From: a virus
Direction: 5' to 3' (one strand)
Virus record (IMG/VR): IMGVR_UViG_3300018080_000121
Location: 32,001 to 96,000 of that record
Length of the DNA stretch: 64,000 bases
Shown: in pieces, positions 1 through 64,000 of the stretch
Layout: each line of letters starts with the position of its first letter
Position numbering within the stretch: position 1 is the stretch's first letter
The notes under the pieces: model-generated
Databases searched by the model: none
Seen by the model: the letters and a program-made list of their open reading frames with translations, nothing else
What the model was told of the DNA's origin: nothing
Made by a program: the position numbers and the translations under genes

Positions 1-2
1 TG

Positions 3-146
3 AAAAGTTATAAAGATAAGAAGTTTCGTACCAAAGATGCTGAGATTTTGTACTACGAAGATGAGAACTTTAGAAAAGCATTTGACGAAGCAACACAAGA
101 AGCAATTCAAACGGAGATCATACAAAAATATAATCCTAAACTCTAA
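3..146 (+). CDS. 3' end of a gene truncated by the window start (unknown product)
   Basis: Open frame from nt 3 (KSYKDKKFRTKDAEILYYEDENFRKAFDEATQEAIQTEIIQKYNPKL) to TAA at 144-146; not in the ORF track. Confidence 0.6.
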   Translation, partial: KSYKDKKFRTKDAEILYYEDENFRKAFDEATQEAIQTEIIQKYNPKL

Positions 147-183
147 CTAGATTTCTCCAAGTTTCCCTCTAACAAGCGTATGA

Positions 184-195
184 TTTTAGAACAAA
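184..195 (+). promoter_or_regulatory. Candidate phage promoter motif TTTTAGAACAAA (copy 1)
   Basis: Identical 12-mer at 9729-9740; both copies are intergenic and precede runs of virion-module genes. Confidence 0.45.
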
Positions 196-238
196 TTACA
201 AAATTGAATTACGCTAACAATTTGAAGGGGGAAATGTT

Positions 239-538
239 ATGAAGCAGATGTCAGACTTGCTGCGCGATTATGTTGAAGATACCGTTAAACGACTTGTGGA
301 CAACCCAAACGAAGTCTCGATTTTTATTACCGTATCTACAAAATCAGTGATTGTACAAATAAAGAGTAAACAAGAAGATCTGGGAAAAATCATTGGTAAG
401 AAAGGTAGAACCATTGATGCTCTTAAGATCATAACATTAGCAATAAAAAACACACATTTTCCACGAGATACGCGGCGTGTGTCGTTGGAAATAATTGAGG
501 ATGAAAACTCAAATTTTATGGATCTAAATAAAGGCTAG
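239..538 (+). CDS. khpA: KhpA/YlqC-like KH-domain RNA-binding protein
   Basis: LVDNPNEV and EDLGKIIGKKGRTIDALK (KH GxxG loop) match the KhpA family; size ~99 aa fits. Confidence 0.85.
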   Translation: MKQMSDLLRDYVEDTVKRLVDNPNEVSIFITVSTKSVIVQIKSKQEDLGKIIGKKGRTIDALKIITLAIKNTHFPRDTRRVSLEIIEDENSNFMDLNKG

Positions 539-566
539 GTAAATTGATATAAGGAGGACTTTCACG

Positions 567-1130
567 ATGTTACAGAAAGAAAGTAAGATCAGAGTTCTTG
601 AGAACTTTTACTCACTGGACTATGTTTTCTTTGGAAAACCAGTAAAGAAAATGCAGGCCTGTTGTCCATCTCTGATCGAAGATTACATTACAGTTAAAGG
701 TGCATTGATGTCCTTAATGATTGAAATGTATAAACTGATAGATCATAAACCTGAAGCGATTGACGGTGTAGTCACGTCTGAAGGTTTAGCTGAGACAGCA
801 AGAGAAAATGCTAAAATTGCCCGAGAAAACGCACACCACTTAGTTCATTCCGACAAAGGTCGACAAGACATTAAAGAAGAACTAAGGAATAGTATTACCG
901 AAGATAGTGATATCAACATCGAAGAAGAGGTAAAAGACAAAATTAGAGAAAAAGCTTTCTCTCTCGCAATCGACAATATTCTCATTGGTAGAGCAGTCAC
1001 CGAATCTGATCAAATTGAAGTACTCAATGATTGGGAAGGGAAGATTGTAGAGGACGCCTATAAGGTTCTAAGAGATAGCTTGGTAGAAAGTGCTATGTTT
1101 GTCTTAGAAGCGGATGAACTCCTTGAATAA
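567..1130 (+). CDS. Hypothetical acidic helical protein (possible virion/head protein)
   Basis: 187-aa ORF with AAGGAGG RBS; no recognisable motif. Confidence 0.7.
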   Translation: MLQKESKIRVLENFYSLDYVFFGKPVKKMQACCPSLIEDYITVKGALMSLMIEMYKLIDHKPEAIDGVVTSEGLAETARENAKIARENAHHLVHSDKGRQDIKEELRNSITEDSDINIEEEVKDKIREKAFSLAIDNILIGRAVTESDQIEVLNDWEGKIVEDAYKVLRDSLVESAMFVLEADELLE

Positions 1131-2019
1131 TGATTATGGAGAACTTGTAAAATATCTCGAGTCACAATTACCGACAGAAAAGGAGATTCCTGATGAATCT
1201 CCTGAACAAGTTTCTGACAATACTCAGAAATTAATCCGAGAATCTTTTGAGGATATACATTCGGATGTCCAGATGGGTACACCGAATGTTACCTCAAAGG
1301 GTTTCGATGTAGGTCGTTTCGAATCTCTTATGAGAGCTCAATTAGTCGGCGACCATAAAAAGATTCAGACCTATGAAAGACCTTATATATCAGTTACCGA
1401 GTTGATTTCTTGTATACGTAAGAGTTATTACAGTCGAATGAAATATCAAATCGACGTTGCACAACAATACTCATTTGCGTATCTATATTTGATCAATAAA
1501 GTCGGGAACGCGGTACATGACGTAATTCAATCTTTATATGATCATACAGAGATTGAAAAAACTATTGTCAGTGAGAAGTTTAAGGTAAAAGGTAGAGTCG
1601 ATGGCATTCGAGACAATTTTCTACTTGAGTACAAAACAATAGATGAGCGAAAATTTAAAGGTGCGTATTTACCAAGTCATTATCATCAAGGACTAATTTA
1701 TGCGTATATATTGAATACTGAGTATGGCTATAACATTGATACAATAACAATAGTCTATATAGTTAGATCACTCAAACGAGTTGTCCCCTTTGACCTACCT
1801 CTCAAAGATGACCTTTCTGTCGACTTCTTAAAAAGGTCTCTTATCCTTCATTCATGTCTTACTGACCAGATAGTTCCAGATCCGATTGGTGCAGATAAGG
1901 AGCAGTGTACGTATTGCTCTTATAAAAAATACTGTAAGAAAGATCATACTGAGATGCTAAGACCGTTTGCACAGACGGCAAAGAAAAACATGAAGCCGAA
2001 GACAGCGTTCTTGTTGTAA
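1114..2019 (+). CDS. Cas4-like PD-(D/E)XK exonuclease
   Basis: ISVTELISC..RK, GNAVH, GRVDG..LLEYKT, Q-x3-Y (HQGLIY), C-terminal CTYCSYKKYC Fe-S motif. Confidence 0.8.
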   Translation: MNSLNNDYGELVKYLESQLPTEKEIPDESPEQVSDNTQKLIRESFEDIHSDVQMGTPNVTSKGFDVGRFESLMRAQLVGDHKKIQTYERPYISVTELISCIRKSYYSRMKYQIDVAQQYSFAYLYLINKVGNAVHDVIQSLYDHTEIEKTIVSEKFKVKGRVDGIRDNFLLEYKTIDERKFKGAYLPSHYHQGLIYAYILNTEYGYNIDTITIVYIVRSLKRVVPFDLPLKDDLSVDFLKRSLILHSCLTDQIVPDPIGADKEQCTYCSYKKYCKKDHTEMLRPFAQTAKKNMKPKTAFLL

Positions 2020-2034
2020 TATTGGAGGAACAAC

Positions 2035-3846
2035 ATGATAGTTATTTACCCTATGATAGTTTCGAAGTCGGTTAATCCTAATGTTCTTCCTGGTGTATGT
2101 AAAGCGCTGGAAAAATACCTTATTGTTAACAAGATGGATAAGATTGTTGATAATGTAAATAAACAAGCTGGTTCAAAGAAGGAAGTTATTAAGTTAGCAA
2201 AAGGTAAACTGACTATGGAGTCAGTAGAAGAGATCCAGGAAGATAGACCTAAAGGTTCAACTGTTGGAAAAAAAGGGACAACGGCAACAGGAACTAGAGG
2301 TCAAAGTAGTGTTGGGGCAGGATTACCAGGAACTTCATCTGGGCAACGTGCAGGTGGGCGAACTGTTTCTGCACAAGCTGATGCCGAGGGTGGTAAAGGC
2401 GGAATGGCTTGGTCTGCTGGTGGAGCAGGTGGTACAGGACATGGGGGTCTTGCTATAGCTGTAGCACCAACTCCTGAAAAACCAAAAGAGAGACCACCAG
2501 AAGCTAGAGCTACAGCAAGGTTTGATACAAAAATTGATAGTAGAGCTATTACCGTAGAACCTACGACAATTTCAATTGACACTGTTAAAGGTACTCTATA
2601 TCTTGGTATCAAAGTTGTTCCTTATATTGTAAACAATGATACATCACTAATACGTTTGTTAATGAACGATAGATATAGAAGCAAAGCAAGCGCCAACGTT
2701 CAATGGCAAACAAGACGAATTCTTAAAATGATGTGGGGGTTCGCAAATAGGTTCTGGAAGTATACAGTTGGTTTGTTCCATCAAACTGGTCTAGTAGGGC
2801 AAGAGTTATACACGGGAACTCTTACAGGTGATTGGAAAAAAGATGTAATCATTGGAACAACAAAATTTGATAAAAATTTATTCATTCTTGTAAATCAAAC
2901 AGATTTAAAGAGTGACTTTTTATATGATGCAAGTAAAGTTAAGAGATTGTTTAAATTAATGTGGCCATCTCTCATGGTTGCAGATGAAGTTAATCAGAGA
3001 ATGCACTTTTGTATGGACGAATATAAAGGAATGTGTTCAGTAGTTAACTATGGATATTTGTATGCCCTTAGTAGAGAGACGGTACAAGCGTATGAAAAAA
3101 TTACTGATGTACAGAGGTCCGCAGCCTCAGTATTTCGGATGAAGGGGAGATTAACTAACATGATACGCGATGACATTGCATACGATAAATATCTTAAGTA
3201 TTCAAGGGTCAATTTGGTATCAGAATCCGTGGGGTCGCCCATAGTTTCTCGTGTTATGAAAGATATCAAATCTGCGCCAAAGAAGTACAAACAAATATTT
3301 AATGATATGTTGAAAGCGTCACAAAGAAGAGACATGAAAGGTTTGATGTCTTCTGCAAATAAATTAGGAAAGTTTACAATTGATTTTGCTTCACTACAAC
3401 CTATAATGAGAGCTGTTGATGGAAATTACGACAGGGTGTATAAATTTACAGATAAAGTATTTGCAAATTCACTACCCGAAATTCCTTCAGCGCTTCGAAG
3501 TGCAGGTGCTTCATTTCTTGCATTTGCTTCACTTGGAGCAGACAACCCAATGTCTGAAGTTAAAAAGAACATTAAGAAGGTTGTAGTTGATACAAGAAAG
3601 AGTATGAAAAAGAAAGTTGGGGATGAAGATTTTGATAGAGAGATGATGTATGCTTTTGTATTTGGTATTATTTCTACAGGTATTGTAGCTGCAGCCGCTG
3701 TAGCTATTATTCCACCTGTTGTATCATTTGTTGCATCGATTACAGGTACTATAAGCTGGATTGTAACAATTGCTGTTCTTGCAATTGCGTCAGTGACAGT
3801 ATTGAGTATCTTCCAATCTCTTGGTTTTATTCCAGGAGGTAAATAA
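2035..3846 (+). CDS. Hypothetical protein with Gly/Ala/Thr-rich linker and two C-terminal hydrophobic helices
   Basis: 603-aa ORF with GGAGG RBS; low-complexity segment near aa 70-145; hydrophobic C-terminal ~60 aa. Confidence 0.7.
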   Translation: MIVIYPMIVSKSVNPNVLPGVCKALEKYLIVNKMDKIVDNVNKQAGSKKEVIKLAKGKLTMESVEEIQEDRPKGSTVGKKGTTATGTRGQSSVGAGLPGTSSGQRAGGRTVSAQADAEGGKGGMAWSAGGAGGTGHGGLAIAVAPTPEKPKERPPEARATARFDTKIDSRAITVEPTTISIDTVKGTLYLGIKVVPYIVNNDTSLIRLLMNDRYRSKASANVQWQTRRILKMMWGFANRFWKYTVGLFHQTGLVGQELYTGTLTGDWKKDVIIGTTKFDKNLFILVNQTDLKSDFLYDASKVKRLFKLMWPSLMVADEVNQRMHFCMDEYKGMCSVVNYGYLYALSRETVQAYEKITDVQRSAASVFRMKGRLTNMIRDDIAYDKYLKYSRVNLVSESVGSPIVSRVMKDIKSAPKKYKQIFNDMLKASQRRDMKGLMSSANKLGKFTIDFASLQPIMRAVDGNYDRVYKFTDKVFANSLPEIPSALRSAGASFLAFASLGADNPMSEVKKNIKKVVVDTRKSMKKKVGDEDFDREMMYAFVFGIISTGIVAAAAVAIIPPVVSFVASITGTISWIVTIAVLAIASVTVLSIFQSLGFIPGGK

Positions 3847-4445
3847 TGGATGAATTAAAAGTTAATGTAGAAGGTTTAGAGTTGTATAGTGATCAATATC
3901 CTTTTCGTCTTCCCCTTCGGATTAGGACTTTTGAGAGCGAAGCTGACTACATGAAATTCATTCGTAATGTTGAGAGGCATGTTAGAAATAGTATAGAATA
4001 TAGATTGTGGAAGAATTATATCATTGATGTTCTTGGTGTGACTTGTTGCATGGTCACTGAAGAAAGAATGGATCAATGTTCTGTAGAAGTTCACCATCAT
4101 GTTCCTTCATTATTTGTTTTGGTAAAGGCGTTGGTAAATGAAAAAATTGAAAAAGAAGAAGAGTTTTCTTCATTTGATATTGCATTAGACGCAATTGAAA
4201 TACACTTTCAAAATCAAGTGGGTTATGTAACTCTTGTAAAGAGTATACATGAAAAATTTCATAATGGATTTCTAAAAATCCCAAGTTCCCTTATAAGGGG
4301 AAACTATCAAGCGTTTATGGAGTCTTATGTAAAATATCTAGATGATGAAGATCTTGATGTTATTAATAATCGACTCGCTGTAAATGAAGGTAATTGCGGA
4401 TGGGGTAGAGACAACTATCCTGCACTTCAAAAAGGTTCTTCATAA
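3846..4445 (+). CDS. Hypothetical protein with HNH-like His/Cys pattern
   Basis: CCMVT..EVHHH..P..KSIHEKFH resembles a beta-beta-alpha-metal motif. Confidence 0.5.
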   Translation: MDELKVNVEGLELYSDQYPFRLPLRIRTFESEADYMKFIRNVERHVRNSIEYRLWKNYIIDVLGVTCCMVTEERMDQCSVEVHHHVPSLFVLVKALVNEKIEKEEEFSSFDIALDAIEIHFQNQVGYVTLVKSIHEKFHNGFLKIPSSLIRGNYQAFMESYVKYLDDEDLDVINNRLAVNEGNCGWGRDNYPALQKGSS

Positions 4446-4457
4446 TAGAGGAAATTT

Positions 4458-4856
4458 ATGCCGTTCACAATTGATACAGAGAGCAATCAAAATCAAGCTC
4501 TATCTCTTGACTTAGATTATATGTCTGAGAGATATCTTACTGAGACTGGTTTGTTTTCTTTTCCATCACCTAGTCTATGGGTATTAGAACAGAACTTATA
4601 TTTCTTACTTAGAAATTCAACAAAGAAAACATTTGAGTCAAAATATGAGATGCGTCCAGATTATCTATCATATGATGAATATGGAACTGTTGTTCTGGCT
4701 CCTTTATTAATGTATGTGAATGGAATTTTTACAATTGAAGATTTTACAATGAATGAGGTTGTGATTCCTAGTTTTTCTTATATACTGGAGATTGTGGAGG
4801 ACCGTTTTATTTCAAAAGATAAACCTGAATCTGAGTTAGAAGCAGTCGATTGGTAA
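4458..4856 (+). CDS. Baseplate wedge protein, T4 gp53-like/LysM-like
   Basis: YEMRPDYLSYDEYGTVVLAPLLMYVNGI matches the RPDxlSy.lYG..lww.il..N.I pattern; lies two genes upstream of the gp5-like spike. Confidence 0.65.
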   Translation: MPFTIDTESNQNQALSLDLDYMSERYLTETGLFSFPSPSLWVLEQNLYFLLRNSTKKTFESKYEMRPDYLSYDEYGTVVLAPLLMYVNGIFTIEDFTMNEVVIPSFSYILEIVEDRFISKDKPESELEAVDW

Positions 4857-4869
4857 CATTGGGGGACAG

Positions 4870-5754
4870 ATGATAATATTAGATAAGTTTACACTTTTAA
4901 AAGATGTACCTAATGTCCTTCATTTGTCAGAAAATGTACTTAAAGCGAACTCTGTAAGAAATGCAAATGATACAGTAAAATCAATTATGGGTATCATGGA
5001 AAAAAGAATTACACACTTTGCTACGAAGCCTGTCTTTAAGTATGTTAAAAAAGGTAAGTTCCATATTGTATACACACCTAGTTATAATCTTCCTGTTTCT
5101 TACAATATTCCAACCAAAGGAATTGTGATCAATTTAGCTTCGTTTAATGTAAGAGATGTGACTCCTACAAATCCAAGTCCTCGAGATTTATATGCATGCT
5201 TTGCGTATGGAATTTGTTTTATGAAGATGGTCACAGGAAAAGCTAAATTTCCCGACAAATTCTCTTCTGTAATTTCAACATATTTAATGACTGTATTTTT
5301 TAGAATCTTTGGAAAAGAATATGGTCTCCTTGGACGCTACTCCACCCAAATACCCAAGCTCAAATTTCTAACTTCGTGTTATATCAATGCGTCATTCTTT
5401 GGAATTAAAGGAGATTCAAATTATAGAAGAGCTAGTATGGAGACAGGTATAGATTATAGAGATGTAAAATCACAACTGGATAAGTTTAAATTTGATAACA
5501 TTGATGACTTTATCAACGCGTTGTCAGACTTTAAAGTATTTCCTGGTATTTCTAAGTATCATTTTACATCAAAACTCTTAAAGATGTTAACTATTAATTT
5601 TCTTCCAGCTATAGAAGATTGTTCTAGATTTACATCTGTTCTGACAGCATCTAGTGTTCCAGGAGTGACATTTATACCTTCAGCTTTGATAAGATACAAT
5701 GAAGATGAATTTGACAAGGTAATGAAAATTTCTCAGACAATATTTAGTAGGTGA
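4870..5754 (+). CDS. Hypothetical protein (probable virion structural)
   Basis: 294-aa ORF between the wedge-like and spike genes. Confidence 0.6.
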   Translation: MIILDKFTLLKDVPNVLHLSENVLKANSVRNANDTVKSIMGIMEKRITHFATKPVFKYVKKGKFHIVYTPSYNLPVSYNIPTKGIVINLASFNVRDVTPTNPSPRDLYACFAYGICFMKMVTGKAKFPDKFSSVISTYLMTVFFRIFGKEYGLLGRYSTQIPKLKFLTSCYINASFFGIKGDSNYRRASMETGIDYRDVKSQLDKFKFDNIDDFINALSDFKVFPGISKYHFTSKLLKMLTINFLPAIEDCSRFTSVLTASSVPGVTFIPSALIRYNEDEFDKVMKISQTIFSR

Positions 5755-5758
5755 AATA

Positions 5759-6643
5759 ATGGATTCTTCGAATAGACTTCTTGGCTTTTATAGGGCAAAA
5801 GTGGTGAACAATAGGGATCCAGAAAAACAGGGTCGAGTAATTGTATGGATTCCTGCTATTATGCCTGAGGTTGAAGACACGAAAGGACTATGGGCAAGAC
5901 CTGGAAATAATCCTGTGGGCGGGAGGAATATGCAAGGAGATTCCGCTCATCATAATATGGGAACATGTTATGTCCCACAAGTGGGTAGTTGGGTTTTTGT
6001 ATTTTTTGAAGCCGGAAATATTGATTCGCCATACTATTTTGGTTCTCTTGATATTGGAAATACAAAATCATTACCTGAATGTCAAGACGCAGAATATTGG
6101 AATAAATGGGTTGTGTTTAAAAGTCCACAAGGTCGGTGTGTAGTTATTTCTGATGACCCAAATGATGAAAGAATTGAAATTACAGGAAAGAAAAGACAGA
6201 TTTCAGAACCACCAACTGGAGATGTTCCTTCAGTCTACAATATAGATGATAATCAAACGACTATTTTACTTGATGAAAAATCAGGTCGAGAAAAACTCTT
6301 AATCAGGACGTATAAGGGTGATTTCATTCATATTGATATAGACTCTCAAAAGTTACAATGTTTCTTTGAAGGTGATATTGTGATTGAGAGTGGAGGAAGC
6401 ATTCATATTACTGCTGAAAAGGACGTAAAAGTAAAAGCAGGAATGAATATGCACCTACAATCTGTTCAAGCTATGCATCAAAAGAGTGGAATGAATACGC
6501 ATCATGAATCTGGGGCAGAACATCATACAAAAGTAGCCGGTACTATCAATCGAGATGGGGCGTCAATAAGTGATAACGGCGGGGCAGCTCAACAAGCTGT
6601 TGAACCAAATCCAGACCTTCCAGTAGGTGAAAGGAGCACATAA
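5759..6643 (+). CDS. Baseplate hub/central spike, gp5/VgrG-like (OB fold plus beta-helix repeats)
   Basis: YRAKVVNNRDPEKQGRVIVWIP..WARP..VPQVGSWVFVFFEAGNIDSPYYFG; C-terminal IxIxSGGSIHITA-type repeats. Confidence 0.85.
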   Translation: MDSSNRLLGFYRAKVVNNRDPEKQGRVIVWIPAIMPEVEDTKGLWARPGNNPVGGRNMQGDSAHHNMGTCYVPQVGSWVFVFFEAGNIDSPYYFGSLDIGNTKSLPECQDAEYWNKWVVFKSPQGRCVVISDDPNDERIEITGKKRQISEPPTGDVPSVYNIDDNQTTILLDEKSGREKLLIRTYKGDFIHIDIDSQKLQCFFEGDIVIESGGSIHITAEKDVKVKAGMNMHLQSVQAMHQKSGMNTHHESGAEHHTKVAGTINRDGASISDNGGAAQQAVEPNPDLPVGERST

Positions 6644-7608
6644 TGTCTTTATTACCAATACCAGACTTACCACAAGCTCCTGAGCTTCCTGGTGTACCTG
6701 ATGTGGGTGATATTATTGACGGTGCTGTTGATCAGATTCCTGGAATTTCAGATGTTGTTGGGGACATTGATTGCAACCCTCAAAAGTCATTATGTGATAA
6801 ATTTAATAACCAACTAGATGATGCGATAAAGCAAATTGAGAATTTTAGTAATATCTTTCGAGATAAACTCGGTAGAGTCCAAGATAAACTTGAGTCTTTC
6901 AAACTAGATATTCCAAGTACAGAAATTGATGATCTATCAAAAACTATGGAAGATGAAGCCGCTGCTGCCCTCCCGGACATTGATCCTTGCGATCCAGCAG
7001 AAATTTTAAAGACTCTAGAAAATTGTGGATTGGCGTTTCCCAGTCTTGCTTCTCCAAAACAAATGGAGAAGGATATGAGAGATTGGATGAGTTTTAAATT
7101 GAAAAATATATTTGGGGATTTTGAATTTCCAGACTTTGATTTTGCGATGCCAGATTTTCCAAGGTTACCATCATTCGAATTACCGGAATTTCAACTCCCA
7201 GAATTTTCTATATCTCTTGATTTTGATGGTTTAGATAACTTGTTAAGTAAGTGGAAATTTCCTGATCTTTTGGGGTCAATGGATGGACTTTTTAACTGCC
7301 TTGATTCTATTTGTAAAGACGTTGATTTGGACGATAAAATTACTAGAGTGAATAATAGTCTTAGTGGCATGGGAATTTCTGATAGTGGAACATTAGATAC
7401 AAAACAATTGATGGATAGTGTTGGTTTATCAGATCTCCATCAAGCTGGTGTTAATAAAGCAAAAAGTACAATGGCAGATCTAAAATCTGCTTATACAAGT
7501 GCAGCTGAAAATGGTGCAACTGCAGTTACTAATCAAACAAAAAATATGGTTGCTCAAACTACACAGCCCGCAGAAGGTGTTATTGCTAAATACAAGTCAT
7601 TGTTTTAG
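6643..7608 (+). CDS. Hypothetical acidic Pro/Asp-rich protein (tail-associated?)
   Basis: 321 aa directly after the spike gene; low-complexity (F/L)P(D/E)F repeats (DFEFPDFDFAMPDFPRLPSFELPEFQLPEF). Confidence 0.6.
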   Translation: MSLLPIPDLPQAPELPGVPDVGDIIDGAVDQIPGISDVVGDIDCNPQKSLCDKFNNQLDDAIKQIENFSNIFRDKLGRVQDKLESFKLDIPSTEIDDLSKTMEDEAAAALPDIDPCDPAEILKTLENCGLAFPSLASPKQMEKDMRDWMSFKLKNIFGDFEFPDFDFAMPDFPRLPSFELPEFQLPEFSISLDFDGLDNLLSKWKFPDLLGSMDGLFNCLDSICKDVDLDDKITRVNNSLSGMGISDSGTLDTKQLMDSVGLSDLHQAGVNKAKSTMADLKSAYTSAAENGATAVTNQTKNMVAQTTQPAEGVIAKYKSLF

Positions 7609-7613
7609 GAGTT

Positions 7614-8132
7614 ATGATGAAGATACCTTTAAAACCAAGTCTTCTTAAAATTCGAAGAAAGTCTCCAAGGTGGATTATCCTCCATCATACCGCAGAGATA
7701 TATGACGATCCTGCAGCAACAGTAGCAAATACAAAATTTCAAATACCTGCAATTGCAAAAGGAGTACTTGAGAAGAAACAAGGTGATGTAAATTATCACT
7801 ACATTGTAGATAAAATTGGTGAAGACTTTCAACCGATTGTATGTAGACCCTTTGTGTTTATGTGTGACTGGCCAGATATTAGACCTGATGTAAATAATGC
7901 CGCTGTTCATATTGCTGTATTAGGAAATTTTGATTTTAAAGTACCTGAAAAGAGATTGTATGAAATATTATGTTTTAGATTAATTAACCCCATGTTAAAA
8001 ATGTGGGGACTCTCTCCAAGCCGCGTCAAATTTCACAGAGACGTGTCAACGGATAAAGATCTTTCCTGTCCTGGCGACTTTATTGATATGGCTGTCGTCC
8101 AAGCGATGATAAGACGCTTTGTTATTAAGTAG
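7614..8132 (+). CDS. N-acetylmuramoyl-L-alanine amidase (Amidase_2/PGRP-like)
   Basis: IILHHTA, YHYIV, N..AVHIAVLGNF, FHRDV..CPG Zn-ligand pattern. Confidence 0.85.
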   Translation: MMKIPLKPSLLKIRRKSPRWIILHHTAEIYDDPAATVANTKFQIPAIAKGVLEKKQGDVNYHYIVDKIGEDFQPIVCRPFVFMCDWPDIRPDVNNAAVHIAVLGNFDFKVPEKRLYEILCFRLINPMLKMWGLSPSRVKFHRDVSTDKDLSCPGDFIDMAVVQAMIRRFVIK

Positions 8133-8170
8133 TCTGTTTCTCACCTGTTTGTTTCCATTATAGTAATTTC

Positions 8171-8184
8171 GATTATATATATAA
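8171..8184 (+). promoter_or_regulatory. AT-rich promoter-like motif GATTATATATATAA
   Basis: Intergenic; related to GATCTATATATATTAAT at 19914-19930; ~45 nt upstream of the AAAGGAG RBS of the 8229 ORF. Confidence 0.4.
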
Positions 8185-8228
8185 CCTTTATGAGTTTAAT
8201 GTTATATAAACCATGAAAGGAGATGTAT

Positions 8229-9680
8229 ATGCTGTCGTTTGAGAAAGAGAGTTTGAAAAAGTGGAACATGAAAATGGATGATAAACATGTCTTCACACTT
8301 AATTTAATGACCTCTTCTATCACAAATAAATTTAACATTGTTTCTGATTTTATCCAGAATGTGTCCAAAGTTATTGGTCAAGAATTTGATGATTGGTTCT
8401 TGGAATTTCTGACAAACTACAAAGCGAGAAAAGATTTTGCAACTATTGTTGAGAATATTGATAAATTAAAAGGTTTTGTTGATAAGTATATTGACGAAAG
8501 TGACCTTGACTTTTCTAAATTTGTAGATGTAAGTAAAGCAAAAAAAGGAACAATCCTTTTTATGCCTGATGAAATTGAAATGATTATTCGAGCTTCTGGT
8601 TATTTGAAATTGTATTCTGTGATTTCTAATAGTCAGGATATGCAGCTAAGCAGAAAGTTGCATGGTGAAGCTTATAATATGATCATTACGGACATTGTTA
8701 AGAGTGAAGTTGCAGCGAAAATTTTTAACGTTGTAAAAACCAAAACCTACAAATACAATATGACTGACAAGTATATGTGGGAATACATTAAAATGATTCA
8801 ATGTAAGTCAATAGACGTCCACACAGTTGAGATTTTTAACTTTATTATGAACTCCATTCTGGTTCTCTGTGAAGAGGACAAAAACCCAATTACATACTTT
8901 GTTGGAGTTGTTGACGAGTCTGTAAAATGGTTCTTGAGATCTGTATATAAGAAAACGGTCATTTATGACGACTCGATATCTACAGAAGATATTCATGGAA
9001 TGAACATTGACAATCTCAAGACGTATAGTTATAATGATACTCTTGGGAGACTCAAGGGAATCGCATATGAGAAGATTTACCAAGATTTGGATAAGTCGTC
9101 TATAATGTTAATTGATGAAGATAATGAATCTGATAAAAACATTACAGAATTCCAAAATAGAATTTTAGACGTCGAATTCATTTCTCCATTATGTGATTGT
9201 TTAGTATTTCCAATATTATCAAAGATGACAAACATTCCTTATACACATTTTACAACATTGTCACCTGAACATGCTACAATACTTTCATTGTATGTAAAAC
9301 GAATTTTGGAGAAAGTTTTTAAGAGTGAGTACCCGAATTTGTTTACGCTTCTGGAATATTTCCCAACTACTGCGCCTGCTATTGCAACTACATATAAAAT
9401 TAAAAATGTAAATGATGATGGTGGGTTCATTCAAATTCAAAATAACGTTGCGAATTTTTTTGGCTTTTCTACGAAGATTTTACCTTACAAAATTATGAGC
9501 TACTTTGTAGGTAGGAGTTCAAGAGTCAATTTCCAACATGTTTTGACTGGAAAGAAGTTGGGTGGTATCCCTCTTTCTAAAGTGGAGTCAGATGTAGTTA
9601 AATTTTATACTCTTTTCTTTTCTGGAGCTTTGGATGAAAAGATTGAAGAGATGAGAAACTACATGCAAGATGACTTCTAA
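8229..9680 (+). CDS. Hypothetical helical protein (~483 aa), stand-alone transcription unit
   Basis: ORF track 8223-9680; ATG at 8229 is 6 nt after AAAGGAG; flanked by a promoter-like motif and a terminator. Confidence 0.75.
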   Translation: MLSFEKESLKKWNMKMDDKHVFTLNLMTSSITNKFNIVSDFIQNVSKVIGQEFDDWFLEFLTNYKARKDFATIVENIDKLKGFVDKYIDESDLDFSKFVDVSKAKKGTILFMPDEIEMIIRASGYLKLYSVISNSQDMQLSRKLHGEAYNMIITDIVKSEVAAKIFNVVKTKTYKYNMTDKYMWEYIKMIQCKSIDVHTVEIFNFIMNSILVLCEEDKNPITYFVGVVDESVKWFLRSVYKKTVIYDDSISTEDIHGMNIDNLKTYSYNDTLGRLKGIAYEKIYQDLDKSSIMLIDEDNESDKNITEFQNRILDVEFISPLCDCLVFPILSKMTNIPYTHFTTLSPEHATILSLYVKRILEKVFKSEYPNLFTLLEYFPTTAPAIATTYKIKNVNDDGGFIQIQNNVANFFGFSTKILPYKIMSYFVGRSSRVNFQHVLTGKKLGGIPLSKVESDVVKFYTLFFSGALDEKIEEMRNYMQDDF

Positions 9681-9683
9681 AAT

Positions 9684-9718
9684 AATGGGTAGAGTCTTGT
9701 CGGGACTCTACCCATTTT
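9684..9718 (+). terminator. Intrinsic terminator-like hairpin
   Basis: 13-bp perfect stem AATGGGTAGAGTC / GACTCTACCCATT ending in a T run, immediately after the stop at 9680. Confidence 0.75.
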
Positions 9719-9728
9719 CCGTTGTTAA

Positions 9729-9740
9729 TTTTAGAACAAA
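9729..9740 (+). promoter_or_regulatory. Candidate phage promoter motif TTTTAGAACAAA (copy 2)
   Basis: Identical to 184-195; follows the terminator and precedes the RNAP-1 operon. Confidence 0.45.
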
Positions 9741-9775
9741 CTTAAAATGTGATACCTTTGTTAAGGAGTTATACA

Positions 9776-10189
9776 ATGACAAAATTACAGGAAAGCTTTG
9801 AAATCCTAGAAGAATTACTCCGCCAGGCTCACGAGTTAATATCTCCTATGACATACCATGATGATCTTGAGAGATTGACCCCACAGTTTATGATGGGTGA
9901 TATGCAAAAGAATCCTGGATGTTATATTAAAATGGATACTGGTCGAAAAACGATGGTGTTTCCTATCTGTAATAGAAATGGAATCAAGACACCACAAATG
10001 ATCAAGTTCTCTCTAAAGTTAGCAGCAAGATTAAACGATGCAGATTATGTTGATCAAGAAAGAATTTCAATTGTGATTTCGAAGTTAAATCGTCTTTTAA
10101 ACAGATATGACAGACCAGTACCAAAGCCTTCTAGAGCCGCTGGAGTTAAAAGTCTAGCCACACAAAAATTTAATCAATTGATGAAATAA
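9776..10189 (+). CDS. Hypothetical protein
   Basis: ORF track 9749-10189; ATG at 9776 follows AAGGAG. Confidence 0.65.
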   Translation: MTKLQESFEILEELLRQAHELISPMTYHDDLERLTPQFMMGDMQKNPGCYIKMDTGRKTMVFPICNRNGIKTPQMIKFSLKLAARLNDADYVDQERISIVISKLNRLLNRYDRPVPKPSRAAGVKSLATQKFNQLMK

Positions 10190-10190
10190 A

Positions 10191-12530
10191 ATGTTAAGAC
10201 TTCTGAATACTGATTCTTATGTGAAAGGTCTTACACCAGTAACGTCGATGACATATACTACTAAAGCTGGTGAGTTTCATGAGGATGGTCTGTTTAGCGA
10301 AAAAATTTTTGGGCCTAATGGATCTCTTGAGAGACGACAAACCTTTTCATATATTGAGTTGAGATCAAAAGTAGTACACCCTGCCGCTTTAAGAATAATT
10401 CTCCAGTTAGATAGACGTGTAGAAAAGTTTTTATCTACCGAAGACTCATTCATTTTGAATAAAGGTCGCCTAGAAGTAGTAGAGACTGGAGGTGTCACTG
10501 GAATCAATGAGTTCATCAAATTGTTTCCAAGGATCAAGTGGAGAGGTGAAACAGACACAAGAGAAAAGTTAATCAAATTTATTGAAAATGAGAAAAAGAA
10601 AAAAACTCTTTTCATTGATAAAATACCTGTTATCCCACCTGATTTAAGACCTGCAGTTCTAGGTGAAGATGGAAACTGGATGATTGACGCTCTTAATGAC
10701 GTATACATTTCAATTATGAGAAGAGCTGCTCAAGTGAGATCTTCTGGTTCTGGACCTTTATATGATTTATTAAACTATGCATTACAAAATGCAGTTATGG
10801 ATCATGACAACTATATTCGAACGAGAATTAATAAGAAACAAGGTCTCATTAGAAGTCAGATGCTTGGTAAGCGTGTAGACTTTTCAGGCAGAGCAGTTAT
10901 TACACCAAGTCCAAAAATCAACTTAAATGAACTTGGGGTTCCATTACGTTTGGCAGTTGGTCTCTTTGAACCATTCATATTACATCGCTTGCTTTATTCC
11001 GGTAAAGTTAATAGAGAAACTTTAGCAACACTTGTTGAAGAATTTACAGGGTTGGAATTATCTGTGGATGGCATCAAACGAGTATTGAAAGCTATTAAAG
11101 AAAACGATAAAATCCCTGAAGATTTATATGAGTTATTTTTTGAAGCAACTGATGCTGCAATGGCGGGAAGGGTAGTTGTACTAAAACGTGACCCTGTATT
11201 ACATACACAAAGTTATATGGCTTACTTTCCTGTATTACATAGGGGAAATACATTAGAAATGTCAACACTTCAAGTTGGTGCTCACAATGCTGACTTTGAT
11301 GGTGACCAAATGGCAGTATTTCATCCATTGACAGATGAAGCTCAAAGAGAAGCTAGAGAGAGAATGACACGTCTTACTAGCGGTACATCTTCTTCTCAGT
11401 TAGTATTTGAATTATCAAAAGAGATGTGGGCGGGTTTATATATCATAACTAAAGATAAAAAGTCATCTAAACCTGCAAAAGCTGTATCTGATGAAGATTT
11501 GGAAAATATAACTGACCCATATATTCCTGTAAAATATAGAGGAAAGACAACTACAGCAGGAAAAGCAATTTTCAATAGCTGTTTTCCAAAAGGAATGTCA
11601 TTTCAAACAGGTATTGCATCTAAAAAATTAACAGGGTCTTTAATACAATTAGCTTTTAAAAAGTATGGTGAACCGGCAACTATTAAAATTGCTAATAAAT
11701 TGAAACATGTAGCTTTTAAATGGGCAACTATCACTGCTCCATCAATGACTCTTGATACATTTCAACTTCCAAAATCTGTGTATGTGATTAAAGAAAAGAT
11801 CAAAACTGCAACTCCAGAAGAAGCACAAGATCTTATTGATAAAGCTCAAAAAATTGTAGAGAAAGAATTAAAAGATACAGGGTTTGGTGATTTAGTAGAA
11901 TCTGGATCTGCTAAAGGTTGGGGTCAGCCAATGCAGATCCTTGTTTCTAAAGGTGTTATTGCTGATCCTGATGGTAATGTTTTAGATCCTGTAGCTGGTT
12001 CATTTGCGGACGGCTTATCAAATGTTGACTTCTTTAAAGCATCACAGGGCGCAAGAAAAGGTATTATTGACCGTGTTATCAACACGGCGGATACCGGATA
12101 TATGGCTCGTCGACTTGCATATTTCCTCAATACTGTAGAAGTTGATCGCACTCTACGAGATTGTAAAACAACCAGGACTCTTGATTTTCTATTAACAGAA
12201 GATTTAATAGATCGATTTACTGGTCGATTCGTTATTAAAAATGGTAAGTTAATGCCATTTGAACAAGCGAAATTGAAATTAGGTGATATTGTTCATTTAC
12301 GAAGTCCTGTTTTTTGTAGAAGTCCAAAAATATGTCACACTTGCTATGGGAGATTAATTGAGAGACATAGAACTCCATATGTCGGTATTTTAGCATCACA
12401 GATTATTGGAGAGAGAGGGACCCAGCTAATTATGAAGACATTCCATACAGGTGGTGCTGTAACATTGATTAAACGAGATATGTTAAGTGATATAATTAAT
12501 AATGATCCATTGTCAGGATTGAAAAAATAG
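10191..12530 (+). CDS. rpoC: RNA polymerase 1 beta' subunit, N-terminal/catalytic part (probable virion RNAP)
   Basis: GLFSEKIFGP, IPVIPPDLRP, LGKRVDFSGRAVI, RDPVLH, catalytic NADFDGD, bridge helix GARKGIIDRVINTADTGYMARRL, ends soon after trigger-loop MKTFHTGG. Confidence 0.95.
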   Translation: MLRLLNTDSYVKGLTPVTSMTYTTKAGEFHEDGLFSEKIFGPNGSLERRQTFSYIELRSKVVHPAALRIILQLDRRVEKFLSTEDSFILNKGRLEVVETGGVTGINEFIKLFPRIKWRGETDTREKLIKFIENEKKKKTLFIDKIPVIPPDLRPAVLGEDGNWMIDALNDVYISIMRRAAQVRSSGSGPLYDLLNYALQNAVMDHDNYIRTRINKKQGLIRSQMLGKRVDFSGRAVITPSPKINLNELGVPLRLAVGLFEPFILHRLLYSGKVNRETLATLVEEFTGLELSVDGIKRVLKAIKENDKIPEDLYELFFEATDAAMAGRVVVLKRDPVLHTQSYMAYFPVLHRGNTLEMSTLQVGAHNADFDGDQMAVFHPLTDEAQREARERMTRLTSGTSSSQLVFELSKEMWAGLYIITKDKKSSKPAKAVSDEDLENITDPYIPVKYRGKTTTAGKAIFNSCFPKGMSFQTGIASKKLTGSLIQLAFKKYGEPATIKIANKLKHVAFKWATITAPSMTLDTFQLPKSVYVIKEKIKTATPEEAQDLIDKAQKIVEKELKDTGFGDLVESGSAKGWGQPMQILVSKGVIADPDGNVLDPVAGSFADGLSNVDFFKASQGARKGIIDRVINTADTGYMARRLAYFLNTVEVDRTLRDCKTTRTLDFLLTEDLIDRFTGRFVIKNGKLMPFEQAKLKLGDIVHLRSPVFCRSPKICHTCYGRLIERHRTPYVGILASQIIGERGTQLIMKTFHTGGAVTLIKRDMLSDIINNDPLSGLKK

Positions 12531-12540
12531 TGGAGTTGTT

Positions 12541-12801
12541 ATGAAAACTTTCAGAACTGAATCAAAATATCATGATGACGCGTTAAAACGAGACATCAAA
12601 AGAAAAGTAACCGTAGCTGGTGTTACATTAGTTGGACTTCCACTTGTTACTATGTACGCACTCTTTCAAGTATATGAAAGACTATTAGCAAAGAAAAAGA
12701 AAGCTAAAACTCCAAGAGAAAAGTCTGAGATCGAATGGAAGATACAAAGACTAGCCAGACGAGCTAAGAAATTAATGGCGAAGGTGAAGAAAAATGGCTA
12801 A
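12541..12801 (+). CDS. Small basic protein with one hydrophobic helix, inserted between the two beta' parts
   Basis: 86 aa with GGAG RBS; Lys/Arg/Ala-rich C-terminus. Confidence 0.65.
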   Translation: MKTFRTESKYHDDALKRDIKRKVTVAGVTLVGLPLVTMYALFQVYERLLAKKKKAKTPREKSEIEWKIQRLARRAKKLMAKVKKNG

Positions 12802-13510
12802 GAGTATATCTACATATCTAAAACAATCTGGTAATGATCTTGTTGTGTTAAGAGATTGTGTTCTTACTATTGATATGTCCAACTATGATGCCGACAATAT
12901 GAGAATGGAAGAGAAGATATGGGTCAAGTCATTGTTAGCAAAAGCGGAGTTTGGAGATCTAATATTTGATATTGTTCTGGATTATCCTGTAGACCTTCAT
13001 GTATATAAGATGGACAAAGTAGGAAAAGAATACATCAAACTCCATTATACAGCGAATTCAATTATGCTATCAGTTTCAATTGAAGCCGCTGAATCTAAAG
13101 TTCAGATTTCATATGTAGATCGTCTAATTGGCGGAAAAGAGATCTTAAAAGATGCTTCTCATTTATATAGAAAGTTGTTTGCAGTATATGGCAAACTTTC
13201 AAATATGGATTCTGCACACCTAGAGGTCCTTTGTTCTCAAGTATTAAGAGATAGACAAAATGTCCAAATACCTGCGAGGTTAGGAAAAAAGTGGGATCCT
13301 ACTTTAGTAAATCTAAAGAAAGTAGTTTTCTCAGAAGGGTTTATCAATGGGCTTGCATTTGAGAATGTCAATGAAGCAATTAAGACTGGTTTGATATCTG
13401 ATGAACGAGCCGAACCTAGTATTATTGAAAAGGTTATGACAGGTACGTTGGTTGATGATAGACGTGGACAAAAAGGTATGGTAGGAAGTAGACATTATAA
13501 AAATAGGTAA
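12794..13510 (+). CDS. rpoC: RNA polymerase 1 beta' subunit, C-terminal part
   Basis: ISYVDRLIGGK (second trigger helix equivalent), MDSAHLEVLCSQVLR (cf. bacterial INDKHIEVIVRQM), GLAFEN..EAIKTG, IEKVMTG; own AGGTGA RBS. Confidence 0.85.
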   Translation: MAKSISTYLKQSGNDLVVLRDCVLTIDMSNYDADNMRMEEKIWVKSLLAKAEFGDLIFDIVLDYPVDLHVYKMDKVGKEYIKLHYTANSIMLSVSIEAAESKVQISYVDRLIGGKEILKDASHLYRKLFAVYGKLSNMDSAHLEVLCSQVLRDRQNVQIPARLGKKWDPTLVNLKKVVFSEGFINGLAFENVNEAIKTGLISDERAEPSIIEKVMTGTLVDDRRGQKGMVGSRHYKNR

Positions 13511-13514
13511 TGAT

Positions 13515-14297
13515 ATGTTACTAGAAGAATATCTAGATCATTTACAGGAAATTGAACCAACCACTGCTGCAGGAATAGTAATTGGATCCATGACTTTTTT
13601 GATGATTGTAGGTGGTCCAATTCTGCAAGCACATATGTTAGTGAAAACCTCGAAAAGACACAAGGTTCTAGAAAAGAAACTTAAGGACATACTTCAAGAT
13701 GGACGAGATTGGAAGATATATATCATGAAAGAGAAGCTTCCAAATGCTGGCATTTTAAGTGAAAAACCAGAGATATTTGTAACATCTGGATTGTTTAAGT
13801 ATGTAACGGATCGAGAAGTGATGGCTATACTACTCCACGAAGTAGGTCATATCAGGGGGTTTCATGCGACAAAACAAGGGTGGTCTACAGCAATATTAGT
13901 CAGTCCCGCCATTGCTGCAGCGACAACAACATTATTCAATACCGCAACATTAGTGGCTTCAGCGTTAGCACCACTAGCGGTAATGGCTATTCTATTTACA
14001 TCACATATGATCATGCTTCCTATGAGTAGAAGTCATGAATATAAAGCAGATGAACATACAATACGATATGGATATGGAAAGGATCTAGCCTCAGCCCTTA
14101 AGAAAATGATAAAAGTTCATCAAAAAGGACATTCAAAATTATCTAAGAAAATAGCAAGTTATCTTGATCCACATCCGACAGTTGAAAGGCGAGTAGCAAA
14201 TATATTACTACACGCCTCAACGATAAAACTCATTCTAAAAAATACTTTAACTAAATCGGATGTAGTTAAACATCTCGCAAAACTTTGGAAGGGTTAA
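13515..14297 (+). CDS. M48/HtpX-like Zn metallopeptidase
   Basis: PNA, VTSGL..REVMAILLHEVGH (HExxH), SRSHEYKAD, HPTVERRV. Confidence 0.85.
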   Translation: MLLEEYLDHLQEIEPTTAAGIVIGSMTFLMIVGGPILQAHMLVKTSKRHKVLEKKLKDILQDGRDWKIYIMKEKLPNAGILSEKPEIFVTSGLFKYVTDREVMAILLHEVGHIRGFHATKQGWSTAILVSPAIAAATTTLFNTATLVASALAPLAVMAILFTSHMIMLPMSRSHEYKADEHTIRYGYGKDLASALKKMIKVHQKGHSKLSKKIASYLDPHPTVERRVANILLHASTIKLILKNTLTKSDVVKHLAKLWKG

Positions 14298-14299
14298 AA

Positions 14300-14644
14300 A
14301 TGTATACATATAGAGCTAAGGTAACAAGGGTTGTCGACGGTGATACATTCCATGCTGAAGTGGATCTTGGCTTTAAATTAACTATGAAACAAACATTTAG
14401 GTTAGCTGAGATTGACACCCCAGAGACATTTCGACCAAAATCTGAAGCAGAAAGAGCGCATGGACAGCAGGCTAAGGAGTTCGTTAAACGAGCAATTGAA
14501 GGAAAGATTGTTACTGTCAAAACGAAGAAGACGGGAAAGTATGGTAGATATATCGCCTATGTAACTTATGGTGGTGGACTTAGTCTATTACAAGAATTAA
14601 GGGACAAAGGATTCGAAAAGAAGGAATCATATGATACAATTTAA
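14300..14644 (+). CDS. Thermonuclease (SNase-like) nuclease
   Basis: YRAKVTRVVDGDTF..RLAEIDTPE..GKYGRYIA; ATG at 14300. Confidence 0.85.
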   Translation: MYTYRAKVTRVVDGDTFHAEVDLGFKLTMKQTFRLAEIDTPETFRPKSEAERAHGQQAKEFVKRAIEGKIVTVKTKKTGKYGRYIAYVTYGGGLSLLQELRDKGFEKKESYDTI

Positions 14645-17600
14645 GTCACTTAAGCAGTATACTCATCTGGTTGATGGAATTCGATTTCCAAAAAATAGGA
14701 ACGAACCATTTTTACTAGTTTATATGAGTGAGAACTCTACGTTGTTAGATGATTATACTAAGTTAAATCTTCGAAGAACCGATGCGCGGTTTGTTATGGT
14801 TCCGTTAACTAAGATACCTATTTCCAGAATGACAGCTGAGTTAAAAAAATTATATAAGACTCAAGGGTTATACGCATATTCTACATCCCAAAAAGTTCCT
14901 GAAGGACAGAATTTAATTTACGATCTAAGTAACTTTTTGAAAACAATGGACACTACTTATAATGTCAAAACGTACCGACAGCGAGCAGGATTCTTGTTGA
15001 AAAATATGTTGTTAAAAGTTGCAAATTCATACCCTCCCAACTATCAAAAAATACTAATCTATTCAGTTGATACAACAAAATCTATGAATTCATTTATAGA
15101 TAGAAAGATATTTCCTTTGTTGATTCAATTGAAAAAAGAACCTTTCCAATTTGATCATCTAATTCTTAATACCATTGGTGATGCAACTTCTAGGTATCGT
15201 CTTCTAATTAAAGACAGACAATTTAATTTCAATAGAATTCACCAATTTCTAAAGAAGATTAGGCTATTAGATCCCGAAAAAGAGAAAGAAGAACAATTAG
15301 TAAATGCGACTAGTGCGGTCATGAATCGAATTGATGCTGACATTGAACCTAGTAACAAAAGTAAAATAAGGGACGCAATTGTTAGATTTTTTAAGAGAAG
15401 TCCTAAGTCTTTAGAGAAGGCGAGTATTGATTCTATAGATGATAATGAAGCTCAGGAAATCGCTACAGCGTCAATTCTATTTAAAGCGAATGGTGATTTG
15501 TATAGAGCTAGAAGAACCGCCAAATCAATTCCTACAACAAATAAGAAAGCCGCTTTAAAAGTGGTAGATAAACGATATTCTGATGAGCTTTTAAAACCTC
15601 ATAAAACCGAAACTTTATCTGATGATGTAATAGTCCAAGTGGCTAACATTCCAAAAGCTGTAGGGAATAAATCACCGGAGCATATATTTGAGAAACGAAA
15701 AATAGACTTTGCAACTAATCTAAAGAAGGATATGACTAACTCATTTCGAGTTCTCCAGTCAAAAGAGGTCCCATTAAAAGTAGCTAGTGTAAAGATAATA
15801 CAAAAACCAAGTCGTTCTGGAGAATTGCGCAAATCAGATGTTAGTACAATTCAAGTTACTCTTACTGACAAATTTAGAAGAAAACATGTTGTTGATATTG
15901 ATATTCCTAACGTGGGTGAAGATGGTACCTTTTATGTAAATGGTAAACGCAAATGTCTCATTAACCAAATAGTACTTTGTCCTATTTCGTTTCCTAAACC
16001 TTATGATGCTAAGTTTGAGAGTAGTTATTCAACTTTCCATATTTGGAGCAAGAGAACCAAAAGAGAACAGTACTTAGAAGGGTATATTGGTTCATACAAA
16101 CTCCCTCTAATGATACTTCTGGCGTTTAGTTTTGGTTGGGAAGAAACTCTTAAATTGTATGATATCACTCATGAATTTGTAACAGAGAAACCAAGTAAAG
16201 AAGTTGGGTGGAGATATAAATTAGCTGATGACAGATATCTTATTTTTGGAAATGTTGATACCCCATTAAAGGAGGAAATGTGTCAATCGTTTATCCACGC
16301 AAATGTTGCTGCTTATAAACTCAATCAAGAATTTGGAACTAAAGAATATTTTAATGATTTGATTATTAAAATAAGTGGGCGTATTAATTCCACCTTCTTA
16401 ATCGAGTCAAACCTTGAGAATATTGTTGATCCTGTAGCAAGACAGGTGTTAATCAACCAACAACTACCAAGTGATTTATACCTGATTATGAAATATATGG
16501 CTTCAAAGGTAGTAACGGGGTTTACACAAAAACGCAATGACATATCAAACCAGCGAATTAGGAACTCTGAGATATTGGTCCATTTGGCACAGAAACAAAT
16601 ACTTGCTGCCTATACCGAATACAAAGAGCAAGTCCTGGCCGGAAATAAAAAAGCTAATTTTGAGTTGTCACAAACTAAAGTGTTGTCTGATTTTATCAAT
16701 TCCGAAATTGTTTCTGATATGGAGTATGCAAATCCTGTAGAAGAGATGGCTACAAAAACAAGGGTCTCTCCTGTTGGAAAGACTATTGGTGGTATTCCAG
16801 ACAAACAAGCTATCCAAAATGAAGGTCGAAATGTTCATGATTCTATGTTTGGAAATATTGATACATTAGATACTCCTGAAGGACCAAATGTTGGCATTGT
16901 CCAACAATTAACAGTAGACGCATACATCACATCAGCTCGAGGACTTATTGCGACAAAGGATATTAAAGAGGGAGAAGACTCTGGCTTACTTTCTACTACT
17001 AGTTCGCAAATTCCATTTGTTGAAAATAACGATGGGAATAGAGTAATGTTCGGATGTAATCAATCTAGACAAGCAATACCTCTTAAAAACCCAGAACCAC
17101 CAATGATTCAAACGGGATATGAATCTATCCTTACTAACGTTTTATCTGATGCGTTTGTAAAGAGAGCGCCTTGTGCTGGAAAGATAAAAGAGATAACAGA
17201 TGATTTCATTAAAGTAGCTTGTAAGGGTGGTCCTGCAAAGAAAGTAGATATAATTCCTGTTCATTTGAGATCTGGGTCTGGAAAAGATACTCTCAGTGTT
17301 TTTAATCCAAAAGTAAAAGTTGGTCAATCTGTTGCTAATAATCAAATTATTGCAGAAGGTGCCTGTATATCTCAAGGCACTATTGCTCTTGGTAGGACTC
17401 TTTGTGTAGCTTATATGCCTTACAAAGGTTATAATTTTGAGGACGGAATTGTAATTGCAGAGTCGGTTGCTAAAGAAGAAAAACTAACATCTCTCCATGG
17501 AATCATGGAAGAAGTTCTTGTTTCAAGAGATGATAGAATCACTTTTATGACAGAACTTGGAACAAAAACTAAAAGGGGTGATCCGTTAATTCGTAAGACA

Positions 17601-18722
17601 ATAGGAGAAGTTGAACAACTTATTGGTTATGAAGAAGAGGTAGAAGGGGAAGAAATTGTATCAGGACATTTTATCAAAAAATCCCCTGGAGGTGTTGTAG
17701 TTGATATTGAAGTGTTTTCAAATGTTCCAGAAAGTAAATTCCCAGATTTAAAACCTCTCATTCAACGAACAAGATCTCGATATAAAGTTCAACCAAAAGA
17801 GAAATTTACAGTTCGTGGTGAAACTGTAAAGGGTGTGTTGATTAGATTTAAAGTTGAACAAGAATTACCGATTGGAGTTGGAGATAAATTAACAAATCGA
17901 CATGGTGCGAAAGGTATTGTATCGTTGATTGAGAAAGATGAATTGATGCCACGGACTCCTACCGGAGATAAAATTGAAGTAATTTTAAACCCAATCGGTG
18001 TTATTGGTAGAATGAACGTTGGACAATTATATGAAATGTATGTTGGGTTAATCTCCAGAGAATTAGGTAGAAGGATAATAGCTGGGAAGAGTAAATCAAA
18101 AGCTGTAGCTCTGATGAAAAGTGTCTTACCAAAACTAGATACAACAAAGAATAAAGAATTCAGTAAAACATTAATTCGAAAATTTCAGGGATTGAATGCA
18201 ACTAAATTTAAACAGTTTATGGATCAAGTAAGTCAATCAAATAATATGACGATCCTAGTACCACCATTTAAAGCTCCAAGTTATCCTGAGATACTTTCAG
18301 CAATGAAAATGTTGAAATTGAAGCCGGGTTATAAGTTAAAGCTTCCAGAGTATAACACAACAACAAAACATGAAGTCCCAATCGGATATCAATACATTTT
18401 GAAACTCGAACATATTGGAGCTGAGAAACTGCACGTTAGAAGTACAGGTCCGATAACAAGTAAGACAATGCAACCGACTTCGGGTAAACGAAGAGAGGGT
18501 GGTCAGAGAATGGGTGAGTTGGATACATACTCGTTTATATCTTATAATTGTCCAAACTTGTTAGCAGAATTTTTTGGACCACTTTCAGATGACCATGTGA
18601 CAAAGAATCAAATTTTGTCCGATATTATACAGACAGGTAGTGCTCAGTATAGACCACCTAAAGCATCACCTGTCCGAGATTTGTTAAATTCATATTTTGT
18701 TTCATTAATGATAGGGAGGTAG
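14631..18722 (+). CDS. rpoB: RNA polymerase 1 beta subunit (unsplit, long N-terminal extension)
   Basis: GTFYVNGKRKCLINQI, DTPEGPNVG, NDGNRVMFGCNQSRQA, GYNFEDG, GDKLTNRHGAKG, NPIGVIGRMNVGQ, GGQRMGELD. Confidence 0.95.
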   Translation: MIQFKSLKQYTHLVDGIRFPKNRNEPFLLVYMSENSTLLDDYTKLNLRRTDARFVMVPLTKIPISRMTAELKKLYKTQGLYAYSTSQKVPEGQNLIYDLSNFLKTMDTTYNVKTYRQRAGFLLKNMLLKVANSYPPNYQKILIYSVDTTKSMNSFIDRKIFPLLIQLKKEPFQFDHLILNTIGDATSRYRLLIKDRQFNFNRIHQFLKKIRLLDPEKEKEEQLVNATSAVMNRIDADIEPSNKSKIRDAIVRFFKRSPKSLEKASIDSIDDNEAQEIATASILFKANGDLYRARRTAKSIPTTNKKAALKVVDKRYSDELLKPHKTETLSDDVIVQVANIPKAVGNKSPEHIFEKRKIDFATNLKKDMTNSFRVLQSKEVPLKVASVKIIQKPSRSGELRKSDVSTIQVTLTDKFRRKHVVDIDIPNVGEDGTFYVNGKRKCLINQIVLCPISFPKPYDAKFESSYSTFHIWSKRTKREQYLEGYIGSYKLPLMILLAFSFGWEETLKLYDITHEFVTEKPSKEVGWRYKLADDRYLIFGNVDTPLKEEMCQSFIHANVAAYKLNQEFGTKEYFNDLIIKISGRINSTFLIESNLENIVDPVARQVLINQQLPSDLYLIMKYMASKVVTGFTQKRNDISNQRIRNSEILVHLAQKQILAAYTEYKEQVLAGNKKANFELSQTKVLSDFINSEIVSDMEYANPVEEMATKTRVSPVGKTIGGIPDKQAIQNEGRNVHDSMFGNIDTLDTPEGPNVGIVQQLTVDAYITSARGLIATKDIKEGEDSGLLSTTSSQIPFVENNDGNRVMFGCNQSRQAIPLKNPEPPMIQTGYESILTNVLSDAFVKRAPCAGKIKEITDDFIKVACKGGPAKKVDIIPVHLRSGSGKDTLSVFNPKVKVGQSVANNQIIAEGACISQGTIALGRTLCVAYMPYKGYNFEDGIVIAESVAKEEKLTSLHGIMEEVLVSRDDRITFMTELGTKTKRGDPLIRKTIGEVEQLIGYEEEVEGEEIVSGHFIKKSPGGVVVDIEVFSNVPESKFPDLKPLIQRTRSRYKVQPKEKFTVRGETVKGVLIRFKVEQELPIGVGDKLTNRHGAKGIVSLIEKDELMPRTPTGDKIEVILNPIGVIGRMNVGQLYEMYVGLISRELGRRIIAGKSKSKAVALMKSVLPKLDTTKNKEFSKTLIRKFQGLNATKFKQFMDQVSQSNNMTILVPPFKAPSYPEILSAMKMLKLKPGYKLKLPEYNTTTKHEVPIGYQYILKLEHIGAEKLHVRSTGPITSKTMQPTSGKRREGGQRMGELDTYSFISYNCPNLLAEFFGPLSDDHVTKNQILSDIIQTGSAQYRPPKASPVRDLLNSYFVSLMIGR

Positions 18723-18727
18723 TTACA

Positions 18728-19048
18728 ATGATTACTGACGCTTACTTAGAGTTCCTAACTGAGCAAGATGAGGGTGAAGAAGAAAAGAAGCCTTTTTATA
18801 AAAGAGGATCTTTTTGGAAGAAAGCTGGCGCTGTTGCTGCATTAGGTGCAGCTGGATACGCTGGTCATAAATATGGTGGAAGAGCAGCAGCTGCGGCTAA
18901 AAGTGCTGCAGAGAAAGTTGGACAACGAACCGGACTTACCGCCGGCATGAAAGCTATGCGAGCATCGTTGAAAAGTCAGGCAGCTGAGCGAGCAAAAGCT
19001 AAGGCTGCCAAAGCCGCTCAAGCTAAACAACCAGCAACAACGGTATAA
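18728..19048 (+). CDS. Small Ala/Lys-rich protein (possible internal head protein)
   Basis: Acidic N-terminus MITDAYLEFLTEQDE, GAVAALGAAGYAG helix, basic Ala-rich tail. Confidence 0.65.
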   Translation: MITDAYLEFLTEQDEGEEEKKPFYKRGSFWKKAGAVAALGAAGYAGHKYGGRAAAAAKSAAEKVGQRTGLTAGMKAMRASLKSQAAERAKAKAAKAAQAKQPATTV

Positions 19049-19049
19049 T

Positions 19050-19634
19050 ATGGATAGATCTAAAATTCTAATGGGAGCAAGTGTTGCCCCATTGGAGATG
19101 GATGATGAGGATCTTTGGGGACAGCAAGAAGACGCTTCTATCCAGTATGATGTTCTAGAATTAGTTGACGCTATTGATAAGTTAGAGTTTAAGTCTTTAT
19201 ACTTAAACTCAATTAATAATATCAAAGCAGAAACAGTACCTGCTCAACGAGACTTTTGTCAGAAGTTTCTTATAAAAGTAAAAGAATTATATGATTTTGA
19301 GTTTCTCCCACATCCCGAATTAGAAAACCAAATCGACATGAACAACGTTTATGATCTTTTAGAGTTTCTGAATTTTGGGTGTATACCCTTCCTTGGGGAT
19401 GTGTGGAGATTCCTCAAAGTCGATTTAAGAAAAATTGATGTGATATCTTTCTGCACCCAAAACGAGGATAAAGTTATCTCTGAGATTGAGGACCAGATTC
19501 AATCACACGATTATAGCGAGTTAATTTCTATATTTCTTAGAACATATAATAAAGAAAGTATGGTAAGTTGGTTTGCGAGAATGACCCAACGTTATAAAAT
19601 GTTGGTGTTACTAAGAATCGCGGAAGGGATGTAA
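19050..19634 (+). CDS. Hypothetical protein
   Basis: 194-aa ORF, tightly packed in the operon. Confidence 0.65.
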   Translation: MDRSKILMGASVAPLEMDDEDLWGQQEDASIQYDVLELVDAIDKLEFKSLYLNSINNIKAETVPAQRDFCQKFLIKVKELYDFEFLPHPELENQIDMNNVYDLLEFLNFGCIPFLGDVWRFLKVDLRKIDVISFCTQNEDKVISEIEDQIQSHDYSELISIFLRTYNKESMVSWFARMTQRYKMLVLLRIAEGM

Positions 19635-19635
19635 A

Positions 19636-19893
19636 ATGAGTGAATTTCGAATTGAGTTAAAGAAAGGGTCTGCTAAATTAGTGGCTGACCGAGAAGAACT
19701 GGTTGGAGTTTCTGAAACACATGAAGGTCTTGTATTCAATTTCAAGGGCGGTATGAATGTTGTAATACATGATGATTATATGTCCAGTTCTGTGAAGAAA
19801 AGGGTTACTAATGCAGATCGTCAATTTGCTGAGGGAAATCTCATTTTTGATATGGATAATCCTCGGGCACCTGTCCTTGTGGACACCACTTAA
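19636..19893 (+). CDS. Hypothetical protein
   Basis: 85-aa ORF ending the module. Confidence 0.6.
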   Translation: MSEFRIELKKGSAKLVADREELVGVSETHEGLVFNFKGGMNVVIHDDYMSSSVKKRVTNADRQFAEGNLIFDMDNPRAPVLVDTT

Positions 19894-19913
19894 AAATTCT
19901 ATATAAAAATCAA

Positions 19914-19930
19914 GATCTATATATATTAAT
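19914..19930 (+). promoter_or_regulatory. AT-rich promoter-like motif GATCTATATATATTAAT
   Basis: Start of the large intergenic gap; shares the TATATATAT(A/T)A core with 8171-8184. Confidence 0.45.
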
Positions 19931-20132
19931 ATACAGATAGGAATATTTGTATTTACAGATGTTCCTGAATACCAATCAATTAAAACACAGATAAGGGGAT
20001 AAGTTTGCAATCACATAGTCGATTTCGAAAAACGGGAGGTATGGGTTTCTTCCGTTGTCATGGAAAGGGGGTGGGGCGACTGGGTCGTTGGGCAATTCAG
20101 GTTAACCATTAGGGCAGCAAGAAGGGAACGAG

Positions 20133-20309
20133 GTGGCGAAGAAACAGGACGTGAAGAAGCTGAGAAGAAGAGTCATACATTATTATGAGCAGGCAGCGCT
20201 ACCTGTACTTATTAAAGAAGCGCAGGATCTTGGACTACGAATTCCGAAAGCCATTTTAATGGAATTTGAAAAAACGCGTCAAGATTCTCCAATGCACAAC
20301 CAAGGCTAA
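20133..20309 (+). CDS. Small basic hypothetical protein (58 aa, GTG start)
   Basis: Translated by hand: MAKKQDVKKLRRRVIHYYEQAALPVLIKEAQDLGLRIPKAILMEFEKTRQDSPMHNQG; AAGGGA upstream; below the ORF-track cutoff. Confidence 0.45.
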   Translation: MAKKQDVKKLRRRVIHYYEQAALPVLIKEAQDLGLRIPKAILMEFEKTRQDSPMHNQG

Positions 20310-20337
20310 ATAACGATAGTGATGACCAACCTCGACG

Positions 20338-20366
20338 TTGGAGATTGCTATTGTATCGTATATAAT
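20338..20366 (+). promoter_or_regulatory. Sigma70/sigmaA-type promoter TTGGAG-N17-TATAAT
   Basis: Perfect -10 hexamer at 20361-20366, 4/6 match -35 at 20338-20343, 17-nt spacer; ~50 nt upstream of the long hairpin. Confidence 0.55.
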
Positions 20367-20416
20367 GATCGACGCACCCGACTGCGATCGATGGTTATGT
20401 CAAATTTAGACAATGC

Positions 20417-20528
20417 GAGTCGCTAGCACTTGACTGCTAGGAACTCCATTCTAATCTTATGTCTAATCCTTAATTGGATTAGGTGTTTGATTGGAATGGG
20501 GTTTCTAGTGGTCAAGTGCTGGCGACTC
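20417..20528 (+). ncRNA. Candidate structured RNA: 112-nt hairpin (40-bp plus 11-bp stems)
   Basis: 20417-20456 pairs with 20489-20528 (34 WC + 6 G.U, no mismatch); 2x2 U/U loop; 20459-20469 pairs with 20476-20486 (8 WC + 3 G.U); 6-nt loop TTAATT. Confidence 0.7.
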
Positions 20529-20588
20529 ACGCCTAAACCGTTTTCCGTTTTTGTCGTTTTTCGTTTGAATATTTTCGGGAGGTGCTTA

Positions 20589-21161
20589 ATGAGATTTGTC
20601 TCGGCTGAGCAATTTATAGAAAAGCTTGGCTGCAGGGTCTATCCGATAACACTGATTAAGTTTATGTTGAATAAACGGAGAATTTTACGTTACATTTCAG
20701 CAGCGGCAGGTGATGACTTTAAAGCAGCTAGCTACCAGGTGGGTCCAGAAGGATGCGAAGTATGTGAAAGTAAGAAAGAACAGAATATTCTATGTAGACA
20801 ACATACATCTATCCATCGTGTTCTTAATACTGACACAGTAGCATTTGATTTGGATACCAATTTGTACTTCTACAAGAATGAGATTTTTCGTATGGTAGGT
20901 AATCGACTTGTAATCGTATATTGTCCACATACAAAATTGATTATGGGTGAGCTTACCGACGATAAAGTACGGAAGGTAATTCCAATCACTGTAGAAGACC
21001 CTAAACTTACCTCCCTTCCTCAATATGCGAATGTTAAGAAATTTATATCTACCGAATTGATGTATAATCATATGAAATGCTGGTTTGACAGGGAGTTTTC
21101 AATAGTTACACTTCCAGATAATGGCGGAAGTAGTAATTGGTGTCTTATTACTAACAGATAG
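20589..21161 (+). CDS. Hypothetical protein with CxxC..CxxH Zn-finger-like motif
   Basis: Same frame as ORF-track 20430-21161, but ATG at 20589 follows GGGAGGTG; CEVC..CRQH. Confidence 0.7.
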   Translation: MRFVSAEQFIEKLGCRVYPITLIKFMLNKRRILRYISAAAGDDFKAASYQVGPEGCEVCESKKEQNILCRQHTSIHRVLNTDTVAFDLDTNLYFYKNEIFRMVGNRLVIVYCPHTKLIMGELTDDKVRKVIPITVEDPKLTSLPQYANVKKFISTELMYNHMKCWFDREFSIVTLPDNGGSSNWCLITNR

Positions 21162-21174
21162 GAGGATTTAAGAA

Positions 21175-22107
21175 ATGAGTAGTTACGAAGAGTACGCGGG
21201 TCTGGGAGAGACCGGGTATGAAGATCAAGAGCCAGTAAAGCCGGAGGATGAGTTTTTCCACGCCTTGTATATAGCTGGAAACTCAAGAGAAAACCATGCG
21301 GGTATTACTGAGCAATCAGGAAAGTTGCAGATAAGAGGTGTTGAGTATAATCTAGATGCCATAAATATGGTTATTACCCATGTTAAGAAAGTTCTGGTGA
21401 AGTCATCGAGAGATGCAAAGGGCAGAGAGAAACTGGAATGCTTCAGTTATAAAAAAGAGCCAAGACCTCCGTGGCATGGATTTGAAAATCGAGTATGTGG
21501 TTCTAACTCTGCTGAAAGAGCTGCAGATCAATGGTGCCAAGACTGTCGTGAACAGATTATCGTCGCCGGACTTTATTGTGATGCAAAGGGCAAACCGATC
21601 CTCAGCGAGGAGAAGAGACCCATTTTTATCTTTCTCAGGGGTAAGGGTATGAAATACAGTAATGTATCTGAGTACCTTGGGAGCATGTTTAAGTTGGATC
21701 TTGAACCAATGTTCCAACCTGTTACGGAAGAGAGCAAAGCGTTTGAGAAGAAAGTTGTGAATAACAAACGATTTGTTACTCAAATTGGAATGGGAAAACA
21801 ATCCTCGAATTATGGCGATAAAGATGTTTTCACTTTGACCAATACGGTTCAACTCGAAAACAAAAACGTACTTGAAGTATTGAAGATTGCGAAGCAGACT
21901 CAGGATAAATTCAATGAGAAAATGGACTGGACAAGGACTCCATCGACAAGTGGATATTCTCCGCAACAAGCTCCTGTTGACCAGTCCAATGTGATTCCTG
22001 ATTCTGAAGGGGGAGAAGCTCCAAAGCAACAAGAAGCATCTCCCGCTCAGCAACCACAACAAGCTCCAAAAGACGAGACCTTTAATTTTGAAGACATCAA
22101 TTTCTAA
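21175..22107 (+). CDS. Probable single-stranded DNA-binding protein
   Basis: Beta-rich core, Q/P/A linker and acidic-aromatic C-tail DETFNFEDINF typical of SSBs; first large gene of the replication module. Confidence 0.5.
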   Translation: MSSYEEYAGLGETGYEDQEPVKPEDEFFHALYIAGNSRENHAGITEQSGKLQIRGVEYNLDAINMVITHVKKVLVKSSRDAKGREKLECFSYKKEPRPPWHGFENRVCGSNSAERAADQWCQDCREQIIVAGLYCDAKGKPILSEEKRPIFIFLRGKGMKYSNVSEYLGSMFKLDLEPMFQPVTEESKAFEKKVVNNKRFVTQIGMGKQSSNYGDKDVFTLTNTVQLENKNVLEVLKIAKQTQDKFNEKMDWTRTPSTSGYSPQQAPVDQSNVIPDSEGGEAPKQQEASPAQQPQQAPKDETFNFEDINF

Positions 22108-22303
22108 GGTCACTGATGTAAAATGTGTCGATGGAAAACGGCATAAGTGGGATAAAACAATCAAACATTGGGCGTGGTGTAAGAAATGTGGTTCTATAAC
22201 TAAGTTTCATTATCGCGCTCATCATGACAAACCATGGACACGAGTAAAAGAAAAAAGTATGCATGGCAATTATTTGATTGGAATTCCAGAACATTTACTC
22301 TAA
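22088..22303 (+). CDS. Small Cys/His protein (C..H..CxxC)
   Basis: KCVDGKRHKW..WCKKCG. Confidence 0.5.
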   Translation: MKTSISKVTDVKCVDGKRHKWDKTIKHWAWCKKCGSITKFHYRAHHDKPWTRVKEKSMHGNYLIGIPEHLL

Positions 22304-22358
22304 AGGATGAACCTATGGGAGGGACAAGATGTCCCTCCCTTCAGAAAGGATGTTAAAC

Positions 22359-22715
22359 ATGAAGAGCCCTTGCGATGACTGTGTTGTTAGTATAATGTGC
22401 ACGGCGATGTGTGAGGAAGCTCTACCATATTACAAGAGTCTTGCCACTAAAGACCAAACCTTTGACCATGATCATTATTTCCATCGTGTTGAAAAGTATT
22501 GGGAGGACAAGGCGAGTGGGGTAGAGAGTCCCACGTCAATAAGGACAGAAGATTCTAATATAGAGTTACACCCAAAGGAGAAGAACGATGGCAAGAAACG
22601 TAGAACAAAAGTACTTCGAAAGATTGGACATCGCTGTGCTTCCTATCTCAAAGATAAAGTCCTTAATAAAAGGAGACATCTTGGGAACGCTGAATGCGTG
22701 GAGCAGCGGTCGTAA
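22359..22715 (+). CDS. PCxxC-x5-C-x3-C family small protein (copy 1)
   Basis: MKSPCDDCVVSIMCTAMCEE; ATG at 22359 after AAAGGA. Confidence 0.6.
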   Translation: MKSPCDDCVVSIMCTAMCEEALPYYKSLATKDQTFDHDHYFHRVEKYWEDKASGVESPTSIRTEDSNIELHPKEKNDGKKRRTKVLRKIGHRCASYLKDKVLNKRRHLGNAECVEQRS

Positions 22716-23811
22716 TGTTGATAAACAATGTTTTCATATAGTCGGACCCGCCGGAGTGGGAAAGACTCAAATTTGTGAACAGATACAAATCGAACTTACC
22801 GAAGAATTGAAACAGCCGGTTGAGATGATTATGGTCAAATCACCGGTCCTGTCCAGAGATGATTTCATTATCCCATTTCCGATTGTGGATAATGGAAATA
22901 CATCATTCCGAATGTTATATTCCGACTTCGTTCCGAAAGATCCAGATAGTATTGGACTATTTGTGATCGACGAATTCTCAAGAGGTGATCACTCACTTCA
23001 ACAATTGCTGTGGCAAGTACAAAATGAGTATAAGGTCCACTTGTATGATTTTCCAAAGAAGTGGTTTGTTATCTCTATTGATAACCCTGATGACTCTGAA
23101 TACCAAATGGATACAATGGAAGACGCTGCTGGGTTGAGGAGGCAGCTACATCTGTATACTGAGGTTAGTGTTCCAGACTTCTTGTCCCATGCGATGAAGA
23201 AGGAGTTCCACCCAACAATTATTCAATTTATCCAAGCTCATCCGGACTTTCTCTATGACTTTAATGCTCAGAAGGTTGGCGCGGTATTTTCTAACCCAGC
23301 AAGTTACGAGAAGTTGTCTGACCAAATGTGGAAGTTTGAGTTGGGTAGAGGAATTAAAGAAAGTTACAATGAGATAGAGCCACTTGCTGCTGGATTGCTT
23401 AATTCCAGTAAAGCAAGAATGTTTATCGAGTTCATCCAAGAAGGAAAGGATGTGAACCCAAGAGATATCTTTTATGATTATAAGAAGAAAGTACGTCCGA
23501 TAATCATAAATCTCAAAAGAGAAAAAGATAATGCCACTCTTGGAAATATTATGACTGGGTTCTTGACCTTTGTGACATCGGAACGTCCGACTCATACAAC
23601 AAAGAAAATTAAGGATAATGTCTCTCAGTTTTTGGTTGATATGCCTATTGATACTTCGGCAATCTTTATGTCATCTCTTGATGGTATGGAGAGGACTTCA
23701 CCAGAGTTTGTATACATGGCGGAATTCCATCGAGCATTGTTGGAACATGGTGATACATACCGTGTACACTTTTATGAAAAGGCGATCCAAGCAGCTGAAA
23801 ATGGGAGGTAG
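22588..23811 (+). CDS. MoxR-like AAA+ ATPase
   Basis: Walker A GPAGVGKT, Walker B FVIDEF, adjacent to a vWA gene. Confidence 0.85.
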   Translation: MARNVEQKYFERLDIAVLPISKIKSLIKGDILGTLNAWSSGRNVDKQCFHIVGPAGVGKTQICEQIQIELTEELKQPVEMIMVKSPVLSRDDFIIPFPIVDNGNTSFRMLYSDFVPKDPDSIGLFVIDEFSRGDHSLQQLLWQVQNEYKVHLYDFPKKWFVISIDNPDDSEYQMDTMEDAAGLRRQLHLYTEVSVPDFLSHAMKKEFHPTIIQFIQAHPDFLYDFNAQKVGAVFSNPASYEKLSDQMWKFELGRGIKESYNEIEPLAAGLLNSSKARMFIEFIQEGKDVNPRDIFYDYKKKVRPIIINLKREKDNATLGNIMTGFLTFVTSERPTHTTKKIKDNVSQFLVDMPIDTSAIFMSSLDGMERTSPEFVYMAEFHRALLEHGDTYRVHFYEKAIQAAENGR

Positions 23812-23813
23812 GT

Positions 23814-25100
23814 ATGGAACAAAGCGAGAGATTACGAGAATTAGTAGCTGTGATGACATTTCAAAACAGTTACTGGGGTTATCTCTTTGCTAGGATTCGT
23901 CGAGTTGAAGATTCAAATCTTCCATCAATTATGGGTGTTAGTCCAAATTCGGACGGAACTATTTCATTAAGATTTCATCCGGAGTTAGTAAGAGATACAG
24001 ATGATGAAAATTTGAAATGGATCCTTGAGCATGAAGGAATGCATGTATTGAATAAACATATTCCAAGGCTCTTAACTATCTTAGCCAATGAGGTTGATCA
24101 GAAGCGAGAAATGGCTAAGATGGCAGTTTGGAATATTGCTGCGGATTGTGCAGTTAACGTGGCTATTGCAATACCCAAAATCTTAAAGATTGGTGGGAGA
24201 CCATGGACTGGTCAACATCCAGACTTATATGGACTACCAGACGATAGATCGACTGAGTATTATTTCTCCAAACTAATGAGTGAATACGATTCAATGGAGT
24301 CGGAAGGTGGAGAAGGTTCAGGAGAAGATTTGTTTGGTATGGCTGACGATGTAGATGACCATGGCTCATGGGGTAACGTAACAAAACAAGTAACAGATGT
24401 TGGATCTTTAGCAAGAAAGATTGACGGATATACAAAGAAGATAATCAAAGAATCTTTGAAAGCTGCTGGTAGGAATCGTGGTACAATACCCGGTCATATT
24501 ATGGAGCTTATTGAGTCTGCTCTTGAACCTCCAAAGGTCCCGTATTACCAATTAATCCGGCGACTTATAAGAGGCTCAAAAATGAGCAAATTCAAACGAG
24601 CATTCACAAAGGTGAATCGAAAACGAACTTATGTGTTTACAATCGGAGAACTAAATATCCCTCAAATCTCGCCGTTTCCAGGGAGAACCAGAGACTTTAC
24701 ATTCAATATCTGTGTCCTAATTGATACCTCCGGAAGTATGTCACCGGATGATATTAAAGAAGGTCTCTCAGGAGTTAAGAACATAATCGAGAATGATAGA
24801 CATTGTAAGTTGACCGTTCTTGAGAATGATACACATCTCCAAAAAGAGTACGAATGTAAAAAGATTCGTGATATTGATTTTGAAGTAAAAGGTCGTGGTG
24901 GAACTATACTCGAACCAGGACTGAGAAGAGCGAGAGAATTGAGACCGGATGTAACCTTATGTTTTACAGATGGTTACTGTGATGATATTAACACTTTACC
25001 CAGAAAGATACTTCCTCGAAAGTTAATCTGGGCGATCCAACAAAATGGTACAGCTGAACATGTGAATAAAACTGGATACATAGTGAGGATTGAAAAATGA
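23814..25100 (+). CDS. Putative metallopeptidase-vWA fusion (DUF2201-like)
   Basis: HEGMH, WNIAADCAVN, DDHGSW, MIDAS motif IDTSGSMS, GRGGT, FTDGY. Confidence 0.85.
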   Translation: MEQSERLRELVAVMTFQNSYWGYLFARIRRVEDSNLPSIMGVSPNSDGTISLRFHPELVRDTDDENLKWILEHEGMHVLNKHIPRLLTILANEVDQKREMAKMAVWNIAADCAVNVAIAIPKILKIGGRPWTGQHPDLYGLPDDRSTEYYFSKLMSEYDSMESEGGEGSGEDLFGMADDVDDHGSWGNVTKQVTDVGSLARKIDGYTKKIIKESLKAAGRNRGTIPGHIMELIESALEPPKVPYYQLIRRLIRGSKMSKFKRAFTKVNRKRTYVFTIGELNIPQISPFPGRTRDFTFNICVLIDTSGSMSPDDIKEGLSGVKNIIENDRHCKLTVLENDTHLQKEYECKKIRDIDFEVKGRGGTILEPGLRRARELRPDVTLCFTDGYCDDINTLPRKILPRKLIWAIQQNGTAEHVNKTGYIVRIEK

Positions 25101-25269
25101 TACCAGAATGGGGATGTTTCAAAGGGTTAACGTTTATGTGACTTCCACTTCAATATTGGCTACGTGTTAGCGAATTGGCGTTTATAGTCTGGGCTGTTTT
25201 TATGATCTTTACATTTACAATGATTTACCAACTCATAAAGATGGGCGCAAATGAATTTGGCGTAACGAA

Positions 25270-25722
25270 GTGGGAATTTATCAAGGACATGTTCAAGGAG
25301 ACGTATGGATGGATATGGAAAAAGAAATAGCAAATAAAATCATGCTACTTGGTAAGTGGAGCAATCCGAAACCAGGAACCGGAGCTTCTGTTATGTATCG
25401 TGCAGCTTGTGATTGTACCGATCCTGATTGTGATATCACAATAGATATGGAATATGACCCAGATTTTGGTATGATAGATCTCATGTTTTATAAAGATGTT
25501 CATACGTTTGACGAAGTATGGGACCCAGAAACTGGAGCAGATCATATTCGCAATATCATAGGACGAATCAAGAAAGCACTAAAATTGATCTTTACTGGGC
25601 GATTAAAAATGGAAGAGTCGTTCCATATCCAAGGTGAAGACCAAATTGATGGATGGATAGAAGCTCTACGAAAGGGGAAGGAGTTCATATTAGAGGACTT
25701 AAGAAAGATGCAAGAGGAGTAG
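25270..25722 (+). CDS. Hypothetical protein (start uncertain)
   Basis: ORF containing CDCTDPDC; ends just before the topoisomerase B gene. Confidence 0.6.
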   Translation: MGIYQGHVQGDVWMDMEKEIANKIMLLGKWSNPKPGTGASVMYRAACDCTDPDCDITIDMEYDPDFGMIDLMFYKDVHTFDEVWDPETGADHIRNIIGRIKKALKLIFTGRLKMEESFHIQGEDQIDGWIEALRKGKEFILEDLRKMQEE

Positions 25723-25724
25723 AT

Positions 25725-27515
25725 ATGGCACAATATACTGCGAAAGATATAAGAACGCTTAATCCAATGGAGCAGATACGTCTCTCTCCAGGTATGTGGA
25801 TTGGTCCTACAGAAGATCCACACCACCTAATTGAAGAGGCGTTGGATAATGCTCTGGATGAAGCTCAAGGAGGACACGTGTCAATAATCGCTGTGAATAT
25901 TGACACAAAGAATAATGTCTGTGCAGTTATAGATAATGGAAGAGGTATTCCAATATCTGACAATACTCCTGTAAAGATTTCTACTGAGTTATTCTCAGGA
26001 GCAAAATTCCAGGACAAAAAGACTGCATATGAAATAGCGAGTGGTCTTCATGGTGTTGGTCTTGTTGCTGTGAATGCTTTGAGTACAGATTACGAAGTAG
26101 ACATTTACAGGAATGGTAAGCATGGATATTTCCTTTTTAAAGATGGGAAGTTGAAAAAGAAGTACATTAAACCATTCAAAAGTGAAAAACCTTTTTCAAC
26201 GAAGATTCAATTCAAACCAAACCCAAAAACATTTGAAAGTACAATTCCGGATCTAGATCGAATAAGGAGACGGTTGAGTACAGCATCTGCGGAGATGGGG
26301 AAAAAGATTTCTTTTGTATTACAGGTAGATAACAAGAAAGAGGTATTCAAATTATCTCTAACGGATCACTTTGGACAGCATTGTTTAAATAATGGAGAAG
26401 AGAATACGGGTATAGCTGGATTGAAATCGTCCATAACACCTGAAGCATTTAATGTTCTCTTGTCATATTCTTTGAATGGTAGTATGACTCCAAAGGTTTT
26501 GTCATCTGTAAATCTTCTTCCGGTCGACTCAGGTGGGACACACGTCAATTGTTTTTACGATATTTTGAGAGAGTTCTTCTCTGCGAAAGCAAAGAAAGCG
26601 GGATATCGTTTCCTTCCAAATGATTGTCTGATTGGTCTGAGAGCATATTTAATGCTCAGTCTAAGAGAACCAAAGTTCTCAAGTCAGACAAAAGAGAAAC
26701 TTACCAACAGAAAAACTGACATGGAGAAATTGTCAGCTCAACTCAAAACACAAATCGAAACCTACTTTACAAAACACGGGGACAAATTAGAACTGCTACT
26801 CCAGCGTTTCGCAGACTATCGAGCGCGACTGGAAGCGAAGAAGATCAAAACCGCACCCAACGGAAAGAGAGTAGCTACGAAATTCACAAAGCTGAGAGAC
26901 TGTACGTCAAAAATGGGTGAACTGTTTATAGTAGAAGGAGATTCAGCAGGCGGCGGTTTTGTATCTTGTCGTGATCCAAGGAAGCATGCAATCTTACCTT
27001 TGAGAGGAAAAATTCCTTCAGCTGCAAGTGCGAAAGACATCTTAAAGAATAAGGAAATTGGAGAACTGATTCAGTCGTTAGGAACGGGTGTTGGACCTAC
27101 TTTCAATTTGAAGAATTTGAAGTATAATAAGATTATATGTGCTACAGATGCTGACGAGGATGGGTATCATATTCTCTGTCTTGTTACTCTGGTTTTAGCA
27201 GTTCTAGTCCCCGAAGTCATTAAAGCTGGTAAGTATTATTTCGTCCAGACTCCACTGTGGGCTATAAATGAAAGAAAAACATTTACCCCAATCTGGACAG
27301 ATGAAGAACTTACAAAAGCGAGAGAAGCAAATCGACATCTAACTCGACTCAAAGGGTTGGGTGAATTGAATCCTGACCAATTGAAAGTTGTTACGATTGA
27401 CTCAACAAGAAAACTTGTACCGATTCCATACACAAAGAATCTCGGAAAGATCATAAAACTCTTTTCGGACTCAAGTCAAAAACGAAAACTTCTAGAAGGA
27501 AAATGGAAAGTATAG
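25725..27515 (+). CDS. gyrB: Type IIA topoisomerase subunit B (GyrB/ParE-like)
   Basis: IRLSPGMWIG, EEALDNALDE, DNGRGIP, SGLHGVG, EGDSAGG, LRGKI, TDADEDG, LKGLGELNP; ATG at 25725 after GAGGAG. Confidence 0.95.
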   Translation: MAQYTAKDIRTLNPMEQIRLSPGMWIGPTEDPHHLIEEALDNALDEAQGGHVSIIAVNIDTKNNVCAVIDNGRGIPISDNTPVKISTELFSGAKFQDKKTAYEIASGLHGVGLVAVNALSTDYEVDIYRNGKHGYFLFKDGKLKKKYIKPFKSEKPFSTKIQFKPNPKTFESTIPDLDRIRRRLSTASAEMGKKISFVLQVDNKKEVFKLSLTDHFGQHCLNNGEENTGIAGLKSSITPEAFNVLLSYSLNGSMTPKVLSSVNLLPVDSGGTHVNCFYDILREFFSAKAKKAGYRFLPNDCLIGLRAYLMLSLREPKFSSQTKEKLTNRKTDMEKLSAQLKTQIETYFTKHGDKLELLLQRFADYRARLEAKKIKTAPNGKRVATKFTKLRDCTSKMGELFIVEGDSAGGGFVSCRDPRKHAILPLRGKIPSAASAKDILKNKEIGELIQSLGTGVGPTFNLKNLKYNKIICATDADEDGYHILCLVTLVLAVLVPEVIKAGKYYFVQTPLWAINERKTFTPIWTDEELTKAREANRHLTRLKGLGELNPDQLKVVTIDSTRKLVPIPYTKNLGKIIKLFSDSSQKRKLLEGKWKV

Positions 27516-27524
27516 GAGGTGTAA

Positions 27525-27686
27525 ATGTCCCAGAAGAGAAAAAATAGCACCCCAGCTAGGACCCGGTATAATGCTGAGAAGAGATGGGAAGTCAATAAAC
27601 TGAAAAAACAAGAGAAGCACAAAAAACGTGTGGAGAAGAAGGCTCAAAGGAAAAAGGACCGTGAAAATACTGAATCCATGTCGTAA
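27525..27686 (+). CDS. Small highly basic protein (53 aa)
   Basis: Hand-translated MSQKRKNSTPARTRYNAEKRWEVNKLKKQEKHKKRVEKKAQRKKDRENTESMS; AGGAGGTG RBS. Confidence 0.7.
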   Translation: MSQKRKNSTPARTRYNAEKRWEVNKLKKQEKHKKRVEKKAQRKKDRENTESMS

Positions 27687-27831
27687 TTGTGTGATCAAAA
27701 TGTGTTGTACATGTCGGTGTCCTGATCGTCGGGATTACTGGGATACGAGAGAAAATTTTTCTTGGTGGATAGCTCACGCTTGTAAGTGGGTTGCAACGAT
27801 TAATATCATTTATATATTCTTTGTAAAATGA
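27661..27831 (+). CDS. PCxxC-x5-C-x3-C family small protein (copy 2)
   Basis: NPCRNCVIKMCCTCRCPD; GTG at 27661 after AAAGGA. Confidence 0.6.
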   Translation: MKILNPCRNCVIKMCCTCRCPDRRDYWDTRENFSWWIAHACKWVATINIIYIFFVK

Positions 27832-27842
27832 GAGGGAGATAA

Positions 27843-29171
27843 ATGGATCAGTTAATACCGCAGTGGTATAGAAGATATGGCGAGTATGTGAACTCATTTA
27901 GATCCTTCCCGTTAAAAGACGATGGTTTGAAACCTGTTGAAAGAAGACTTTTAATTACCGCTTATTTAGTTGCTCGTGATAAGCGAGTTAAGTCAGCTAG
28001 TGTGGATGGAACTTGTATTGCGAAATACCATCCACATGGTTCATGTTATGGAACTATTGTACAGTTGGTCAAAAATGGTTTTCTTGAAGGTCAAGGAAAT
28101 TTTGGAAATAGCTTGGGAGTAGATCCATCACCTCCAGCAGCTATGAGATACACAGAGTGTAAGCTACCAAAGTCCACCCTTGATATGGCTTTTAAGTACA
28201 TTAAACATGTTCCATACATCGAAGGTGAACTCAGTAATGAGGAACCTGCATTTCTACCAACAATGTTTCCATTCTGTCTTATGGGAAGGGAGTACACTCA
28301 AGGAATTGGATTTGGTTTTAGAACCTACGTTCCTTGTTACCGTCTTGAAGATCTTCATAAGAGACTTATGTTTCTTTTGAAGGTCAGAAAGACCAAACCA
28401 ACAATTCGACCCATAACCGATTGTCAAATCCTGTCTCCGGATACTGAGTTGGAAACTTTGCTAACGACCGGTAAAGCTACGATAAAGGTTAAAGGAGTTA
28501 TCGTAATAACCAAAACACACTGCAAAGCAAGACTCAAATCTTGGCCACCGGGTAGACGATTCGAGTCCATTCTGGGTAAATTCAAAAAAGAACTTGAGAA
28601 CAACGACATTGGTTTTATCGACCAATCGAATGATGAGGTCGGTACAGCAATAGATTTTACAGTCTTGAAGCAAAGAAATCGAGATAAAATCTTCAGCTCA
28701 TTTGTGAAGAAACTCGAAGCCGCTGTAACCGGAACTATTTCATTTGAAGCTATTACGGTTGATAGGAATAGTCATGTGAATCTAACCTCAGTAGATGAAA
28801 TGCTCCTTGGGACATATGTAAATTTCAAGGAAGTAAATGAAGCCATGCTGAAATATGAAATTCAAAAGAATAACTCCATGATTAAAGAGTTGCAAGATTT
28901 GGAGAAAATTAGAGCTCCATTATCTGCAATTCTAAAACAGACACCTGGTAGACTTACAAAGAAATTACTTGAAAAGTCTATTAAGTTTATCTCTGATAAG
29001 TCTGGAGTTCCCGTAAAGACAGTTAAGGAGTTGATAGCAAAATATCATATTCAAAAACTCTTAACAGTTGATACGGATACAGGTGAATTAAGACAAAAAG
29101 GAAAGGAACTAACGAGTTCCTTAAAGAATATTGACCAGTTTGTACTGAGTCAATATGACGCGGTAAAATAG
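27843..29171 (+). CDS. gyrA: Type IIA topoisomerase subunit A (GyrA/ParC-like, no C-terminal pinwheel)
   Basis: DGLKPVERR, YHPHG, GQGNFG, catalytic AAMRYTE, G..GIGFG; only 442 aa. Confidence 0.95.
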   Translation: MDQLIPQWYRRYGEYVNSFRSFPLKDDGLKPVERRLLITAYLVARDKRVKSASVDGTCIAKYHPHGSCYGTIVQLVKNGFLEGQGNFGNSLGVDPSPPAAMRYTECKLPKSTLDMAFKYIKHVPYIEGELSNEEPAFLPTMFPFCLMGREYTQGIGFGFRTYVPCYRLEDLHKRLMFLLKVRKTKPTIRPITDCQILSPDTELETLLTTGKATIKVKGVIVITKTHCKARLKSWPPGRRFESILGKFKKELENNDIGFIDQSNDEVGTAIDFTVLKQRNRDKIFSSFVKKLEAAVTGTISFEAITVDRNSHVNLTSVDEMLLGTYVNFKEVNEAMLKYEIQKNNSMIKELQDLEKIRAPLSAILKQTPGRLTKKLLEKSIKFISDKSGVPVKTVKELIAKYHIQKLLTVDTDTGELRQKGKELTSSLKNIDQFVLSQYDAVK

Positions 29172-29179
29172 GAGGAGAT

Positions 29180-29773
29180 ATGTATGAGGAACTTCAGAAG
29201 TGGGTAAATGAAAATGTCCCTGATGATAAACTCATTTGGAAACGAGGACTTGGTGACCAGGTGATGTTTGTCAGGGATAAGATCCCAGCAATCTTGGCGA
29301 GATCATCCGAAGAGTATCGGGGAATCAAAGAACGAATTATGGTTGTCAGTACTCACCATTCAAAGTCAGTATGTCTTCCAGTGTATCGTCTTGAATGGTT
29401 CGACTATACATTCACGATGCGATACAATTTCTATAATTGGATAGTATCTGTAAGGACACCGTATGGAAAACCATTCTATAACATTGACTGGCTAGGAATG
29501 ATTACCTCGGAGGATAAGGATATCAATTCCGTATATTGTGAAGGGTTCTCAAAAGATGATGTCTATGGAGCCTACAAAGATGGAGAGAGAAAGTTTACAA
29601 TTTCTCTATACGATAACTATGAACTCTATACATTCTTTAAAGTCATAAAGAATTGGGTAGTAAAGGAGGAAGCTAAACGTGTACAGAATCAGGCGAATTT
29701 ATCATGTGACGATGGGTCACAGACTGAGCAAACATCTGGGTCTGTGCCAGAACTTTCACGGGCACAATGTTGA
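29180..29773 (+). CDS. Hypothetical protein
   Basis: 197-aa ORF with GGAGG RBS; 3' end overlaps queD. Confidence 0.65.
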   Translation: MYEELQKWVNENVPDDKLIWKRGLGDQVMFVRDKIPAILARSSEEYRGIKERIMVVSTHHSKSVCLPVYRLEWFDYTFTMRYNFYNWIVSVRTPYGKPFYNIDWLGMITSEDKDINSVYCEGFSKDDVYGAYKDGERKFTISLYDNYELYTFFKVIKNWVVKEEAKRVQNQANLSCDDGSQTEQTSGSVPELSRAQC

Positions 29774-30110
29774 ATTTGAAATATCATTGTCAGCTCCATC
29801 ATTGAATGATAATGATATGATTATGGACTTTTCAGAATTAAAAGAGATTGGTGAGAACATATTTGAAATGATGGATCACGCCACACTCTTTAATCCCACA
29901 GATGAAAATCTTAAGTTCTTTCAAGAGCATGGATTCAAGACATTGACATTTCCGACGAAAGCGAATGAGGATCCGACTGCTGAGGTAACATGTAAGTGGG
30001 TGTACAGGATTTTTCGCGCGGGTTTGGACGAGCGAGGTCTTGAAGATGTTACTATTGACTTTGTTCGTATGTGGGAAAACAAGAACTCAATGGCGGAGTA
30101 CAGTGAATAA
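29679..30110 (+). CDS. queD: 6-carboxytetrahydropterin synthase (QueD/PTPS)
   Basis: GHRL..C.NFHGHN, MDFSELK, DH..L, PTAE, VRMWENKNSMAEY. Confidence 0.9.
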   Translation: MYRIRRIYHVTMGHRLSKHLGLCQNFHGHNVEFEISLSAPSLNDNDMIMDFSELKEIGENIFEMMDHATLFNPTDENLKFFQEHGFKTLTFPTKANEDPTAEVTCKWVYRIFRAGLDERGLEDVTIDFVRMWENKNSMAEYSE

Positions 30111-31516
30111 TGTTAAAGTTTAAGAGAAGATCAGGGATCATCATTCCACGGGAGTACGAGCAGTATGATTTCTACCAGATGATCCTGAAGCATTTAACGA
30201 GACGTCAACAAAACTACAACTCACCAGACTTTGTAGTCAACCAATTCTTTTCACAGTCAGATAAGTTTCTGACCATTCCTAGATTCTTCCCATTACAAAA
30301 TTACATAGAGTGCGGGTATGTCGACGCCCAGCATGAAGGACAAGATATTGATATTGAACACAAGATAACTCCAAGAAATGAAACACAAGAAAAGACAATG
30401 GAGTTTATGTGTAACAATGACAATGGGATTATCCAGCTGGGTCCAGGAATGGGAAAGACAGTAATCAGTATTTATATGATTGCGAAAAAGAAAAAGAAGA
30501 CTTTTATTCTGGTGCATCGAGATTCTCTCGATAAACAATGGCGCAAACGACTCATCGAGCATTCTTCTCTTAAAGAAAAGGATATTGCTTTACTAACAAC
30601 TGCAAAATTGGAAGAGCATTTGCAATATCCAGTCGTAATTGCTACAACACAAACGTTTACGTCAATACTCAAACGACGTAGAATGGACTTCCTTATCGAG
30701 TTAGATAAAGCAAACATCGGGGTATTTATCGGAGATGAGGTTCATACTACGGTAGGTGCTCCCACATTTAGTCAGTGTTCCATACACATGCCATCTAAGG
30801 TGACGTTCGGACTTAGCGCCACTCCCTACAGATGGGATGGGAACACTGACATTATCGAGTACCATCTTGGAGATGTCTTTGGAATTGATGACGATTCTGA
30901 TACTATGTCTGCGGATGTAACTATTCTACTCTCTGACTATGGTATTGATTCTCCAAGGAGGTACAAATACTTACATTGGGAAGGTCAGTTTCAGCGCTCG
31001 CGATACCTTAACATTATGAAAAACTCAACGACCTTTATGACTTTGGTAAAAGCAATGATTAGAAGATTACAAGATCGAAATCTTTTGGTCATTTGTGAGC
31101 GAGTTAAGAAACTGATCGACCCTTTGTATGATTGGTCGAAACATCCAGATAAGAAGAAATTTATAGCTGGTTCGCCATTATCAAATTTGGAAAGTCAGTT
31201 AACATTCTCAACTCCAGGTAAGATACGAGATGGTATTGATGCTCCATGGAAGGATACATTAATTATTACATCACCTGTTAGAAATATTGAACAGTTGAGT
31301 GGTCGAGTGATTCGAACAAAACCTGGAAAGAAACAACCAGTTATAATTGATATGGTTGATTATGGGTGTCCAGATATGTCTCGTCAAACTTATAGTAGAA
31401 TTAAATACTACAAAAAGAAAGGATGGAAGATAAGGTACATATTTGTCAATCCTGTTAACATGCAAAAACATGAGATGGAGGAAGACGAAGCTCTTCGAAT
31501 CATCAAAGGAGAGTAG
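30110..31516 (+). CDS. SF2 DExH helicase (UvsW/XPB-like)
   Basis: GPGMGKT, DEVH, GLSATPYR, EQLSGRVIR. Confidence 0.9.
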   Translation: MLKFKRRSGIIIPREYEQYDFYQMILKHLTRRQQNYNSPDFVVNQFFSQSDKFLTIPRFFPLQNYIECGYVDAQHEGQDIDIEHKITPRNETQEKTMEFMCNNDNGIIQLGPGMGKTVISIYMIAKKKKKTFILVHRDSLDKQWRKRLIEHSSLKEKDIALLTTAKLEEHLQYPVVIATTQTFTSILKRRRMDFLIELDKANIGVFIGDEVHTTVGAPTFSQCSIHMPSKVTFGLSATPYRWDGNTDIIEYHLGDVFGIDDDSDTMSADVTILLSDYGIDSPRRYKYLHWEGQFQRSRYLNIMKNSTTFMTLVKAMIRRLQDRNLLVICERVKKLIDPLYDWSKHPDKKKFIAGSPLSNLESQLTFSTPGKIRDGIDAPWKDTLIITSPVRNIEQLSGRVIRTKPGKKQPVIIDMVDYGCPDMSRQTYSRIKYYKKKGWKIRYIFVNPVNMQKHEMEEDEALRIIKGE

Positions 31517-31711
31517 ATGCGACGACCCAATCCTTATGGTATTGGTCCAGTTCCAATATTTGATCCATGTGAAAAATGTGTGATTAAAATGTGTTGCTCA
31601 TATCTTTGTGAAGAGAAGATCAAATATGAAGGAGCAAAAGTACCACCAATAAAAACTAGAGTATACACGAAAGGAAAAAGAATAAAATGCGTAAAAAAGC
31701 GGATTTCGTAA
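31517..31711 (+). CDS. PCxxC-x5-C-x3-C family small protein (copy 3)
   Basis: DPCEKCVIKMCCSYLCEE. Confidence 0.6.
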   Translation: MRRPNPYGIGPVPIFDPCEKCVIKMCCSYLCEEKIKYEGAKVPPIKTRVYTKGKRIKCVKKRIS

Positions 31712-32022
31712 CCAACAGTAGTTCGACGTCATATATCTTGACGGATAAGGAAGGTAGAATTGATCCACAGGGTAAGATGTTGATCGATTTGAAGAAGCAA
31801 GCGGATCTGACTGTGATTACGACAGAGATCTTGGACGAAATTGAGAAAAATGGATTCTATAAAATTGGTCAGTATTCCAGAATTGAACTGGATGAAGGTG
31901 AACTTGAAAACGCCAGATTTGTGTTGTCGCACGGCGAGAAGGTTTACTGGATTGATGTATATGACGATCCAGCATGGTTTATTCCCAGTGGAGTAGTTGC
32001 TCAATGTGTAAATGATTATTAG
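31687..32022 (+). CDS. DFVTNSS-motif family protein (1)
   Basis: N-terminus MRKKADFVTNSSSTSY. Confidence 0.8.
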   Translation: MRKKADFVTNSSSTSYILTDKEGRIDPQGKMLIDLKKQADLTVITTEILDEIEKNGFYKIGQYSRIELDEGELENARFVLSHGEKVYWIDVYDDPAWFIPSGVVAQCVNDY

Positions 32023-32030
32023 GAGGGGAA

Positions 32031-32387
32031 ATGAGAAAGAAAGCTGATTTTGTAACGAATAGTTCGTCAACATCTTATATTGTGCATATTCCAGTTGATT
32101 TTACCTTGGATGCACATACAGAAGATATCAAGCAGTCGATTCTTGATTGGGATGGAGAAGTGAATGAAAAACGAATTGAGAAAGTAAAAGATCAGCTCCA
32201 TGAGTTGATGAACTTGAGTGGTCGAATGTATGAGTATGATAATCGCATTGAGATGGTAGCGCTGAGGGATCTATTCCATAAACTAGATTTCATAATTGAT
32301 GGAATTGATGTCGGATCTGATATGGGCGTACTTGTAAATATTAACACACTCAAGGCAAGACAAAAGATCGAAAAGATCGGAGCTTAA
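32031..32387 (+). CDS. DFVTNSS-motif family protein (2)
   Basis: N-terminus MRKKADFVTNSSSTSY; same 16 aa as copy 1 but different codons. Confidence 0.8.
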   Translation: MRKKADFVTNSSSTSYIVHIPVDFTLDAHTEDIKQSILDWDGEVNEKRIEKVKDQLHELMNLSGRMYEYDNRIEMVALRDLFHKLDFIIDGIDVGSDMGVLVNINTLKARQKIEKIGA

Positions 32388-32388
32388 T

Positions 32389-33393
32389 ATGAAAGCTATT
32401 GTAATAGCGGACATCCATTTGAGTATGTACTCAAATGATCCAGTGGTTGAAGGGATCTCCATGAGACTGTTCTATTTGAATAGTGTCTTGAGAAGAATCG
32501 CAGACTATGCGATTAAACATAAAATTGATATCATCATAATTGCTGGTGATATCTATCACACAAAGAGTTCTATCCATGCGGTTGCTCAGGACGTTCTTCT
32601 TGAATATGTGAGAGACTATCAGGATCTTCTCTTTTATGTAATTGATGGAAACCATGATATGTCTTCCAAGTCTGGTAAGGGAGTGTCTGGGTTAAAGTGT
32701 TTGGACAATGAACCAAATGTGTATATGATGCACGAGCCAACGATGGTCGAGAACATCTTCTTTGTTCCGTGGAATGCGAAAACGATGGTTGAGACTGTGA
32801 AGAATGGACAAGCTGATTATCTGATATCTCATTTCGGATTAAATGAAGCGATGTTGAATAGCGGAATCTCAATTATTTCTGATCTTGGAATGAAGGATCT
32901 GGCGCATTATAAATGGTGTCTTCTTGGACATTATCACATGCCACAAGAGTTAGGGAATGTGATAATTCCAGGATCAATTATCCAGTTGGATTGGGGCGAG
33001 AAGCATGAGGAGAAACGATTTATAATTCTTGACACAGATAAGCATACGTGGAAGTCTGTTCCTACACAGGGTTATGTTGAACACCATGCACTTGAACTTA
33101 CAGATGAAAATAAAGAAGATGTTCTCAAACTCGCGCGTAAGTTGAAAGACAAGGGCCATCAAGTTAAGATTAATCGAATGACAGTCGGTGTAGATATGGC
33201 TGAATTGCAGGATGAGTTTGTGGTAGTTGATAAAGTCGAGAAGGATATCACAAATCGTGGTATTGACTCATCCATGTCAATGTCTGATATCTTCAAGAGA
33301 TATATGGAGATTGAAGGAATACCAAAAGAGAAGTGGCCTGCATATGAAGCTATGGCGGTGAAAATTGTGAATACAGCAAGGGAGGGTTTATGA
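32389..33393 (+). CDS. sbcD: SbcD/Mre11/gp47-like metallophosphoesterase nuclease
   Basis: IADIH, AGDIYH, DGNHD, SHFG, LLGHYH, PGSIIQLDWGE. Confidence 0.9.
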   Translation: MKAIVIADIHLSMYSNDPVVEGISMRLFYLNSVLRRIADYAIKHKIDIIIIAGDIYHTKSSIHAVAQDVLLEYVRDYQDLLFYVIDGNHDMSSKSGKGVSGLKCLDNEPNVYMMHEPTMVENIFFVPWNAKTMVETVKNGQADYLISHFGLNEAMLNSGISIISDLGMKDLAHYKWCLLGHYHMPQELGNVIIPGSIIQLDWGEKHEEKRFIILDTDKHTWKSVPTQGYVEHHALELTDENKEDVLKLARKLKDKGHQVKINRMTVGVDMAELQDEFVVVDKVEKDITNRGIDSSMSMSDIFKRYMEIEGIPKEKWPAYEAMAVKIVNTAREGL

Positions 33394-33905
33394 AATTCCA
33401 AGTAAAATTTGAGGCTCCTGGTGACGGAAGATTGACAGAGGAACCTCCTGGAGAGATTGGAATTGACATGGTGGATATGATTAGAGATGAACTCAATCGA
33501 CCAAATCTTGACGTAGATCTGATTAATGGAGAGATTCAATGTCCAAGATATCGTTCATCTTACTATGTCAATGTTACTGAAGCAACAGCGAGAACCATCT
33601 CATTATTCTCGGGAAGAAACAAGGTAACAGTTAAAGTTCCAGATAGCTATCTGTCAAAATATGAGAACTTTATCTTTCGTGAAACCTTCTATGATCCGGT
33701 GAATAATGTTCTTGAAATGTTTCGGGTATGGGTATTACGGCGACCAAAAAAATTGACTTGTGTATTTCCCCACTATGAACTAAACGAACAGTGGTTGATT
33801 GAGGATTGGAAGGAAGCTGGATGTCCTCTCAAGTGGGGATTCAATGGGGAAAATGGTTCGAACGCAAAGAAGTTAGCGGAGAAGAAGAATGGGAAAAAAA
33901 GTTGA
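33390..33905 (+). CDS. Hypothetical protein inserted between sbcD and sbcC
   Basis: 171-aa ORF with GGGAGG RBS. Confidence 0.65.
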   Translation: MKFQVKFEAPGDGRLTEEPPGEIGIDMVDMIRDELNRPNLDVDLINGEIQCPRYRSSYYVNVTEATARTISLFSGRNKVTVKVPDSYLSKYENFIFRETFYDPVNNVLEMFRVWVLRRPKKLTCVFPHYELNEQWLIEDWKEAGCPLKWGFNGENGSNAKKLAEKKNGKKS

Positions 33906-34191
33906 TCTAGGTGGGACAGAAAAAGGAGCGCCACCTCAAAAACAAAAGATGATCTATTTTGGTATACCCACAACCATTGCGATGATGATGGACATATACA
34001 CATACGAACCTGCAAAGAGATATGTTGACGCAATGAAACAAACTCTACTCAGTTCTGTAAGTCTCAAAGAGTTGAGAAAAGAGATTTGTACAATGTTTGG
34101 TATGAAGAGTATGAGAAAACTCAAAAAGCAACGAGAGAACCAGGCGAAAATCTTAACTGCGATCTTTGGTGATCGTATATGGGGTGAATGA
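33889..34191 (+). CDS. Hypothetical basic protein
   Basis: 100-aa ORF in the tightly packed operon. Confidence 0.55.
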   Translation: MGKKVDLGGTEKGAPPQKQKMIYFGIPTTIAMMMDIYTYEPAKRYVDAMKQTLLSSVSLKELRKEICTMFGMKSMRKLKKQRENQAKILTAIFGDRIWGE

Positions 34192-36392
34192 TGAAAAAAG
34201 TTACCTTTCTGAAACAAGGAATGGAGAACTTTTGTAACCATATCGAACCAATGGAATTGGAGTTTGGAGAAGGTCAACTGGTTCTGGTTACAGGTCCAAA
34301 TGGAGCAGGAAAGACTTCTCTATTCCAAGCACTTCCATATACGTTATATGGTCAGTGTGAGAAAGGAAGAGGGGATGATGTTCTTAATGACAAAACTGAA
34401 AAGAATTGTCATACATGGACCGAGTTCGATATTGATGGTCAAGGGTATCGAGTAGATAGATATGTTAAGTATACAAGGCTCGGAAATACTGTAACATTAA
34501 CAAGGAAAGGAGAAAAACGCCCATACAAGAAAGGTCATAAAGAAGTAGTACCAGAAGTTGAAAGACTTCTAGTTCCATATAAACTCTTTATGAATACTTT
34601 ACTATTTTCTCAAAAAGTGAAAACATTCTTTACCGACTTAACTGATTCTCAGCAAAAAGAAATCTTTCGAAAGATCCTCACTCTTGATGATTATGTATTA
34701 TACCATCAGGGCGCCGGAGTTGAAGAAAGAGATATTGAGAATAGAATCATTGAGTTGATAGGAATGACGAGTGTTAATGAACAGTTGTTAGTTGATGCAG
34801 AGCAACAACTTAAACAGACTAACCAAGCAATGATGGATTTCTATCGACAAAAAGGAGAGGAGATTGAAACTCTTACTCGACAAATCGAAGCTAGAAAGAC
34901 AATTGTTGCCAATGGATCTGCTCATTGGGAAAGTTTTGTCAAGCAAAACTTGGATGACAAACTTGCTAATGTTAGCAGTCGCATTGGGTTTGCAAGTCAG
35001 AAGTTTAACAATGTTGCGAAAGAGTTGGATGCAATAGTTGAGAAAATTGAATCTCAAGCTGGATGGAAAGAAGCTGAACTTGAGGGCGCGGCAGCTACAG
35101 CTAGAACAAAAGCTGAACAAGAGTTAAGTGAGCAACGTCACAAGATAAATGCAGAGTGGCAACCAAAAGATGAAGAATTTGAGAAGGAGAGAGAACTACT
35201 TATACACAAGAAACATTCAGCGGAGAAGCAACAGGCATCAACTCATACAGAAATGCTATCAACTAAGAAGCTAATTGGAGAATTAGAGGAAAGTTTAGAA
35301 ATGGAAGCTCCTGTATGTCCAACGTGTCTTCAGGATATTACAGATGAATCAAAAAAGAAAATCCAAGAGCAAGTGGATTTTACATTTGATCGGATGGAGA
35401 AATTACGAGGGTTCTATGAGCAACTTACTGAAGAAATTTACGAATGGGACTCAAAACTTTCAGATTTAGCTTCTAAAAGAAATGAGTGGAAGGAGCAAAA
35501 AAATAAGAAAATAGAAAAAGCGGTAGATGAGAACACAAAAACTCTAACATCTATTAACGCTAGACTCCAGAATGCAATGGTGAAATTGGAGATCGTCGTA
35601 AAAGAACAAAAAGAGGCAGCAATCGCTGAAAGCGCTAAAGAGAAAGCAAAATATTCTCTGCAGGTTGACGAACTTCAAATGGAAAAAGATGGAGTTGTGA
35701 AATTGATTGAAGCTAGAGAAGAAGCTCTCAGAACTTTAAATGAGAGTAAGTCGCAATTGTCTTTAGCGGAACAGGCTCTTAAGTCGAAAGAGGAAGAAGA
35801 GTTTGACAAGTCTCTTCTTAAATCCTTAGAAGAAAAAATTAAGGAATGTAAGAAGAATATTGTTGACTATAAAAAGAATCTTGAAGAGTTGAGAGAGCAA
35901 AAGGTTATGGCAGAGTTCTGGAGAAAAGGGTTCTCACCCTCCGGGATTCAAAGTATGTTAATTGATGACGCAATACCATTCATGAATGAGAAGATTACTC
36001 ATTATATGGATAAGCTGTCTAATGGTCGATACCAGGTCAAATTTGATACACTGAAACCCACAAAAGATGGAAAGGTCTTTAGAGATAAGATTTATGTTGA
36101 ACTCTTTGACACCTTTACTCACTCTGATGCACGGGTAAAATTCTCAGGTGGTCAAGAGAGATTAGTAGATATTGGAACAATCTTAACACTTTGCGATCTA
36201 CAAAGTATGATACAAGATGTTGAATTCAATATCCTACTGTTTGACGAAATCTTCGATGCTCTAGATGACAATAACATTGCTCAAGTTGCGAATCTTATTA
36301 AAAGGGTCTCAATGAATAAGTGGATTGGTGTAATTTCACATCGACATATTGACCAGATAGAAGCAGACGAGGTATTGGAATTCAGGGGGTGA
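34188..36392 (+). CDS. sbcC: SbcC/Rad50/gp46-like ABC ATPase
   Basis: GPNGAGKT, coiled coils with CPTC zinc hook, signature FSGGQ, LLFDEIFDALD, ISH. Confidence 0.95.
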   Translation: MMKKVTFLKQGMENFCNHIEPMELEFGEGQLVLVTGPNGAGKTSLFQALPYTLYGQCEKGRGDDVLNDKTEKNCHTWTEFDIDGQGYRVDRYVKYTRLGNTVTLTRKGEKRPYKKGHKEVVPEVERLLVPYKLFMNTLLFSQKVKTFFTDLTDSQQKEIFRKILTLDDYVLYHQGAGVEERDIENRIIELIGMTSVNEQLLVDAEQQLKQTNQAMMDFYRQKGEEIETLTRQIEARKTIVANGSAHWESFVKQNLDDKLANVSSRIGFASQKFNNVAKELDAIVEKIESQAGWKEAELEGAAATARTKAEQELSEQRHKINAEWQPKDEEFEKERELLIHKKHSAEKQQASTHTEMLSTKKLIGELEESLEMEAPVCPTCLQDITDESKKKIQEQVDFTFDRMEKLRGFYEQLTEEIYEWDSKLSDLASKRNEWKEQKNKKIEKAVDENTKTLTSINARLQNAMVKLEIVVKEQKEAAIAESAKEKAKYSLQVDELQMEKDGVVKLIEAREEALRTLNESKSQLSLAEQALKSKEEEEFDKSLLKSLEEKIKECKKNIVDYKKNLEELREQKVMAEFWRKGFSPSGIQSMLIDDAIPFMNEKITHYMDKLSNGRYQVKFDTLKPTKDGKVFRDKIYVELFDTFTHSDARVKFSGGQERLVDIGTILTLCDLQSMIQDVEFNILLFDEIFDALDDNNIAQVANLIKRVSMNKWIGVISHRHIDQIEADEVLEFRG

Positions 36393-36530
36393 TTATGTTA
36401 TGTGGTTTATTAAATCTCCACCCGGACTAGAAGCTGCTGCAGGAATTTTGAACGGGGTTATAGCAACGTTTTATCTACTTGTTATAATCGTTGGATTTTA
36501 CTTTATCGGGTTAACATTTTGGGAGGTTCT

Positions 36531-37127
36531 ATGCGTCGTAAGTGCGATTTCGTGACAAATAGTAGCTCCGTGAGTTTCGTCTTGAAAGGTAAGGCTTGTG
36601 GTAGGGTTCCGACCATAGCTGATGATCTTCCAAAACTTCTTAGAGAAAGATTTCCTAGAAGTGACCATTATCCAGAAGAGGGCGCTGTAGTATATGCTAG
36701 CTCCTATGCGATAGTGAAGGATGGTGTTCCATCTGAAGATGATGAGGATGCTCCACAGGGTAGTTATGAAATGACCCTTATAAATACCCATGATTGGGAT
36801 GAAGAACATGACGATGTAGTTGGTGTCACGGCGATTACCATTAATGTAGTAAGCCCTCTTATCTATGTTCGAAATCATCCGGTTATTATGGATAGGGTGT
36901 TGTTTCTTCTAAATCAAATTCTTCCAAAAGATTCTCATGGCGAATTGTACTTCGCTCAAATGCCTACAGAAATGGAAGGTGGGGGATTAGATGGTGGTGA
37001 TCCAATGGGACCGTATGAATGGTCATTTGATATCTTGAGGTGTGAAACTAAATCTGGAAAGATAAAAATTAAAGATGGAAACCCACGGGGTTATGTGAAA
37101 TGGGTGAAATGTAAGGAGGAGCAATGA
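36531..37127 (+). CDS. DFVTNSS-motif family protein (3)
   Basis: ATG at 36531 after GGGAGG: MRRKCDFVTNSSSVSF. Confidence 0.8.
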   Translation: MRRKCDFVTNSSSVSFVLKGKACGRVPTIADDLPKLLRERFPRSDHYPEEGAVVYASSYAIVKDGVPSEDDEDAPQGSYEMTLINTHDWDEEHDDVVGVTAITINVVSPLIYVRNHPVIMDRVLFLLNQILPKDSHGELYFAQMPTEMEGGGLDGGDPMGPYEWSFDILRCETKSGKIKIKDGNPRGYVKWVKCKEEQ

Positions 37128-37480
37128 TTAAAAAGAAAACTACCGAAATGACAAGAGTTGCTCCTGATTGGGAAGTGTCAATCAAAAGAGCTGAGAATGG
37201 ATTCATTGTTACCAGTTATGAAGAGATGCATGGTTGTGATGATGATAACCAAATCTACAAGAAGGCTCAATATGTAATTGAAGATGGAGCATTCTTTGAA
37301 GAAATCGAATCGCTTTCTGCAGAGTACCAGAGTCTGATAGATGACCATGATGTAGCAATGTATTTTCTATTACATCATATTGCTGAGCACTTTGGATGTC
37401 ACTACAGTAAGCATAAGAAAATTAACTTGTATGTCGACTTCGTAGTGAAGGAGGACGATGATGGGATGGAGAGAAAGTAG
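37124..37480 (+). CDS. Hypothetical protein
   Basis: 118 aa with GGAGG RBS; VSIKRAENGFIV beta-hairpin start. Confidence 0.6.
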   Translation: MIKKKTTEMTRVAPDWEVSIKRAENGFIVTSYEEMHGCDDDNQIYKKAQYVIEDGAFFEEIESLSAEYQSLIDDHDVAMYFLLHHIAEHFGCHYSKHKKINLYVDFVVKEDDDGMERK

Positions 37481-37730
37481 ATATGGCTTTCACATATCTG
37501 AATACAATGGAGTTTGGAAGTGGACAGTAAGGGACCAACATGGCGTAGAACTTGCGATGAGTCCACGACATGGGTTTGCATCTGCTGATGCTGCAGTCGA
37601 AGCAGTGAAAGAACTCATAAATTTTATCATTGACAATGGGTTCAATATCCCTGTAACCGTGTACAAAGAAGGATTGGAGAATGATAGACAAAATACAAAT
37701 AGTGAGTTGGCTACTGACGCGGCGGTGTAA
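37458..37730 (+). CDS. YegP/DUF1508-like small protein
   Basis: WKWTVRDQHGVELAMS..GFASADAA resembles the WrWrl.a.NG.ila.Segy.s..aa pattern. Confidence 0.5.
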   Translation: MMGWRESRYGFHISEYNGVWKWTVRDQHGVELAMSPRHGFASADAAVEAVKELINFIIDNGFNIPVTVYKEGLENDRQNTNSELATDAAV

Positions 37731-38715
37731 CCTCAAATGTTCCTATTGTGCGATTACCAGGAACTATAAAGGAAAACCAGATCAGTATCCTGATATGAAG
37801 CACTACTTGGAAAATGAGATGGACACCAAAACAGTGATTGAAATTCTCAGGAGAATAAAGGCTCATAACCCAGATGCATTCCATATTCTTTATGGGGGCG
37901 AGCCGCTCTTGAGAAAAGATCTTCCGGAGATTGTGAACTTCTGTAACTCAGAAGATATCCATTACACAATCATAACCAATAACTCTGACGAGGTCCAACC
38001 ATTACTGGAAAAACTCTTGGTTGAGACCGACTACGTAACTGGTTTGACATCTTCTGTAGATCCTCTAGTTGAATCTGAGGACCCTGAATCCGACCGTTAT
38101 AAGAAATGTGTCGCAGGGTTTAATCGGTTGGGAGAATACAGAGATGTCATTAAAGATGTCGTTGCTGAAATAACCGTTGATAATAACAACGTTGGACATC
38201 TTTATAATCTTGTTGCTATGCTCACAAAGATGGGAGTTAATAGCGATATAACTTTCATTGATATTGCGAAGAGTCCGTACTATGACTTTTCAAATGTTAC
38301 AGATGAAGGACTGTTGGTTCCCCAATCGGATGAGTTGAGTCTACAATTTGATAAGATTATAGATGATAAACTCGACGTACATATGGCGGATAAACTACTC
38401 CCAGAAATCTTTAAAATCTTACCGTCGGATATGGATTGTGGTATTGAAAACAATATCCATAACATGACCATTGACGCAGATGGATCAGTAAGATTATGTT
38501 TGAGAATTCGAGGAGTACAAACTCCAAAATTTAAAGCAATTGATCAGTTTTCACCCGATGGAAAACTTATGGCTGCATCTCTTAGAAAGTTCATAAAGCA
38601 TGATAAAGACATATACTGTAGGGGTTGTAATTGGACCTGTATGTTGATGTCACGGATGCTTTCAAGGAGAAAAGATACAGTCCAGAATCTAGTCCATCGG
38701 GATAGGAGGAAATGA
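37681..38715 (+). CDS. Radical SAM protein with C-terminal Cys cluster (MoaA/PqqE-like)
   Basis: LTRRCNLKCSYC, YGGEPLLRKDL, IITN; C-terminal C..TIDADGSVRLC..CRGCNWTC. Confidence 0.9.
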   Translation: MIDKIQIVSWLLTRRCNLKCSYCAITRNYKGKPDQYPDMKHYLENEMDTKTVIEILRRIKAHNPDAFHILYGGEPLLRKDLPEIVNFCNSEDIHYTIITNNSDEVQPLLEKLLVETDYVTGLTSSVDPLVESEDPESDRYKKCVAGFNRLGEYRDVIKDVVAEITVDNNNVGHLYNLVAMLTKMGVNSDITFIDIAKSPYYDFSNVTDEGLLVPQSDELSLQFDKIIDDKLDVHMADKLLPEIFKILPSDMDCGIENNIHNMTIDADGSVRLCLRIRGVQTPKFKAIDQFSPDGKLMAASLRKFIKHDKDIYCRGCNWTCMLMSRMLSRRKDTVQNLVHRDRRK

Positions 38716-39020
38716 TGGCAGACAGAATAACCACTGCTCTCACTTTTCTAGATAGGATTAGAGAAGAGGGAGAAGTTACAATTAAGTTCCGAAAGAAGGA
38801 TGGAGCCGAAAGGATTATGAGATGTACTTTGGATATGGAGAAAGTTCCAGTCGCACAAAGACCACAGTCGGTAAATCTCGCAAAGATCTTACGGCTATTG
38901 AACACCCATAAGATCCTACATGTTTATGATATGGATGTGGGTGATTGGAGAAGTGTCCCATTCGATAGAACTGAATGGTTAGAGACGACAGACCAAAGGA
39001 GGTACAAAATTGGCGGATAA
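38712..39020 (+). CDS. WYL_2/DUF2693-like SH3-barrel protein
   Basis: VTIKFRKKDGAERIMRCTL..VYDMDVGDWRS. Confidence 0.75.
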   Translation: MMADRITTALTFLDRIREEGEVTIKFRKKDGAERIMRCTLDMEKVPVAQRPQSVNLAKILRLLNTHKILHVYDMDVGDWRSVPFDRTEWLETTDQRRYKIGG

Positions 39021-39216
39021 AGTAGATGACCTGTCAATAGAAGTATTTACCAATGTTGACATTGTTCCATATCTAAAATACCATGCAGAGAACAACCCAA
39101 ATGTTTTAGATGTGGGTGCATTTGCGATAGCAGTTTTTAAAAATATGAAAGACTTCATAAAGGAGAATTACGGGGAGGTGATAGAGGATGGGAGTGTACC
39201 TGGACGAGATTCTTGA
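39010..39216 (+). CDS. Small hypothetical protein
   Basis: 68-aa ORF with GGAGG RBS. Confidence 0.5.
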   Translation: MADKVDDLSIEVFTNVDIVPYLKYHAENNPNVLDVGAFAIAVFKNMKDFIKENYGEVIEDGSVPGRDS

Positions 39217-39553
39217 ATCAGTGAAGAAGAATCCAGTGGCGGAACAACTGAGGATTATATGTGACAAGATTTTTGCTGAAGAGATCCATCATCCGAAGTT
39301 ATATAGAGGTCCACAAGGACCAAATATATTTCTATCTCTTCCAGCTGTTAAAGAAGAGACTGGAATGTGTGATACTCATTACGTTTGTCTAGAACGAGAA
39401 GCAATGAATAGGTTCATTGTTAGTCATTGGATCAAGGGAAAGAAATCAGAATCGCCTTTAAAAAGAGTCAAAGTATGGCCTGTTAGAGCAGACACGTCAA
39501 AAAAGATTCTAAAGGAGTTTGGGGCGAAACTGTTATTTGTGAAAGGAGAATAG
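39188..39553 (+). CDS. Hypothetical protein
   Basis: 121-aa ORF with GAGGA RBS. Confidence 0.6.
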   Translation: MGVYLDEILESVKKNPVAEQLRIICDKIFAEEIHHPKLYRGPQGPNIFLSLPAVKEETGMCDTHYVCLEREAMNRFIVSHWIKGKKSESPLKRVKVWPVRADTSKKILKEFGAKLLFVKGE

Positions 39554-39558
39554 AGATT

Positions 39559-42048
39559 ATGGAAGAGATTGTTATGAATCCATACTTTGCCAGCTTGGTA
39601 ATCTCTGATGAATCAAGCGACACTTCAGACAAAACTAAAAAAACATTCACTCCATTTAAACGGCTTAAATTGATAGATACGCCGGACTTTTTTCGTGGAA
39701 TGAATGGTACCCACATGGAGAGGGAAATTCTTCCGAGGAATTGCAGAATTGTACATGACCTTCCCAATACCAGTGAGAAAATAGTTGTTATTGAGGAAGA
39801 GCCGGGTGTCCGGAATCTGAGATTTGCTGTTGGATTCCAGGGGACTTTAGACTCGCTAAAAAATGCTGGTTATGATGATATGTACCAGTATCTCAGCGAA
39901 AATGTAAAGAGTAGAAATGGAGAATATACCTTGCAGGTGTCAATGCCATTTGTAGTAGTGGTTATGTTTATTCAAAACTACATTGCCACTTCAGTGCAAG
40001 TATTCTTTCGAATGCGACCCCTTACAAGTTATTCTGATTCTCTGTACTATGCAAACCTCCTCAACATTCCAGACAGTCAGTATATATGTCTTGGTAATCG
40101 ACCCCCAAGTTATCGTGAACCAGATAATCTCTATGATGCTTGTACTATTGAGCTTGAAAGATTCTGGAACACAGCATATAACATGGATTACTACCACAAC
40201 TACAAGATGTATGAGCGGGATGTTCCGGAAGTCTGTAATCCGCTTGTGTGGCATTATAATACTGTGATTGATCCCATGTTTATCTACACAGTTCCGTGGA
40301 TCATCTATCCTAAAACGATAGGTGAAACAATAGATGATATGGCGGGTGGTAGAACACAAGGAATCCCATCATACGACAAACTAAGGGAGATATTCTATCG
40401 ACCAATCAAAGCACAAACAAGACACAAAACCCACTATAAAAATACAGCTCAAGAGTTAGCTATTAAAAATAGTTACCTTTGTGTTGGGGATAACATTACA
40501 ATAGGAAAGAAAGAATACATTGTTGCATCTTTTGTCGGTACTCCTGGTCATAGACCTACGAGGGTAATCCTACAGGGTGCTGATGGGAAAACGACAGAAG
40601 TATCCATTACACAAAAATTCAAAAATGAAATCCAGAAGCAGAGATCTGCATCGAAAGAAGTCAAGTCGGTTCAGATTGGTGATCAGAAGATCAGTACCAA
40701 TGACTTGATTGTGATCAAGTCAAGATATGCTGGAAAGATTTTTAAGAAGGTACATGTAATTCGAGTCGCCAGAGATGGTAAAATAGAAGCAAGACTTGGT
40801 AGTGATTACTATCTTCTTGAGAATTTGGAATTCGATGTTGTGGATATGTCTAACGTTGAAGTTAACGGGATTAAGGTTGACGCAAATAAGACCTATGTTA
40901 TCCTGAAAGCGGATTATGGTCAAGGTCCTACGTTCCAAAAGTATGACGTAAAGCTTGACAGTTTTGATTCCAATGGGGCTAACATGAGAGCCTTGTTTAA
41001 GAATGTTATGACCGGAAGTAGGATTGCAATTGATCTAAATCCAACAGGTACGCCAGTATATAAGTTGTCGGATAGTAAAGACACTTATATAACACCTCCT
41101 GTATTTAGATATGCCGACTCTCTTGTAACCAACTGGAAAGACGGTGGTGTTGATGGTTATGGTCTCATTCCTGGTGAAGGAATAGTGGCCTACGATGGCG
41201 GTGGTTATTATAGAGATTATAAAAGGACTACCGCAAAGAGTAATATCCTGAGCGAGGATAAAACTGAGATTCATATTCCTAGCTTCGATGGAGATATTTA
41301 CTTCAAAGTTGGGGATGCTGTAGTTCATGCGGACTGGAACAATCCTGAGAACATGTTGAAAGTCTGCACTATTGCTCTGTTTAAAGAGCAACTTGGGTCG
41401 TTGTATATTGTCATGACGACTCTTGATGGAAAAGAAGTATTTGAAACCGAGTTCATTGATTTTGAACGAGGACGGATCAGACCTGGTACTGTCCGACACA
41501 TTGTAGCAAAATGGGATAAATGGAAAGCTGGTGATAAACTTAGAGCAAAAGTTGGTCGTATTCCAGCATTTCCAAAGAAGGATGTCAACACAATCGTTGG
41601 GTTCTTACCTGATACAGGTAGAGATATCCCTCAAATTTTGATGTCAAACGGGTGTACCCTCTGGATGGACGAAGAGACGATGAACAACTTTGAAGTCCTT
41701 CGTAGGGGAACAGCTGCTTGTGCAAAGCAGAAAAATGCTCCAATGCAACTGGACAAAATTAAGTGGCAACCGGGCGATCTGGTGGTAAGGGATGGTTCGA
41801 TTGGAATGATTAACCGGCATGAAGGAAGACGGTCCTTGAGAGTGACTGTTACTGAAAGGAGGGCAGGCTTTACGTACAATTATCCAACAAGGAAAAACTT
41901 AGTCAGGTATGGTTTCCTGATACCAAGACGGACGCAACAACATCAATACATGGGAACTGGATTTCCTGTATTTCCTAACTTCCATGGTTGGTATACTGTT
42001 GCGGAAAGGAGTCCAATGCATGTATCGGAGGACGTGAACAATGTTTAA
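39559..42048 (+). CDS. Prokaryotic E2 family D-like domain fused to repeated SH3/KOW-like barrels
   Basis: SMPFVVVV..VFFRMRPL..LYYANLLNIPDSQYICLG..FWNTAYNMD (cf. E2-D P..N....g.iC.G..Fw.s.fn); later repeated xxGDxV units; directly upstream of JAB, E1 and Ubl genes. Confidence 0.65.
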   Translation: MEEIVMNPYFASLVISDESSDTSDKTKKTFTPFKRLKLIDTPDFFRGMNGTHMEREILPRNCRIVHDLPNTSEKIVVIEEEPGVRNLRFAVGFQGTLDSLKNAGYDDMYQYLSENVKSRNGEYTLQVSMPFVVVVMFIQNYIATSVQVFFRMRPLTSYSDSLYYANLLNIPDSQYICLGNRPPSYREPDNLYDACTIELERFWNTAYNMDYYHNYKMYERDVPEVCNPLVWHYNTVIDPMFIYTVPWIIYPKTIGETIDDMAGGRTQGIPSYDKLREIFYRPIKAQTRHKTHYKNTAQELAIKNSYLCVGDNITIGKKEYIVASFVGTPGHRPTRVILQGADGKTTEVSITQKFKNEIQKQRSASKEVKSVQIGDQKISTNDLIVIKSRYAGKIFKKVHVIRVARDGKIEARLGSDYYLLENLEFDVVDMSNVEVNGIKVDANKTYVILKADYGQGPTFQKYDVKLDSFDSNGANMRALFKNVMTGSRIAIDLNPTGTPVYKLSDSKDTYITPPVFRYADSLVTNWKDGGVDGYGLIPGEGIVAYDGGGYYRDYKRTTAKSNILSEDKTEIHIPSFDGDIYFKVGDAVVHADWNNPENMLKVCTIALFKEQLGSLYIVMTTLDGKEVFETEFIDFERGRIRPGTVRHIVAKWDKWKAGDKLRAKVGRIPAFPKKDVNTIVGFLPDTGRDIPQILMSNGCTLWMDEETMNNFEVLRRGTAACAKQKNAPMQLDKIKWQPGDLVVRDGSIGMINRHEGRRSLRVTVTERRAGFTYNYPTRKNLVRYGFLIPRRTQQHQYMGTGFPVFPNFHGWYTVAERSPMHVSEDVNNV

Positions 42049-43219
42049 TGTATGGATCAACGACGGTACAACTGAAATGCCTACTGACGATATTCTATAT
42101 ATCGTAGCGAAAGATGGGATATTCTTAAAGAAGAAATTAGGTTTCTTTGAGAGTATTGCGAAAGTGGACCAAATGTCTATTTTGAAAGATGTAGATCCTT
42201 ATGCGACGATGGACATTAAACCAATACCAAGAAAGAAATTTGCTCAAATCATTTCATTCTATCGTGAAGTGGCTAAGCAATTTTCTGGTGAGGCGATGAC
42301 CATTTTACATTATAACCCGAAACGAAAAAGGTTTAGAATTGAAATCCCTGACCAGGAAGTTTCGGGTGGTGGTGTTGGATGGGAAAGTTTGGAAAGCTAC
42401 AAGGGTTATGTTCGAATCGGTTCAATTCATAGCCACAATCATATGTCCGCTTTCCACTCAGGAACGGATGATAACGACGAATTCAATTGGGATGGAATTC
42501 ATATCACGATTGGAAAAGTCGGGAATCCAAATGTTGACATTTCAGCGTCATTAGTGTTTAACGGAACCAGGTTCATGATTGACCCATGTGATTATGTAGA
42601 AGACTTGGAAATGGTAGAATCCGAGGCTTCATATGTAGGTCCAAAGACCTATAAATGGGAAGGTAATAAGCTGGTACCAGCAAACGACGCTGCTAAGAAA
42701 ACAGTTACATTAGGATATCGAATCAAAAATGAAAGGGCTAAGGAAAGGAAATTCCCTTCTACCTGGTTGAAGAATGTGAGTAAATGGATGCCGAGAACTC
42801 AACCAAATCAGGGAATTTATTCAGGTGGTGTCAATGGTATTGTTGGACCGGCTCGACAACCATGGCAGCATAATCCACATGGAAATCCTTATTGGGGAAG
42901 GTTCCATCAAGGTCGTCATAATGGTCGACAAGCTCTCTTGAGACGACAATTTAATACAGGAAATAATCATGATCAGGTCGCTGCTCAGGAAGGAGTCAGT
43001 TTTGACACAGCTTATGAACCCGGGGATCCAATGGATTGGGATCCATGTGAAAACTGTCCGTATTGCAACTATAAATCCAACCAGTTGCTTATGGATCTTA
43101 TTAACCAGTTGGATTTGGATGAGGACCAGTTAGCACAGCTTGGGCTTACTGAAGAAGAAGATGACAATCCATTAGCGGGTGAATACGATGGAGGTGAAGT
43201 GTATGTTGGGGGACCGTAG
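42041..43219 (+). CDS. JAB/MPN+ metalloprotease (prokaryotic deubiquitinase-like)
   Basis: YIVAKDGIF N-terminal motif, GEA, GSIHSHNHMSAFHSGTDDNDE (HxH-x7-S-x2-D). Confidence 0.9.
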   Translation: MFNVWINDGTTEMPTDDILYIVAKDGIFLKKKLGFFESIAKVDQMSILKDVDPYATMDIKPIPRKKFAQIISFYREVAKQFSGEAMTILHYNPKRKRFRIEIPDQEVSGGGVGWESLESYKGYVRIGSIHSHNHMSAFHSGTDDNDEFNWDGIHITIGKVGNPNVDISASLVFNGTRFMIDPCDYVEDLEMVESEASYVGPKTYKWEGNKLVPANDAAKKTVTLGYRIKNERAKERKFPSTWLKNVSKWMPRTQPNQGIYSGGVNGIVGPARQPWQHNPHGNPYWGRFHQGRHNGRQALLRRQFNTGNNHDQVAAQEGVSFDTAYEPGDPMDWDPCENCPYCNYKSNQLLMDLINQLDLDEDQLAQLGLTEEEDDNPLAGEYDGGEVYVGGP

Positions 43220-43898
43220 AATCAAAATTGTTGGATTGGGCGGAATCGGTTCTGCATTATGTGATAACCTATGCAGATTTCTAAACCATCAACCCACCCG
43301 CTGTAGACTTGTACTAATTGATGGTGATGACTACGAGATTAAAAATAAAGCTCGCCAGTCATTTAATCAGTTGGGAAACAAGGCGAGGGTAAAATGTACA
43401 GAAATGAGATTGTCCCATGAGAATATCTCGTTTGACGATGTTGCTGAATATCTAACACCGTCAAATATTGGGGAGTACATTCAAGAAGATGACGTTGTGT
43501 TTCTGTGTGTAGATAACCATAAAACGAGAAAAGTGGTTTCTGATCATGCAAAGACACTTGAAAACGTTATTGTGATTTCTGGTGGTAATGAATACACAGA
43601 CGGAAATGTGCAAATCTTTATTAGAGAAGGAGGTGAAAATAAAACACCGTCGTTGTCAGATTACCATCCGGAGATCGCCCACCCTGGTGATAAGTCACCA
43701 GATGAAATGAGCTGTGAAGAGTTGGCGAACTCTGAGCCACAATTGTTATTTGCAAATCTTTCTGTGGCTACAATTATGTGTTGGACTTTCTACAATATTC
43801 TTGAAGGAAAGTTGGCGCAGAACAGCTCAGAAGTATATTTCGACATGTTGAAAATGAATACGCTAGCAAAACAACGAAAACCTAGAGCTCAAAAGTAA
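43203..43898 (+). CDS. ThiF/E1-like activating enzyme
   Basis: VGLGGIGS, LIDGDDYEIKNKARQ, FLCVDNHKTR, ISGGN, candidate catalytic Cys in MSCEE..PQL..AN; ATG at 43203 after GGAGGTGA. Confidence 0.92.
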   Translation: MLGDRRIKIVGLGGIGSALCDNLCRFLNHQPTRCRLVLIDGDDYEIKNKARQSFNQLGNKARVKCTEMRLSHENISFDDVAEYLTPSNIGEYIQEDDVVFLCVDNHKTRKVVSDHAKTLENVIVISGGNEYTDGNVQIFIREGGENKTPSLSDYHPEIAHPGDKSPDEMSCEELANSEPQLLFANLSVATIMCWTFYNILEGKLAQNSSEVYFDMLKMNTLAKQRKPRAQK

Positions 43899-43913
43899 GG
43901 AGGATTGAAACAA

Positions 43914-44396
43914 ATGGGTACATTTAAAAGAGAGACATTGGAAGCTAAGACGGTTGTGGAACTCAGGGACATTCTTCGCAAGAAACAAATTAAAGGGATG
44001 ATGAAGAAACCCAAGAGACAAATTATCAATGCGATCATGGATTCCCAGAAGGGTGCGGTTCCTGCAGCTGCAGTGGCGAAACCTTCCAAAGCTTCTCCCA
44101 AGTCCACTGGACCGGTTACCAAAATGTCTCTGACAATGGACAGTGAATTGACGAAGCCTGGTGCTCGATTCGGTAACAGAACCAAGACGACCGTCCGTGT
44201 TTCCTGTGGTGCTTCTTCTGGTGACTTTCCGGTTTGCGGTAAGAGCGTCGGCGCTGTTGCGAACTTCCTGCGCGAAGTCCTCAATGTCGATAAGCTCGCT
44301 GAGGGTCTTGTCAACGGTGAAAAAGTCTCTGAGGACTATGTTCTCCGTGAAGGGGATACCCTCGAATACATCAAACCTGCTGGCCGCAAGGGCTAG
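43914..44396 (+). CDS. Ubiquitin-like (beta-grasp) protein with N-terminal Rho_N/HeH-like domain, ends in Gly
   Basis: N-term LEAKTVVELRDILRKKQIKGMMKKPKRQIINAI; C-term VRVSCG..SVGAV..LVNGEKVSEDYVLREGDTLEYIKPAGRKG-stop. Confidence 0.85.
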   Translation: MGTFKRETLEAKTVVELRDILRKKQIKGMMKKPKRQIINAIMDSQKGAVPAAAVAKPSKASPKSTGPVTKMSLTMDSELTKPGARFGNRTKTTVRVSCGASSGDFPVCGKSVGAVANFLREVLNVDKLAEGLVNGEKVSEDYVLREGDTLEYIKPAGRKG

Positions 44397-44406
44397 AGCG
44401 TAGTTA

Positions 44407-44432
44407 GTGGGGGTGGGGAAACTCACCCCCAC
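44407..44432 (+). promoter_or_regulatory. GC-rich 11-bp hairpin with GAAA tetraloop after the Ubl gene, no U-tract
   Basis: GTGGGGGTGGG-GAAA-CTCACCCCCAC (one G.U); followed directly by the next RBS. Confidence 0.7.
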
Positions 44433-44449
44433 ATCCCGGAGGTGAAAAC

Positions 44450-44989
44450 ATGGAAGAAGAAGTTCGAGTGGTCGAGGAAACTGATGAGCACTATTTAATT
44501 GAGAAGTTAGATGGATCAATGGTGAAGGCTTATAAGATTGACCAGCGAGATATTGTTGCGGCTCATATAGCTGGAGTTAATAAAATCGCAAAAGCTTTAG
44601 AACCAAGAGATGTAATGCATCTCGTTCATCTTATTGAAAATATTCTGAATTTTGAACCGACGATTTCAGAGTATTTGGATATGGCTACGAATCTTGGTAA
44701 TGTTATTGGTGACCTCTACGATAGAGTTGGAAATCCAAATCTTTTACATCATCCACATAAAAACATACACCCGGAATGTTATGGAACTGCACAGACTCTT
44801 AGAGATGAATGTGTCAAGCTGCTAAAGTTATTGTGGGAGGTGTTAGAAGAGCAAGAGAGAGGAAATCGTATTGGCGACGTGAGATATAGTGTAGCTGAAA
44901 TGACCAGGATAGTACTTTATGTTGCTAACCATCAAATTAAGTTCTCAAGACAAAGAGAGTGTACATATACGACAACAAAAATCTCTTGA
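44450..44989 (+). CDS. Hypothetical helical protein inside the Ubl cluster
   Basis: 179 aa with GGAGGTG RBS. Confidence 0.7.
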   Translation: MEEEVRVVEETDEHYLIEKLDGSMVKAYKIDQRDIVAAHIAGVNKIAKALEPRDVMHLVHLIENILNFEPTISEYLDMATNLGNVIGDLYDRVGNPNLLHHPHKNIHPECYGTAQTLRDECVKLLKLLWEVLEEQERGNRIGDVRYSVAEMTRIVLYVANHQIKFSRQRECTYTTTKIS

Positions 44990-45029
44990 TTTATGAACCC
45001 GTTTATTATAGAAAGGGGTATTATGTGAA

Positions 45030-45920
45030 ATGGCGAATAGTATCGTTGTAATCGGGTTAGGCTCGCTGGGAGGTTTCTTTGCAGAAAATATCTCAAAGCT
45101 TGACGGGGTGAAACGCCTCATTCTTGTTGACCCGGATATTGTCGAGAAGAAAAATCTGAAAAATTCTATTTACAGAAAGAGAGATGTTGGAAAAGGAAAG
45201 GTTGATGCGCTTGCTGATATTCTAGAATTCAGTCTAGATGGGAGCATCGAAATCATAAAAATCTTTAAGGAGTTTAAGGAGGGAGAGACACAACTACCAG
45301 AAGCAGATTTGGTGTTTGATTGTAGGGATGTTCTATGTAGCAGGGGTGGTTACATAGATGTGAAGATGTACATTTCTTTCCGAACGTTAGTCGTCGACTG
45401 TCAAAAACATGTTAATATTCCAAACACACGACGTGGAAGATATGTAGACCATGTTACCAAGAATGATATTCGAAATGCAGCATTTAACGCATTTCTTCTA
45501 GTGTATAGTAAGAAGATTTATGATTTGATGCGACAACAGACAGTACATACAATCCAGTTGGACGATTATCGAGAAGGTGTAAACCAAAGTCTTGAGTTGG
45601 TACAGAGTAAAAATGACTTGGTATATGAAAGTCAGAATGGAGAAGAGAAATTAGTAAATCTCCATGAGAATCTAGTACCAATTCTTGAAGCCAATAAAAA
45701 ACAGGATCTGAATGTGATTATTGGTGAAAAGCAAAATGTTTCACAAAAGTTAATGAAAATTCCATGTTCTGAGATGAGGGACCAATTCGACGTGATTAGG
45801 GTTTTCTCTGAGTTAGCAAGGAACATTCCATTGTCGTATGATAGGTATCTAATTCGAGTATTATATCTAAAGAAGGAAGGTATATATATCGAATTGCTAC
45901 CCAGCACAGGAGCTGCATAA
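45030..45920 (+). CDS. Second ThiF/E1-like protein with C-terminal extension
   Basis: VIGLGSLGG, LVDPDIVEKKNL, DVGKGKV, VFDCRD; lacks the canonical NxxRQ Arg-Gln. Confidence 0.85.
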   Translation: MANSIVVIGLGSLGGFFAENISKLDGVKRLILVDPDIVEKKNLKNSIYRKRDVGKGKVDALADILEFSLDGSIEIIKIFKEFKEGETQLPEADLVFDCRDVLCSRGGYIDVKMYISFRTLVVDCQKHVNIPNTRRGRYVDHVTKNDIRNAAFNAFLLVYSKKIYDLMRQQTVHTIQLDDYREGVNQSLELVQSKNDLVYESQNGEEKLVNLHENLVPILEANKKQDLNVIIGEKQNVSQKLMKIPCSEMRDQFDVIRVFSELARNIPLSYDRYLIRVLYLKKEGIYIELLPSTGAA

Positions 45921-45921
45921 A

Positions 45922-46335
45922 ATGGGAGAACAATTCACAGTTGAGGTGAATAGTCCGATAGTCCCTGTTTCACTTATCTGGAATCAACAACTTTATGAGA
46001 TTGTCGGCGTTCACCCAAGTTATGTGATGAATAAATATACAGTACACGTCGACGACTCTAGAAACATTACGGAATTGTACATCTGGAACTCGTTCCACCC
46101 AAACGCAGGCAATGCAACCAATGAACAAGTTCCTATTTCACAACCGCCGAGAATGAGTAAGTTCTGTTTACCACCAGAGTTAATAGGAACTCATTTTGAG
46201 CTTCCTGATACTACTTACTTTTTAGAGCAATTTGTTCTAAATCGGTGGTACCTTGATAATCCACATCACTATCCAAATCCTATCCATTACAAAACTGAAC
46301 CAGACATAGGAGGGCAACATGTTGGGAGAATTTGA
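45922..46335 (+). CDS. E2/UBC-like protein (HPN..C motif)
   Basis: SFHPNAG..SKFCLPP resembles the E2 HPN(I)..(I)CL signature with a loop insertion; adjacent to the second E1. Confidence 0.55.
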   Translation: MGEQFTVEVNSPIVPVSLIWNQQLYEIVGVHPSYVMNKYTVHVDDSRNITELYIWNSFHPNAGNATNEQVPISQPPRMSKFCLPPELIGTHFELPDTTYFLEQFVLNRWYLDNPHHYPNPIHYKTEPDIGGQHVGRI

Positions 46336-46612
46336 AAAAGCTCTTGAGCAAAGAGTTGAGAGCTTGGTGGACAAGCGAATTGAAGAACTAGACCTTGCGA
46401 CAAAATCAAATGTCGAAGAAGAAATTGTTGCTCGGATTGAGGAAGCGGAAGATGAATCTCTTAAAAAGATCAGGAGAACTGTAAGAGAAACAATTACTCA
46501 AGTAATTGCTTCGGAGATCAAGAGACACTTGATTTTCTTAGCAGAGAAATTGGACTCAATGCCTTTGGGTCCAAGAATTTCAAAAATCTTCAAAGAGTTG
46601 AAGGAGGAGTAA
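46319..46612 (+). CDS. Small coiled-coil protein
   Basis: 97-aa heptad-rich ORF directly before beta'. Confidence 0.6.
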   Translation: MLGEFEKALEQRVESLVDKRIEELDLATKSNVEEEIVARIEEAEDESLKKIRRTVRETITQVIASEIKRHLIFLAEKLDSMPLGPRISKIFKELKEE

Positions 46613-46613
46613 T

Positions 46614-49325
46614 ATGCCATCTTTGTTAAACTATAACCAGTTCTGTGAAGAACTAAAAGAAGTTACAACAACAAAGATTATTGACAAGAAGAAGTTCCAT
46701 GCTGAAGGTCTGTTCTCTGAACAGATCTTTGGTCCTGTTAAGAACTATACTTGTCAATGTGGGACATATTATGGAATCTCTGGAGCAGGTGGTACGTGTA
46801 AAGATTGTGGGGTCGACGTTGTAAATAGTAATGAACGACGTCGAAGATTTGCTAAAATTGTATTACCAATACCAGTGGTCAATCCAGTCTTTTATGATCT
46901 GTTGATTGACCTTGGTGGTAATATGATTAAAGATGCGATCACCCAATTGCTTAGAGATGAAAAAAGTGTCCTATATTGGCATGAGGATGAAGAAGAATTT
47001 AGGATCACAGATGAGGAAAATATAGAAGCTGGTACCGAGATTTTTAGAGGTACCGCTGCTGTCAAAGAAATGATCCAAGTTCTTGCAGATAAACTTGCGG
47101 AAGAAGACGCTGAGGGATGGGATATAGTTCTCGATAATATCGATCAATTGGTTATAGAATATGTCATTGTATTACCTCCGGACCTAAGACCTGCATCTAG
47201 AGGTGTTACACAAAATGACCAAGTGGTTGATAAAATCAATAGATTCTATACTCAGATCCTAACAAAGAAAGAAGCTATGAGGGATACAATTTTGGATGTC
47301 AGACGAGATCCAACTTTGTATTACAGCTATGCAAAACAACTCCAGAAGGATGTCAATGAGTTATACACGCATATTCTTGATAAGTTGTCAAAAAAGGAAG
47401 GGTTGATTCGCGGAAATATTCTTGGGAAGAGAATAGATTTCTCGGGTCGAGCTGTCATTGTGCCATCACCGACACTCAATTTTGATGAGTGCTCACTTCC
47501 GTATGCTATGTTTCTAGAATTATTCAAACTGAGAATTGCTAAAAAGTTAATTCAGTTGGAAAAATTCAAACTTCTGAATGACGCCATTGACTTTGTAGAT
47601 GAATGTATAGAGCTGAAAATTCCGGTTCTATTTAAGATCTGTGAAGAGATGGCGGAAGGTGAAGTATGTTTGTTAAATAGACAACCCTCGCTCCACAAAT
47701 TAAGCATGTTGGGATACTACATTAAAGTATCTTTGGATAATGTAATTAAGATACACCCATTGTCATGTCCACCATTCAATGCTGACTTTGATGGTGACCA
47801 GATGGCGGTATACATCCCAATCACACCGGAGTCAAAACAAGAAGTAATTGATAAACTCCTGGTTACTAGAAATTTAAGTAACCCATCAAATGGAAGTTTG
47901 TCAACTGTTCCAAGCCAAGATATGGTTCTTGGAGTTTACTCATTAACAACTGGATACTTCAAAGAATTTAGTGCCTTGATAGATTGTAAAGGAGAGCAAA
48001 TAACTGAAGGTATGAAACTTTTCAACGATTGCTTACCTGAAGATTATCCTCTTGTAAATGAGTCTGTTGGTGGAAAACGTTTGGTAGAAATACTGAACGA
48101 TATAAACACAAGATACGAACCTGAAGAAGTAATACGAGTCCTTGATAACATTAAATTTCTTGGGTTTAAGTACTCAACATTATTTGGTGCAACTCTTTCT
48201 CTGAACCATTGTTATATGGAAGAGGCGGTGAACATCAGGGAAGGGTTATATGAGAGTGACTCGATTGTTGAACAGGTGAGTAAAGTATCAGGCGATGAAA
48301 CAACTCAATTACTGAAAGACAACTTCCATTATTCTTATATGATTGAGTCTGGAGCAAGAGGTAGTTGGGATCAGGTTCGACAAATAGTCTTAACCAGAGG
48401 GTTTATCTCAAACTTTAATGGCGAGATTATTACAGAACCTATCAAGAATAGTTTCATCAGAGGATTAACCCAAAAAGAGTTCTTCAACTCTACGTATGGT
48501 AGTAGAAAAGGTCTCCTTGACGTTGCGTTGAACACTGGAACTTCAGGTTACCTTTCTAGAAAATTAATCTTCGCTTGCGCAAATCTCCAGATAGATCAAA
48601 GTTTGGATGATTGCGGAACCCAAGACTTTCTTGATGTGTATGTTGATACACCAAAGAAAGCAAAAATGTTGGTTGGTAAATGGATGAAGACTGATGGTGG
48701 ACTCATGTTAATTACCGAAGACAATTGTATGACTTTGGTCAGCGAGTTGATCCAAGTTAGGAGTCCAATCTTATGTCAATCGGAAAGATTATGTTGTAAA
48801 TGTTACGGTGAGTTGTATAAGACTCTTGATACAAGATTTGTAGGAGTTATAGCAGCGCAATCCCTTGGAGAATGTAATACTCAGTTAGTATTGAGAACAT
48901 TCCATACGAGTGGTGTAGCACAGCTAAATAAGGACAACGATGCAGAAGATATGAAGCAACAAGATATTGTTAGTGATCTATCAACTGTATCCAGACTCCT
49001 ACACCAGTTCAATAAGAGTACAAAATATGATGAGTTGACTCATAATCTTTTCACAAATTACAACCATCGACGTACAATACATCATACACATTTTGAGTGT
49101 GTTGTGTCACAGCTTATGTGGAGTGGAGTTCAAAAGTGGAGATTGGTAAAAGATCGAGACAAAGCAAAGCTTGAATTCCACAGTGTCCAGACAGTTCCAT
49201 CTTATGAATCGTGGTTGATGGGACTGGCGTTTTCAAATCCAAAGAAACACATCATTAAAGGTATCTTACATTCTGGTTTGTATAAGGGTGTAATGGACAA
49301 GATCTTATGTGGTGAAAGCGTATAA
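46614..49325 (+). CDS. rpoC: RNA polymerase 2 beta' subunit (single ORF, probable non-virion RNAP)
   Basis: GLFSEQIFGPVKNYTCQCG..CKDCG Zn ribbon, LPPDLRP, LGKRIDFSGRAVI, LNRQPSLH, NADFDGD, GSRKGLLDVALNTGTSGYLSRKL, LRTFHTSG. Confidence 0.96.
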   Translation: MPSLLNYNQFCEELKEVTTTKIIDKKKFHAEGLFSEQIFGPVKNYTCQCGTYYGISGAGGTCKDCGVDVVNSNERRRRFAKIVLPIPVVNPVFYDLLIDLGGNMIKDAITQLLRDEKSVLYWHEDEEEFRITDEENIEAGTEIFRGTAAVKEMIQVLADKLAEEDAEGWDIVLDNIDQLVIEYVIVLPPDLRPASRGVTQNDQVVDKINRFYTQILTKKEAMRDTILDVRRDPTLYYSYAKQLQKDVNELYTHILDKLSKKEGLIRGNILGKRIDFSGRAVIVPSPTLNFDECSLPYAMFLELFKLRIAKKLIQLEKFKLLNDAIDFVDECIELKIPVLFKICEEMAEGEVCLLNRQPSLHKLSMLGYYIKVSLDNVIKIHPLSCPPFNADFDGDQMAVYIPITPESKQEVIDKLLVTRNLSNPSNGSLSTVPSQDMVLGVYSLTTGYFKEFSALIDCKGEQITEGMKLFNDCLPEDYPLVNESVGGKRLVEILNDINTRYEPEEVIRVLDNIKFLGFKYSTLFGATLSLNHCYMEEAVNIREGLYESDSIVEQVSKVSGDETTQLLKDNFHYSYMIESGARGSWDQVRQIVLTRGFISNFNGEIITEPIKNSFIRGLTQKEFFNSTYGSRKGLLDVALNTGTSGYLSRKLIFACANLQIDQSLDDCGTQDFLDVYVDTPKKAKMLVGKWMKTDGGLMLITEDNCMTLVSELIQVRSPILCQSERLCCKCYGELYKTLDTRFVGVIAAQSLGECNTQLVLRTFHTSGVAQLNKDNDAEDMKQQDIVSDLSTVSRLLHQFNKSTKYDELTHNLFTNYNHRRTIHHTHFECVVSQLMWSGVQKWRLVKDRDKAKLEFHSVQTVPSYESWLMGLAFSNPKKHIIKGILHSGLYKGVMDKILCGESV

Positions 49326-49341
49326 CGAAGGAGGTTGGATC

Positions 49342-52300
49342 TTGAACATCATTAATCCGCACTACAAATTGCGTGAACAGAACATTTTCTCCATAAGAGA
49401 CCAAGAATATGCAGCGCTCCTAGAGACAGTAAGACAAATTCTAATCCCGGCTGAAGAGCTGGGATTTGAACTTACTGACTGTAGGATAAAAGATTCGAGG
49501 TTCTCAACTGGAGAGATTTCTAGAACTTTAAAACAGAACCTAGTCATTCGATTACAAAAGGGAGCGTCAAAGATTGACCTCTCAATGCAAATTCCAAAGC
49601 TCGTTGATGGGAATTATATCATCATAAACGGGAGGAAGAAAATTCCCCAATTTCAATTGTTTGATATTCCAGTTGTTACAAGGGGAAAGAGTATCAAAAT
49701 CAGGACTAATGTAGCGACAATTATGATCATTGAGCAGAAGGAAGCTCCCTTTACATACATCAGTATTCTTGGGAGAAAAGTCCCGTTGTTTCTGGTTATC
49801 TTTGGTTACTATGGAATTGAGCCTGTTGCGCAGAGGTTTAATCTTCCAACACTTCAAGTAAGCGATACCAACCTGGACACAATGTATGACCGACTGCTTT
49901 ATGACATGAAAATGTTCTATGATAGTTCTCGGGGTACTACACAAGATGATATCATCAAAGAAATTGGTAGATATTACTCAAAGTACAATGCTAGAGTTAA
50001 GGGTGAAGATTTGATGTATGCTCTTGACTTAATCCTTGATACAGATGTAATGTCTGCTTGCTTCTTTAGGACCGGGTCCATTCTAGAAGAGATTCTAGAT
50101 GTAATGCAAAACGGTCCATTGGATGATACGTTAATTACAAACAAGAGGATTCGATGTTTTGAGTATGTCATCCTCGCAAAGGTCTCTAAAGCTGTATTTG
50201 ATCTCTGTATGTCAAATCGTACAGCTAGACAACCGAAATTCAATGTAAACTCAACTGCGATTTTATCTGAGTGTAATGTATCGGATATAGTCCAGTTTGA
50301 CTTTTCTATTAATCCAATCGACGAGCTGACCAAACTAAGTAGAACTAGTCTTGTAGGTCCTGGTGGTTTTAACAGACAAAATGTACCAGAGCATCTAAGA
50401 GATATTATGCCTACAATGTTTGGACGGTTATGTCCAGTTGACACACCTGACCGAGATAATTGTGGAGTTCTCCAGAACTTAGTTCCAAATGCAATTTTAG
50501 ATGACAATTTAAAGTTTTCTGAAGAGTATTTGGAGAAACAACCAATCTCAATAGCGGTGTCAATGGTTCCATTTCTTGAGCACGATGACCAAACTCGACT
50601 CCAGATGTCAGCTTCACAGATGCGTCAAAGTATTATGTTAAAGAACTTCGACCAACCAATGATCCAGTCTGGTTGTGAAGGGTTGTATACAGACAAGACA
50701 CAATTTGTAAAGGTAGCAAAGAAAAATGGAGAAGTCGTACATCTCGATCACAACTATCTCATCTTGCTTTATGATGACAAGACCGTAGATATATTCGATA
50801 TCTCATATCGAAAGATTTACATCTCAAACCTTGATGTATACAAAGTTTATGTACAACAAGGGGATAAAGTCAAAGCAGGAGATATTCTGGCTGAGAGTTA
50901 TTTTACAGATAATGGAAAGATTAACATTGGTAAAAACCTGTTAACTGCTGTTGCGGAATACTATGGGTATAACTATGAGGATGGAATTGTCCTATCTGAT
51001 AGAGTTGTAAAAGAGGGAATGTTCACATCTGTACATTTCATAGATTTATCCTTTACCCTTCCGCCAAATAAAGTTCTCCTAAGTCTTTCACAAGATGAGT
51101 ATAAACCCCTTCCAGGTGTAAGGGAAAGGGTTTCTAAAGGAGAACCATATATGATTACCAAGGAAATGCCTTCTATACAGATGGATTACAAAAGCATTTT
51201 TAAGAAGGAACGTCCGGTATTAGCTAAATCGGATATGATTATCACCGAGGTAAACATGTTTGCAAACTCATGGAATAAAGAAATACCACAGTTTGATAAA
51301 TGGATGGAAAAGAAGTTAACGCAACAGCAAAAGCAAGAAGAGAAAATTGCTAACATCGTTGGGGAATATCTTTCCAAAGAAGATACAACTAGATTCGTAA
51401 GGGATCATGATCTTGCGAAATATGGAAATATTGGAAAGTATAAATTCAAAGGTGAATACATTAACGGTGTCCGAGTAGAGATGTTTGGAATCTTCTTCCG
51501 ACCAATCCAAATCGGTGACAAAATTGGAAATCGTCATGGGAATAAGGGAGTTGTATCTACTATTGTACCACAAGAGAAAATGCCACAACTACCTGATGGG
51601 CGACACGTAGATATTTGTATTAATCCGCTTGGTATTATAAGCCGGATGAATATTGGGCAAGTTTATGAACTCCATTTAGGCATGGCTCTATATGACTTGA
51701 GGGAAACTCTGAAAGCAATTCTTGATGGACGGGAAAAGAATTCAGCAGAATTAGATGACGCAAAACGTCAAGAACTTGCAAAAAGATTTCTCCTTGGATT
51801 TATTGAGTTGGTTGATAAAACTGACGAACATTGGTATTATGACCAATATGTAGAACATCTTCCAGAAACTATCGACGAGAAGTTTATTGATAACATTGTT
51901 CTCCTACAACCTCCATTTGAGTCGATGAATATGTCTGAGATGAAGGAAGCATTGGAGTACACAGGCACAAAGTTTGAGTACCCACTATTTGAACCGATGG
52001 CTGGACAGAACATTCAGAATGAGATTGCTGTGGGTTATTTGTACTTCTTTAAGATGGTACACATTGCTGAGACTCGTCTTGCTGCAAGAGGAATTGGATC
52101 CTACACAAGGAAGACACTTCAACCTTTAGCAGGAAGAAAGAATCGAGGCGGTCAGAGAATGGGTGAAATGGAAACAGGGTGTCTCATTGGACATGACGCT
52201 CCAGTTAACTTAGCAGAATGTCTGACAACCAAGTCAGATTGTACTGATAAGAAGAACCAATATATCCGAGATGAAATTGACACGGGTATGAAACTGGAAG

Positions 52301-52374
52301 AGGAAGGTGACAATGTAGCAGAATCTGTCAAACTTCTGAAAGCGTATCTTACGACAATAGGAGTAAGGATGTGA
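49342..52374 (+). CDS. rpoB: RNA polymerase 2 beta subunit (single ORF)
   Basis: TTG start after AGGAGG (ORF track from 49309); [68 protein letters not shown]. Confidence 0.96.
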
Positions 52375-52832
52375 ACAATTTGAGAAATTGTCCGGACTGT
52401 GGAGTAAAACCTGGCCAGATTCATAAAGACAATTGTGACGTCGAAAGATGCTCTGTCTGTGGGGGTCAAACTCTTACTTGTGGTGGATGTGGTGGCCATG
52501 ATATGGAGTTTGCAAAATGGACAGGGATCTGGCCAGGCGCAGCTGAAAGTGAATTTTTAGGAATTAATCTAAACGAATTTTACGAAAGAGGATATCATAA
52601 AATCTTCTTTGTGAAAGCTGAAGTTCAATATTATGAGGGGAAGGGTTTTCGAGAACAGCATTTCGATTACCCTCTAAATATTGAACAACGACTGAAGGGA
52701 GGTTGTGAAACTAATGAGAAGAGCCATCTATGCAGGGAGCTTCGATCCAGCAACGATGGGTCACATATGGATGATCAAGGAGGGTGCTCGGTTGTTCGAC
52801 GAACTGATAGTAGTGATCGGGGACAATCCTGA
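52371..52832 (+). CDS. Cys-rich hypothetical protein (multiple CxxC)
   Basis: [41 protein letters not shown]; 3' end runs into coaD. Confidence 0.65.
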
Positions 52833-53202
52833 GAAAACGTATATGTTCTCAGAAGAAGAGAGGCTCCATATCTTACAAGTGTGCACTGAAAGTATACCAA
52901 ACGTATCTATTAAGTTCTTAAGGAAGAAGTATCTAGCAGATTTTGCGAAGTACGAAGCAGCATATTATCTATTGCGGGGTATAAGATCCTCAAGTGATTA
53001 TGCTTATGAGAAAATCATGAGATATATCAATGAGGATCTGCACCCAGCATTAGTGACTGTATTTCTCATCCCTCCAAAAGAATATGTTGAAGTAAGCTCC
53101 AGTCTGATTAAGGGATTGGTTGGTCCTGAGGGATGGGAGAGTGTTACAGCTAGGTATCTTCCTGCAGTTGCACATACGATGTTAAAGGAGAAGGTGAAAT
53201 GA
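52705..53202 (+). CDS. coaD: Phosphopantetheine adenylyltransferase
   Basis: [34 protein letters not shown]...[11 protein letters not shown]. Confidence 0.92.
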
Positions 53203-53579
53203 TTGAAATGTTTCAGCATACAACAGAACAGCTTGAACGTGATTATGACTCTGTTAAGACAGCAATAGTTCTTGCGTTGGTTAACGAGGGTTATATGACA
53301 CAAGATGAGGCCGACGAATGGTGCACAACACATACAATCATTCTTCGAAAGAAAAGCATCTTTCGTACCTTTACAAATAGGTTTAAGAAAAAGAAGGGTG
53401 TAGAAAAAGGACAATATATGCTAGTTGTAAAACTAGTAGAACCAAAGGAGGAAAAGGATGCAGAAAGACATAACGGAGGGAACGATGAAGCTTCCGGACA
53501 TACAAACCTCAAAACCAAAGATTCAAAGACCTCTTCGTCAAGTGGGAGTGGAGAGTGTTGTGGTACCATTTTCCCTTGA
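53199..53579 (+). CDS. Hypothetical protein
   Basis: 126-aa ORF with AAGGAG RBS; 3' end overlaps folE2. Confidence 0.6.
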   Translation: MIEMFQHTTEQLERDYDSVKTAIVLALVNEGYMTQDEADEWCTTHTIILRKKSIFRTFTNRFKKKKGVEKGQYMLVVKLVEPKEEKDAERHNGGNDEASGHTNLKTKDSKTSSSSGSGECCGTIFP

Positions 53580-54351
53580 ACTGAAATCTGGGGGATTTAG
53601 ATCGATGGCGGCGAATGTTTCTATGAGAACAAACCTTGACTCTGACGTCAAAGGAATCTCAATGTCGAGGTTGATTCGGACTCTTCGTAAATATTTAGAT
53701 CTGCCCTTGAAGAAAAAATTGATAAGACAGATCTTATCAGACTTAAATAGGAATGTGGGTACAACGAAAAGTTATATGAGATTTGATTTTGAACTTCCAC
53801 TTCCTAGAAAGTCGGCGAAGTCAGATTACCAATTCCCAATCTTTCATAAGTGTATGTTTGAAGGTCATTTAGTTCCGGACGTGGATAGCTTTGATGGAGA
53901 TAAGTTCCGATTCTTTCAAGGTGTAACAGTCCAATATGCGAGTTACTGTCCATGTTCTGCTGAGTTATGTGCAGATTTAAACTCAAGGGGAAGAGTAGGT
54001 TTTCCACATGCTCAGAGGTCCTTCGCTCATATCGTTACTGAGAAAGAGATGAATGGTGATCACTACGTTTGGTTGGAGGATATAATTGATTGCGTAACTA
54101 AAGCGATCCCGACGATTCCATACCCAATAATCAAACGTGAAGATGAACAAGAAATAGCAAGGATCGCAGGTGCAAATCCGATCTTCGTGGAAGATGCTAT
54201 CCGAGCAATAAGTGAGCAATTAGACGCTCTGCCGGGTGTTCGCGACTGGATAGTTAAGTGTATTCATGAGGAAAGTATTCACACCAGCGAAGCAATTGCG
54301 GTTAATTGGAAAGGTATAGACGGTGGGTTTAATTACCGATCCTTTCTTTAG
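53485..54351 (+). CDS. folE2: GTP cyclohydrolase I type B (FolE2)
   Basis: LPDIQ, LRQVGV, KGISMSRL, SYCPCS, PHAQRS, EDEQ, NPIFVEDAIR, HEESIHTSEA. Confidence 0.93.
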   Translation: MKLPDIQTSKPKIQRPLRQVGVESVVVPFSLELKSGGFRSMAANVSMRTNLDSDVKGISMSRLIRTLRKYLDLPLKKKLIRQILSDLNRNVGTTKSYMRFDFELPLPRKSAKSDYQFPIFHKCMFEGHLVPDVDSFDGDKFRFFQGVTVQYASYCPCSAELCADLNSRGRVGFPHAQRSFAHIVTEKEMNGDHYVWLEDIIDCVTKAIPTIPYPIIKREDEQEIARIAGANPIFVEDAIRAISEQLDALPGVRDWIVKCIHEESIHTSEAIAVNWKGIDGGFNYRSFL

Positions 54352-54359
54352 GAGATGAA

Positions 54360-55022
54360 ATGATGATAGGGGAATATAGTTTAGGGTCTTTAATAGATCC
54401 GAGTAAAATCAAAGAAAAAGAACTGATTCTGATTTTGAAAGAACTTGAGAATCGGAATTGTTGGATTTGTACAGACCCGGTTACCTCTTTGAAGAACCCT
54501 AAATGTGGAGATGATTGTTGGTTCACGTCAAAGAGTAATTGTTATCCAGACAAACCATTTACGAAAGGAAATAGAATTGGTTGTCGAAGTAAATTTGCTG
54601 AACTCCTTGGAATTGATAAACTCGTCCAGGAAGTGGGAAGATCACAATTAGTATATCTTTTCAAGCATCTGGAGCTTGGATGGAGAATGCCTCAAAAACC
54701 GCAAATTGATATATTCGGCAACGAATGTGATCCAGATAAACCTTGGATACTCCATCATTATATACATCGATTTGATGATCTACATCAAGTGAGATGTACC
54801 TGGAGAGAACATAAAACGTTAGATGCAATGTGCAGACGAGGCGACTTAACTCTGATAAACATATTGCTCAAGACGAGAGAACGTAGTCCGGATTTAGAAC
54901 CAGGAGTAATCCTATCAAAATCACAACGAGAAGAGTATTACAGGTGTTGGAAACAAAATGGCAACGGCGTCTGGGGTTTGAAGGAAAACAAAGTTGATGT
55001 ATTCCAGAATCTCTGGAAATAA
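54360..55022 (+). CDS. Cys/His-rich protein, possibly HNH-like endonuclease
   Basis: CWIC..C..C..C; ILHH..DD..VRCTWREHK. Confidence 0.45.
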   Translation: MMIGEYSLGSLIDPSKIKEKELILILKELENRNCWICTDPVTSLKNPKCGDDCWFTSKSNCYPDKPFTKGNRIGCRSKFAELLGIDKLVQEVGRSQLVYLFKHLELGWRMPQKPQIDIFGNECDPDKPWILHHYIHRFDDLHQVRCTWREHKTLDAMCRRGDLTLINILLKTRERSPDLEPGVILSKSQREEYYRCWKQNGNGVWGLKENKVDVFQNLWK

Positions 55023-55034
55023 GAAGAGGGTGAA

Positions 55035-55289
55035 ATGATAAAACTATGGGGAGTTATACTTATAGTCAATGCATTCTCTCTTGGTCTGTTTGCGTCAGTA
55101 AATAACTGGGGTAGATGGAGCGGAATCTGCGCTGGTCTCCTTGTAGGTGTGGGTGTAAATATAATCCTCATGGATATTGGAGTATGGAAGTCACTTGAGA
55201 GAAAAATTTTCAAATGGTTGGACAAGATCCAATTTGAAAAGAGAATGAAGTTTTACTGGTTGGTCGCAAAAGAATTTTTCAAACCATAG
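55035..55289 (+). CDS. Small membrane protein
   Basis: Two hydrophobic helices. Confidence 0.6.
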   Translation: MIKLWGVILIVNAFSLGLFASVNNWGRWSGICAGLLVGVGVNIILMDIGVWKSLERKIFKWLDKIQFEKRMKFYWLVAKEFFKP

Positions 55290-55292
55290 GAG

Positions 55293-55583
55293 GTGGAAAT
55301 GGACATTGTAGATAAACTGTCAAAGGGAACCATCAAAACGTGGGAATGGTCTTGGAGAACTGTAGGTAACATATGGAATGGGTGGCCGCAACACAAAAAA
55401 GTTGGTGCTATAATCATCGTAACGGGCATAGTACTTGGGGTTCTGGTCTCAATACTTTTGGTCAATCGAGTGATTGGATCTTTCCTTGCAGGTATTGTAG
55501 CTGGACTGGGCATCCAAATGTTTATGGGGGATCAGAAAAATGAACAAAAAGATGCGCTTGGGTCTGATATTGATGCTTGTTAG
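55293..55583 (+). CDS. Small membrane protein
   Basis: Two hydrophobic helices; GGAGGTG RBS. Confidence 0.6.
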   Translation: MEMDIVDKLSKGTIKTWEWSWRTVGNIWNGWPQHKKVGAIIIVTGIVLGVLVSILLVNRVIGSFLAGIVAGLGIQMFMGDQKNEQKDALGSDIDAC

Positions 55584-55695
55584 TATTCCAACTGGGACAT
55601 ATGGTATGTTGGAGATAGATCCAATTTATTTAGTTTCGGGACTTCTCTTTGGAGTTGGCGCCTATCTCTTATATAAGGGAGGTGGTAATCGGTGA
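55540..55695 (+). CDS. Small membrane protein (51 aa)
   Basis: Hand-translated MNKKMRLGLILMLVSIPTGTYGMLEIDPIYLVSGLLFGVGAYLLYKGGGNR. Confidence 0.5.
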   Translation: MNKKMRLGLILMLVSIPTGTYGMLEIDPIYLVSGLLFGVGAYLLYKGGGNR

Positions 55696-56015
55696 TGTTG
55701 ACTGGAAGACCAACATATAACACTTTCTTGGACAAAATCACCAAAGCTGATCTACTCATTGAGATTACAGATGGTGAAGCAAGAATTATTAAAAATCGTC
55801 GGGGTCACACTGAAAAATTCAACACAAATGACATTGTAGAGTTGATTATGCATGTGTTTAGTATTGACTTGGGAATTGACTTCTTTACGGATGCTTTTAA
55901 AGTTGATCTTGGAGAAACATTCACAGAGTTGATGGTCAGACATATGCCTGAAGGGAGTGGTCGAGATAAAAAATGTACTGCGATTAGAAAATTATGGAAT
56001 CCCAATAGGGTCTGA
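55692..56015 (+). CDS. Hypothetical protein
   Basis: 107-aa ORF with GGAGGTG RBS. Confidence 0.55.
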   Translation: MMLTGRPTYNTFLDKITKADLLIEITDGEARIIKNRRGHTEKFNTNDIVELIMHVFSIDLGIDFFTDAFKVDLGETFTELMVRHMPEGSGRDKKCTAIRKLWNPNRV

Positions 56016-56355
56016 TCAATGGGATGTTTGTCAACCTTATGGAAATAGGATGTTAAAATGGAATCCAGAACCGTACGAGTATAGATTTCAATACAAATGG
56101 GTTGAACCAAATTCACATCCTAATCTAAATATCCAGCAAGGTGATATCATTAAAATATCTAGACATTTGGATAAACCACGATACGCACAGGGACAATATG
56201 GTGTGATCATTGATAGATACGTACGAGAGAAATACAAAGGTACTACTTATCGAGATCACTGTTTTGTAATCATGTTGATTTCAGGTCCTAACAAGGGACA
56301 CGCATTCAGATTTCCTGCTAGCAAAGGTGGGAAAATTGAGAAGACTGTCTTCTAG
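55957..56355 (+). CDS. Hypothetical protein with KOW/SH3-like C-terminus
   Basis: IQQGDIIKI..GQYGVII. Confidence 0.55.
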   Translation: MVEIKNVLRLENYGIPIGSDQWDVCQPYGNRMLKWNPEPYEYRFQYKWVEPNSHPNLNIQQGDIIKISRHLDKPRYAQGQYGVIIDRYVREKYKGTTYRDHCFVIMLISGPNKGHAFRFPASKGGKIEKTVF

Positions 56356-56365
56356 GAGGAATTGA

Positions 56366-56857
56366 ATGGAAGTCAAAAAAATCTACTTGGGTTATCCTCA
56401 GTATTACTCTATGTTATTTGAGTTTCTGAGGAGAAAATATGAAAAGGAAGTTACAGCGTGGGGGGTTTATCCGAAACCAAAATTCGTCCACGGTATACCA
56501 AGAGGTGGAGTTGCTATCGCTCTTCATCTATCCCATGCTCTTGGTCTTGAGTATGTAGAAAAGTTTGCAGATATTCTATATACGCATAGAGATGGTGTTA
56601 TTTATACTCTTACAGAAGAGGATAAGAAATACCTCCTTGTTGTGGATGATGTATCTGACACCGGTAAGACATTTCTTGAGTTCTTTGAATGTATGAACCA
56701 CAAAAGATTTCTTACCTTTACTTTATACGTGAAACCCCACACGAAATACTTTCCAACGATGTACTGTGAAGAAACAAGTGATTGGATTGTATTTCCTTGG
56801 GAAAAAGTTGATGAAAAACCTAATAGGGAAATGTATGAGCACTTAGGAGGAGAATGA
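56366..56857 (+). CDS. Type I phosphoribosyltransferase (Gpt/Hpt-like)
   Basis: GIPRGG, LLVVDDVSDTGKT (PRPP loop), WIVFPWE. Confidence 0.9.
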   Translation: MEVKKIYLGYPQYYSMLFEFLRRKYEKEVTAWGVYPKPKFVHGIPRGGVAIALHLSHALGLEYVEKFADILYTHRDGVIYTLTEEDKKYLLVVDDVSDTGKTFLEFFECMNHKRFLTFTLYVKPHTKYFPTMYCEETSDWIVFPWEKVDEKPNREMYEHLGGE

Positions 56858-58011
56858 AAATGACGGAAAGAAAGCATGTAGCAAAGACGTTGAAGGAAGT
56901 TTTAGATCACCCAGTTATGAAAATGGTATTGGACAAGACAGTCCCTCCATTTGAGATTGTGAAGGCAGTGGAAGGTTGGTGGAGTTTTGATATGTACTCA
57001 AGGAAACCCGGACCAGCAATAGTAGATGGGATTTTCAAAGGTACCGATCTGGATCTCGCATGTTTCCTGATGACGATTGCGGAACGAGGCGCTGTGATCA
57101 ATATCCCTACGTATAAGTCGATGCGTCCAAAGACGATTAAGGAAGGTCAGAGAGTTTCGTCTTCTACCAATCGTCATGGTCCGATTGTGAATCTGACGTC
57201 CAACAAAGACGTTTTCTCATTTGGAATCAGGATCAAGGACGCCAATGTTATGACAACTGACAGTGTAGGAGATTATAGAACCTACTCACTTACCGATCCG
57301 TCAGGGACATGGTATAGTGGATGGAACCGGATTGAGTGGGATCCTTCTGCAGAAGAAAACAAATTCCTGTTCGAGAATTCATTGTGGACAGGAAACCGCG
57401 TTGTCTTTAAGAACTTTGTGCATCCCAACAGATGGACAAGTCTTTACGGTAAGCATTATTTTATTACTAAAGCTCTCATTGAGAGGCTTACCGATCAAGC
57501 GAAGGATTATTTCGCTCAGATGAAGAGAATGCAAAAGGCAGGAATCCAATTCCCAGAAACTGGTGATGGTGCGCCGACCAAGTGGCCAAAGCAAGATCGG
57601 GAACAAGGTAAGTCAGTTAAGTTTCGATCTCTACAAGTCGAGGTTGACATCCCGCCGTACGAGGGAGAATATCCAGTGTTTAAGGATACCCAGGAAGATT
57701 TGGTCAGGTTAGATGGATGGAGAAGACTTCTCAATAACTCCATTATTCCTAATCTCAGGTTTGCAACCAGGGCGACAGAGTTGGCTTTCTTCCTCCATGG
57801 TATACAAGACGGTGTTGAAAGAAAACCCGCATGGATCGCTGGAGGAACAAAGTGGGAGAAGGATTATGTACCAAAAGGCAAAAGAACCAAGTGGGATCGA
57901 CTTGTACTGCTCCAACCTAGTGTTGGTGAAAGAGCAGTCGCGATCCGGAAACGGATTCGTGAAAAGTCAGAAATTATGGCTATGGATTACCAAGGGGGAA
58001 TCAATGGATAA
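56854..58011 (+). CDS. Hypothetical protein (385 aa)
   Basis: Long ORF with AGGAGG RBS; no motif recognised. Confidence 0.75.
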   Translation: MKMTERKHVAKTLKEVLDHPVMKMVLDKTVPPFEIVKAVEGWWSFDMYSRKPGPAIVDGIFKGTDLDLACFLMTIAERGAVINIPTYKSMRPKTIKEGQRVSSSTNRHGPIVNLTSNKDVFSFGIRIKDANVMTTDSVGDYRTYSLTDPSGTWYSGWNRIEWDPSAEENKFLFENSLWTGNRVVFKNFVHPNRWTSLYGKHYFITKALIERLTDQAKDYFAQMKRMQKAGIQFPETGDGAPTKWPKQDREQGKSVKFRSLQVEVDIPPYEGEYPVFKDTQEDLVRLDGWRRLLNNSIIPNLRFATRATELAFFLHGIQDGVERKPAWIAGGTKWEKDYVPKGKRTKWDRLVLLQPSVGERAVAIRKRIREKSEIMAMDYQGGING

Positions 58012-58366
58012 ACAGACGTTGATCCAGTTGTATCTAAAAGAGAGGGAGTATGAGAAAAGAGTGTTTGGATCGTATGAGGACAATCCAAACCTCAACGTAG
58101 CAAGTTTCCTTCAGTTCATTGAAGAGACATTAGAGAAAGCAAAGTCGTCATACGCGAACAAATGGGAAAATAGTCTCCCTCCGTGGTTAATCGGGTGTAG
58201 AGAAGCAAAAAATAATACGGCTGCACCTGTCCTCACATATGAATATCTCATAAAAATTATGGCTTTAGCAGGCGCTGCTCTTGAAGCATATGCAGTAGTG
58301 AATGTTGATGAGTGGCGCCGTTTATTCGAAGTTAATCCAAAGTGGCAAGAGGAGGATATTACATGA
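58004..58366 (+). CDS. Possible MazG-like all-alpha NTP pyrophosphatase
   Basis: ER.Y.K..FG..FIEE..YLIKIMALAGAALE resembles the MazG-like EL(I)qvAAva.aaiE helix; ATG at 58004. Confidence 0.45.
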   Translation: MDKQTLIQLYLKEREYEKRVFGSYEDNPNLNVASFLQFIEETLEKAKSSYANKWENSLPPWLIGCREAKNNTAAPVLTYEYLIKIMALAGAALEAYAVVNVDEWRRLFEVNPKWQEEDIT

Positions 58367-58665
58367 TCAAGGACCAAGACGGGAATGAAGTTCCCGAAGA
58401 AGTAGTAGAACAAATCAAGAGTTCTATTGAAGTGCCAAGACTCACAGGTGAAGGTGATCTTACTGTTGAGAATAGCAACAGTGTAGACCTAGGGTCTGAT
58501 GCGAAGAAAGTTGAGGAACCCGAACCAGAGGAGAAGGAGAAACAAGAAACTCCGCTACCTTCTATTGGTGACAAATTCATGCTGAACGGTCACGAGTATA
58601 AGGTGGTATATATTAATGAGGGTAAGCGAAGATTCTCTTGCGTACCTTGCAAGGGGGTGTACTAG
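58363..58665 (+). CDS. Hypothetical protein (acidic N-terminus, SH3-like C-terminus)
   Basis: PSIGDKFMLNGHEYKV; ATG at 58363 after GGAGG. Confidence 0.6.
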   Translation: MIKDQDGNEVPEEVVEQIKSSIEVPRLTGEGDLTVENSNSVDLGSDAKKVEEPEPEEKEKQETPLPSIGDKFMLNGHEYKVVYINEGKRRFSCVPCKGVY

Positions 58666-58683
58666 AAGGAGGGAATAGAAGAA

Positions 58684-59424
58684 ATGAACGATAATTTGGC
58701 TCAAATGATCGACGAGACCGACGTTCCTGTGCAAGAAGAAACAGCTCTTGATTTAGAGGATACAACTCCCTCTGAGCAGGATACTGAGGAAGAAGAAGAT
58801 CGACATGAGATTAGCACGGTCCCGTTGTCTGAATGGTTTTCTAAAAATCATCAGAACTTTCCGAATGTGAATCCGGTAAAGGTTTCAATTCGAGATGTTG
58901 ATCCAGATGCCACTTTGATATTCTCTGTGGAGAATACAAAAGATATAAAGAATGATGAGGGTCGTCTGGTGAGAGAGATTGAAATCTTTAAGAAGGCGAA
59001 GACATTTCCTGTACTGAATCTTCCAGGTCATACAATGAATGTCTTCAATAACGGGTTCGTAATTGTGTATGATTGCGGTCAGGGAAGATTCTTGAAGTGT
59101 TATGGCGTCAAGACAGGTTTGATTACACAGTATTGTATCAGTGTTGATGGAAGTTTGATTCCGTATTCCAAGACAAAATTGAAAAAGAAAGATACTGGTC
59201 TTGATATGGTCGAACCAGATATGACTGCTATTCAAGAGAGTCTTGGAAACGAACTGGATGCAGAAGGTTTGCAAATCCAGTATAAGCAAGTACAAAAGTC
59301 AATTGATGACATTACCACAAAGGCGGATGCAATTAAATGGATGACTGACAAAGCGAAGGAAGTCACTGATATTAACCATTTGATGCAGATCGACGATGTG
59401 TTGATGTGGTTGGCGTCATCCTAG
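58684..59424 (+). CDS. Hypothetical acidic protein
   Basis: 246-aa ORF with GGAGG RBS. Confidence 0.7.
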   Translation: MNDNLAQMIDETDVPVQEETALDLEDTTPSEQDTEEEEDRHEISTVPLSEWFSKNHQNFPNVNPVKVSIRDVDPDATLIFSVENTKDIKNDEGRLVREIEIFKKAKTFPVLNLPGHTMNVFNNGFVIVYDCGQGRFLKCYGVKTGLITQYCISVDGSLIPYSKTKLKKKDTGLDMVEPDMTAIQESLGNELDAEGLQIQYKQVQKSIDDITTKADAIKWMTDKAKEVTDINHLMQIDDVLMWLASS

Positions 59425-59446
59425 ACGTCGACACCTCCTCCCATAA

Positions 59447-59475
59447 GGGCGGGTAGACTAGTCACCTACCCGCCC
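59447..59475 (+). promoter_or_regulatory. GC-rich 10-bp hairpin, no U-tract
   Basis: GGGCGGGTAG-ACTAGTCAC-CTACCCGCCC in the gap before the PolB-like gene. Confidence 0.7.
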
Positions 59476-59493
59476 GACTCCAAAAGGTGAAAT

Positions 59494-60216
59494 ATGGACA
59501 TAAACAAATCATGTCGCCTCGTCCTTCGGAATGTGTACTCATATGATATATCTTCTTGTCATTATGTAATTATGGAGAGGCTAGGATTTGATATGTCACA
59601 AATTCCAAAGGATGATAAGCAAGAAAGAAACACACAAATTGGAAAGTTAATGAGAGACAATCCTAGGTTGACCGCAGCTCTTAGGAACACGACAGAGTCA
59701 ACGATTAGTTCGTATCTTACATTGAATGGGATTAGTGAGGACGATCTAATATTGCGAGCATATGATGGGTTTGTTTCTAGTAAACTGTTGGAAAAAACAA
59801 CTTCACAATATATCCCACTAGAGTTACGTCATGTATTTGAGTACATGGTTATAGCATCTAATCGCCAGAAGTTTATAGCATGGGGAGGTGAATCTATCAT
59901 CAAAGGGGTTCCCCATAGATATGAGGCGATGGATAAGATGTTTACAAAACTCCTACTTCTTAGAAACACGGACAAAGAAGCAACATTTACAAGACTTCAA
60001 AAGATCAAAGACGAAGTCGTAATTGGAGATGATAAAGCTCTATTTTGCATTCCAATAAAAAATAAGAAGTTTATCATCTTCTTAAAGGGTTATGGGGAAA
60101 CTGAGATCTCAGAGTCATTAGTCAATTTAATTGACATATCTGATATTGACAAACAACGATATTATGACTTCTATCTTCGACCATTTTGTGAGTCGATTGT
60201 ATTAGAGGAAGCGTGA
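59494..60216 (+). CDS. Divergent family-B-like DNA polymerase palm fragment
   Basis: VYSYDISSCHY (cf. motif A DxxSlYP), TQIGKL, LILRAYDGFV (cf. motif C); only 240 aa. Confidence 0.55.
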   Translation: MDINKSCRLVLRNVYSYDISSCHYVIMERLGFDMSQIPKDDKQERNTQIGKLMRDNPRLTAALRNTTESTISSYLTLNGISEDDLILRAYDGFVSSKLLEKTTSQYIPLELRHVFEYMVIASNRQKFIAWGGESIIKGVPHRYEAMDKMFTKLLLLRNTDKEATFTRLQKIKDEVVIGDDKALFCIPIKNKKFIIFLKGYGETEISESLVNLIDISDIDKQRYYDFYLRPFCESIVLEEA

Positions 60217-60228
60217 AAGGAGGTTAAG

Positions 60229-60972
60229 ATGTGGTCATGTTTGAAGGACCAACTTCTAGCTATTCTCTGTGTAGTTCTATTTAGTTTCATGTGTGCTGCT
60301 TGCGATTCATACTCTGAGGGTGATGAGCTAGCAAACAAAGCATTTGAAAAAATGACTGAACAGGAGAAAACATACTACAGTAAAGTTCAAGACGCGTGGG
60401 GAGAGAAGTATCTCACATTTATAAGGGCTGCTATTCGAAAGAGAATGTACAAACCAGATGAGTCATCTATTCCGTTTGGAGATATTCCTAAACTTATAGT
60501 ATCTACAAATGATGTGACAATGACAATTGAAGAATCATGGACAGGAGACACAAGAAAGAGACGAGGCGCAAATAAGTTTAGTGAAATTGATGGTAGGTGG
60601 TATGACAAGATTCGAACTCTTGCTACAGGCGGCGAGAAGGAAGACTCTTGGAAGAAACAATCTTACAAACCTGCTAAACAAGAACCGCCGCCAGTTTCAG
60701 AACCAATGTATGTTGACTCGTTTGTAGTATCTTCACCGCCACCAAGGGTAGAGGAATTCGAAGAGGGTGTTCAATATGATATGGACGATCTTCTTCCTGA
60801 TGATGAATATCTGGATTTAAAACTACAGATTTCTAAATGTCCTTTGGCGAAGGCTTATCTGTCAAAGGTAGTGAGGAGTGGTCGACCGATTACCCTGAAG
60901 GATAGGGATGTAATGGTTGAAAAAGCTCTATATTGCAAGAGTGTTGCGTTGAACAATTCATTTGCGGAATAG
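60229..60972 (+). CDS. Predicted lipoprotein
   Basis: Hydrophobic signal LLAILCVVLFSFMCAAC followed by D; lipobox-like CAAC. Confidence 0.55.
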   Translation: MWSCLKDQLLAILCVVLFSFMCAACDSYSEGDELANKAFEKMTEQEKTYYSKVQDAWGEKYLTFIRAAIRKRMYKPDESSIPFGDIPKLIVSTNDVTMTIEESWTGDTRKRRGANKFSEIDGRWYDKIRTLATGGEKEDSWKKQSYKPAKQEPPPVSEPMYVDSFVVSSPPPRVEEFEEGVQYDMDDLLPDDEYLDLKLQISKCPLAKAYLSKVVRSGRPITLKDRDVMVEKALYCKSVALNNSFAE

Positions 60973-60984
60973 AAAGGATAAGGT

Positions 60985-61980
60985 ATGATTAAGGAAATCA
61001 AAACAAGTAAATATAGGATTTCATTTAACACAGAAACCGGGGAAGAAGAATTGGAAGGGATTAATGGAAACGACGATCCCTTTTCTCTGGAATTTCCGAG
61101 TATGCTGGACATTGGAATTATGGGTAGCTGTCCGAATAAATGTAAGATGTGTTACCAAGGAGATAAGGTGGAGCCACATATGACTCTGGATCTGTTCAAA
61201 CAAATCATTGACGAAGCAAAAGATGGTACATGTCAATGTGCGTTGGGTGGTCGTGGAGATCCAAATCTTCATCCGCAATTCGAGGAGATCATTAAATACG
61301 CATGTGAAAATGGTGTGATTCCAAACTACACTACCAGCGGTAATGGTCTTACAGATGAACAAATAGAATCATCCAAAAAGTATTGCGGAGCTGTTGCTGT
61401 TAGCGACTATGGAAAGGAGTTCACATTCTCAGCTTTAAACAGACTGATGGATGCAGAAGTCAAAACAAATATTCATCTAGTCTTTTCTGCGCCAAACTTC
61501 ATGAAGTCGATAGCCATTTTAGATGGTCAAGATGCATGGAGTGGTCGTGTCAATATAGAGAAGTTAAATGCTGTGATATTTCTCTTGTTTAAGCCACAAG
61601 GTCGTGGTAGAGATTTGGAGAAATGGATTCCAACTGATCTCATGCTGGAATTATTCAGCTATGGAATTGCACTTCCAAAAACGAAATTTAAAGTTGGGAT
61701 GGATAGCTGCTTAGTAAACCATATCATGAGGTTTAGAAAACTCAACAAGTTGGAACAGGAGTACGTTGACACTTGTGAGGGTGCAAGGATGAGTTGTTAC
61801 ATTACACCAGATGGGAGACTTGTTCCTTGTTCATTTGGAAACCATGATGAATATGGAAGTGATATTAAACATCACGGAATAAGGAGAGTATGGAATGACG
61901 GACTTGCATTCAAAGGATTCAGAAAGACTCTTAGATCAAGACCAAATCAATGCCCTTTTGAAACGGACGGTTGGCGTTAG
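60985..61980 (+). CDS. Radical SAM/SPASM-type enzyme
   Basis: DIGIMGSCPNKCKMCYQG, ALGGRGDP, PNYTTSG; C-terminal CEGAR.SCYITPDGRLVPCSF..CP. Confidence 0.92.
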   Translation: MIKEIKTSKYRISFNTETGEEELEGINGNDDPFSLEFPSMLDIGIMGSCPNKCKMCYQGDKVEPHMTLDLFKQIIDEAKDGTCQCALGGRGDPNLHPQFEEIIKYACENGVIPNYTTSGNGLTDEQIESSKKYCGAVAVSDYGKEFTFSALNRLMDAEVKTNIHLVFSAPNFMKSIAILDGQDAWSGRVNIEKLNAVIFLLFKPQGRGRDLEKWIPTDLMLELFSYGIALPKTKFKVGMDSCLVNHIMRFRKLNKLEQEYVDTCEGARMSCYITPDGRLVPCSFGNHDEYGSDIKHHGIRRVWNDGLAFKGFRKTLRSRPNQCPFETDGWR

Positions 61981-62167
61981 AGCAATTGGTCATGGGTTGA
62001 TTGGTCTTGGAAAAGGATTAGCTTCCCTTGGTATTTGCGCAGTAGCACTATATGTCATCAAATATCATTATGAAGATATAAGTCTATTTTGGACAGCGGT
62101 GATGGGAGGTGGTCTTATCGCGGGCATTTGGAAGTTTGATTGGGATTGGAATGGAGGGATATTTTAA
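61895..62167 (+). CDS. Small membrane protein
   Basis: AAGGAG ~8 nt upstream; two hydrophobic helices; 5' end overlaps the radical SAM gene by 86 nt. Confidence 0.5.
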   Translation: MTDLHSKDSERLLDQDQINALLKRTVGVRAIGHGLIGLGKGLASLGICAVALYVIKYHYEDISLFWTAVMGGGLIAGIWKFDWDWNGGIF

Positions 62168-62179
62168 AAGGAAAGAAAA

Positions 62180-62458
62180 ATGAAGAAAAAACTAGACTTT
62201 GTTACCAACAGTTCGTCATCCAGTTTCGTAATAAGTTTATGTGATCTATCTCCAGTCCAGCAATTTGCTATCATGAATTATAAAGATTTTTGTGAATGTT
62301 TGGGTTGGGATGATTTCTATATGGCTGGCGACGACAACTGGAACATCGTATCTGGCGTATCCGAAATAAAGGGTACTACTTTCATGGACAATTTTGATAT
62401 GTACCAGTTCTTCGAGAGACTTGGAATTGACATGGAGAAAGTGAGGTGGAGTTCATGA
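62180..62458 (+). CDS. DFVTNSS-motif family protein (4)
   Basis: MKKKLDFVTNSSSSSF. Confidence 0.8.
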   Translation: MKKKLDFVTNSSSSSFVISLCDLSPVQQFAIMNYKDFCECLGWDDFYMAGDDNWNIVSGVSEIKGTTFMDNFDMYQFFERLGIDMEKVRWSS

Positions 62459-62823
62459 GAAAGAGATTAGACTTTGTTACCAACAGCTCAACTTGTAGTT
62501 TTCTAATCGTTGGATGGGAGTTGCATAAAAGTCAACTTCCGGACAAATATAAAGACGAAGATGGTTACTTCGATTGGGAACGGACAATGGATGACCAGGA
62601 GAGATTACATATTGAGGTTATGTTAGGTCGTGAGATGGGCGCCAAAGATGACGACCATATGATTGTTGGTGTTGACTGGGGTGGTGGAGATATTGAAGAT
62701 GATACCAAAGAAATCGCTATGAAAGATCTCCTTGAAGTCCAAAACAATGGTGAAATCAGAGAACTTTTTGGGATTCCAAACGGCGTAGATGCGTCTGTAT
62801 TTTTCGGAATAAGGATGTGTTAA
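62455..62823 (+). CDS. DFVTNSS-motif family protein (5)
   Basis: ATG at 62455: MRKRLDFVTNSSTCSF. Confidence 0.8.
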   Translation: MRKRLDFVTNSSTCSFLIVGWELHKSQLPDKYKDEDGYFDWERTMDDQERLHIEVMLGREMGAKDDDHMIVGVDWGGGDIEDDTKEIAMKDLLEVQNNGEIRELFGIPNGVDASVFFGIRMC

Positions 62824-62824
62824 C

Positions 62825-63376
62825 ATGAAACGAAAAGCCGATTTCGTAACTAATAGTTCGAGTACATCATTTACATTTATATTCAAAGGAACTGATAAGA
62901 AACATCTCTTTGATCTTCTCCTAGCCAGAAAACAACTATTTGATCTACATTACGAGTCTGAGTGGGATGATGAAGGAACAGTTCATGAATGCACCGTAGA
63001 GGATGTGATTGCTGCACTTGACAAGTTCTTGAGTGGCAGACTCTCCAGTCTGGACTTTAGTGGAAAGGTTGAATATATCAATGACCTTCTAGCTAGGAGG
63101 ACTGCAGATATTCGATCTTGGGAAGAAATGTATGAGGATGATGTGGAGGATTGGGAGCAGAAGTGGATTACTGATAGTATCTCTGAGATAAAACAAATCA
63201 TCGGATTAATTAAGGGCGCTAAAGATCGAGGTCTTCTCTCAGTCGTTCAAATGGGTTTTGGAGATAACCACGGCGAAGTTTGGGGCGATGGACTCGGAGT
63301 CGTAATGGATTATAAAGGAAGGAGGATATTTGTGAATGACGACGATCTCGTCATATTTACAGAACAAAATAGGTGA
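62825..63376 (+). CDS. DFVTNSS-motif family protein (6)
   Basis: MKRKADFVTNSSSTSF. Confidence 0.8.
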   Translation: MKRKADFVTNSSSTSFTFIFKGTDKKHLFDLLLARKQLFDLHYESEWDDEGTVHECTVEDVIAALDKFLSGRLSSLDFSGKVEYINDLLARRTADIRSWEEMYEDDVEDWEQKWITDSISEIKQIIGLIKGAKDRGLLSVVQMGFGDNHGEVWGDGLGVVMDYKGRRIFVNDDDLVIFTEQNR

Positions 63377-63379
63377 TTC

Positions 63380-63745
63380 ATGAAAAAGAAAGCAGATTTC
63401 GTAACTAATAGTTCCTCAGCGTCATTTGTGATGATCTTGCAAGCTACAAATGAGAATATTGATGTTGAGGACTTTCGAAAGAACTTTAACGAGTACTTAG
63501 AACACTATATGAAAGAAACTACGTACTCAAGAGAAGGTAAGAACAACATGCACTTTTGGGAAGCACTCCAGGTTCATGCTGGAGCCGTTCCAGGTGTTTT
63601 CAAGGTGTTAGATGGTACGTCAATGTACAATTGTCAAGATGACATTCCAAGGTACATGAGAGATATGTTAGTGAGACATCACATTGGCGGATTTTTGGAT
63701 TACGGGTTTAAACTAATTGACTTTTCAGTCGAACGAGACAGTTAA
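63380..63745 (+). CDS. DFVTNSS-motif family protein (7)
   Basis: MKKKADFVTNSSSASF. Confidence 0.8.
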   Translation: MKKKADFVTNSSSASFVMILQATNENIDVEDFRKNFNEYLEHYMKETTYSREGKNNMHFWEALQVHAGAVPGVFKVLDGTSMYNCQDDIPRYMRDMLVRHHIGGFLDYGFKLIDFSVERDS

Positions 63746-63756
63746 AGGAGGAGAAA

Positions 63757-64000
63757 ATGGCGAACAAAAAACCCGCGCTACATGAAGTACTGGCTGTTGT
63801 TGGTGACCTCAAGGGAGCCAAGGATAAAATTAAGATTGAAACTGAGAACACATTCAGAAAGAATGTTTCTCTTTTCCAAGGATCTTCCAGACGACTCGAA
63901 ATGTTCGAGGACTCCAGAAAACAGGAGGAAATGTCTGAGTCCAAATCTCTTACCACTACGGTAATGGAGAAGCTGACTTACATGAAGAAATCCTTCATTA
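63757..64000 (+). CDS. 5' part of a hypothetical protein truncated by the window end
   Basis: ATG at 63757 after AAAGGAGG; MANKKPALHEVLAVVGDLKGAKDKIKIETENTF..., open to the end. Confidence 0.75.
   Translation, partial: MANKKPALHEVLAVVGDLKGAKDKIKIETENTFRKNVSLFQGSSRRLEMFEDSRKQEEMSESKSLTTTVMEKLTYMKKSFI

Follow-up and report, generated by a model that had tools for sequence, protein, structure and literature searches.

A conserved, strand-specific long hairpin heads the p190 operon in a clade of jumbo phages

A 51-pair hairpin lies between the genes p58 and p190 of a jumbo phage, and hairpins of the same kind precede p190 in its relatives. The structure is conserved, strand-specific, unique in the genome and fixed in position with respect to p190. 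Judged from comparative sequence data, the hairpin is a real functional element and is most likely a structured part of an mRNA. It is tentatively read here as a cis-acting double-stranded RNA element between p58 and the p190 operon, probably a processing or stability site of the RNase III type.

The window analyzed is a stretch of 64 kb from a 121-kb IMG/VR contig that is estimated to be 39% complete. The contig encodes two sets of multisubunit RNA polymerase beta/beta', topoisomerase II, a helicase and SbcC/SbcD-like nucleases, and was therefore assigned to a jumbo phage. Nearly all of its genes are located on the + strand, including more than 40 kb of genes downstream of the hairpin, and the + strand of the hairpin is the sense strand for every flanking gene. 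The features of the region are as follows:

19917–19930, + strand: promoter-like motif of the clade, CTATATATATTAAT, 486 nt upstream of the hairpin, sole copy in the window
20133–20309, + strand: p58, encoding a small basic three-helix protein (KKLRRR...), from alignment; directly upstream of the hairpin in most relatives
20314–20399, + strand: two small stem-loops in the interval from p58 to the main hairpin, from folding; specific to the window
20339–20366, + strand: sigma70-like site TGGAGA-N16-TATAAT, singled out in the sequence-only reading and probably fortuitous
20417–20528, + strand: main hairpin, with a 40-pair lower stem, a 2x2 U/U loop, an 11-pair upper stem and a TTAATT loop
20529–20545, + strand: unpaired spacer from stem to T-run, about 16–21 nt in most relatives
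20546–20576, + strand: T-rich leader (CGTTTTTGTCGTTTTTCGTTT...), its core TTTTTGT conserved in relatives
20577–20582, + strand: Shine-Dalgarno GGGAGG of p190, in the same arrangement in relatives
20589–21161, + strand: p190, encoding a Cys/His-rich protein of 190 aa, from alignment; first gene of p190-p310-AAA ATPase-VWA

Pairing of the hairpin base by base gives 42 Watson-Crick and 9 G.U pairs. The outer stem (20417–20456/20489–20528) contains 34 Watson-Crick and 6 G.U pairs with zero mismatches, and the inner stem (20459–20469/20476–20486) contains 8 and 3, respectively. Between them is the sole internal loop, a 2x2 T/T loop (20457–20458/20487–20488), and the terminal loop occupies 20470–20475. 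The sequence-only reading, a preliminary description made from the letters of the DNA, had arrived at the same structure, and the pair list drawn up here reproduced it base for base. It had also pointed out that all nine deviations from a perfect palindrome are wobble-compatible on one strand, and indeed all nine non-Watson-Crick pairs are G.T on the + strand and hence A.C on the − strand. The + strand was predicted by RNAfold to fold with an energy of −91.2 kcal/mol (z = −13.4 against 200 dinucleotide shuffles), compared with −69.4 kcal/mol for the − strand; with DNA parameters the values were −40.5 (+) and −33.5 (−). The + strand is favoured over the − strand by 22 kcal/mol under RNA parameters and by 7 under DNA parameters; in energy terms, wobble pairing thus benefits RNA three times as much as DNA. 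At its base, the stem has a G+C content of 0.49, compared with about 0.38 for the genome, so that the window contains a GC-rich stem-loop of the kind expected of intrinsic terminators, and stems become more AT-rich toward the apex (G+C falling from 0.49 to 0.29). The hairpin loops of the window and of L023, L034, L019, L046 and L043 are almost always composed of A and T only and are often palindromic (TTAATT three times; AATT, TATA). With loops that are themselves palindromic, the palindrome of the DNA runs unbroken through its centre, a hint that stems may grow or turn over via palindrome formation at the DNA level.

The hairpin is the longest inverted repeat of the window. It was also found to be the longest palindrome of the 121-kb contig, with a score of 40.5 in an ungapped hairpin scan against 15.5 for the next best, in agreement with a self-BLAST palindrome scan. 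In the complete 277-kb relative G003, the orthologous hairpin is the longest palindrome by aligned length in self-BLAST (101 nt versus at most 61 nt), although one 60-nt palindrome scores marginally above it; the remaining palindromes are ordinary terminators. Thus, one such hairpin is present per genome, as scanned in the contig and in G003. A search of the whole window against Rfam 15 at gathering thresholds returned zero matches, in line with the sequence-only reading, which had recognized no known Rfam family and had proposed such a search. At a permissive E-value, the matches obtained, to unrelated miRNA precursors and to a Wolbachia sRNA, reflected shape alone and all fell far below threshold (47.7 bits versus a gathering threshold of 101.7, and 33.1 versus 65.3).

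Searching with p190 yielded 39 related viral contigs and 5 contigs from metagenome-assembled genomes (MAGs). Three of the relatives (L064, L066 and L067) sit in MAGs labelled ANME-2, Promethearchaeota and Thermoplasmatales; these are most likely mis-binned phage contigs from anoxic sediment samples, and the archaeal labels are then not evidence of the host. Among cultured phages (INPHARED), no nucleotide match to the region and no protein match to p190 was found, and the RNA polymerase beta subunit has only distant matches (23–34% identity). About 30 loci have a hairpin of 60–150 nt with 27–59 pairs 5' of the start codon of the orthologous p190, and stems of at least 27 pairs are seen in nearly all loci. 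The distance from the end of the hairpin to the p190 start is usually 48–62 nt (61 nt in the window) and reaches a maximum of about 90 nt. In the most distant relatives, the stem-loop is shortened to 12–27 pairs or is absent from this position; in the distant relatives L042 and L043, a shorter stem-loop is located 0–12 nt after the promoter motif and so belongs to the primary leader. In one sub-lineage (L007:495-818, L066:480-724), the hairpin has about 15 pairs, lies 190–240 nt upstream of p190 and is followed by several AACTTT(T)AAAAC-like repeats.

The pairing is conserved while the sequence is not. The p190 orthologues of hairpin-bearing phages are just 40–67% identical, and the hairpin sequences are hardly alignable, the three closest pairs being 66% identical. 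When the stems were lined up from the base, no position lacked any of the four Watson-Crick pair types. Covariation among homologues, which the sequence-only reading had proposed as a check, was examined in the closest pairs: L019 and L023 differ across 50 pairs by 9 double compensatory and 5 single wobble changes, and L026 and L040 across 40 pairs by 2 double and 11 wobble changes, with no broken pair in either comparison. Two of the outcomes named beforehand as damaging to a functional interpretation were not observed: no uncompensated substitution was seen in these pairs, and an inverted-duplication artefact is ruled out by the occurrence of the hairpin in about 30 independent assemblies. 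Templated (hairpin-guided) mutation can likewise produce compensatory changes in a palindrome, without selection on RNA.

The strand preference of the imperfections was then compared across the loci, with the hairpins delimited without G.U pairs and their arms aligned with a strand-neutral score. The transition mismatches were found to be G.U-compatible on the + strand in 86 cases and on the − strand in 18, a split with a binomial p of 8e-12 against a 1:1 and of 4e-4 against a 2:1 expectation. In addition, 29 of 30 hairpins are more stable on the + strand, the difference averaging −9.9 kcal/mol (Wilcoxon p = 2e-6). At fourfold-degenerate sites of + strand genes, the relevant composition asymmetry is just 1.23-fold, and strand-biased mutation therefore cannot account for the 86:18 pattern. 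Selection on a single-stranded + sense molecule, as suggested earlier from the single copy in the window, is well supported by these comparisons: the recurrence in about 30 loci, the compensated changes, the wobble asymmetry and the folding energies all point to it. Many relatives carry one or two copies of a TAGCAYCGC(T)-like motif in the 5' arm, either within it or at its base (20421–20442 in the window; L040:1329-1375). The count of TAGCAYCG as a genome-wide signal is at or below expectation, and as the motif is not enriched elsewhere, it may be a sequence-specific recognition site within an otherwise free-running stem.

The genes on the two sides of the hairpin behave differently among the relatives. 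Downstream, the block p190-p310-AAA ATPase-VWA is strictly conserved. Upstream, the order RNA polymerase beta-p194-p85 gives way to 0.5–3.5 kb that vary between relatives; the hairpin always accompanies p190 while this upstream gene content changes. The interval between p85 and p58 (L002-L010) appears as an insertion hot spot of 0.5–3.5 kb, bounded by the promoter motif and the hairpin. At this promoter/hairpin boundary near position 20000, the G+C content of the window steps from 0.33–0.37 (1–20 kb) to 0.38–0.42 (20–64 kb), which suggests two modules differing in history or expression class. SbcD-like and SbcC-like genes (32389–36392), of the palindrome-cutting Mre11/Rad50 type, are located 12 kb downstream of what is the only long palindrome of the genome.

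The p190 protein has no Pfam or PHROG match. Its AF2 model (pLDDT 75) gave no acceptable fold match (Foldseek E of at least 0.12, VIA Z of at most 3.2), and a feature match to Helicase_C_4 in the ESM Atlas (0.87) was rejected as below the meaningful level. The p310 protein (21175–22107) contains an invariant Cys cluster with a weak double-zinc-ribbon match, and the ESM Atlas shows a resemblance to phage clusters with Pam3_Gp34 or DUF5895 (scores 0.94–0.96); a function was confirmed by no Pfam, PHROG or PDB match, and DUF5895 itself was not matched. Members of the p58 family have about 45–60 aa, with the signature KKLRRRIEDFLRK followed by a helix-turn-helix-like stretch. The AF2 model of p58 is a three-helix bundle (pLDDT 88.7) without a significant fold match. 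A marginal profile match to the PKZ Z-alpha domain (E = 0.008, 25 positions) was rejected and attributed to generic helix-turn-helix likeness, because p58 has no beta wing. L041 contains two p58 copies in tandem, and L015 keeps the hairpin without an adjacent p58.

The flanks of the hairpin were examined for signals of transcription. The sigma70-type promoter that the sequence-only reading had counted as part of the element did not withstand comparison: sigma70-like sites in the 2-kb region occur at chance frequency (6 found, 6.2 expected), and a −10-like hexamer within 120 nt of the hairpin is absent in 12 of 30 relatives and elsewhere varies widely in distance. Several loci leave no gap between the hairpin and the stop codon of the gene before it. 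The motif CTATATATATTAAT behaves differently. One match is present in the window against 0.08 expected, 14 exact copies are present in the complete G003 (L050-L063), and a near-exact copy is found 0–680 nt upstream of the hairpin in 13 relatives. About half of the G003 copies are followed by a Shine-Dalgarno sequence, judged within the 40 nt shown downstream. Typically, the motif precedes a GT-rich stretch and a T-run shortly before a ribosome-binding site, as in ordinary leaders. Its sequence context thus suggests that CTATATATATTAAT is probably the clade's own promoter.

On the 3' side, the hairpin does not have the geometry of a terminator. The sequence-only reading had described four CGTTT units in a U-rich tail. 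The units are present (20539, 20546, 20555 and 20562), but the tail is not specific to the hairpin: T-runs also occur in hairpin-free leaders after CTATATATATTAAT, so that TTTTTGT is a general feature of leaders and not the tail of the hairpin. An extension of the stem by TTTAG (20405–20409) and CTAAA (20533–20537) had likewise been proposed; both sequences are there, but pairing of flank and spacer in relatives is no better than with shuffled spacers (z of about −2 to +1.7 where the stem is correctly delimited). Instead of a U-tract within about 0–2 nt of the 3' end of the stem, most loci have a spacer of 16–21 nt. The T-run is only 3–30 nt from the Shine-Dalgarno sequence of p190, which leaves the downstream gene no room for a promoter of its own, contrary to what is expected after a terminator; the p190 message would therefore be transcribed through or from the hairpin region. 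A consensus scan of 19500–21500 found no terminator-like site. Ordinary terminators in these phages have stems of 12–20 pairs with the T-run directly after, whereas the hairpin is 3–5 times longer. The distance between stem and T-run and the generality of T-runs in leaders thus speak against a classical intrinsic terminator, a reading that was rejected.

What could such a hairpin do? Of the roles put forward in the sequence-only reading, an RNase III-processed leader and an attenuator are compatible with the anatomy of the region. The preferred, still tentative, explanation is the double-stranded RNA element. A + sense polycistronic message, probably starting at CTATATATATTAAT, would cross p58 and then the hairpin, and would continue through a short unstructured U-rich leader into p190 and the following operon. 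Host RNase III would cut the stem. Such processing would give the part of the message that carries p58 and variable accessory genes a fate separate from that of the p190 operon, with consequences for expression, and the processed p190 leader would be short, unstructured and U-rich, of about the length seen in the primary transcripts of the clade. In a close variant, the hairpin would be purely structural and act as an exonuclease barrier in both directions.

RNase III, a universal bacterial enzyme, cleaves RNA duplexes from about two helical turns upward. A near-perfect duplex of 27–59 pairs is a substrate for this enzyme, which makes processing of the stem the likeliest mechanism; a duplex of at least about 20 pairs on the sense strand of its neighbours is present in nearly all loci. 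Stems of 27 pairs or more exceed what a terminator or a 5' stabilizer needs and are paired over their whole length, which fits an enzyme recognizing double-stranded RNA. No RNase III (PF14622) or double-stranded RNA-binding domain (PF00035) was found to be encoded in five related phage genomes, two of them complete, and the host enzyme must therefore be assumed. Counting against this reading is the presence of one hairpin per genome, compared with several sites in T7-type phages. The A/T-only, often palindromic loops and the AT-rich apex would be equally expected from extrusion or turnover of a palindrome at the DNA level.

An attenuator or insulator at the head of the operon is an unlikely alternative. 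The RNA polymerase would be paused or stopped at the hairpin, and read-through would be timed, possibly by p58 in the manner of lambda N or conAn. The sole copy of the promoter-like motif in 64 kb lies upstream, a gene for a small Arg-rich three-helix protein, p58, directly precedes the hairpin in most loci, more than 40 kb of + strand genes follow, and long stems confer antitermination resistance in pLS20 (PMC10325885). The T-run that comes after the hairpin would also fit, were it not about 16–21 unpaired nucleotides off the stem, with flanks that pair no more than shuffled ones, and were similar T-runs not carried by hairpin-free ordinary leaders. Moreover, the clade already makes ordinary terminators from 12–20-pair stems with a direct T-run, L015 has the hairpin without an adjacent p58, and pairing is conserved over the whole length, beyond the stem base. 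In a more specific and rather improbable form of this idea, p58 and the hairpin would constitute a two-part timing switch, in which the nascent hairpin halts or marks transcription complexes coming from the early-type promoter, and p58, by recognizing it, licenses read-through into the replication block of more than 40 kb. Such a switch would be N/nut-like or conAn-like, in a phage with its own multisubunit RNA polymerases.

Also rather improbable is a hairpin acting in single-stranded + DNA, either as a programmed hairpin of the lagging strand, cut by the SbcCD-like nuclease of the phage so as to start recombination-dependent replication, or as a strand-specific priming signal of the sso/ssi type. 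The hairpin is strand-specific and imperfect, as ssDNA initiation signals (sso/ssi/Frpo) are, and is present in a single copy per genome. Its palindromic centre is AT-rich, with the AT content rising toward the apex; it heads replication and recombination genes, and SbcC/SbcD-like genes of the phage lie 12 kb downstream. In folds of the two strands with DNA parameters, G.T is the least harmful DNA mismatch. However, RNA gains three times as much from wobble pairing, the position is fixed to the leader and Shine-Dalgarno sequence of one gene, and the 12–14-pair stem-loops in the primary leaders of distant relatives are too short for this role. Phages with double-stranded DNA have no obligatory single-stranded stage, and the cumulative GC skew of a complete relative has no inflection at the hairpin, so that this measure gives no sign of a replication origin there.

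The chance is slim that the hairpin is a translational operator of the T4 gene 32 type, whose structure would nucleate cooperative binding of an operon-encoded single-stranded DNA-binding protein (SSB) on the U-rich leader. Downstream of a very stable structure there are indeed about 55 nt of unpaired, U/A-rich leader, the Shine-Dalgarno sequence among them, the operon heads replication genes, and both p190 and p310 contain motifs resembling Cys/His metal sites. Against this, five related genomes gave no match to gp32 (PF08804), neither p190 nor p310 has a recognizable SSB family or fold, T-runs occur in many other leaders of the clade, and a 50-pair stem far exceeds what nucleation needs. Slimmer still is the chance that the hairpin, once excised, acts in trans as a stable RNA, such as a decoy or sponge capturing a double-stranded RNA-binding host factor or defence sensor. 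A long near-perfect duplex kept in shape and not in sequence would suit such a role, as would the recurrence of TAGCAYCGC in the 5' arm without enrichment elsewhere in the genomes; the hairpin nevertheless has no dedicated flanking promoter and terminator pair, its position is tied to the leader of one gene, and neither an Rfam precedent nor a sign of accumulation is available. A neutral palindrome or assembly artefact, which inverted duplication could create and templated repair homogenize, is effectively refuted and next to impossible given about 30 independent assemblies from different samples, persistence across p190s of 40–67% identity while the hairpin sequence turns over with its pairs preserved, and a strand-asymmetric wobble with p = 8e-12 against 1:1.

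Comparison provides unusually clean evidence for function, and the structure itself is a simple hairpin. The RNA signals of jumbo phages with their own multisubunit RNA polymerases are almost unexplored, and the present clade has no cultured member. Comparative data alone revealed a single-copy, strand-specific 50-pair element joining a hypervariable accessory region and a conserved replication-associated operon. A promoter-like motif found across the clade and a small, basic, co-conserved protein emerged from the same comparisons. Should the hairpin be an RNase III site, these phages would depend at one key junction on an RNA-processing enzyme of the host; an attenuator or DNA-level hairpin would instead be an unusual control point, for an early-to-middle switch or for replication. 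In either case, the hairpin offers a precise, testable handle through clean strand-swap mutations.

How does the hairpin compare with known systems? A 6S-like RNA polymerase trap, one of the roles proposed in the sequence-only reading, is unlikely, as the internal loop measures 2x2 nt without a large central bubble and no Rfam 6S match was obtained. The lambda nut site consists of boxA and a short boxB hairpin, and the HK022 put RNA of two bulged stem-loops of defined shape. This likeness was considered solely because the adjacent small protein p58 is Arg-rich; the hairpin has no Rfam match and is a single long, nearly uninterrupted stem. The PeSL (promoter-early stem-loop) cassettes of T4-type phages are short and multi-copy. 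As in PeSLs, a promoter motif and a stem-loop bound a hypervariable gene region, whereas the present hairpin is very long and single-copy.

With sso of rolling-circle plasmids, the M13 minus-strand origin and F Frpo, the hairpin shares a long imperfect structure on one strand in which G.T is tolerated. Those replicons have an obligatory ssDNA stage, whereas the present element belongs to a jumbo phage with double-stranded DNA and keeps to the leader of a gene. The T4 gene 32 operator resembles it in having a stable 5' structure and a long unstructured A/U-rich leader to the ribosome-binding site ahead of replication genes, but the T4 structure is a small pseudoknot and no gp32-like protein is recognizable here.

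TerR of plasmid pLS20 has a 15-pair stem with a U-tract directly after it and is resistant to antitermination (PMC10325885). Terminators of this type are defined by a stem of at least 14 pairs and a directly trailing U-tract of at least 7, and TerR function depends on stem length and not on sequence (PMC10325885). Like TerR, the hairpin has an unusually long stem and marks the boundary of an operon, and both belong to mobile elements whose operons are long and co-directional. However, its stem of 27–59 pairs, although long enough, is 3–4 times longer, and the T-run begins about 18 unpaired nucleotides off the stem and 3–30 nt from the Shine-Dalgarno sequence. The lack of a U-tract directly trailing the stem thus speaks against a long-stem terminator of the TerR type.

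RNase III processing hairpins are found in phage polycistronic mRNAs, namely at the T7 R-sites, in the lambda N-leader and at the SP82 early mRNA sites. On this comparison, the hairpin would work most like those of the T7, lambda or SP82 messages. It differs from them in being much longer and more perfect (27–59 pairs) and in occurring once per genome where they occur several times, and sequence similarity is absent. The context of RNase III and RNA processing has been reviewed (PMC3867540, PMC11780869). Overall, the hairpin and these processing sites have several features in common: 1) a hairpin located between cistrons or in a leader, on the sense strand of an operon of co-directional phage genes, 2) a duplex of more than two helical turns, 3) a position shortly upstream of a ribosome-binding site, and 4) in the window copy, an internal loop.

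Follow-up and report, generated by a model that had tools for sequence, protein, structure and literature searches.

The locus analysed here raises the question of why one large phage carries the same short peptide at the start of otherwise dissimilar proteins, and whether the radical SAM enzymes encoded beside them act on it. The window, by which we mean the whole 64,000-nucleotide stretch of a 121,292-bp phage genome, contains seven ORFs on the + strand, with starts at 31687, 32031, 36531, 62180, 62455, 62825 and 63380. All of them open with M-[KR]-[KR]-[KR]-x-D-F-V-T-N-S-S-[ST]-x-S-[FY]. An earlier sequence-only reading had listed these seven starts with their 16-residue motif, and all are present; as a count, seven holds for the window but not for the genome, which encodes nine. 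The two extra copies lie just beyond the window (L001:1901–2308 and L001:4281–4649, the latter with a TTG start codon), and the form common to the nine ORFs is M-[KR]-x-[KR]-x-DFVTNSS[ST]-x-S-[FY].

Tagged genes and their peptide-level conservation

The relevant features of the window are as follows:

31687–32022, + strand: tagged copy 1, 111 aa; body cluster m0, shared with the subfamily ending in GEGGY (from ORF, tag and clustering)
32031–32387, + strand: tagged copy 2, 118 aa; cluster m12, with orthologues in loci L010, L013, L015 and L017
36531–37127, + strand: tagged copy 3, 198 aa; cluster m5, with a G-D-G-W-D-G-G-D-P-M-G-type motif
37681–38715, + strand: radical SAM enzyme T1, 344 aa; PF04055 at 50.1 bits (cut-off 29.5)
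60985–61980, + strand: radical SAM/SPASM enzyme T2, 331 aa; PF04055 at 37.4 bits (cut-off 29.5); phrog_7293
61895–62167, + strand: ORF for a small hydrophobic product of 90 aa, located between T2 and the tagged-gene array (from the ORF list)
62180–62458, + strand: tagged copy 4, 92 aa; cluster m3, with an M-D-N-F-D-M-Y motif
62455–62823, + strand: tagged copy 5, 122 aa; cluster m18, ending in IRMC and with SST instead of SSS
62825–63376, + strand: tagged copy 6, 183 aa; cluster m2, ending in TEQNR; AlphaFold pLDDT 92
63380–63745, + strand: tagged copy 7, 121 aa; cluster m4 (from ORF, tag and clustering)

The alignment of tagged ORFs left only M1, D6, F7, V8, T9, N10, S11, S12 and S15 invariant. 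A six-frame scan of the 121,292-bp genome found DFVTNSS exclusively at residue 6 of tagged ORFs, the chance expectation for such a seven-residue word being about 2 × 10⁻⁴ over some 240,000 translated positions. Synonymous codons vary among the copies, with serines encoded as AGT, AGC, TCA, TCG and TCC, and most copies are preceded by their own Shine-Dalgarno-like sequence; therefore, what is conserved is the peptide and not a DNA repeat, as had been argued earlier from the codon differences. The tag is real and under peptide-level selection.

The spacings reported in the sequence-only reading were reproduced: 199 nt separate the stop codon of T2 from the start of copy 4, copies 4–7 are tightly packed with gaps or overlaps of at most 4 nt, and 554 nt lie between the end of copy 3 and the T1 gene. 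The subfamily of copy 3 is among those found directly upstream of T1 enzymes, and the same order recurs in locus L019. The small ORF at 61895–62167 is absent from the recurrent neighbour families of tagged loci.

Two radical SAM enzymes

T1 and T2 both belong to the radical SAM superfamily, as they match PF04055 above its gathering score and carry the CX3CX2C cluster motif, at C16/C20/C23 and C49/C53/C56, respectively, which is present in all homologues. Except for this core, they are unrelated. Further conserved cysteines of T1 are C88, C253, C273, C313, C316 and C320, the last three arranged as C313-x2-C316-x3-C320, and no match to PF13186 (SPASM) was obtained at E ≤ 1. T2, which has an N-terminal extension of 45 residues, matches PF13186 with 25.7 bits (cut-off 21.5); its extra conserved cysteines are just C134, C242, C264, C282 and C323, a twitch-like set in contrast to the seven-cysteine motif of a full SPASM domain.

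All listed NCBIfam scores of the two enzymes (all 17 matches of T2 and the best 25 of 55 for T1) fell far under the cut-off, and the best sub-threshold matches were to SPASM/RiPP maturases. An assignment to the anaerobic sulfatase-maturating enzymes (anSME) was rejected, since no anSME model was among these same listed matches, and the tag was discarded as an anSME substrate, as it lacks S-x-P/A-x-R. Prokaryotic viperin (pVip) was likewise rejected, given that only the N-terminal core matched NF038283 (47.5 bits for T1 and 20.6 for T2; cut-off 180) and that the PADLOC pVip matches of 21–48 bits covered about 100 residues. The profile search of T1 and T2 found no PqqD or RRE domain.

Linkage of the tag to the enzymes

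Loci were retrieved by the tag alone, without selecting for the enzyme, and those with at least 3 kb on each side were taken as well flanked. A T1 or T2 homologue was present in 20 of the 24 well-flanked loci, mostly less than 800 nt away, usually abutting a tagged gene, and in either gene order. The same was true of all six prokaryote-assembly loci, which come from six different lineages, and of every near-complete phage genome examined. Four fragments (L016, L086, L089 and L090) had no enzyme despite 6-kb flanks, and some tagged genes lie 20–30 kb from it, such as copies 1 and 2 here and those of Slopekvirus. The only recurrent partners of tagged genes were T2, in 52 loci, and T1, in 13; the neighbour families of tagged loci included no recurrent protease or transporter, nor any other partner of this kind. 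Over 40 loci have a T2 orthologue as the first gene of an array of tagged genes, and in about 12 a T1 orthologue comes immediately after a tagged gene. Physical and phylogenetic linkage of the tag to T1 and T2 is evident, and the motif is not generally found away from these enzymes; the opposite outcome is what the sequence-only reading had named as speaking against it.

The pairing spans T4-like, jumbo Vibrio and RNAP-encoding phages, among them cultured phages of the RB16/RB43/KP15 type and Vibrio phage D479, in which the enzyme and five tagged genes lie inside 12 kb. A tblastn search of 50,697 records found a T2-like enzyme in 168 and a tagged protein in 175 of the same genera. Each genome encodes one or two enzymes (T2 and/or T1) and between one and 11 different tagged globular proteins; in phages, the surrounding genes are early and replication genes.

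The tag occurs in two variants, K4/D6/T9 and R4/G6/S9. Of 291 unique tagged genes, 237 were D6/T9 and 47 were R4/G6/S9, with no mixed locus. Viral loci of the G variant had the enzyme in eight of nine cases; in the ninth it was located elsewhere on the contig, at a distance of 2 kb from a different tagged cluster. Both variants are present in at least 10 body families, and the tag switch therefore postdates the divergence of the paralogues. In the T2 tree, D-tag and G-tag enzymes are separated with a support of 0.98, and six T2 positions alone discriminate the two clades; the substitutions G44→E, Q58→K and H96→N are the three of these that lie near the SAM-cluster motif. The tag variants have changed in concert across old paralogues, tracking the enzyme clade, although co-diversification and shared descent are statistically inseparable because the D/G switch is one evolutionary event.

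The tagged protein family

At 50% identity, the tagged family comprises about 1,600 clusters, with hundreds of matches in IMG/VR, at least 56 body types and lengths of 73–480 aa. No tagged protein matched Pfam, NCBIfam, PHROGs or PADLOC above threshold, so that the family is wholly unannotated; the sole profile signal was a weak match of the N-terminus to phrog_7397, a family of unknown function (E 0.02–0.09). The bodies encoded in the window show hardly any mutual similarity, which bears out the divergence described in the sequence-only reading. Its picture of a polymorphic set needs correction in that the bodies are not free-floating: each belongs to an orthologous subfamily conserved in other phages, and copies 1 and 9 share a body cluster.

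Profile–profile comparison of 16 body families was nearly all negative and detected no common fold, apart from weak similarity in a C-terminal glycine-rich region (hhalign probability 33–82%, cluster 0 versus 2, 6, 8 and 15). Two confident AlphaFold models (pLDDT 92 and 87) differ in topology, so that neither approach supports a single fold with the motif as a mere strand, the other outcome named beforehand as adverse. In both models, residues 1–10 average a pLDDT of about 47–50, low values being common at protein termini, and the first strand begins at residue 13, which places the most strongly conserved positions outside the core of the fold. Every body family keeps its own motifs and its own C-terminus through to the stop codon; hence, the reactive site could be there or be composite.

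Tagged proteins in bacterial operons

The sequence-only reading had envisaged a phage system; it is not phage-specific, and tagged genes lie beside an enzyme of one of the two families in archaea and bacteria as well. In two- to four-gene operons on bacterial plasmids and chromosomes, which lack virion genes, a STAND/NACHT NTPase is followed by a small protein, then a tagged protein of cluster m16 and then T2. These cassettes have one tagged protein each and no evident third-party target gene besides the NTPase, which spans 812–898 aa and has an SMEK or TIR/deoxyribosyltransferase-like N-terminus.

Judged by its published description, they resemble the anti-phage operon KpAvs2-Avap1-Avap2 (Béchon et al. 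2024, PMC11564622) in combining an NTPase, a radical SAM protein and a small protein, whereas the NTPases here are shorter and have other N-termini. In that operon, an Avs2/NACHT-type STAND NTPase is followed by a non-viperin-like radical SAM protein without known role, a separate accessory, while the STAND protein is bound by a small accessory of roughly 130 aa (PMC11564622). Avap2 was found to be DUF6375-like by HHpred (PMC11564622); PF19902 was undetected by hmmscan/HMMER in the tagged proteins, the small proteins and the genomes tested, the paper having relied on HHpred.

Proposed mechanism and alternative explanations

Taken together, the data point to enzyme and tag forming an undescribed protein-modification system. 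The reading we favour, at a probability of roughly 0.6, is that the tag is where the radical SAM enzyme docks and carries out its modification. The 16-residue N-terminus, with consensus M-K-x-[KR]-x-[DG]-F-[VI]-[TS]-N-S-S-S-x-S-[FY], would serve as a transferable address by which a dedicated radical SAM enzyme, equipped with one or more auxiliary Fe-S clusters, recognises the protein. Residues 1–10 would dock into the enzyme as a flexible tail, upon which the invariant F7/N10-S11-S12 stretch would be post-translationally modified. We infer that tag and enzyme directly bind each other and that covalent modification takes place; for the chemistry, we can but guess, with low confidence, at H-abstraction at Ser Cβ (formylglycine-like oxidation) or a cross-link via F7 or N10. 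Up to 11 tagged genes per enzyme favour substrates over subunits, while one recognition mechanism is hard to fit to two unrelated enzymes that share the same tag. The earlier proposal of a radical SAM maturase with a shared N-terminal site is supported by the linkage, by the lack of one detectable fold and by the concerted tag change, though not as to a single maturase, as there are two families.

The scheme would be analogous to an anSME such as AtsB or ChuR, in which one enzyme serves many sulfatases through one short motif. Common to both are a radical SAM domain with auxiliary Fe-S cluster(s), a short Ser/Cys motif near the N-terminus of many full-length proteins, the lack of an RRE domain and a position outside export and protease pathways. 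In contrast, the sulfatase motif C/S-x-P/A-x-R is missing here and the tag starts at residue 1; sulfatases have one fold, compared with at least 56 unrelated body families; and T2 has just 4–5 extra conserved cysteines. It would also parallel RiPP radical SAM/SPASM systems (MftC-MftA, PqqE-PqqA, PapB and the sactipeptide and ranthipeptide synthases), in which one maturase may handle many precursors with a common N-terminal leader and a variable remainder, as with the prochlorosins, and which show close gene linkage and leader–enzyme co-evolution. However, the tag has merely 16 residues, the "cores" are proteins of 73–480 aa predicted with confidence to be folded, no leader peptidase or exporter was found, and no core-marking conserved Cys or C-terminal Tyr is common to all families. 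A RiPP biosynthetic cluster was rejected on the lack of an RRE and of a recurrent protease or transporter in the neighbourhood, and on these folded "precursors".

Among the alternatives, the tagged proteins may be adaptor or specificity subunits, anchored to the enzyme by the tag, whose bodies bring in targets (host proteins, nucleic acids or small molecules) or regulate the enzyme. This would account for the same co-location and co-evolution, fits body families with their own conserved motifs and C-termini, as functional domains would have, and has a parallel in the STAND-binding small accessory of KpAvs2, distinct from the radical SAM protein (PMC11564622). Nevertheless, we regard it as unlikely: eleven alternative subunits per enzyme would be unusual, an invariant Asn-Ser-Ser with a flexible tail is more suggestive of a reactive site than of an interface, and the single-tagged bacterial cassettes offer no evident target other than the NTPase.

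Asn-Ser-Ser followed by a β-strand also resembles autoprocessing junctions such as those of inteins and pyruvoyl enzymes. Accordingly, the motif could process the protein itself or be catalytic, for example through Asn-Ser autoproteolysis or serinolysis of the pyruvoyl type, or else form a small phosphate- or metal-binding loop after strand 1, with the radical SAM gene as a functionally separate pathway neighbour. The weak glycine-rich similarity between bodies would be in line with this, but the uniform tag variant per genome across unrelated bodies, tracking the enzyme clade, would be left unexplained, no common fold was detected and tagged bodies range from 73 to 480 aa, which makes it quite improbable.

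Highly improbable is a targeting or assembly signal (capsid targeting, import or degradation) independent of the enzyme, with the linkage reflecting conserved synteny. A short N-terminus shared by diverse phage proteins has a precedent in the capsid targeting sequence of T4 internal proteins, positions 2 and 4 are basic, and certain tagged genes lie far from the enzyme. Yet the T4 sequence shows no similarity to the tag and is linked to the prohead protease, whereas the tag is linked to an enzyme, in both gene orders, across diverse phages and in bacterial operons without virion genes, and no protease or transporter co-occurs. Finally, gene conversion or recombination between paralogues, leaving a DNA-level repeat without peptide function, would yield a uniform variant per genome but is a negligible prospect, given that codons differ at almost all positions among the nine copies and other loci, TCN versus AGY included, and that the motif is kept at the protein level across phyla.

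Biological significance

The early and replication-gene neighbourhood in phages and the STAND/NACHT context in bacteria suggest a role of the tag–enzyme pair in phage–host conflict. A more far-reaching version, which we consider doubtful, is that a radical SAM-modified tag is a shared currency of this conflict: phages would arm a suite of unrelated effectors with it, and bacterial STAND/NACHT operons, possibly including the KpAvs2-type accessory, would have adopted the pair, which would serve there as effector or co-factor that can be activated, or as bait reporting phage enzyme activity.

Should radical SAM modification of the tag be borne out, it would define a very large and fully unannotated post-translational modification system, unusual in that a 16-residue address would direct it to folded proteins from dozens of families with no relationship to one another. 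It would be carried chiefly by large phages, in sets of up to eleven, with a one-substrate version in bacterial NACHT/STAND operons. This can be tested directly in cultured carriers, namely E. coli phages RB16, RB43 and Lw1, Vibrio phage D479, and plasmids of Agrobacterium, Rhizobium and Rhodobacter. It would further suggest, in concrete terms, what the unexplained radical SAM accessories of Avs-type defence may do, and would give a handle on the function of many "hypothetical" early genes of cultured phages.

Tagged genes in the phage genome

The virus record spans 121,292 bp at 37% G+C, with the window covering bases 32001–96000. The + strand carries all window genes, which include those for topoisomerase II, a helicase, Mre11- and Rad50-like proteins and two separate multisubunit RNA polymerase beta/beta'-like sets, matched at 10191–12530, 14631–18722, 46614–49325 and 49309–52374 (PHROG, E-values 1e-20 to 1e-97). 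Jumbo phages of the phiKZ/AR9 type likewise carry two such sets; with a contig of only 121 kb, the record may represent either an incompletely recovered jumbo phage or a relative of smaller size. No phage record matched the window by megablast.

The seven ORFs for which the sequence-only reading had proposed a common leader do start with M-[KR]-[KR]-[KR]-x-DFVTNSS[ST]-x-S-[FY], and the distances it gave from these genes to both radical SAM genes were correct. The shared 16-residue N-terminus is hereafter the tag and the remainder of each protein, from residue 18 onward, the body. Two further tagged copies were found just outside the window.

Tagged genes and neighbouring features (window positions, + strand, unless a fetched locus, L001, is named)
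31687, 32031, 36531: starts of tagged copies 1–3
37681: radical SAM gene, family T1
42041–43219: 392-aa ORF weakly matching the prokaryotic JAB domain (E 1e-4, under the Pfam cut-off); an 829-aa ORF without family lies upstream of it
60985: radical SAM/SPASM gene, family T2
62180, 62455, 62825, 63380: starts of tagged copies 4–7
L001:1901–2308: tagged copy 8
L001:2321–2932 (genome 98321–98932): class I methyltransferase-like ORF, 203 aa, right after copy 8
L001:4281–4649: tagged copy 9

In a nine-way alignment, conservation was confined to the tag. At almost every tag position synonymous codons differ between copies, most of which have their own ribosome-binding sites, so selection acts on the peptide; a DNA repeat or gene conversion as the source of the shared tag was rejected on the same codon differences. 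Scanned for sigma-70 promoters and terminators, the tagged array scored no better than shuffles.

Linkage to two radical SAM families

Both window enzymes match PF04055 above threshold, T2 with an additional SPASM-domain match, and they belong to two enzyme families, as phmmer found no mutual match. T2 has an N-terminal extension of 45 residues and conserved cysteines at C49/C53/C56 plus C134, C242, C264, C282 and C323, and those of T1 are C16/C20/C23 plus C88, C253, C273, C313, C316 and C320. Their best NCBIfam matches, all far under cut-off, were NirJ2, MftC, PqqE, PapB, CefB and viperin, the first five of which are peptide- and cofactor-maturing SPASM enzymes. T1 and T2 are undescribed subfamilies.

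The tag was the only criterion for collecting loci from IMG/VR, 185,579 species genomes and JGI metagenomes, which were then searched for homologues of the window enzymes. Of the 24 loci that had 3 kb or more of sequence on each side, 20 contained T1 or T2, mostly across gaps below 800 nt. T2 usually heads the tagged-gene array, and T1 is usually directly preceded by a tagged gene of body cluster m8, m14, m5 or m1. The enzyme abuts a tagged gene, in either order, in all six loci from prokaryote assemblies, which belong to Thermoplasmatales, Promethearchaeota, Tepidanaerobacteraceae, Prevotella, Edaphocola and Geopsychrobacteraceae. In one viral contig (L010) the T2 gene consists of two ORFs (4655–5188 and 5913–6584) separated by about 700 nt; a mobile element or intron could have inserted there, or the gene could be disrupted. 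A radical SAM match on an E. coli plasmid was discarded, its context being unrelated. The methyltransferase-like ORF adjoins m1-type tagged genes in 13 loci by neighbour clustering, and may be a further component of the system or merely syntenic.

The tagged family and its bodies

Among 1.84 billion proteins, the nine-copy profile matched 1,597 cluster representatives (50% identity; E ≤ 1e-3), the match beginning at residue 1 in nearly all. None of the members found carried a Pfam annotation, and searches of tagged proteins of 15 body types against Pfam, NCBIfam, PHROGs and PADLOC gave nothing usable. The bodies of 494 unique members fell into 56 BLAST clusters, and profile–profile comparison of the 16 largest (hhalign) was negative except for the clearly matching clusters 12 and 14 and a few low-scoring matches in a Gly-rich C-terminal part, the other values being at most 82% probability and mostly a few percent or less. 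Every body cluster has a C-terminus of its own, conserved as far as the stop codon (...GEGGY, ...TEQNR, ...ECWMDN, ...G-x-RMC and ...DDY). Related phage contigs have their set of body types in common and often also its order; the window copies thus belong to old orthologous groups and are not hypervariable cassettes, contrary to the earlier view of the bodies as a polymorphic set.

Six ORFs (P0131, P0132, P0135, P0159, P0174 and P0165) are tandem fusions of two tagged modules, the internal tag of P0132 lacking the M-K-x-K start; the need for a free N-terminus may not be strict, or the ORFs may be merged gene calls. Methanobacteriaceae genomes, on contigs as long as 3 Mb, encode a 139-aa subfamily (P0037, P0073, P0078 and P0086) that starts with MKIR[CS]DFVTNSSSASF... 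and ends in ...DPRD.

AlphaFold2 models computed with family alignments reached pLDDT 92 and pTM 0.87 for copy 6 and pLDDT 87 for copy 9, and differ in the order of secondary-structure elements. In both, the first ten residues averaged pLDDT 47–50 and residues 11–20 reached 81–92, with the first strand of model A starting at residue 13. It is thus a flexible tail and junction, rather than the core, that holds the family's most conserved residues, and in these predictions the tail looks like a linear docking or reaction motif. Comparison of both models with the PDB and BFVD (Foldseek) and a wide VIA-align search yielded no convincing fold: model A matched through a helical hairpin only (Z of 8.7 or less), and for model B, whose matches included several nitroreductase-fold chains, Z did not exceed 2.8. 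Weak, non-significant nitroreductase-fold echoes came from two different body families (models m8d6b718542f8 and m458ac57f9247), with TM 0.39 to an ESM Atlas cluster for copy 6 and VIA-align Z 2.1–2.6 for copy 9; they serve as a lead and may hint at a distant common scaffold.

Concerted evolution of the tag

The tag exists in two variants, D (M-K-x-K-x-D-F-V-T-N-S-S-S) and G (M-K-x-R-x-G-F-V-S-N-S-S-S). Among 291 unique tagged genes, 237 have the D6/T9 pair and 47 have R4/G6/S9, and D..T never occurs together with G..S in one locus, even where there are eleven paralogues. The sole G-variant locus without an enzyme comes from a 160-kb contig on which a T2-like gene lies 2 kb away from a different tagged cluster. 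Both variants occur in at least ten body clusters (m0, m1, m2, m3, m6, m12, m13, m16, m17, m26 and m30), so the paralogues predate the switch and each changed its tag alike within a lineage. Codon differences argue against gene conversion as the cause of this uniformity, and a shared binding partner would be the simplest one.

In the T2 tree, enzymes from D-tag and G-tag loci form separate clades (support 0.98) that differ at only six alignment positions; three of these, G44 to E, Q58 to K and H96 to N, flank the SAM-cluster motif. Since the D/G split is one evolutionary event, the co-split is suggestive of a tag–enzyme link and not proof of one.

Cultured phages

A T2-like gene (about 28% identity, tblastn) is present in 168 of 50,697 cultured-phage records and a tagged protein in 175, in the same genera, Slopekvirus and Pseudotevenvirus (including KP15, Matisse, RB16, RB43 and Lw1). 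In the jumbo Vibrio phage D479, a 12-kb stretch contains the enzyme gene together with five tagged genes. Copy 6 and T1 had no tblastn match among cultured phages.

Tagged genes of cultured phages, with the G-variant tag MKIR-x-GFVSNSSSSSF
L105:803–1273 and L105:4658–5173, - strand: Klebsiella phage Matisse gp113 and gp118
L118:5134–5532: Vibrio phage D479 tagged gene

RB16, RB43, Lw1, KP15 and related T4-like phages thus offer laboratory models for the tag–enzyme pair.

A bacterial STAND/NACHT operon

Prevotella, Edaphocola and Geopsychrobacteraceae MAGs carry a four-gene operon in the order STAND/NACHT NTPase, small protein (80–140 aa), tagged m16 protein (131–136 aa) and T2 enzyme. The operon also occurs on plasmids of two cultured bacteria, Agrobacterium tumefaciens and Rhodobacter sp. 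CZR27.

STAND/NACHT–m16–T2 operons
L021:7084–11432
L022:189–4484
L024:6954–11441
L116:2668–7104
L119:1107–5562

The NTPase (812–898 aa) is Avs2-like by PADLOC, in most cases with an N-terminal SMEK domain; the N-terminus of the Prevotella protein gave only a faint TIR/deoxyribosyltransferase-like match and that of Edaphocola none. A Rhizobium plasmid carries a T2 homologue of 72% identity. The m16 family comprises 605 clusters at 90% identity, and its 65–75% identity across distant phyla is typical of a mobile element. By analogy, the operon is a candidate defence system: KpAvs2, comprising Avs2, the radical SAM protein Avap1 and the small Avs2-binding Avap2 (PMC11564622), is its nearest described analogue. 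DUF6375 (PF19902) gave no hit in five genomes or records behind tagged loci or in 401 genomes of one phylum.

Interpretation

In the best-supported reading, which we consider fairly probable (about 0.6), the tag would be the address, and probably also the reaction site, for a dedicated radical SAM enzyme acting on an otherwise unrelated protein set. In less probable readings the tagged proteins are adaptor subunits, or the tag is a self-processing motif or a targeting signal. When neighbour ORFs were clustered, T2 (52 loci) and T1 (13 loci) were the only families recurring with tagged genes besides ordinary phage replication genes, and no protease or exporter was found among the clustered neighbours. 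For the enzyme-address reading, the chemistry might be oxidation of a Ser Cβ or a cross-link inside the F7...S12 stretch, a low-confidence guess.

Literature searches on the motif strings and on phage radical SAM/SPASM systems returned nothing relevant, and no description of the tag, of the T1/T2 subfamilies or of their pairing was found there. On the reading favoured here, the system would be a radical SAM maturase with tagged substrates, and it stands out by its unusual breadth and its unexpected tie to NACHT-type immunity.

Follow-up and report, generated by a model that had tools for sequence, protein, structure and literature searches.

Bacterial ubiquitin-like (Ubl) systems that have been functionally characterised act against phages (PMC10557695, PMC10097602). 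In cellular operons of this kind, the Ubl, E1, E2 and JAB genes stand together, with the JAB peptidase exposing the reactive C terminus, and Ubls with extra N-terminal modules, such as a coiled coil, N/G-rich tails or DUF1508, have been documented. The PRTRC-type cassettes of plasmids and ICEs, class 6d in Iyer et al. 2006 (PMC1779556), comprise a Prok-E2_D protein, a PRTRC_A JAB, a PRTRC ThiF and a small Ubl. Phages are known to encode Ubls of the Lambda/T1 tail-assembly protein I type, whose beta-grasp keeps a conserved Gly at the C terminus and is accompanied by a JAB peptidase (PMC1779556).

Here, we describe a set of such genes in a 64,000-nucleotide stretch of viral DNA (the window), located on a 121-kb contig of mReC, a clade of large uncultured phages. 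The contig comes from a published study (PMC7481178) that makes no mention of this system, and our literature searches gave no paper describing either Ubl conjugation encoded by a phage or the present cassette in mReC. The samples of origin belong to the Ga0180431-Ga0180437 series. The central gene of the locus, P0001, starts with an ATG at 43914 and ends with a TAG stop codon at 44394-44396 (Table 1). We favour, with moderate confidence, the reading that its product serves as the modifier in a ubiquitin-like conjugation system carried by the phage and forming a core module of mReC, and that this tag carries a localising or tethering arm of the helix-extended loop-helix (HeH) type. Judging from its gene content, the mReC clade would probably operate a protein-tagging system of its own.

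Table 1. Features of the Ubl locus, in coordinates of the window.
Feature	Position	Strand	Description
829-aa E2-D fusion	39559..42048	+	weak Prok-E2_D region; Cys177 (95% conserved); candidate E2/E3
JAB/JAMM peptidase	42041..43219	+	invariant E84, H130-S-H132, S140, D143; nearest PRTRC_A, below cut-off
E1a, minimal ThiF-type E1	43179..43898	+	GxGGxG, R59-Q60, D112, invariant Cys179
Shine-Dalgarno AAGGAGG	43897..43903	+	10 nt before ATG; overlaps E1a stop codon
Ubl gene P0001	43914..44396	+	160 aa, 17.2 kDa, pI 9.9
HeH / Rho_N / SAP-type head, residues 4-46	43923..44051	+	pI 10.5, net charge +8
Flexible A/G/K/S/P linker, residues 47-72	44052..44129	+	pLDDT <50, disordered in model
Conserved 20-aa extension, residues 73-92	44130..44189	+	S77, T80, P82, G87 nearly invariant
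Beta-grasp core, residues 93-160	44190..44393	+	68 aa, acidic, pI 5.3
3' stem-loop	44407..44432	+	11 bp (one G-U), GAAA tetraloop, -23.8 kcal/mol, no U-tract
E1b, second ThiF-like protein	45030..45920	+	GxGxxG, invariant D97-C98-R99
137-aa UBC-like E2	45922..46335	+	invariant H59-P60-N61 and Cys82

The gene order (E2-D fusion, JAB, E1a, Ubl, E1b, HPN-Cys E2, RNAP beta') is the same in every one of the 80 viral loci reaching that far, and the cassette always lies directly upstream of the RNAP beta'/beta genes. Genes for a cognate E1, a cysteine E2 and a deconjugating-type peptidase thus adjoin the Ubl gene in 80 syntenic loci, with E1b present in all 80 and the HPN E2 family in 79 of 81. The catalytic residues of E1a (P-loop, RQ, D112, C179), of the JAB (E/HxH/S/D) and of the HPN E2 are invariant when conservation is counted over about 70 non-redundant loci. 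Each cassette encodes two E1-like and two E2-like proteins, leaving more than one possible relay, and a radical SAM gene is found 5 kb upstream, also in conserved synteny. Contrary to this arrangement, the Ubl of the Lambda/T1 tail-assembly protein I type has no E1 or E2, belongs to a tail-assembly context, and bears its extra domain after the Ubl, not before it.

The likeness to the PRTRC cassettes lies in the set of E2-D, JAB and minimal E1. The JAB matches PRTRC_A with an E-value of 4.9e-11 (42.6 bits against a cut-off of 101.8), and E1a matches PRTRC_ThiF over its full length with 6e-11 (42.1 bits against 144.75), so that no component of the cassette exceeds the NCBIfam cut-offs of the PRTRC system (TIGR03735-03742). 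The Ubl itself matches no NCBIfam model, and therefore not PRTRC_C either, while Prok_Ub (Pfam) was not found in the Ubl family. The best plasmid matches of E1a are annotated as PRTRC ThiF and adjoin an E2 family D protein; a small ORF beside the PRTRC ThiF of a Vibrio plasmid was considered as a Ubl and rejected, since its C terminus is not Gly. What sets the present cassette apart from PRTRC is that it is phage-borne, encodes a headed Ubl, and includes an extra E1/E2 pair.

Among cellular sequences, the nearest relatives are cassettes of candidate-phyla-radiation (CPR) bacteria, represented by Ca. Falkowbacteria (L091), Ca. Moraniibacteriota (L092) and an unclassified bacterium (L090), a type of which we found no description in the literature. 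They encode a large E2-D protein, a JAB, a ThiF and a Ubl of 70-83 aa in the same gene order as in the phage. Their E1 is 47% identical to E1a over 224 aa, their JAB matches at E-values of 1e-38 to 1e-41, and the core of their Ubl shares 50% identity with that of the phage over 68 aa, with KPAG.KG as its terminus. In contrast to the phage loci, they have no HeH head, linker, extension, second E1, HPN E2 or polymerase genes, and adjoin housekeeping genes (iPGM, YchF) instead.

For the Ubl, 364 homologues of near-equal length were found, and at E<=1e-3 the family extends to 1300 cluster representatives. No family match was obtained for the Ubl in PHROGs, PADLOC or NCBIfam, a tblastn search against 50,697 GenBank phage records gave no match, and the protein stays below the Pfam cut-offs for Rho_N, TGS and ThiS. 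Apparently, the Ubl is made in large amounts, as the first-pass annotation had proposed from its codons and 3' hairpin; the marks on which this relies, namely codon bias, a strong Shine-Dalgarno sequence and a 3' stem-loop, are kept across about 80 related loci of differing sequence. A Shine-Dalgarno match of at least 5 nt precedes 97% of the Ubl genes across these loci, compared with 55% of the other ORFs. The gene has a GC content of 0.50 and a GC3 of 0.51, and the richness in C-ending codons noted earlier for its 3' half was recovered (C3 of 0.34-0.38, against a genome mean of 0.137 with a standard deviation of 0.055). Both GC and C-ending codons exceed those of the neighbours in 81 of 81 loci, whatever the base composition, which argues against a recent transfer from a GC-rich donor. 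The hairpin, too, is present as first described, 10 nt past the Ubl stop codon, with the next ATG following after 17 nt; only two of the 20 such hairpins in the contig are stronger, Rfam offers no match, and a counterpart on the sense strand exists in 69 of 70 distinct sequences. The hairpin is unlikely to be a canonical intrinsic terminator, since a U-rich tail follows in only six of the 70 loci.

An abundant phage-encoded Ubl might also be explained as a counter-defence decoy, in which host immunity based on Ubls, such as Bil or CBASS Cap2/Cap3, would be blocked or diverted by a flood of Ubl and of the phage's own enzymes. Besides the signs of high dosage, the anti-phage activity of the bacterial Ubl systems known so far (PMC10557695, PMC10097602) would fit this proposal, as would the weak matches of E1a and E1b to BilD and Cap2-type E1-E2 models in PADLOC. 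However, a comparison with Type II Bil (BilABCD) in PADLOC gave only the weak E1a-BilD match (2.4e-6) and none to BilA, BilB or BilC; none of the Ubl, JAB and E2 proteins is recognised by a PADLOC model; and all 80 loci keep the cassette as a core module, always syntenic with polymerase genes, whereas anti-defence genes are usually patchy. We thus consider a decoy quite unlikely, and continue with the reading of a phage-owned tag.

The three-part plan first read from the sequence (head, linker and beta-grasp) holds, with the C-terminal part splitting further into a 20-aa extension and a 68-aa core. In the window's Ubl, the match to Rho_N (PF07498) covers residues 9-45 with an E-value of 1.7e-3 and 18.7 bits, short of the Pfam gathering cut-off of 24.9. 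Across the family, Rho_N is nevertheless found at E<=0.01 in 69 of 120 members, the best at 2.3e-13, so that relatives pass the cut-off, and precomputed PF07498 matches exist as well. A structure prediction was among the checks suggested in the first-pass annotation. In the AlphaFold model, helices 6-11, 14-24 and 34-45 of the head form a helix-extended loop-helix fold with a pLDDT >90, the linker is disordered, and the C-terminal part shows the strand order of a beta-grasp. The best structural match of the head is to residues 1-47 of Rho (1a62_A; Z 8.2, rmsd 2.8, 47 aligned residues), followed, at Z 4-6, by the SAP domains of FAN1, Ku70, PIAS1, SLX4 and DEK and the LEM domains of emerin/LAP2. 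The HeH/Rho_N identity first given to this domain is therefore well founded.

The head shares both fold and motif, L..L...(G)I.G..K..K..(I/L)I.AI, with the Rho N-terminal helix bundle and with SAP, LEM and HeH domains, the difference being its fusion to a putatively conjugatable beta-grasp; no HeH/Rho_N head is included among the architectures listed for cellular Ubl operons, some of which have been shown to be anti-phage. Its loop G..KK.K is conserved, with G28, K31 and K34 kept, and its overall conservation is 49%, against 29% for the linker, which varies in length between 18 and 68 aa and contains 19% A, 13% G and 12% K. The search for further HeH-Ubl fusions proved fruitful: 89 of 150 representatives carry a head, and 14 of the 150, such as P0128, carry two. 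The basic charge, the G..KK.K loop and the two-head variants are consistent with nucleic-acid binding by the head, and likewise with a conjugation that would relocalise its targets. Since heads of the Rho_N type are engaged in protein contacts as well, a nucleic-acid tether is only one reading of this domain.

The 20-aa extension accompanies the head and is missing from the stand-alone relatives of 68-77 aa. In another reading, the tag would be conjugated, but its HeH arm would act as a docking or localising handle rather than as a payload given to the targets. Such a handle would recruit the free tag to the phage-specific E1b/E2 pair, or determine the choice of substrates by bringing the reaction to phage DNA or to the adjacent RNA polymerase. 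Such a role would agree with the joint presence of head, extension, E1b and HPN E2 in all viral loci, with their joint absence from the CPR cassettes in spite of the close E1 and Ubl core, and with the constant position upstream of the polymerase genes. However, this co-occurrence compares one clade with three cellular loci and is therefore phylogenetically confounded, and binding valency accounts for the two-head variants more easily than docking to enzymes does. A docking handle is, in our opinion, rather unlikely, and an arm that acts on the conjugated target is preferred.

The core carries an invariant loop, VSCGASSG.FPV.GK, and has the order beta-beta-alpha-beta-beta-beta. TGS is found in 56 of 120 family members, ThiS in 24 and Ub-Mut7C in three, all of them beta-grasp domains of the ubiquitin clan, and a ThiS cluster of the ESM Atlas matches residues 88-159 with a TM of 0.79. 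Against PDB folds (Foldseek, VIA-align), the core alone gives weak and mixed matches, with RCK_C domains (Z 5.0) scoring as high as MoaD (4.2) or Ubl (3.9), and a profile search of PDB sequences with the Ubl returned only a local FHA-like motif and Rho. The assignment of the core fold therefore rests on the sequence profiles, the ESM Atlas match and the context. On these comparisons, the 68-aa beta-grasp core is common to the phage Ubl and the CPR cassettes, and the basic N-terminal arm added in the phage lineage is made up of the HeH head, the floppy linker and the 20-aa extension.

The protein ends in KPAGRKG followed directly by the stop codon, which confirms the exposed single Gly, with no GG, described earlier; Lys159 and Gly160 are invariant, as is the G.KG terminus as a whole. 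The absence of a pro-peptide, claimed in the same place, is true of the present gene, a single copy with neither cap nor tandem repeat, but not of its family. Among the 120 nearest relatives in the database, 64 have residues after the KG (60 Cys, two Phe, one Val and one Gln), as do 31 of 81 viral loci; what relatives add is 1-5 residues or a further repeat. More distant relatives consist of two to four head-to-tail Ubl repeats, in which 68-aa units, each ending in KG, are joined without a linker; P0123 is a fourfold repeat. Scans with the poly-Ubl and headless relatives (P0123, P0124 and P0208) found nothing in viral sequences, and a metagenome scan for contigs of these relatives returned a spurious NusA match and one 1.3-kb contig only. 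A triple repeat of Vibrio phage D69 was rejected as a homologue of the core, with an hhalign probability of 0.7% and a likeness limited to the terminal motif.

Taken together, the caps and the head-to-tail repeats ending in KG indicate that cleavage after KG is a property of the family. From the sequences compared, the absence of a cap in the present gene is a derived state. The earlier view of the JAB as an eraser only, with no maturation needed, does not survive these relatives, and the enzyme is probably a maturase as well as an eraser in the family. In human polyubiquitin precursors, the additional last residue is Cys for UBB and Val for UBC. The resemblance to eukaryotic polyubiquitin precursors includes the one-residue caps (C, F, V, Q) after the reactive Gly in about half of the close relatives and the linkerless 68-aa repeats of the distant ones, whereas KG stands in place of GG at the terminus, processing would probably fall to a JAMM peptidase, and the present gene is an uncapped single copy.

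With Cys as the commonest cap, the Ubl could alternatively be a sulfur carrier of the ThiS/MoaD type, on which E1a would form a C-terminal thiocarboxylate for the thiolation of a nucleic acid or cofactor, with the substrate nucleic acid bound by the head and the cap removed by the JAB as in QbsD/QbsE or Mec+/CysO. The ThiS matches of the family and of the ESM Atlas, the best NCBIfam matches of E1a by E-value (ThiF and MoeB models) and the syntenic radical SAM gene would all be in line with this. On the other hand, the cassette includes two E2-like proteins with conserved cysteines, one of which has the complete HPN motif; the protein ends in KG instead of GG; the Ubl reaches 15.3 bits against the ThiS cut-off of 22.5; and poly-Ubl and very high expression are foreign to sulfur carriers. 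Scans with Pfam, PHROGs and NCBIfam, running from radical SAM through the cassette as far as the HPN E2 (radical SAM, WYL_2, a 121-aa ORF, the 829-aa protein, JAB, Ubl, both E1s and the proteins of 179 and 137 aa), gave no rhodanese, cysteine desulfurase, ThiG/MoaE-type partner or thiouridylase. We regard a sulfur carrier as very improbable.

A non-covalent role is also improbable. The Ubl would then be an abundant factor, for instance a nucleoid or polymerase accessory protein, with the beta-grasp as an interaction domain and the neighbouring E1, E2 and JAB acting elsewhere. The marks of high dosage, the basic head and the position beside the RNAP could be accommodated in this way, and many beta-grasp/TGS domains are never conjugated. 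Yet, the best-conserved features of the protein are those of a conjugatable tag, namely the invariant G.KG, the removable caps and the head-to-tail repeats cut at KG, and the CPR cassettes reduce the protein to a bare 70-aa core ending in KG that adjoins an E1 and a JAB.

For a conjugated tag, the mechanism would start with E1a, which would adenylate Gly160 and take the tag onto Cys179. An E2 cysteine, which could be Cys82 in the HPN E2 or Cys177 in the E2-D fusion, would then receive the tag before its final attachment to lysines of the target proteins. The JAMM peptidase would cut after KG, removing conjugates and, in relatives, trimming the one-residue cap or splitting poly-Ubl precursors. 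Because a basic HeH arm comes with the tag, every target would gain on conjugation a handle of the nucleic-acid or partner-binding type, which fits a localisation or tethering mark better than a degradation mark. The accretion of domains, the ubiquitin-like precursor logic and the conserved signs of bulk expression would therefore indicate an abundant modification with a localising function. In its furthest-reaching form, which we put forward tentatively and with some doubt, the giant-phage clade would run a complete Ubl conjugation pathway as a core function beside its RNA polymerase, with caps in the style of polyubiquitin and a modifier whose head would bind DNA or RNA, so that tagging would covalently tether host or phage proteins to nucleic acid in bulk (HeH-ylation) and not mark them for degradation.

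If true, this pathway would be the first conjugation system of a virus of prokaryotes, and a new logic for Ubls. It would also reverse the usual roles: CBASS Cap2/3 and Bil serve the cell against phages, whereas here the pathway would be owned by the phage, which keeps it as a fixed core module adjoining the polymerase. The common cassette links mReC, an orphan phage clade, to CPR bacteria, and thus provides a lead to a host or donor. Experiments could start from cultured Vibrio phages, since D69, D181 and D148 have related E2-D, JAB and E1 genes in the same order, together with a triple-repeat protein whose units terminate in TGTKG.

An antisense ORF overlapping the Ubl gene (43863-44519, 218 codons) was discarded as a gene, since only 18 of the 81 loci have such a frame, and its occurrence follows the GC content (r 0.54).

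The coordinates and residues of the Ubl quoted by the first-pass annotation are exact. Its description as a three-part protein, with a HeH/Rho_N-like head, a linker and a beta-grasp domain, holds for these parts, although the C-terminal one further divides into an extension and the core itself. An AlphaFold model built with 36 relatives as input shows the N-terminal helices 6-11, 14-24 and 34-45 with pLDDT values above 90; a disordered stretch, from residue 46 to about 72, separates them from a domain with the order b-b-a-b-b-b. Set against stand-alone relatives 68-77 aa long, the protein has its true core at residues 93-160, whereas residues 73-92 form a conserved extension (S77, T80, P82, G87) restricted to the headed forms, and the plan is therefore head, linker, extension and core. 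The head has a charge of +8 (pI 10.5), the linker of +4 and the extension of +2, and the core is acidic (pI 5.3).

Coordinates of the Ubl gene, its surroundings and related loci
Feature	Position	Strand	Remarks
Ubl gene	window 43914-44396	+	160 codons, ATG start, TAG stop
Shine-Dalgarno AAGGAGG	window 43897-43903	+	5' of Ubl gene; overlaps stop of upstream ThiF gene
Loop VSCGASSG.FPV.GK	window 44199-44243		residues 96-110, between strand 2 and helix
Stem-loop	window 44407-44432	+	11 bp, one G-U pair, GAAA loop, -23.8 kcal/mol
179-aa gene	window 44450-44989		3' of Ubl hairpin; present in 16/81 related loci
218-codon frame	window 43863-44519	-	antisense, covers Ubl gene
Strong sense-strand hairpins	window 9681, 22301, 59437; genome 97197, 103621, 105001		few in the 121-kb contig
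DUF932 protein gene	L001:6403-7473 (genome 102403-103473)		outside window
CPR cassettes	L091:4035-8216, L092:5599-8207, L090:4771-8207		beside iPGM or YchF
Vibrio phage triple-repeat protein	L095:1385-2176		263 aa, in D69

The best structural match of the head in an all-against-all search was the Rho N-terminal helix bundle (1a62_A 1-47, Z 8.2, rmsd 2.8), followed by the LEM and SAP domains of emerin, FAN1, Ku70, PIAS1, SLX4 and DEK. The window protein itself stays below the Pfam Rho_N threshold (18.7 bits vs a cut-off of 24.9), and this domain is found in 69 of 120 relatives, at best with 2.3e-13, together with SAP in two. In the PDB the core has weak matches to a mixture of folds (RCK_C, Z 5.0; MoaD, 4.2; ubiquitin-like, 3.9; SAMP1, 3.4), so that the beta-grasp assignment is based on other evidence. 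Apart from the head, the only Pfam families with at least three members at E<=0.01 were TGS (56/120), ThiS (24) and Ub-Mut7C (3), with DUF7440 matching two relatives and DEK_C one, and residues 88-159 superpose on a ThiS cluster of the ESM Atlas with a TM of 0.79. These Pfam families, the ThiS cluster, the order of secondary structure and the genomic context agree on a predicted beta-grasp fold.

A word-indexed search returned 364 homologues of near-equal length, every one aligned full length, and a profile built on the last 88 residues retrieved 1300 cluster representatives at E<=1e-3 (333 at 1e-10). Among the best 150 of these 1300, 75 have one head and one Ubl, 14 have two heads and one Ubl, 44 have no detectable head (around ten being bare proteins of 68-77 aa), and 16 are tandem Ubls (nine double, six triple, one quadruple). 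Across 36 close relatives, core plus extension measures exactly 88 aa throughout and the head 42-49 aa, and linkers range between 18 and 68 aa in length and share only 29% identity. The best-conserved stretches are the terminus KPAG.KG and, equally, the loop VSCGASSG.FPV.GK. The Cys98 of this loop is at least 90% conserved, the loop is modelled poorly (pLDDT <50), and its position is occupied by CGAN in stand-alone relatives and SGVN in poly-Ubls.

Upstream of the Ubl and on the same strand lie, in order, a radical SAM gene, WYL_2, a 121-aa ORF, the 829-aa E2-D fusion, JAB and E1a; beyond it come an optional gene, E1b, the small E2, and RNAP beta' and beta. This order, counted in 80 IMG/VR loci, is kept in each that reaches far enough, and of 81 loci searched with an iterated HMM, 79 have the small E2. 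Over some 70 non-redundant loci the catalytic residues are intact: invariant are GxGGxG, R59-Q60, D112 and Cys179 in E1a; E84, H130-S-H132, S140 and D143 in JAB; H59-P60-N61 and Cys82 in the small E2; and the P-loop and D97-C98-R99 in E1b, with Cys177 of the 829-aa protein conserved at 95%. A scan of the cassette and the genes upstream of it, which ran from radical SAM to the HPN E2, found no sulfur-transfer partner. The 179-aa gene had no family match, and its product contains a stretch, HP..N..HPEC, that faintly echoes an E2 active site.

Even though the window Ubl terminates at Gly160, many family members do not. The 120 nearest database proteins end in KGC (60), KG (56), KGF (2), KGV (1) or KGQ (1), and the 81 loci comprise 50 uncapped forms, 22 with a terminal Cys and nine with other short tails, some repeating RKG. 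In the database protein P0123, four 68-aa units are fused directly after ...AGKKG and followed by a five-residue tail; similar poly-Ubls are P0124, P0165, P0172, P0155, P0214 and P0248, the set spanning 2-4 units of 68 aa, where each unit ends in ...G.KG and abuts the next, and a short tail follows the last. Caps and tandem units of this kind follow the logic of polyubiquitin precursors. Since the relatives continue beyond KG, a peptidase cutting after KG belongs to the system, and the previous view of JAB as an eraser only, drawn from the uncapped window Ubl, which is one variant, does not generalise. We propose that E1a would activate Gly160, that the Ubl would pass via an E2 cysteine to lysines of target proteins, and that JAB would cut after KG in both maturation and removal. 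Two headed Ubls, P0154 and P0246, run past KG into a Lys/Ala-rich basic extension of 67-75 aa, which recalls ubiquitin-ribosomal protein fusions, a lost stop codon being equally possible.

The nearest families of JAB and E1a are PRTRC_A and PRTRC_ThiF, with scores far under the cut-offs, and on plasmids the E1a matches adjoin genes annotated as 'E2 ligase family D'. Closer relatives are found in three CPR-bacterial MAG contigs, from Ca. Falkowbacteria (220 kb), Ca. Moraniibacteriota (80 kb) and an unclassified bacterium, which carry a four-gene cassette of a large E2-D protein, JAB, ThiF and a 70-83 aa Ubl ending in KG. Compared with the window proteins, the E1 is 47% and the Ubl core 50% identical, and the three cassettes are devoid of head, E1b and HPN E2, so that it is the phage lineage that has added the head, the extension and the second E1/E2 pair. 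Speculatively, the basic head would enable the conjugates to bind DNA, RNA or a partner, as suggested by its fold, its charge, its conservation and the variants with two heads. The main rival explanation takes the head, together with the extension, to serve the phage-specific E1b/E2 pair, or to position the reaction on DNA. The CPR cassette with its 47% identical E1 may also be a clue to a donor, or to the hosts within reach of the mReC phages, a clade of large uncultured phages. In the cultured 187-kb Vibrio phages D69, D181 and D148, E2-D, JAB and E1 are ordered as in the window, and about 1 kb upstream all three encode a 263-aa protein of three repeats, each ending in TGTKG, whose homology to the Ubl core is undetectable (hhalign probability 0.7%).

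The source contig has 121,292 bp and is 39% complete according to CheckV. Several of the related loci are among the mReC contigs tabulated in the supplementary data of Weinheimer and Aylward 2020 (PMC7481178), a paper that mentions neither ubiquitin nor JAB and has ThiF solely in an annotation table. Neither the Aravind-group jumbo phage survey nor a 2026 review describes a phage Ubl system, and literature phrase searches found no phage-encoded Ubl. The N-terminal add-ons of bacterial Ubls listed by Gong et al. are a coiled coil, N/G-rich tails and DUF1508, HeH not being among them. Two mReC contigs (L089, L088) sit in public MAGs under the labels 'Thermoplasmatales archaeon' and 'uncultured bacterium', which is likely mis-binning and not host evidence.

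The Ubl gene (GC 0.50, GC3 0.51) also stands out in composition, which together with its Shine-Dalgarno site and 3' stem-loop makes three conserved marks that point to high expression. As the first-pass annotation had noticed, C-ending codons abound in its 3' half: C3 in the 3' part is 0.34-0.38, compared with 0.137 on average (sd 0.055) for the genome, and A3 is 0.10-0.12 in this part and 0.17 in the whole gene, vs about 0.3 in the neighbours. In all 81 loci its GC exceeds that of the locus by more than 5 points (means of 0.45 vs 0.32; in the extreme case, 0.62 vs 0.28), and in 66 no other ORF of 100 aa or more within 6 kb reaches its C3. This offset tracks the composition of each genome and thus reflects selection in place, not a foreign origin. 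The antisense frame arises as a side effect of the GC-rich codon usage: only 18 of 81 loci have such a frame of 150 codons or more over the Ubl, and its occurrence correlates with GC content (r 0.54).

Among the Ubl genes 97% have a Shine-Dalgarno match of 5 nt or more in front of them, vs 55% of other ORFs, and a strong 3' stem-loop (mean -22 kcal/mol, median 14 nt past the stop) follows in 69 of 70 distinct sequences. The stems are unrelated between loci, 42 of 70 carry tetraloops (UUCG 11, GAAA 6, UCCG 5), and in 63 of 70 G-U pairs make the hairpin more stable on the sense strand than on its complement. The window stem-loop lacks a U-tract, and a U-rich tail is present in only 6 of 70. Just 20 hairpins in the 121-kb contig reach this strength. 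Most likely the stem-loop either gives the transcript a stable or processed 3' end or serves as a terminator for the phage polymerase. Several of the strong sense-strand hairpins lie directly past gene ends, and the most abundant transcripts may have their 3' ends at these hairpins. The DUF932 gene, which shares the anomaly in composition (GC 0.50, GC3 0.55, C3 0.27) and has a strong hairpin (-25 kcal/mol) about 150 nt downstream, is probably another gene with very high expression.
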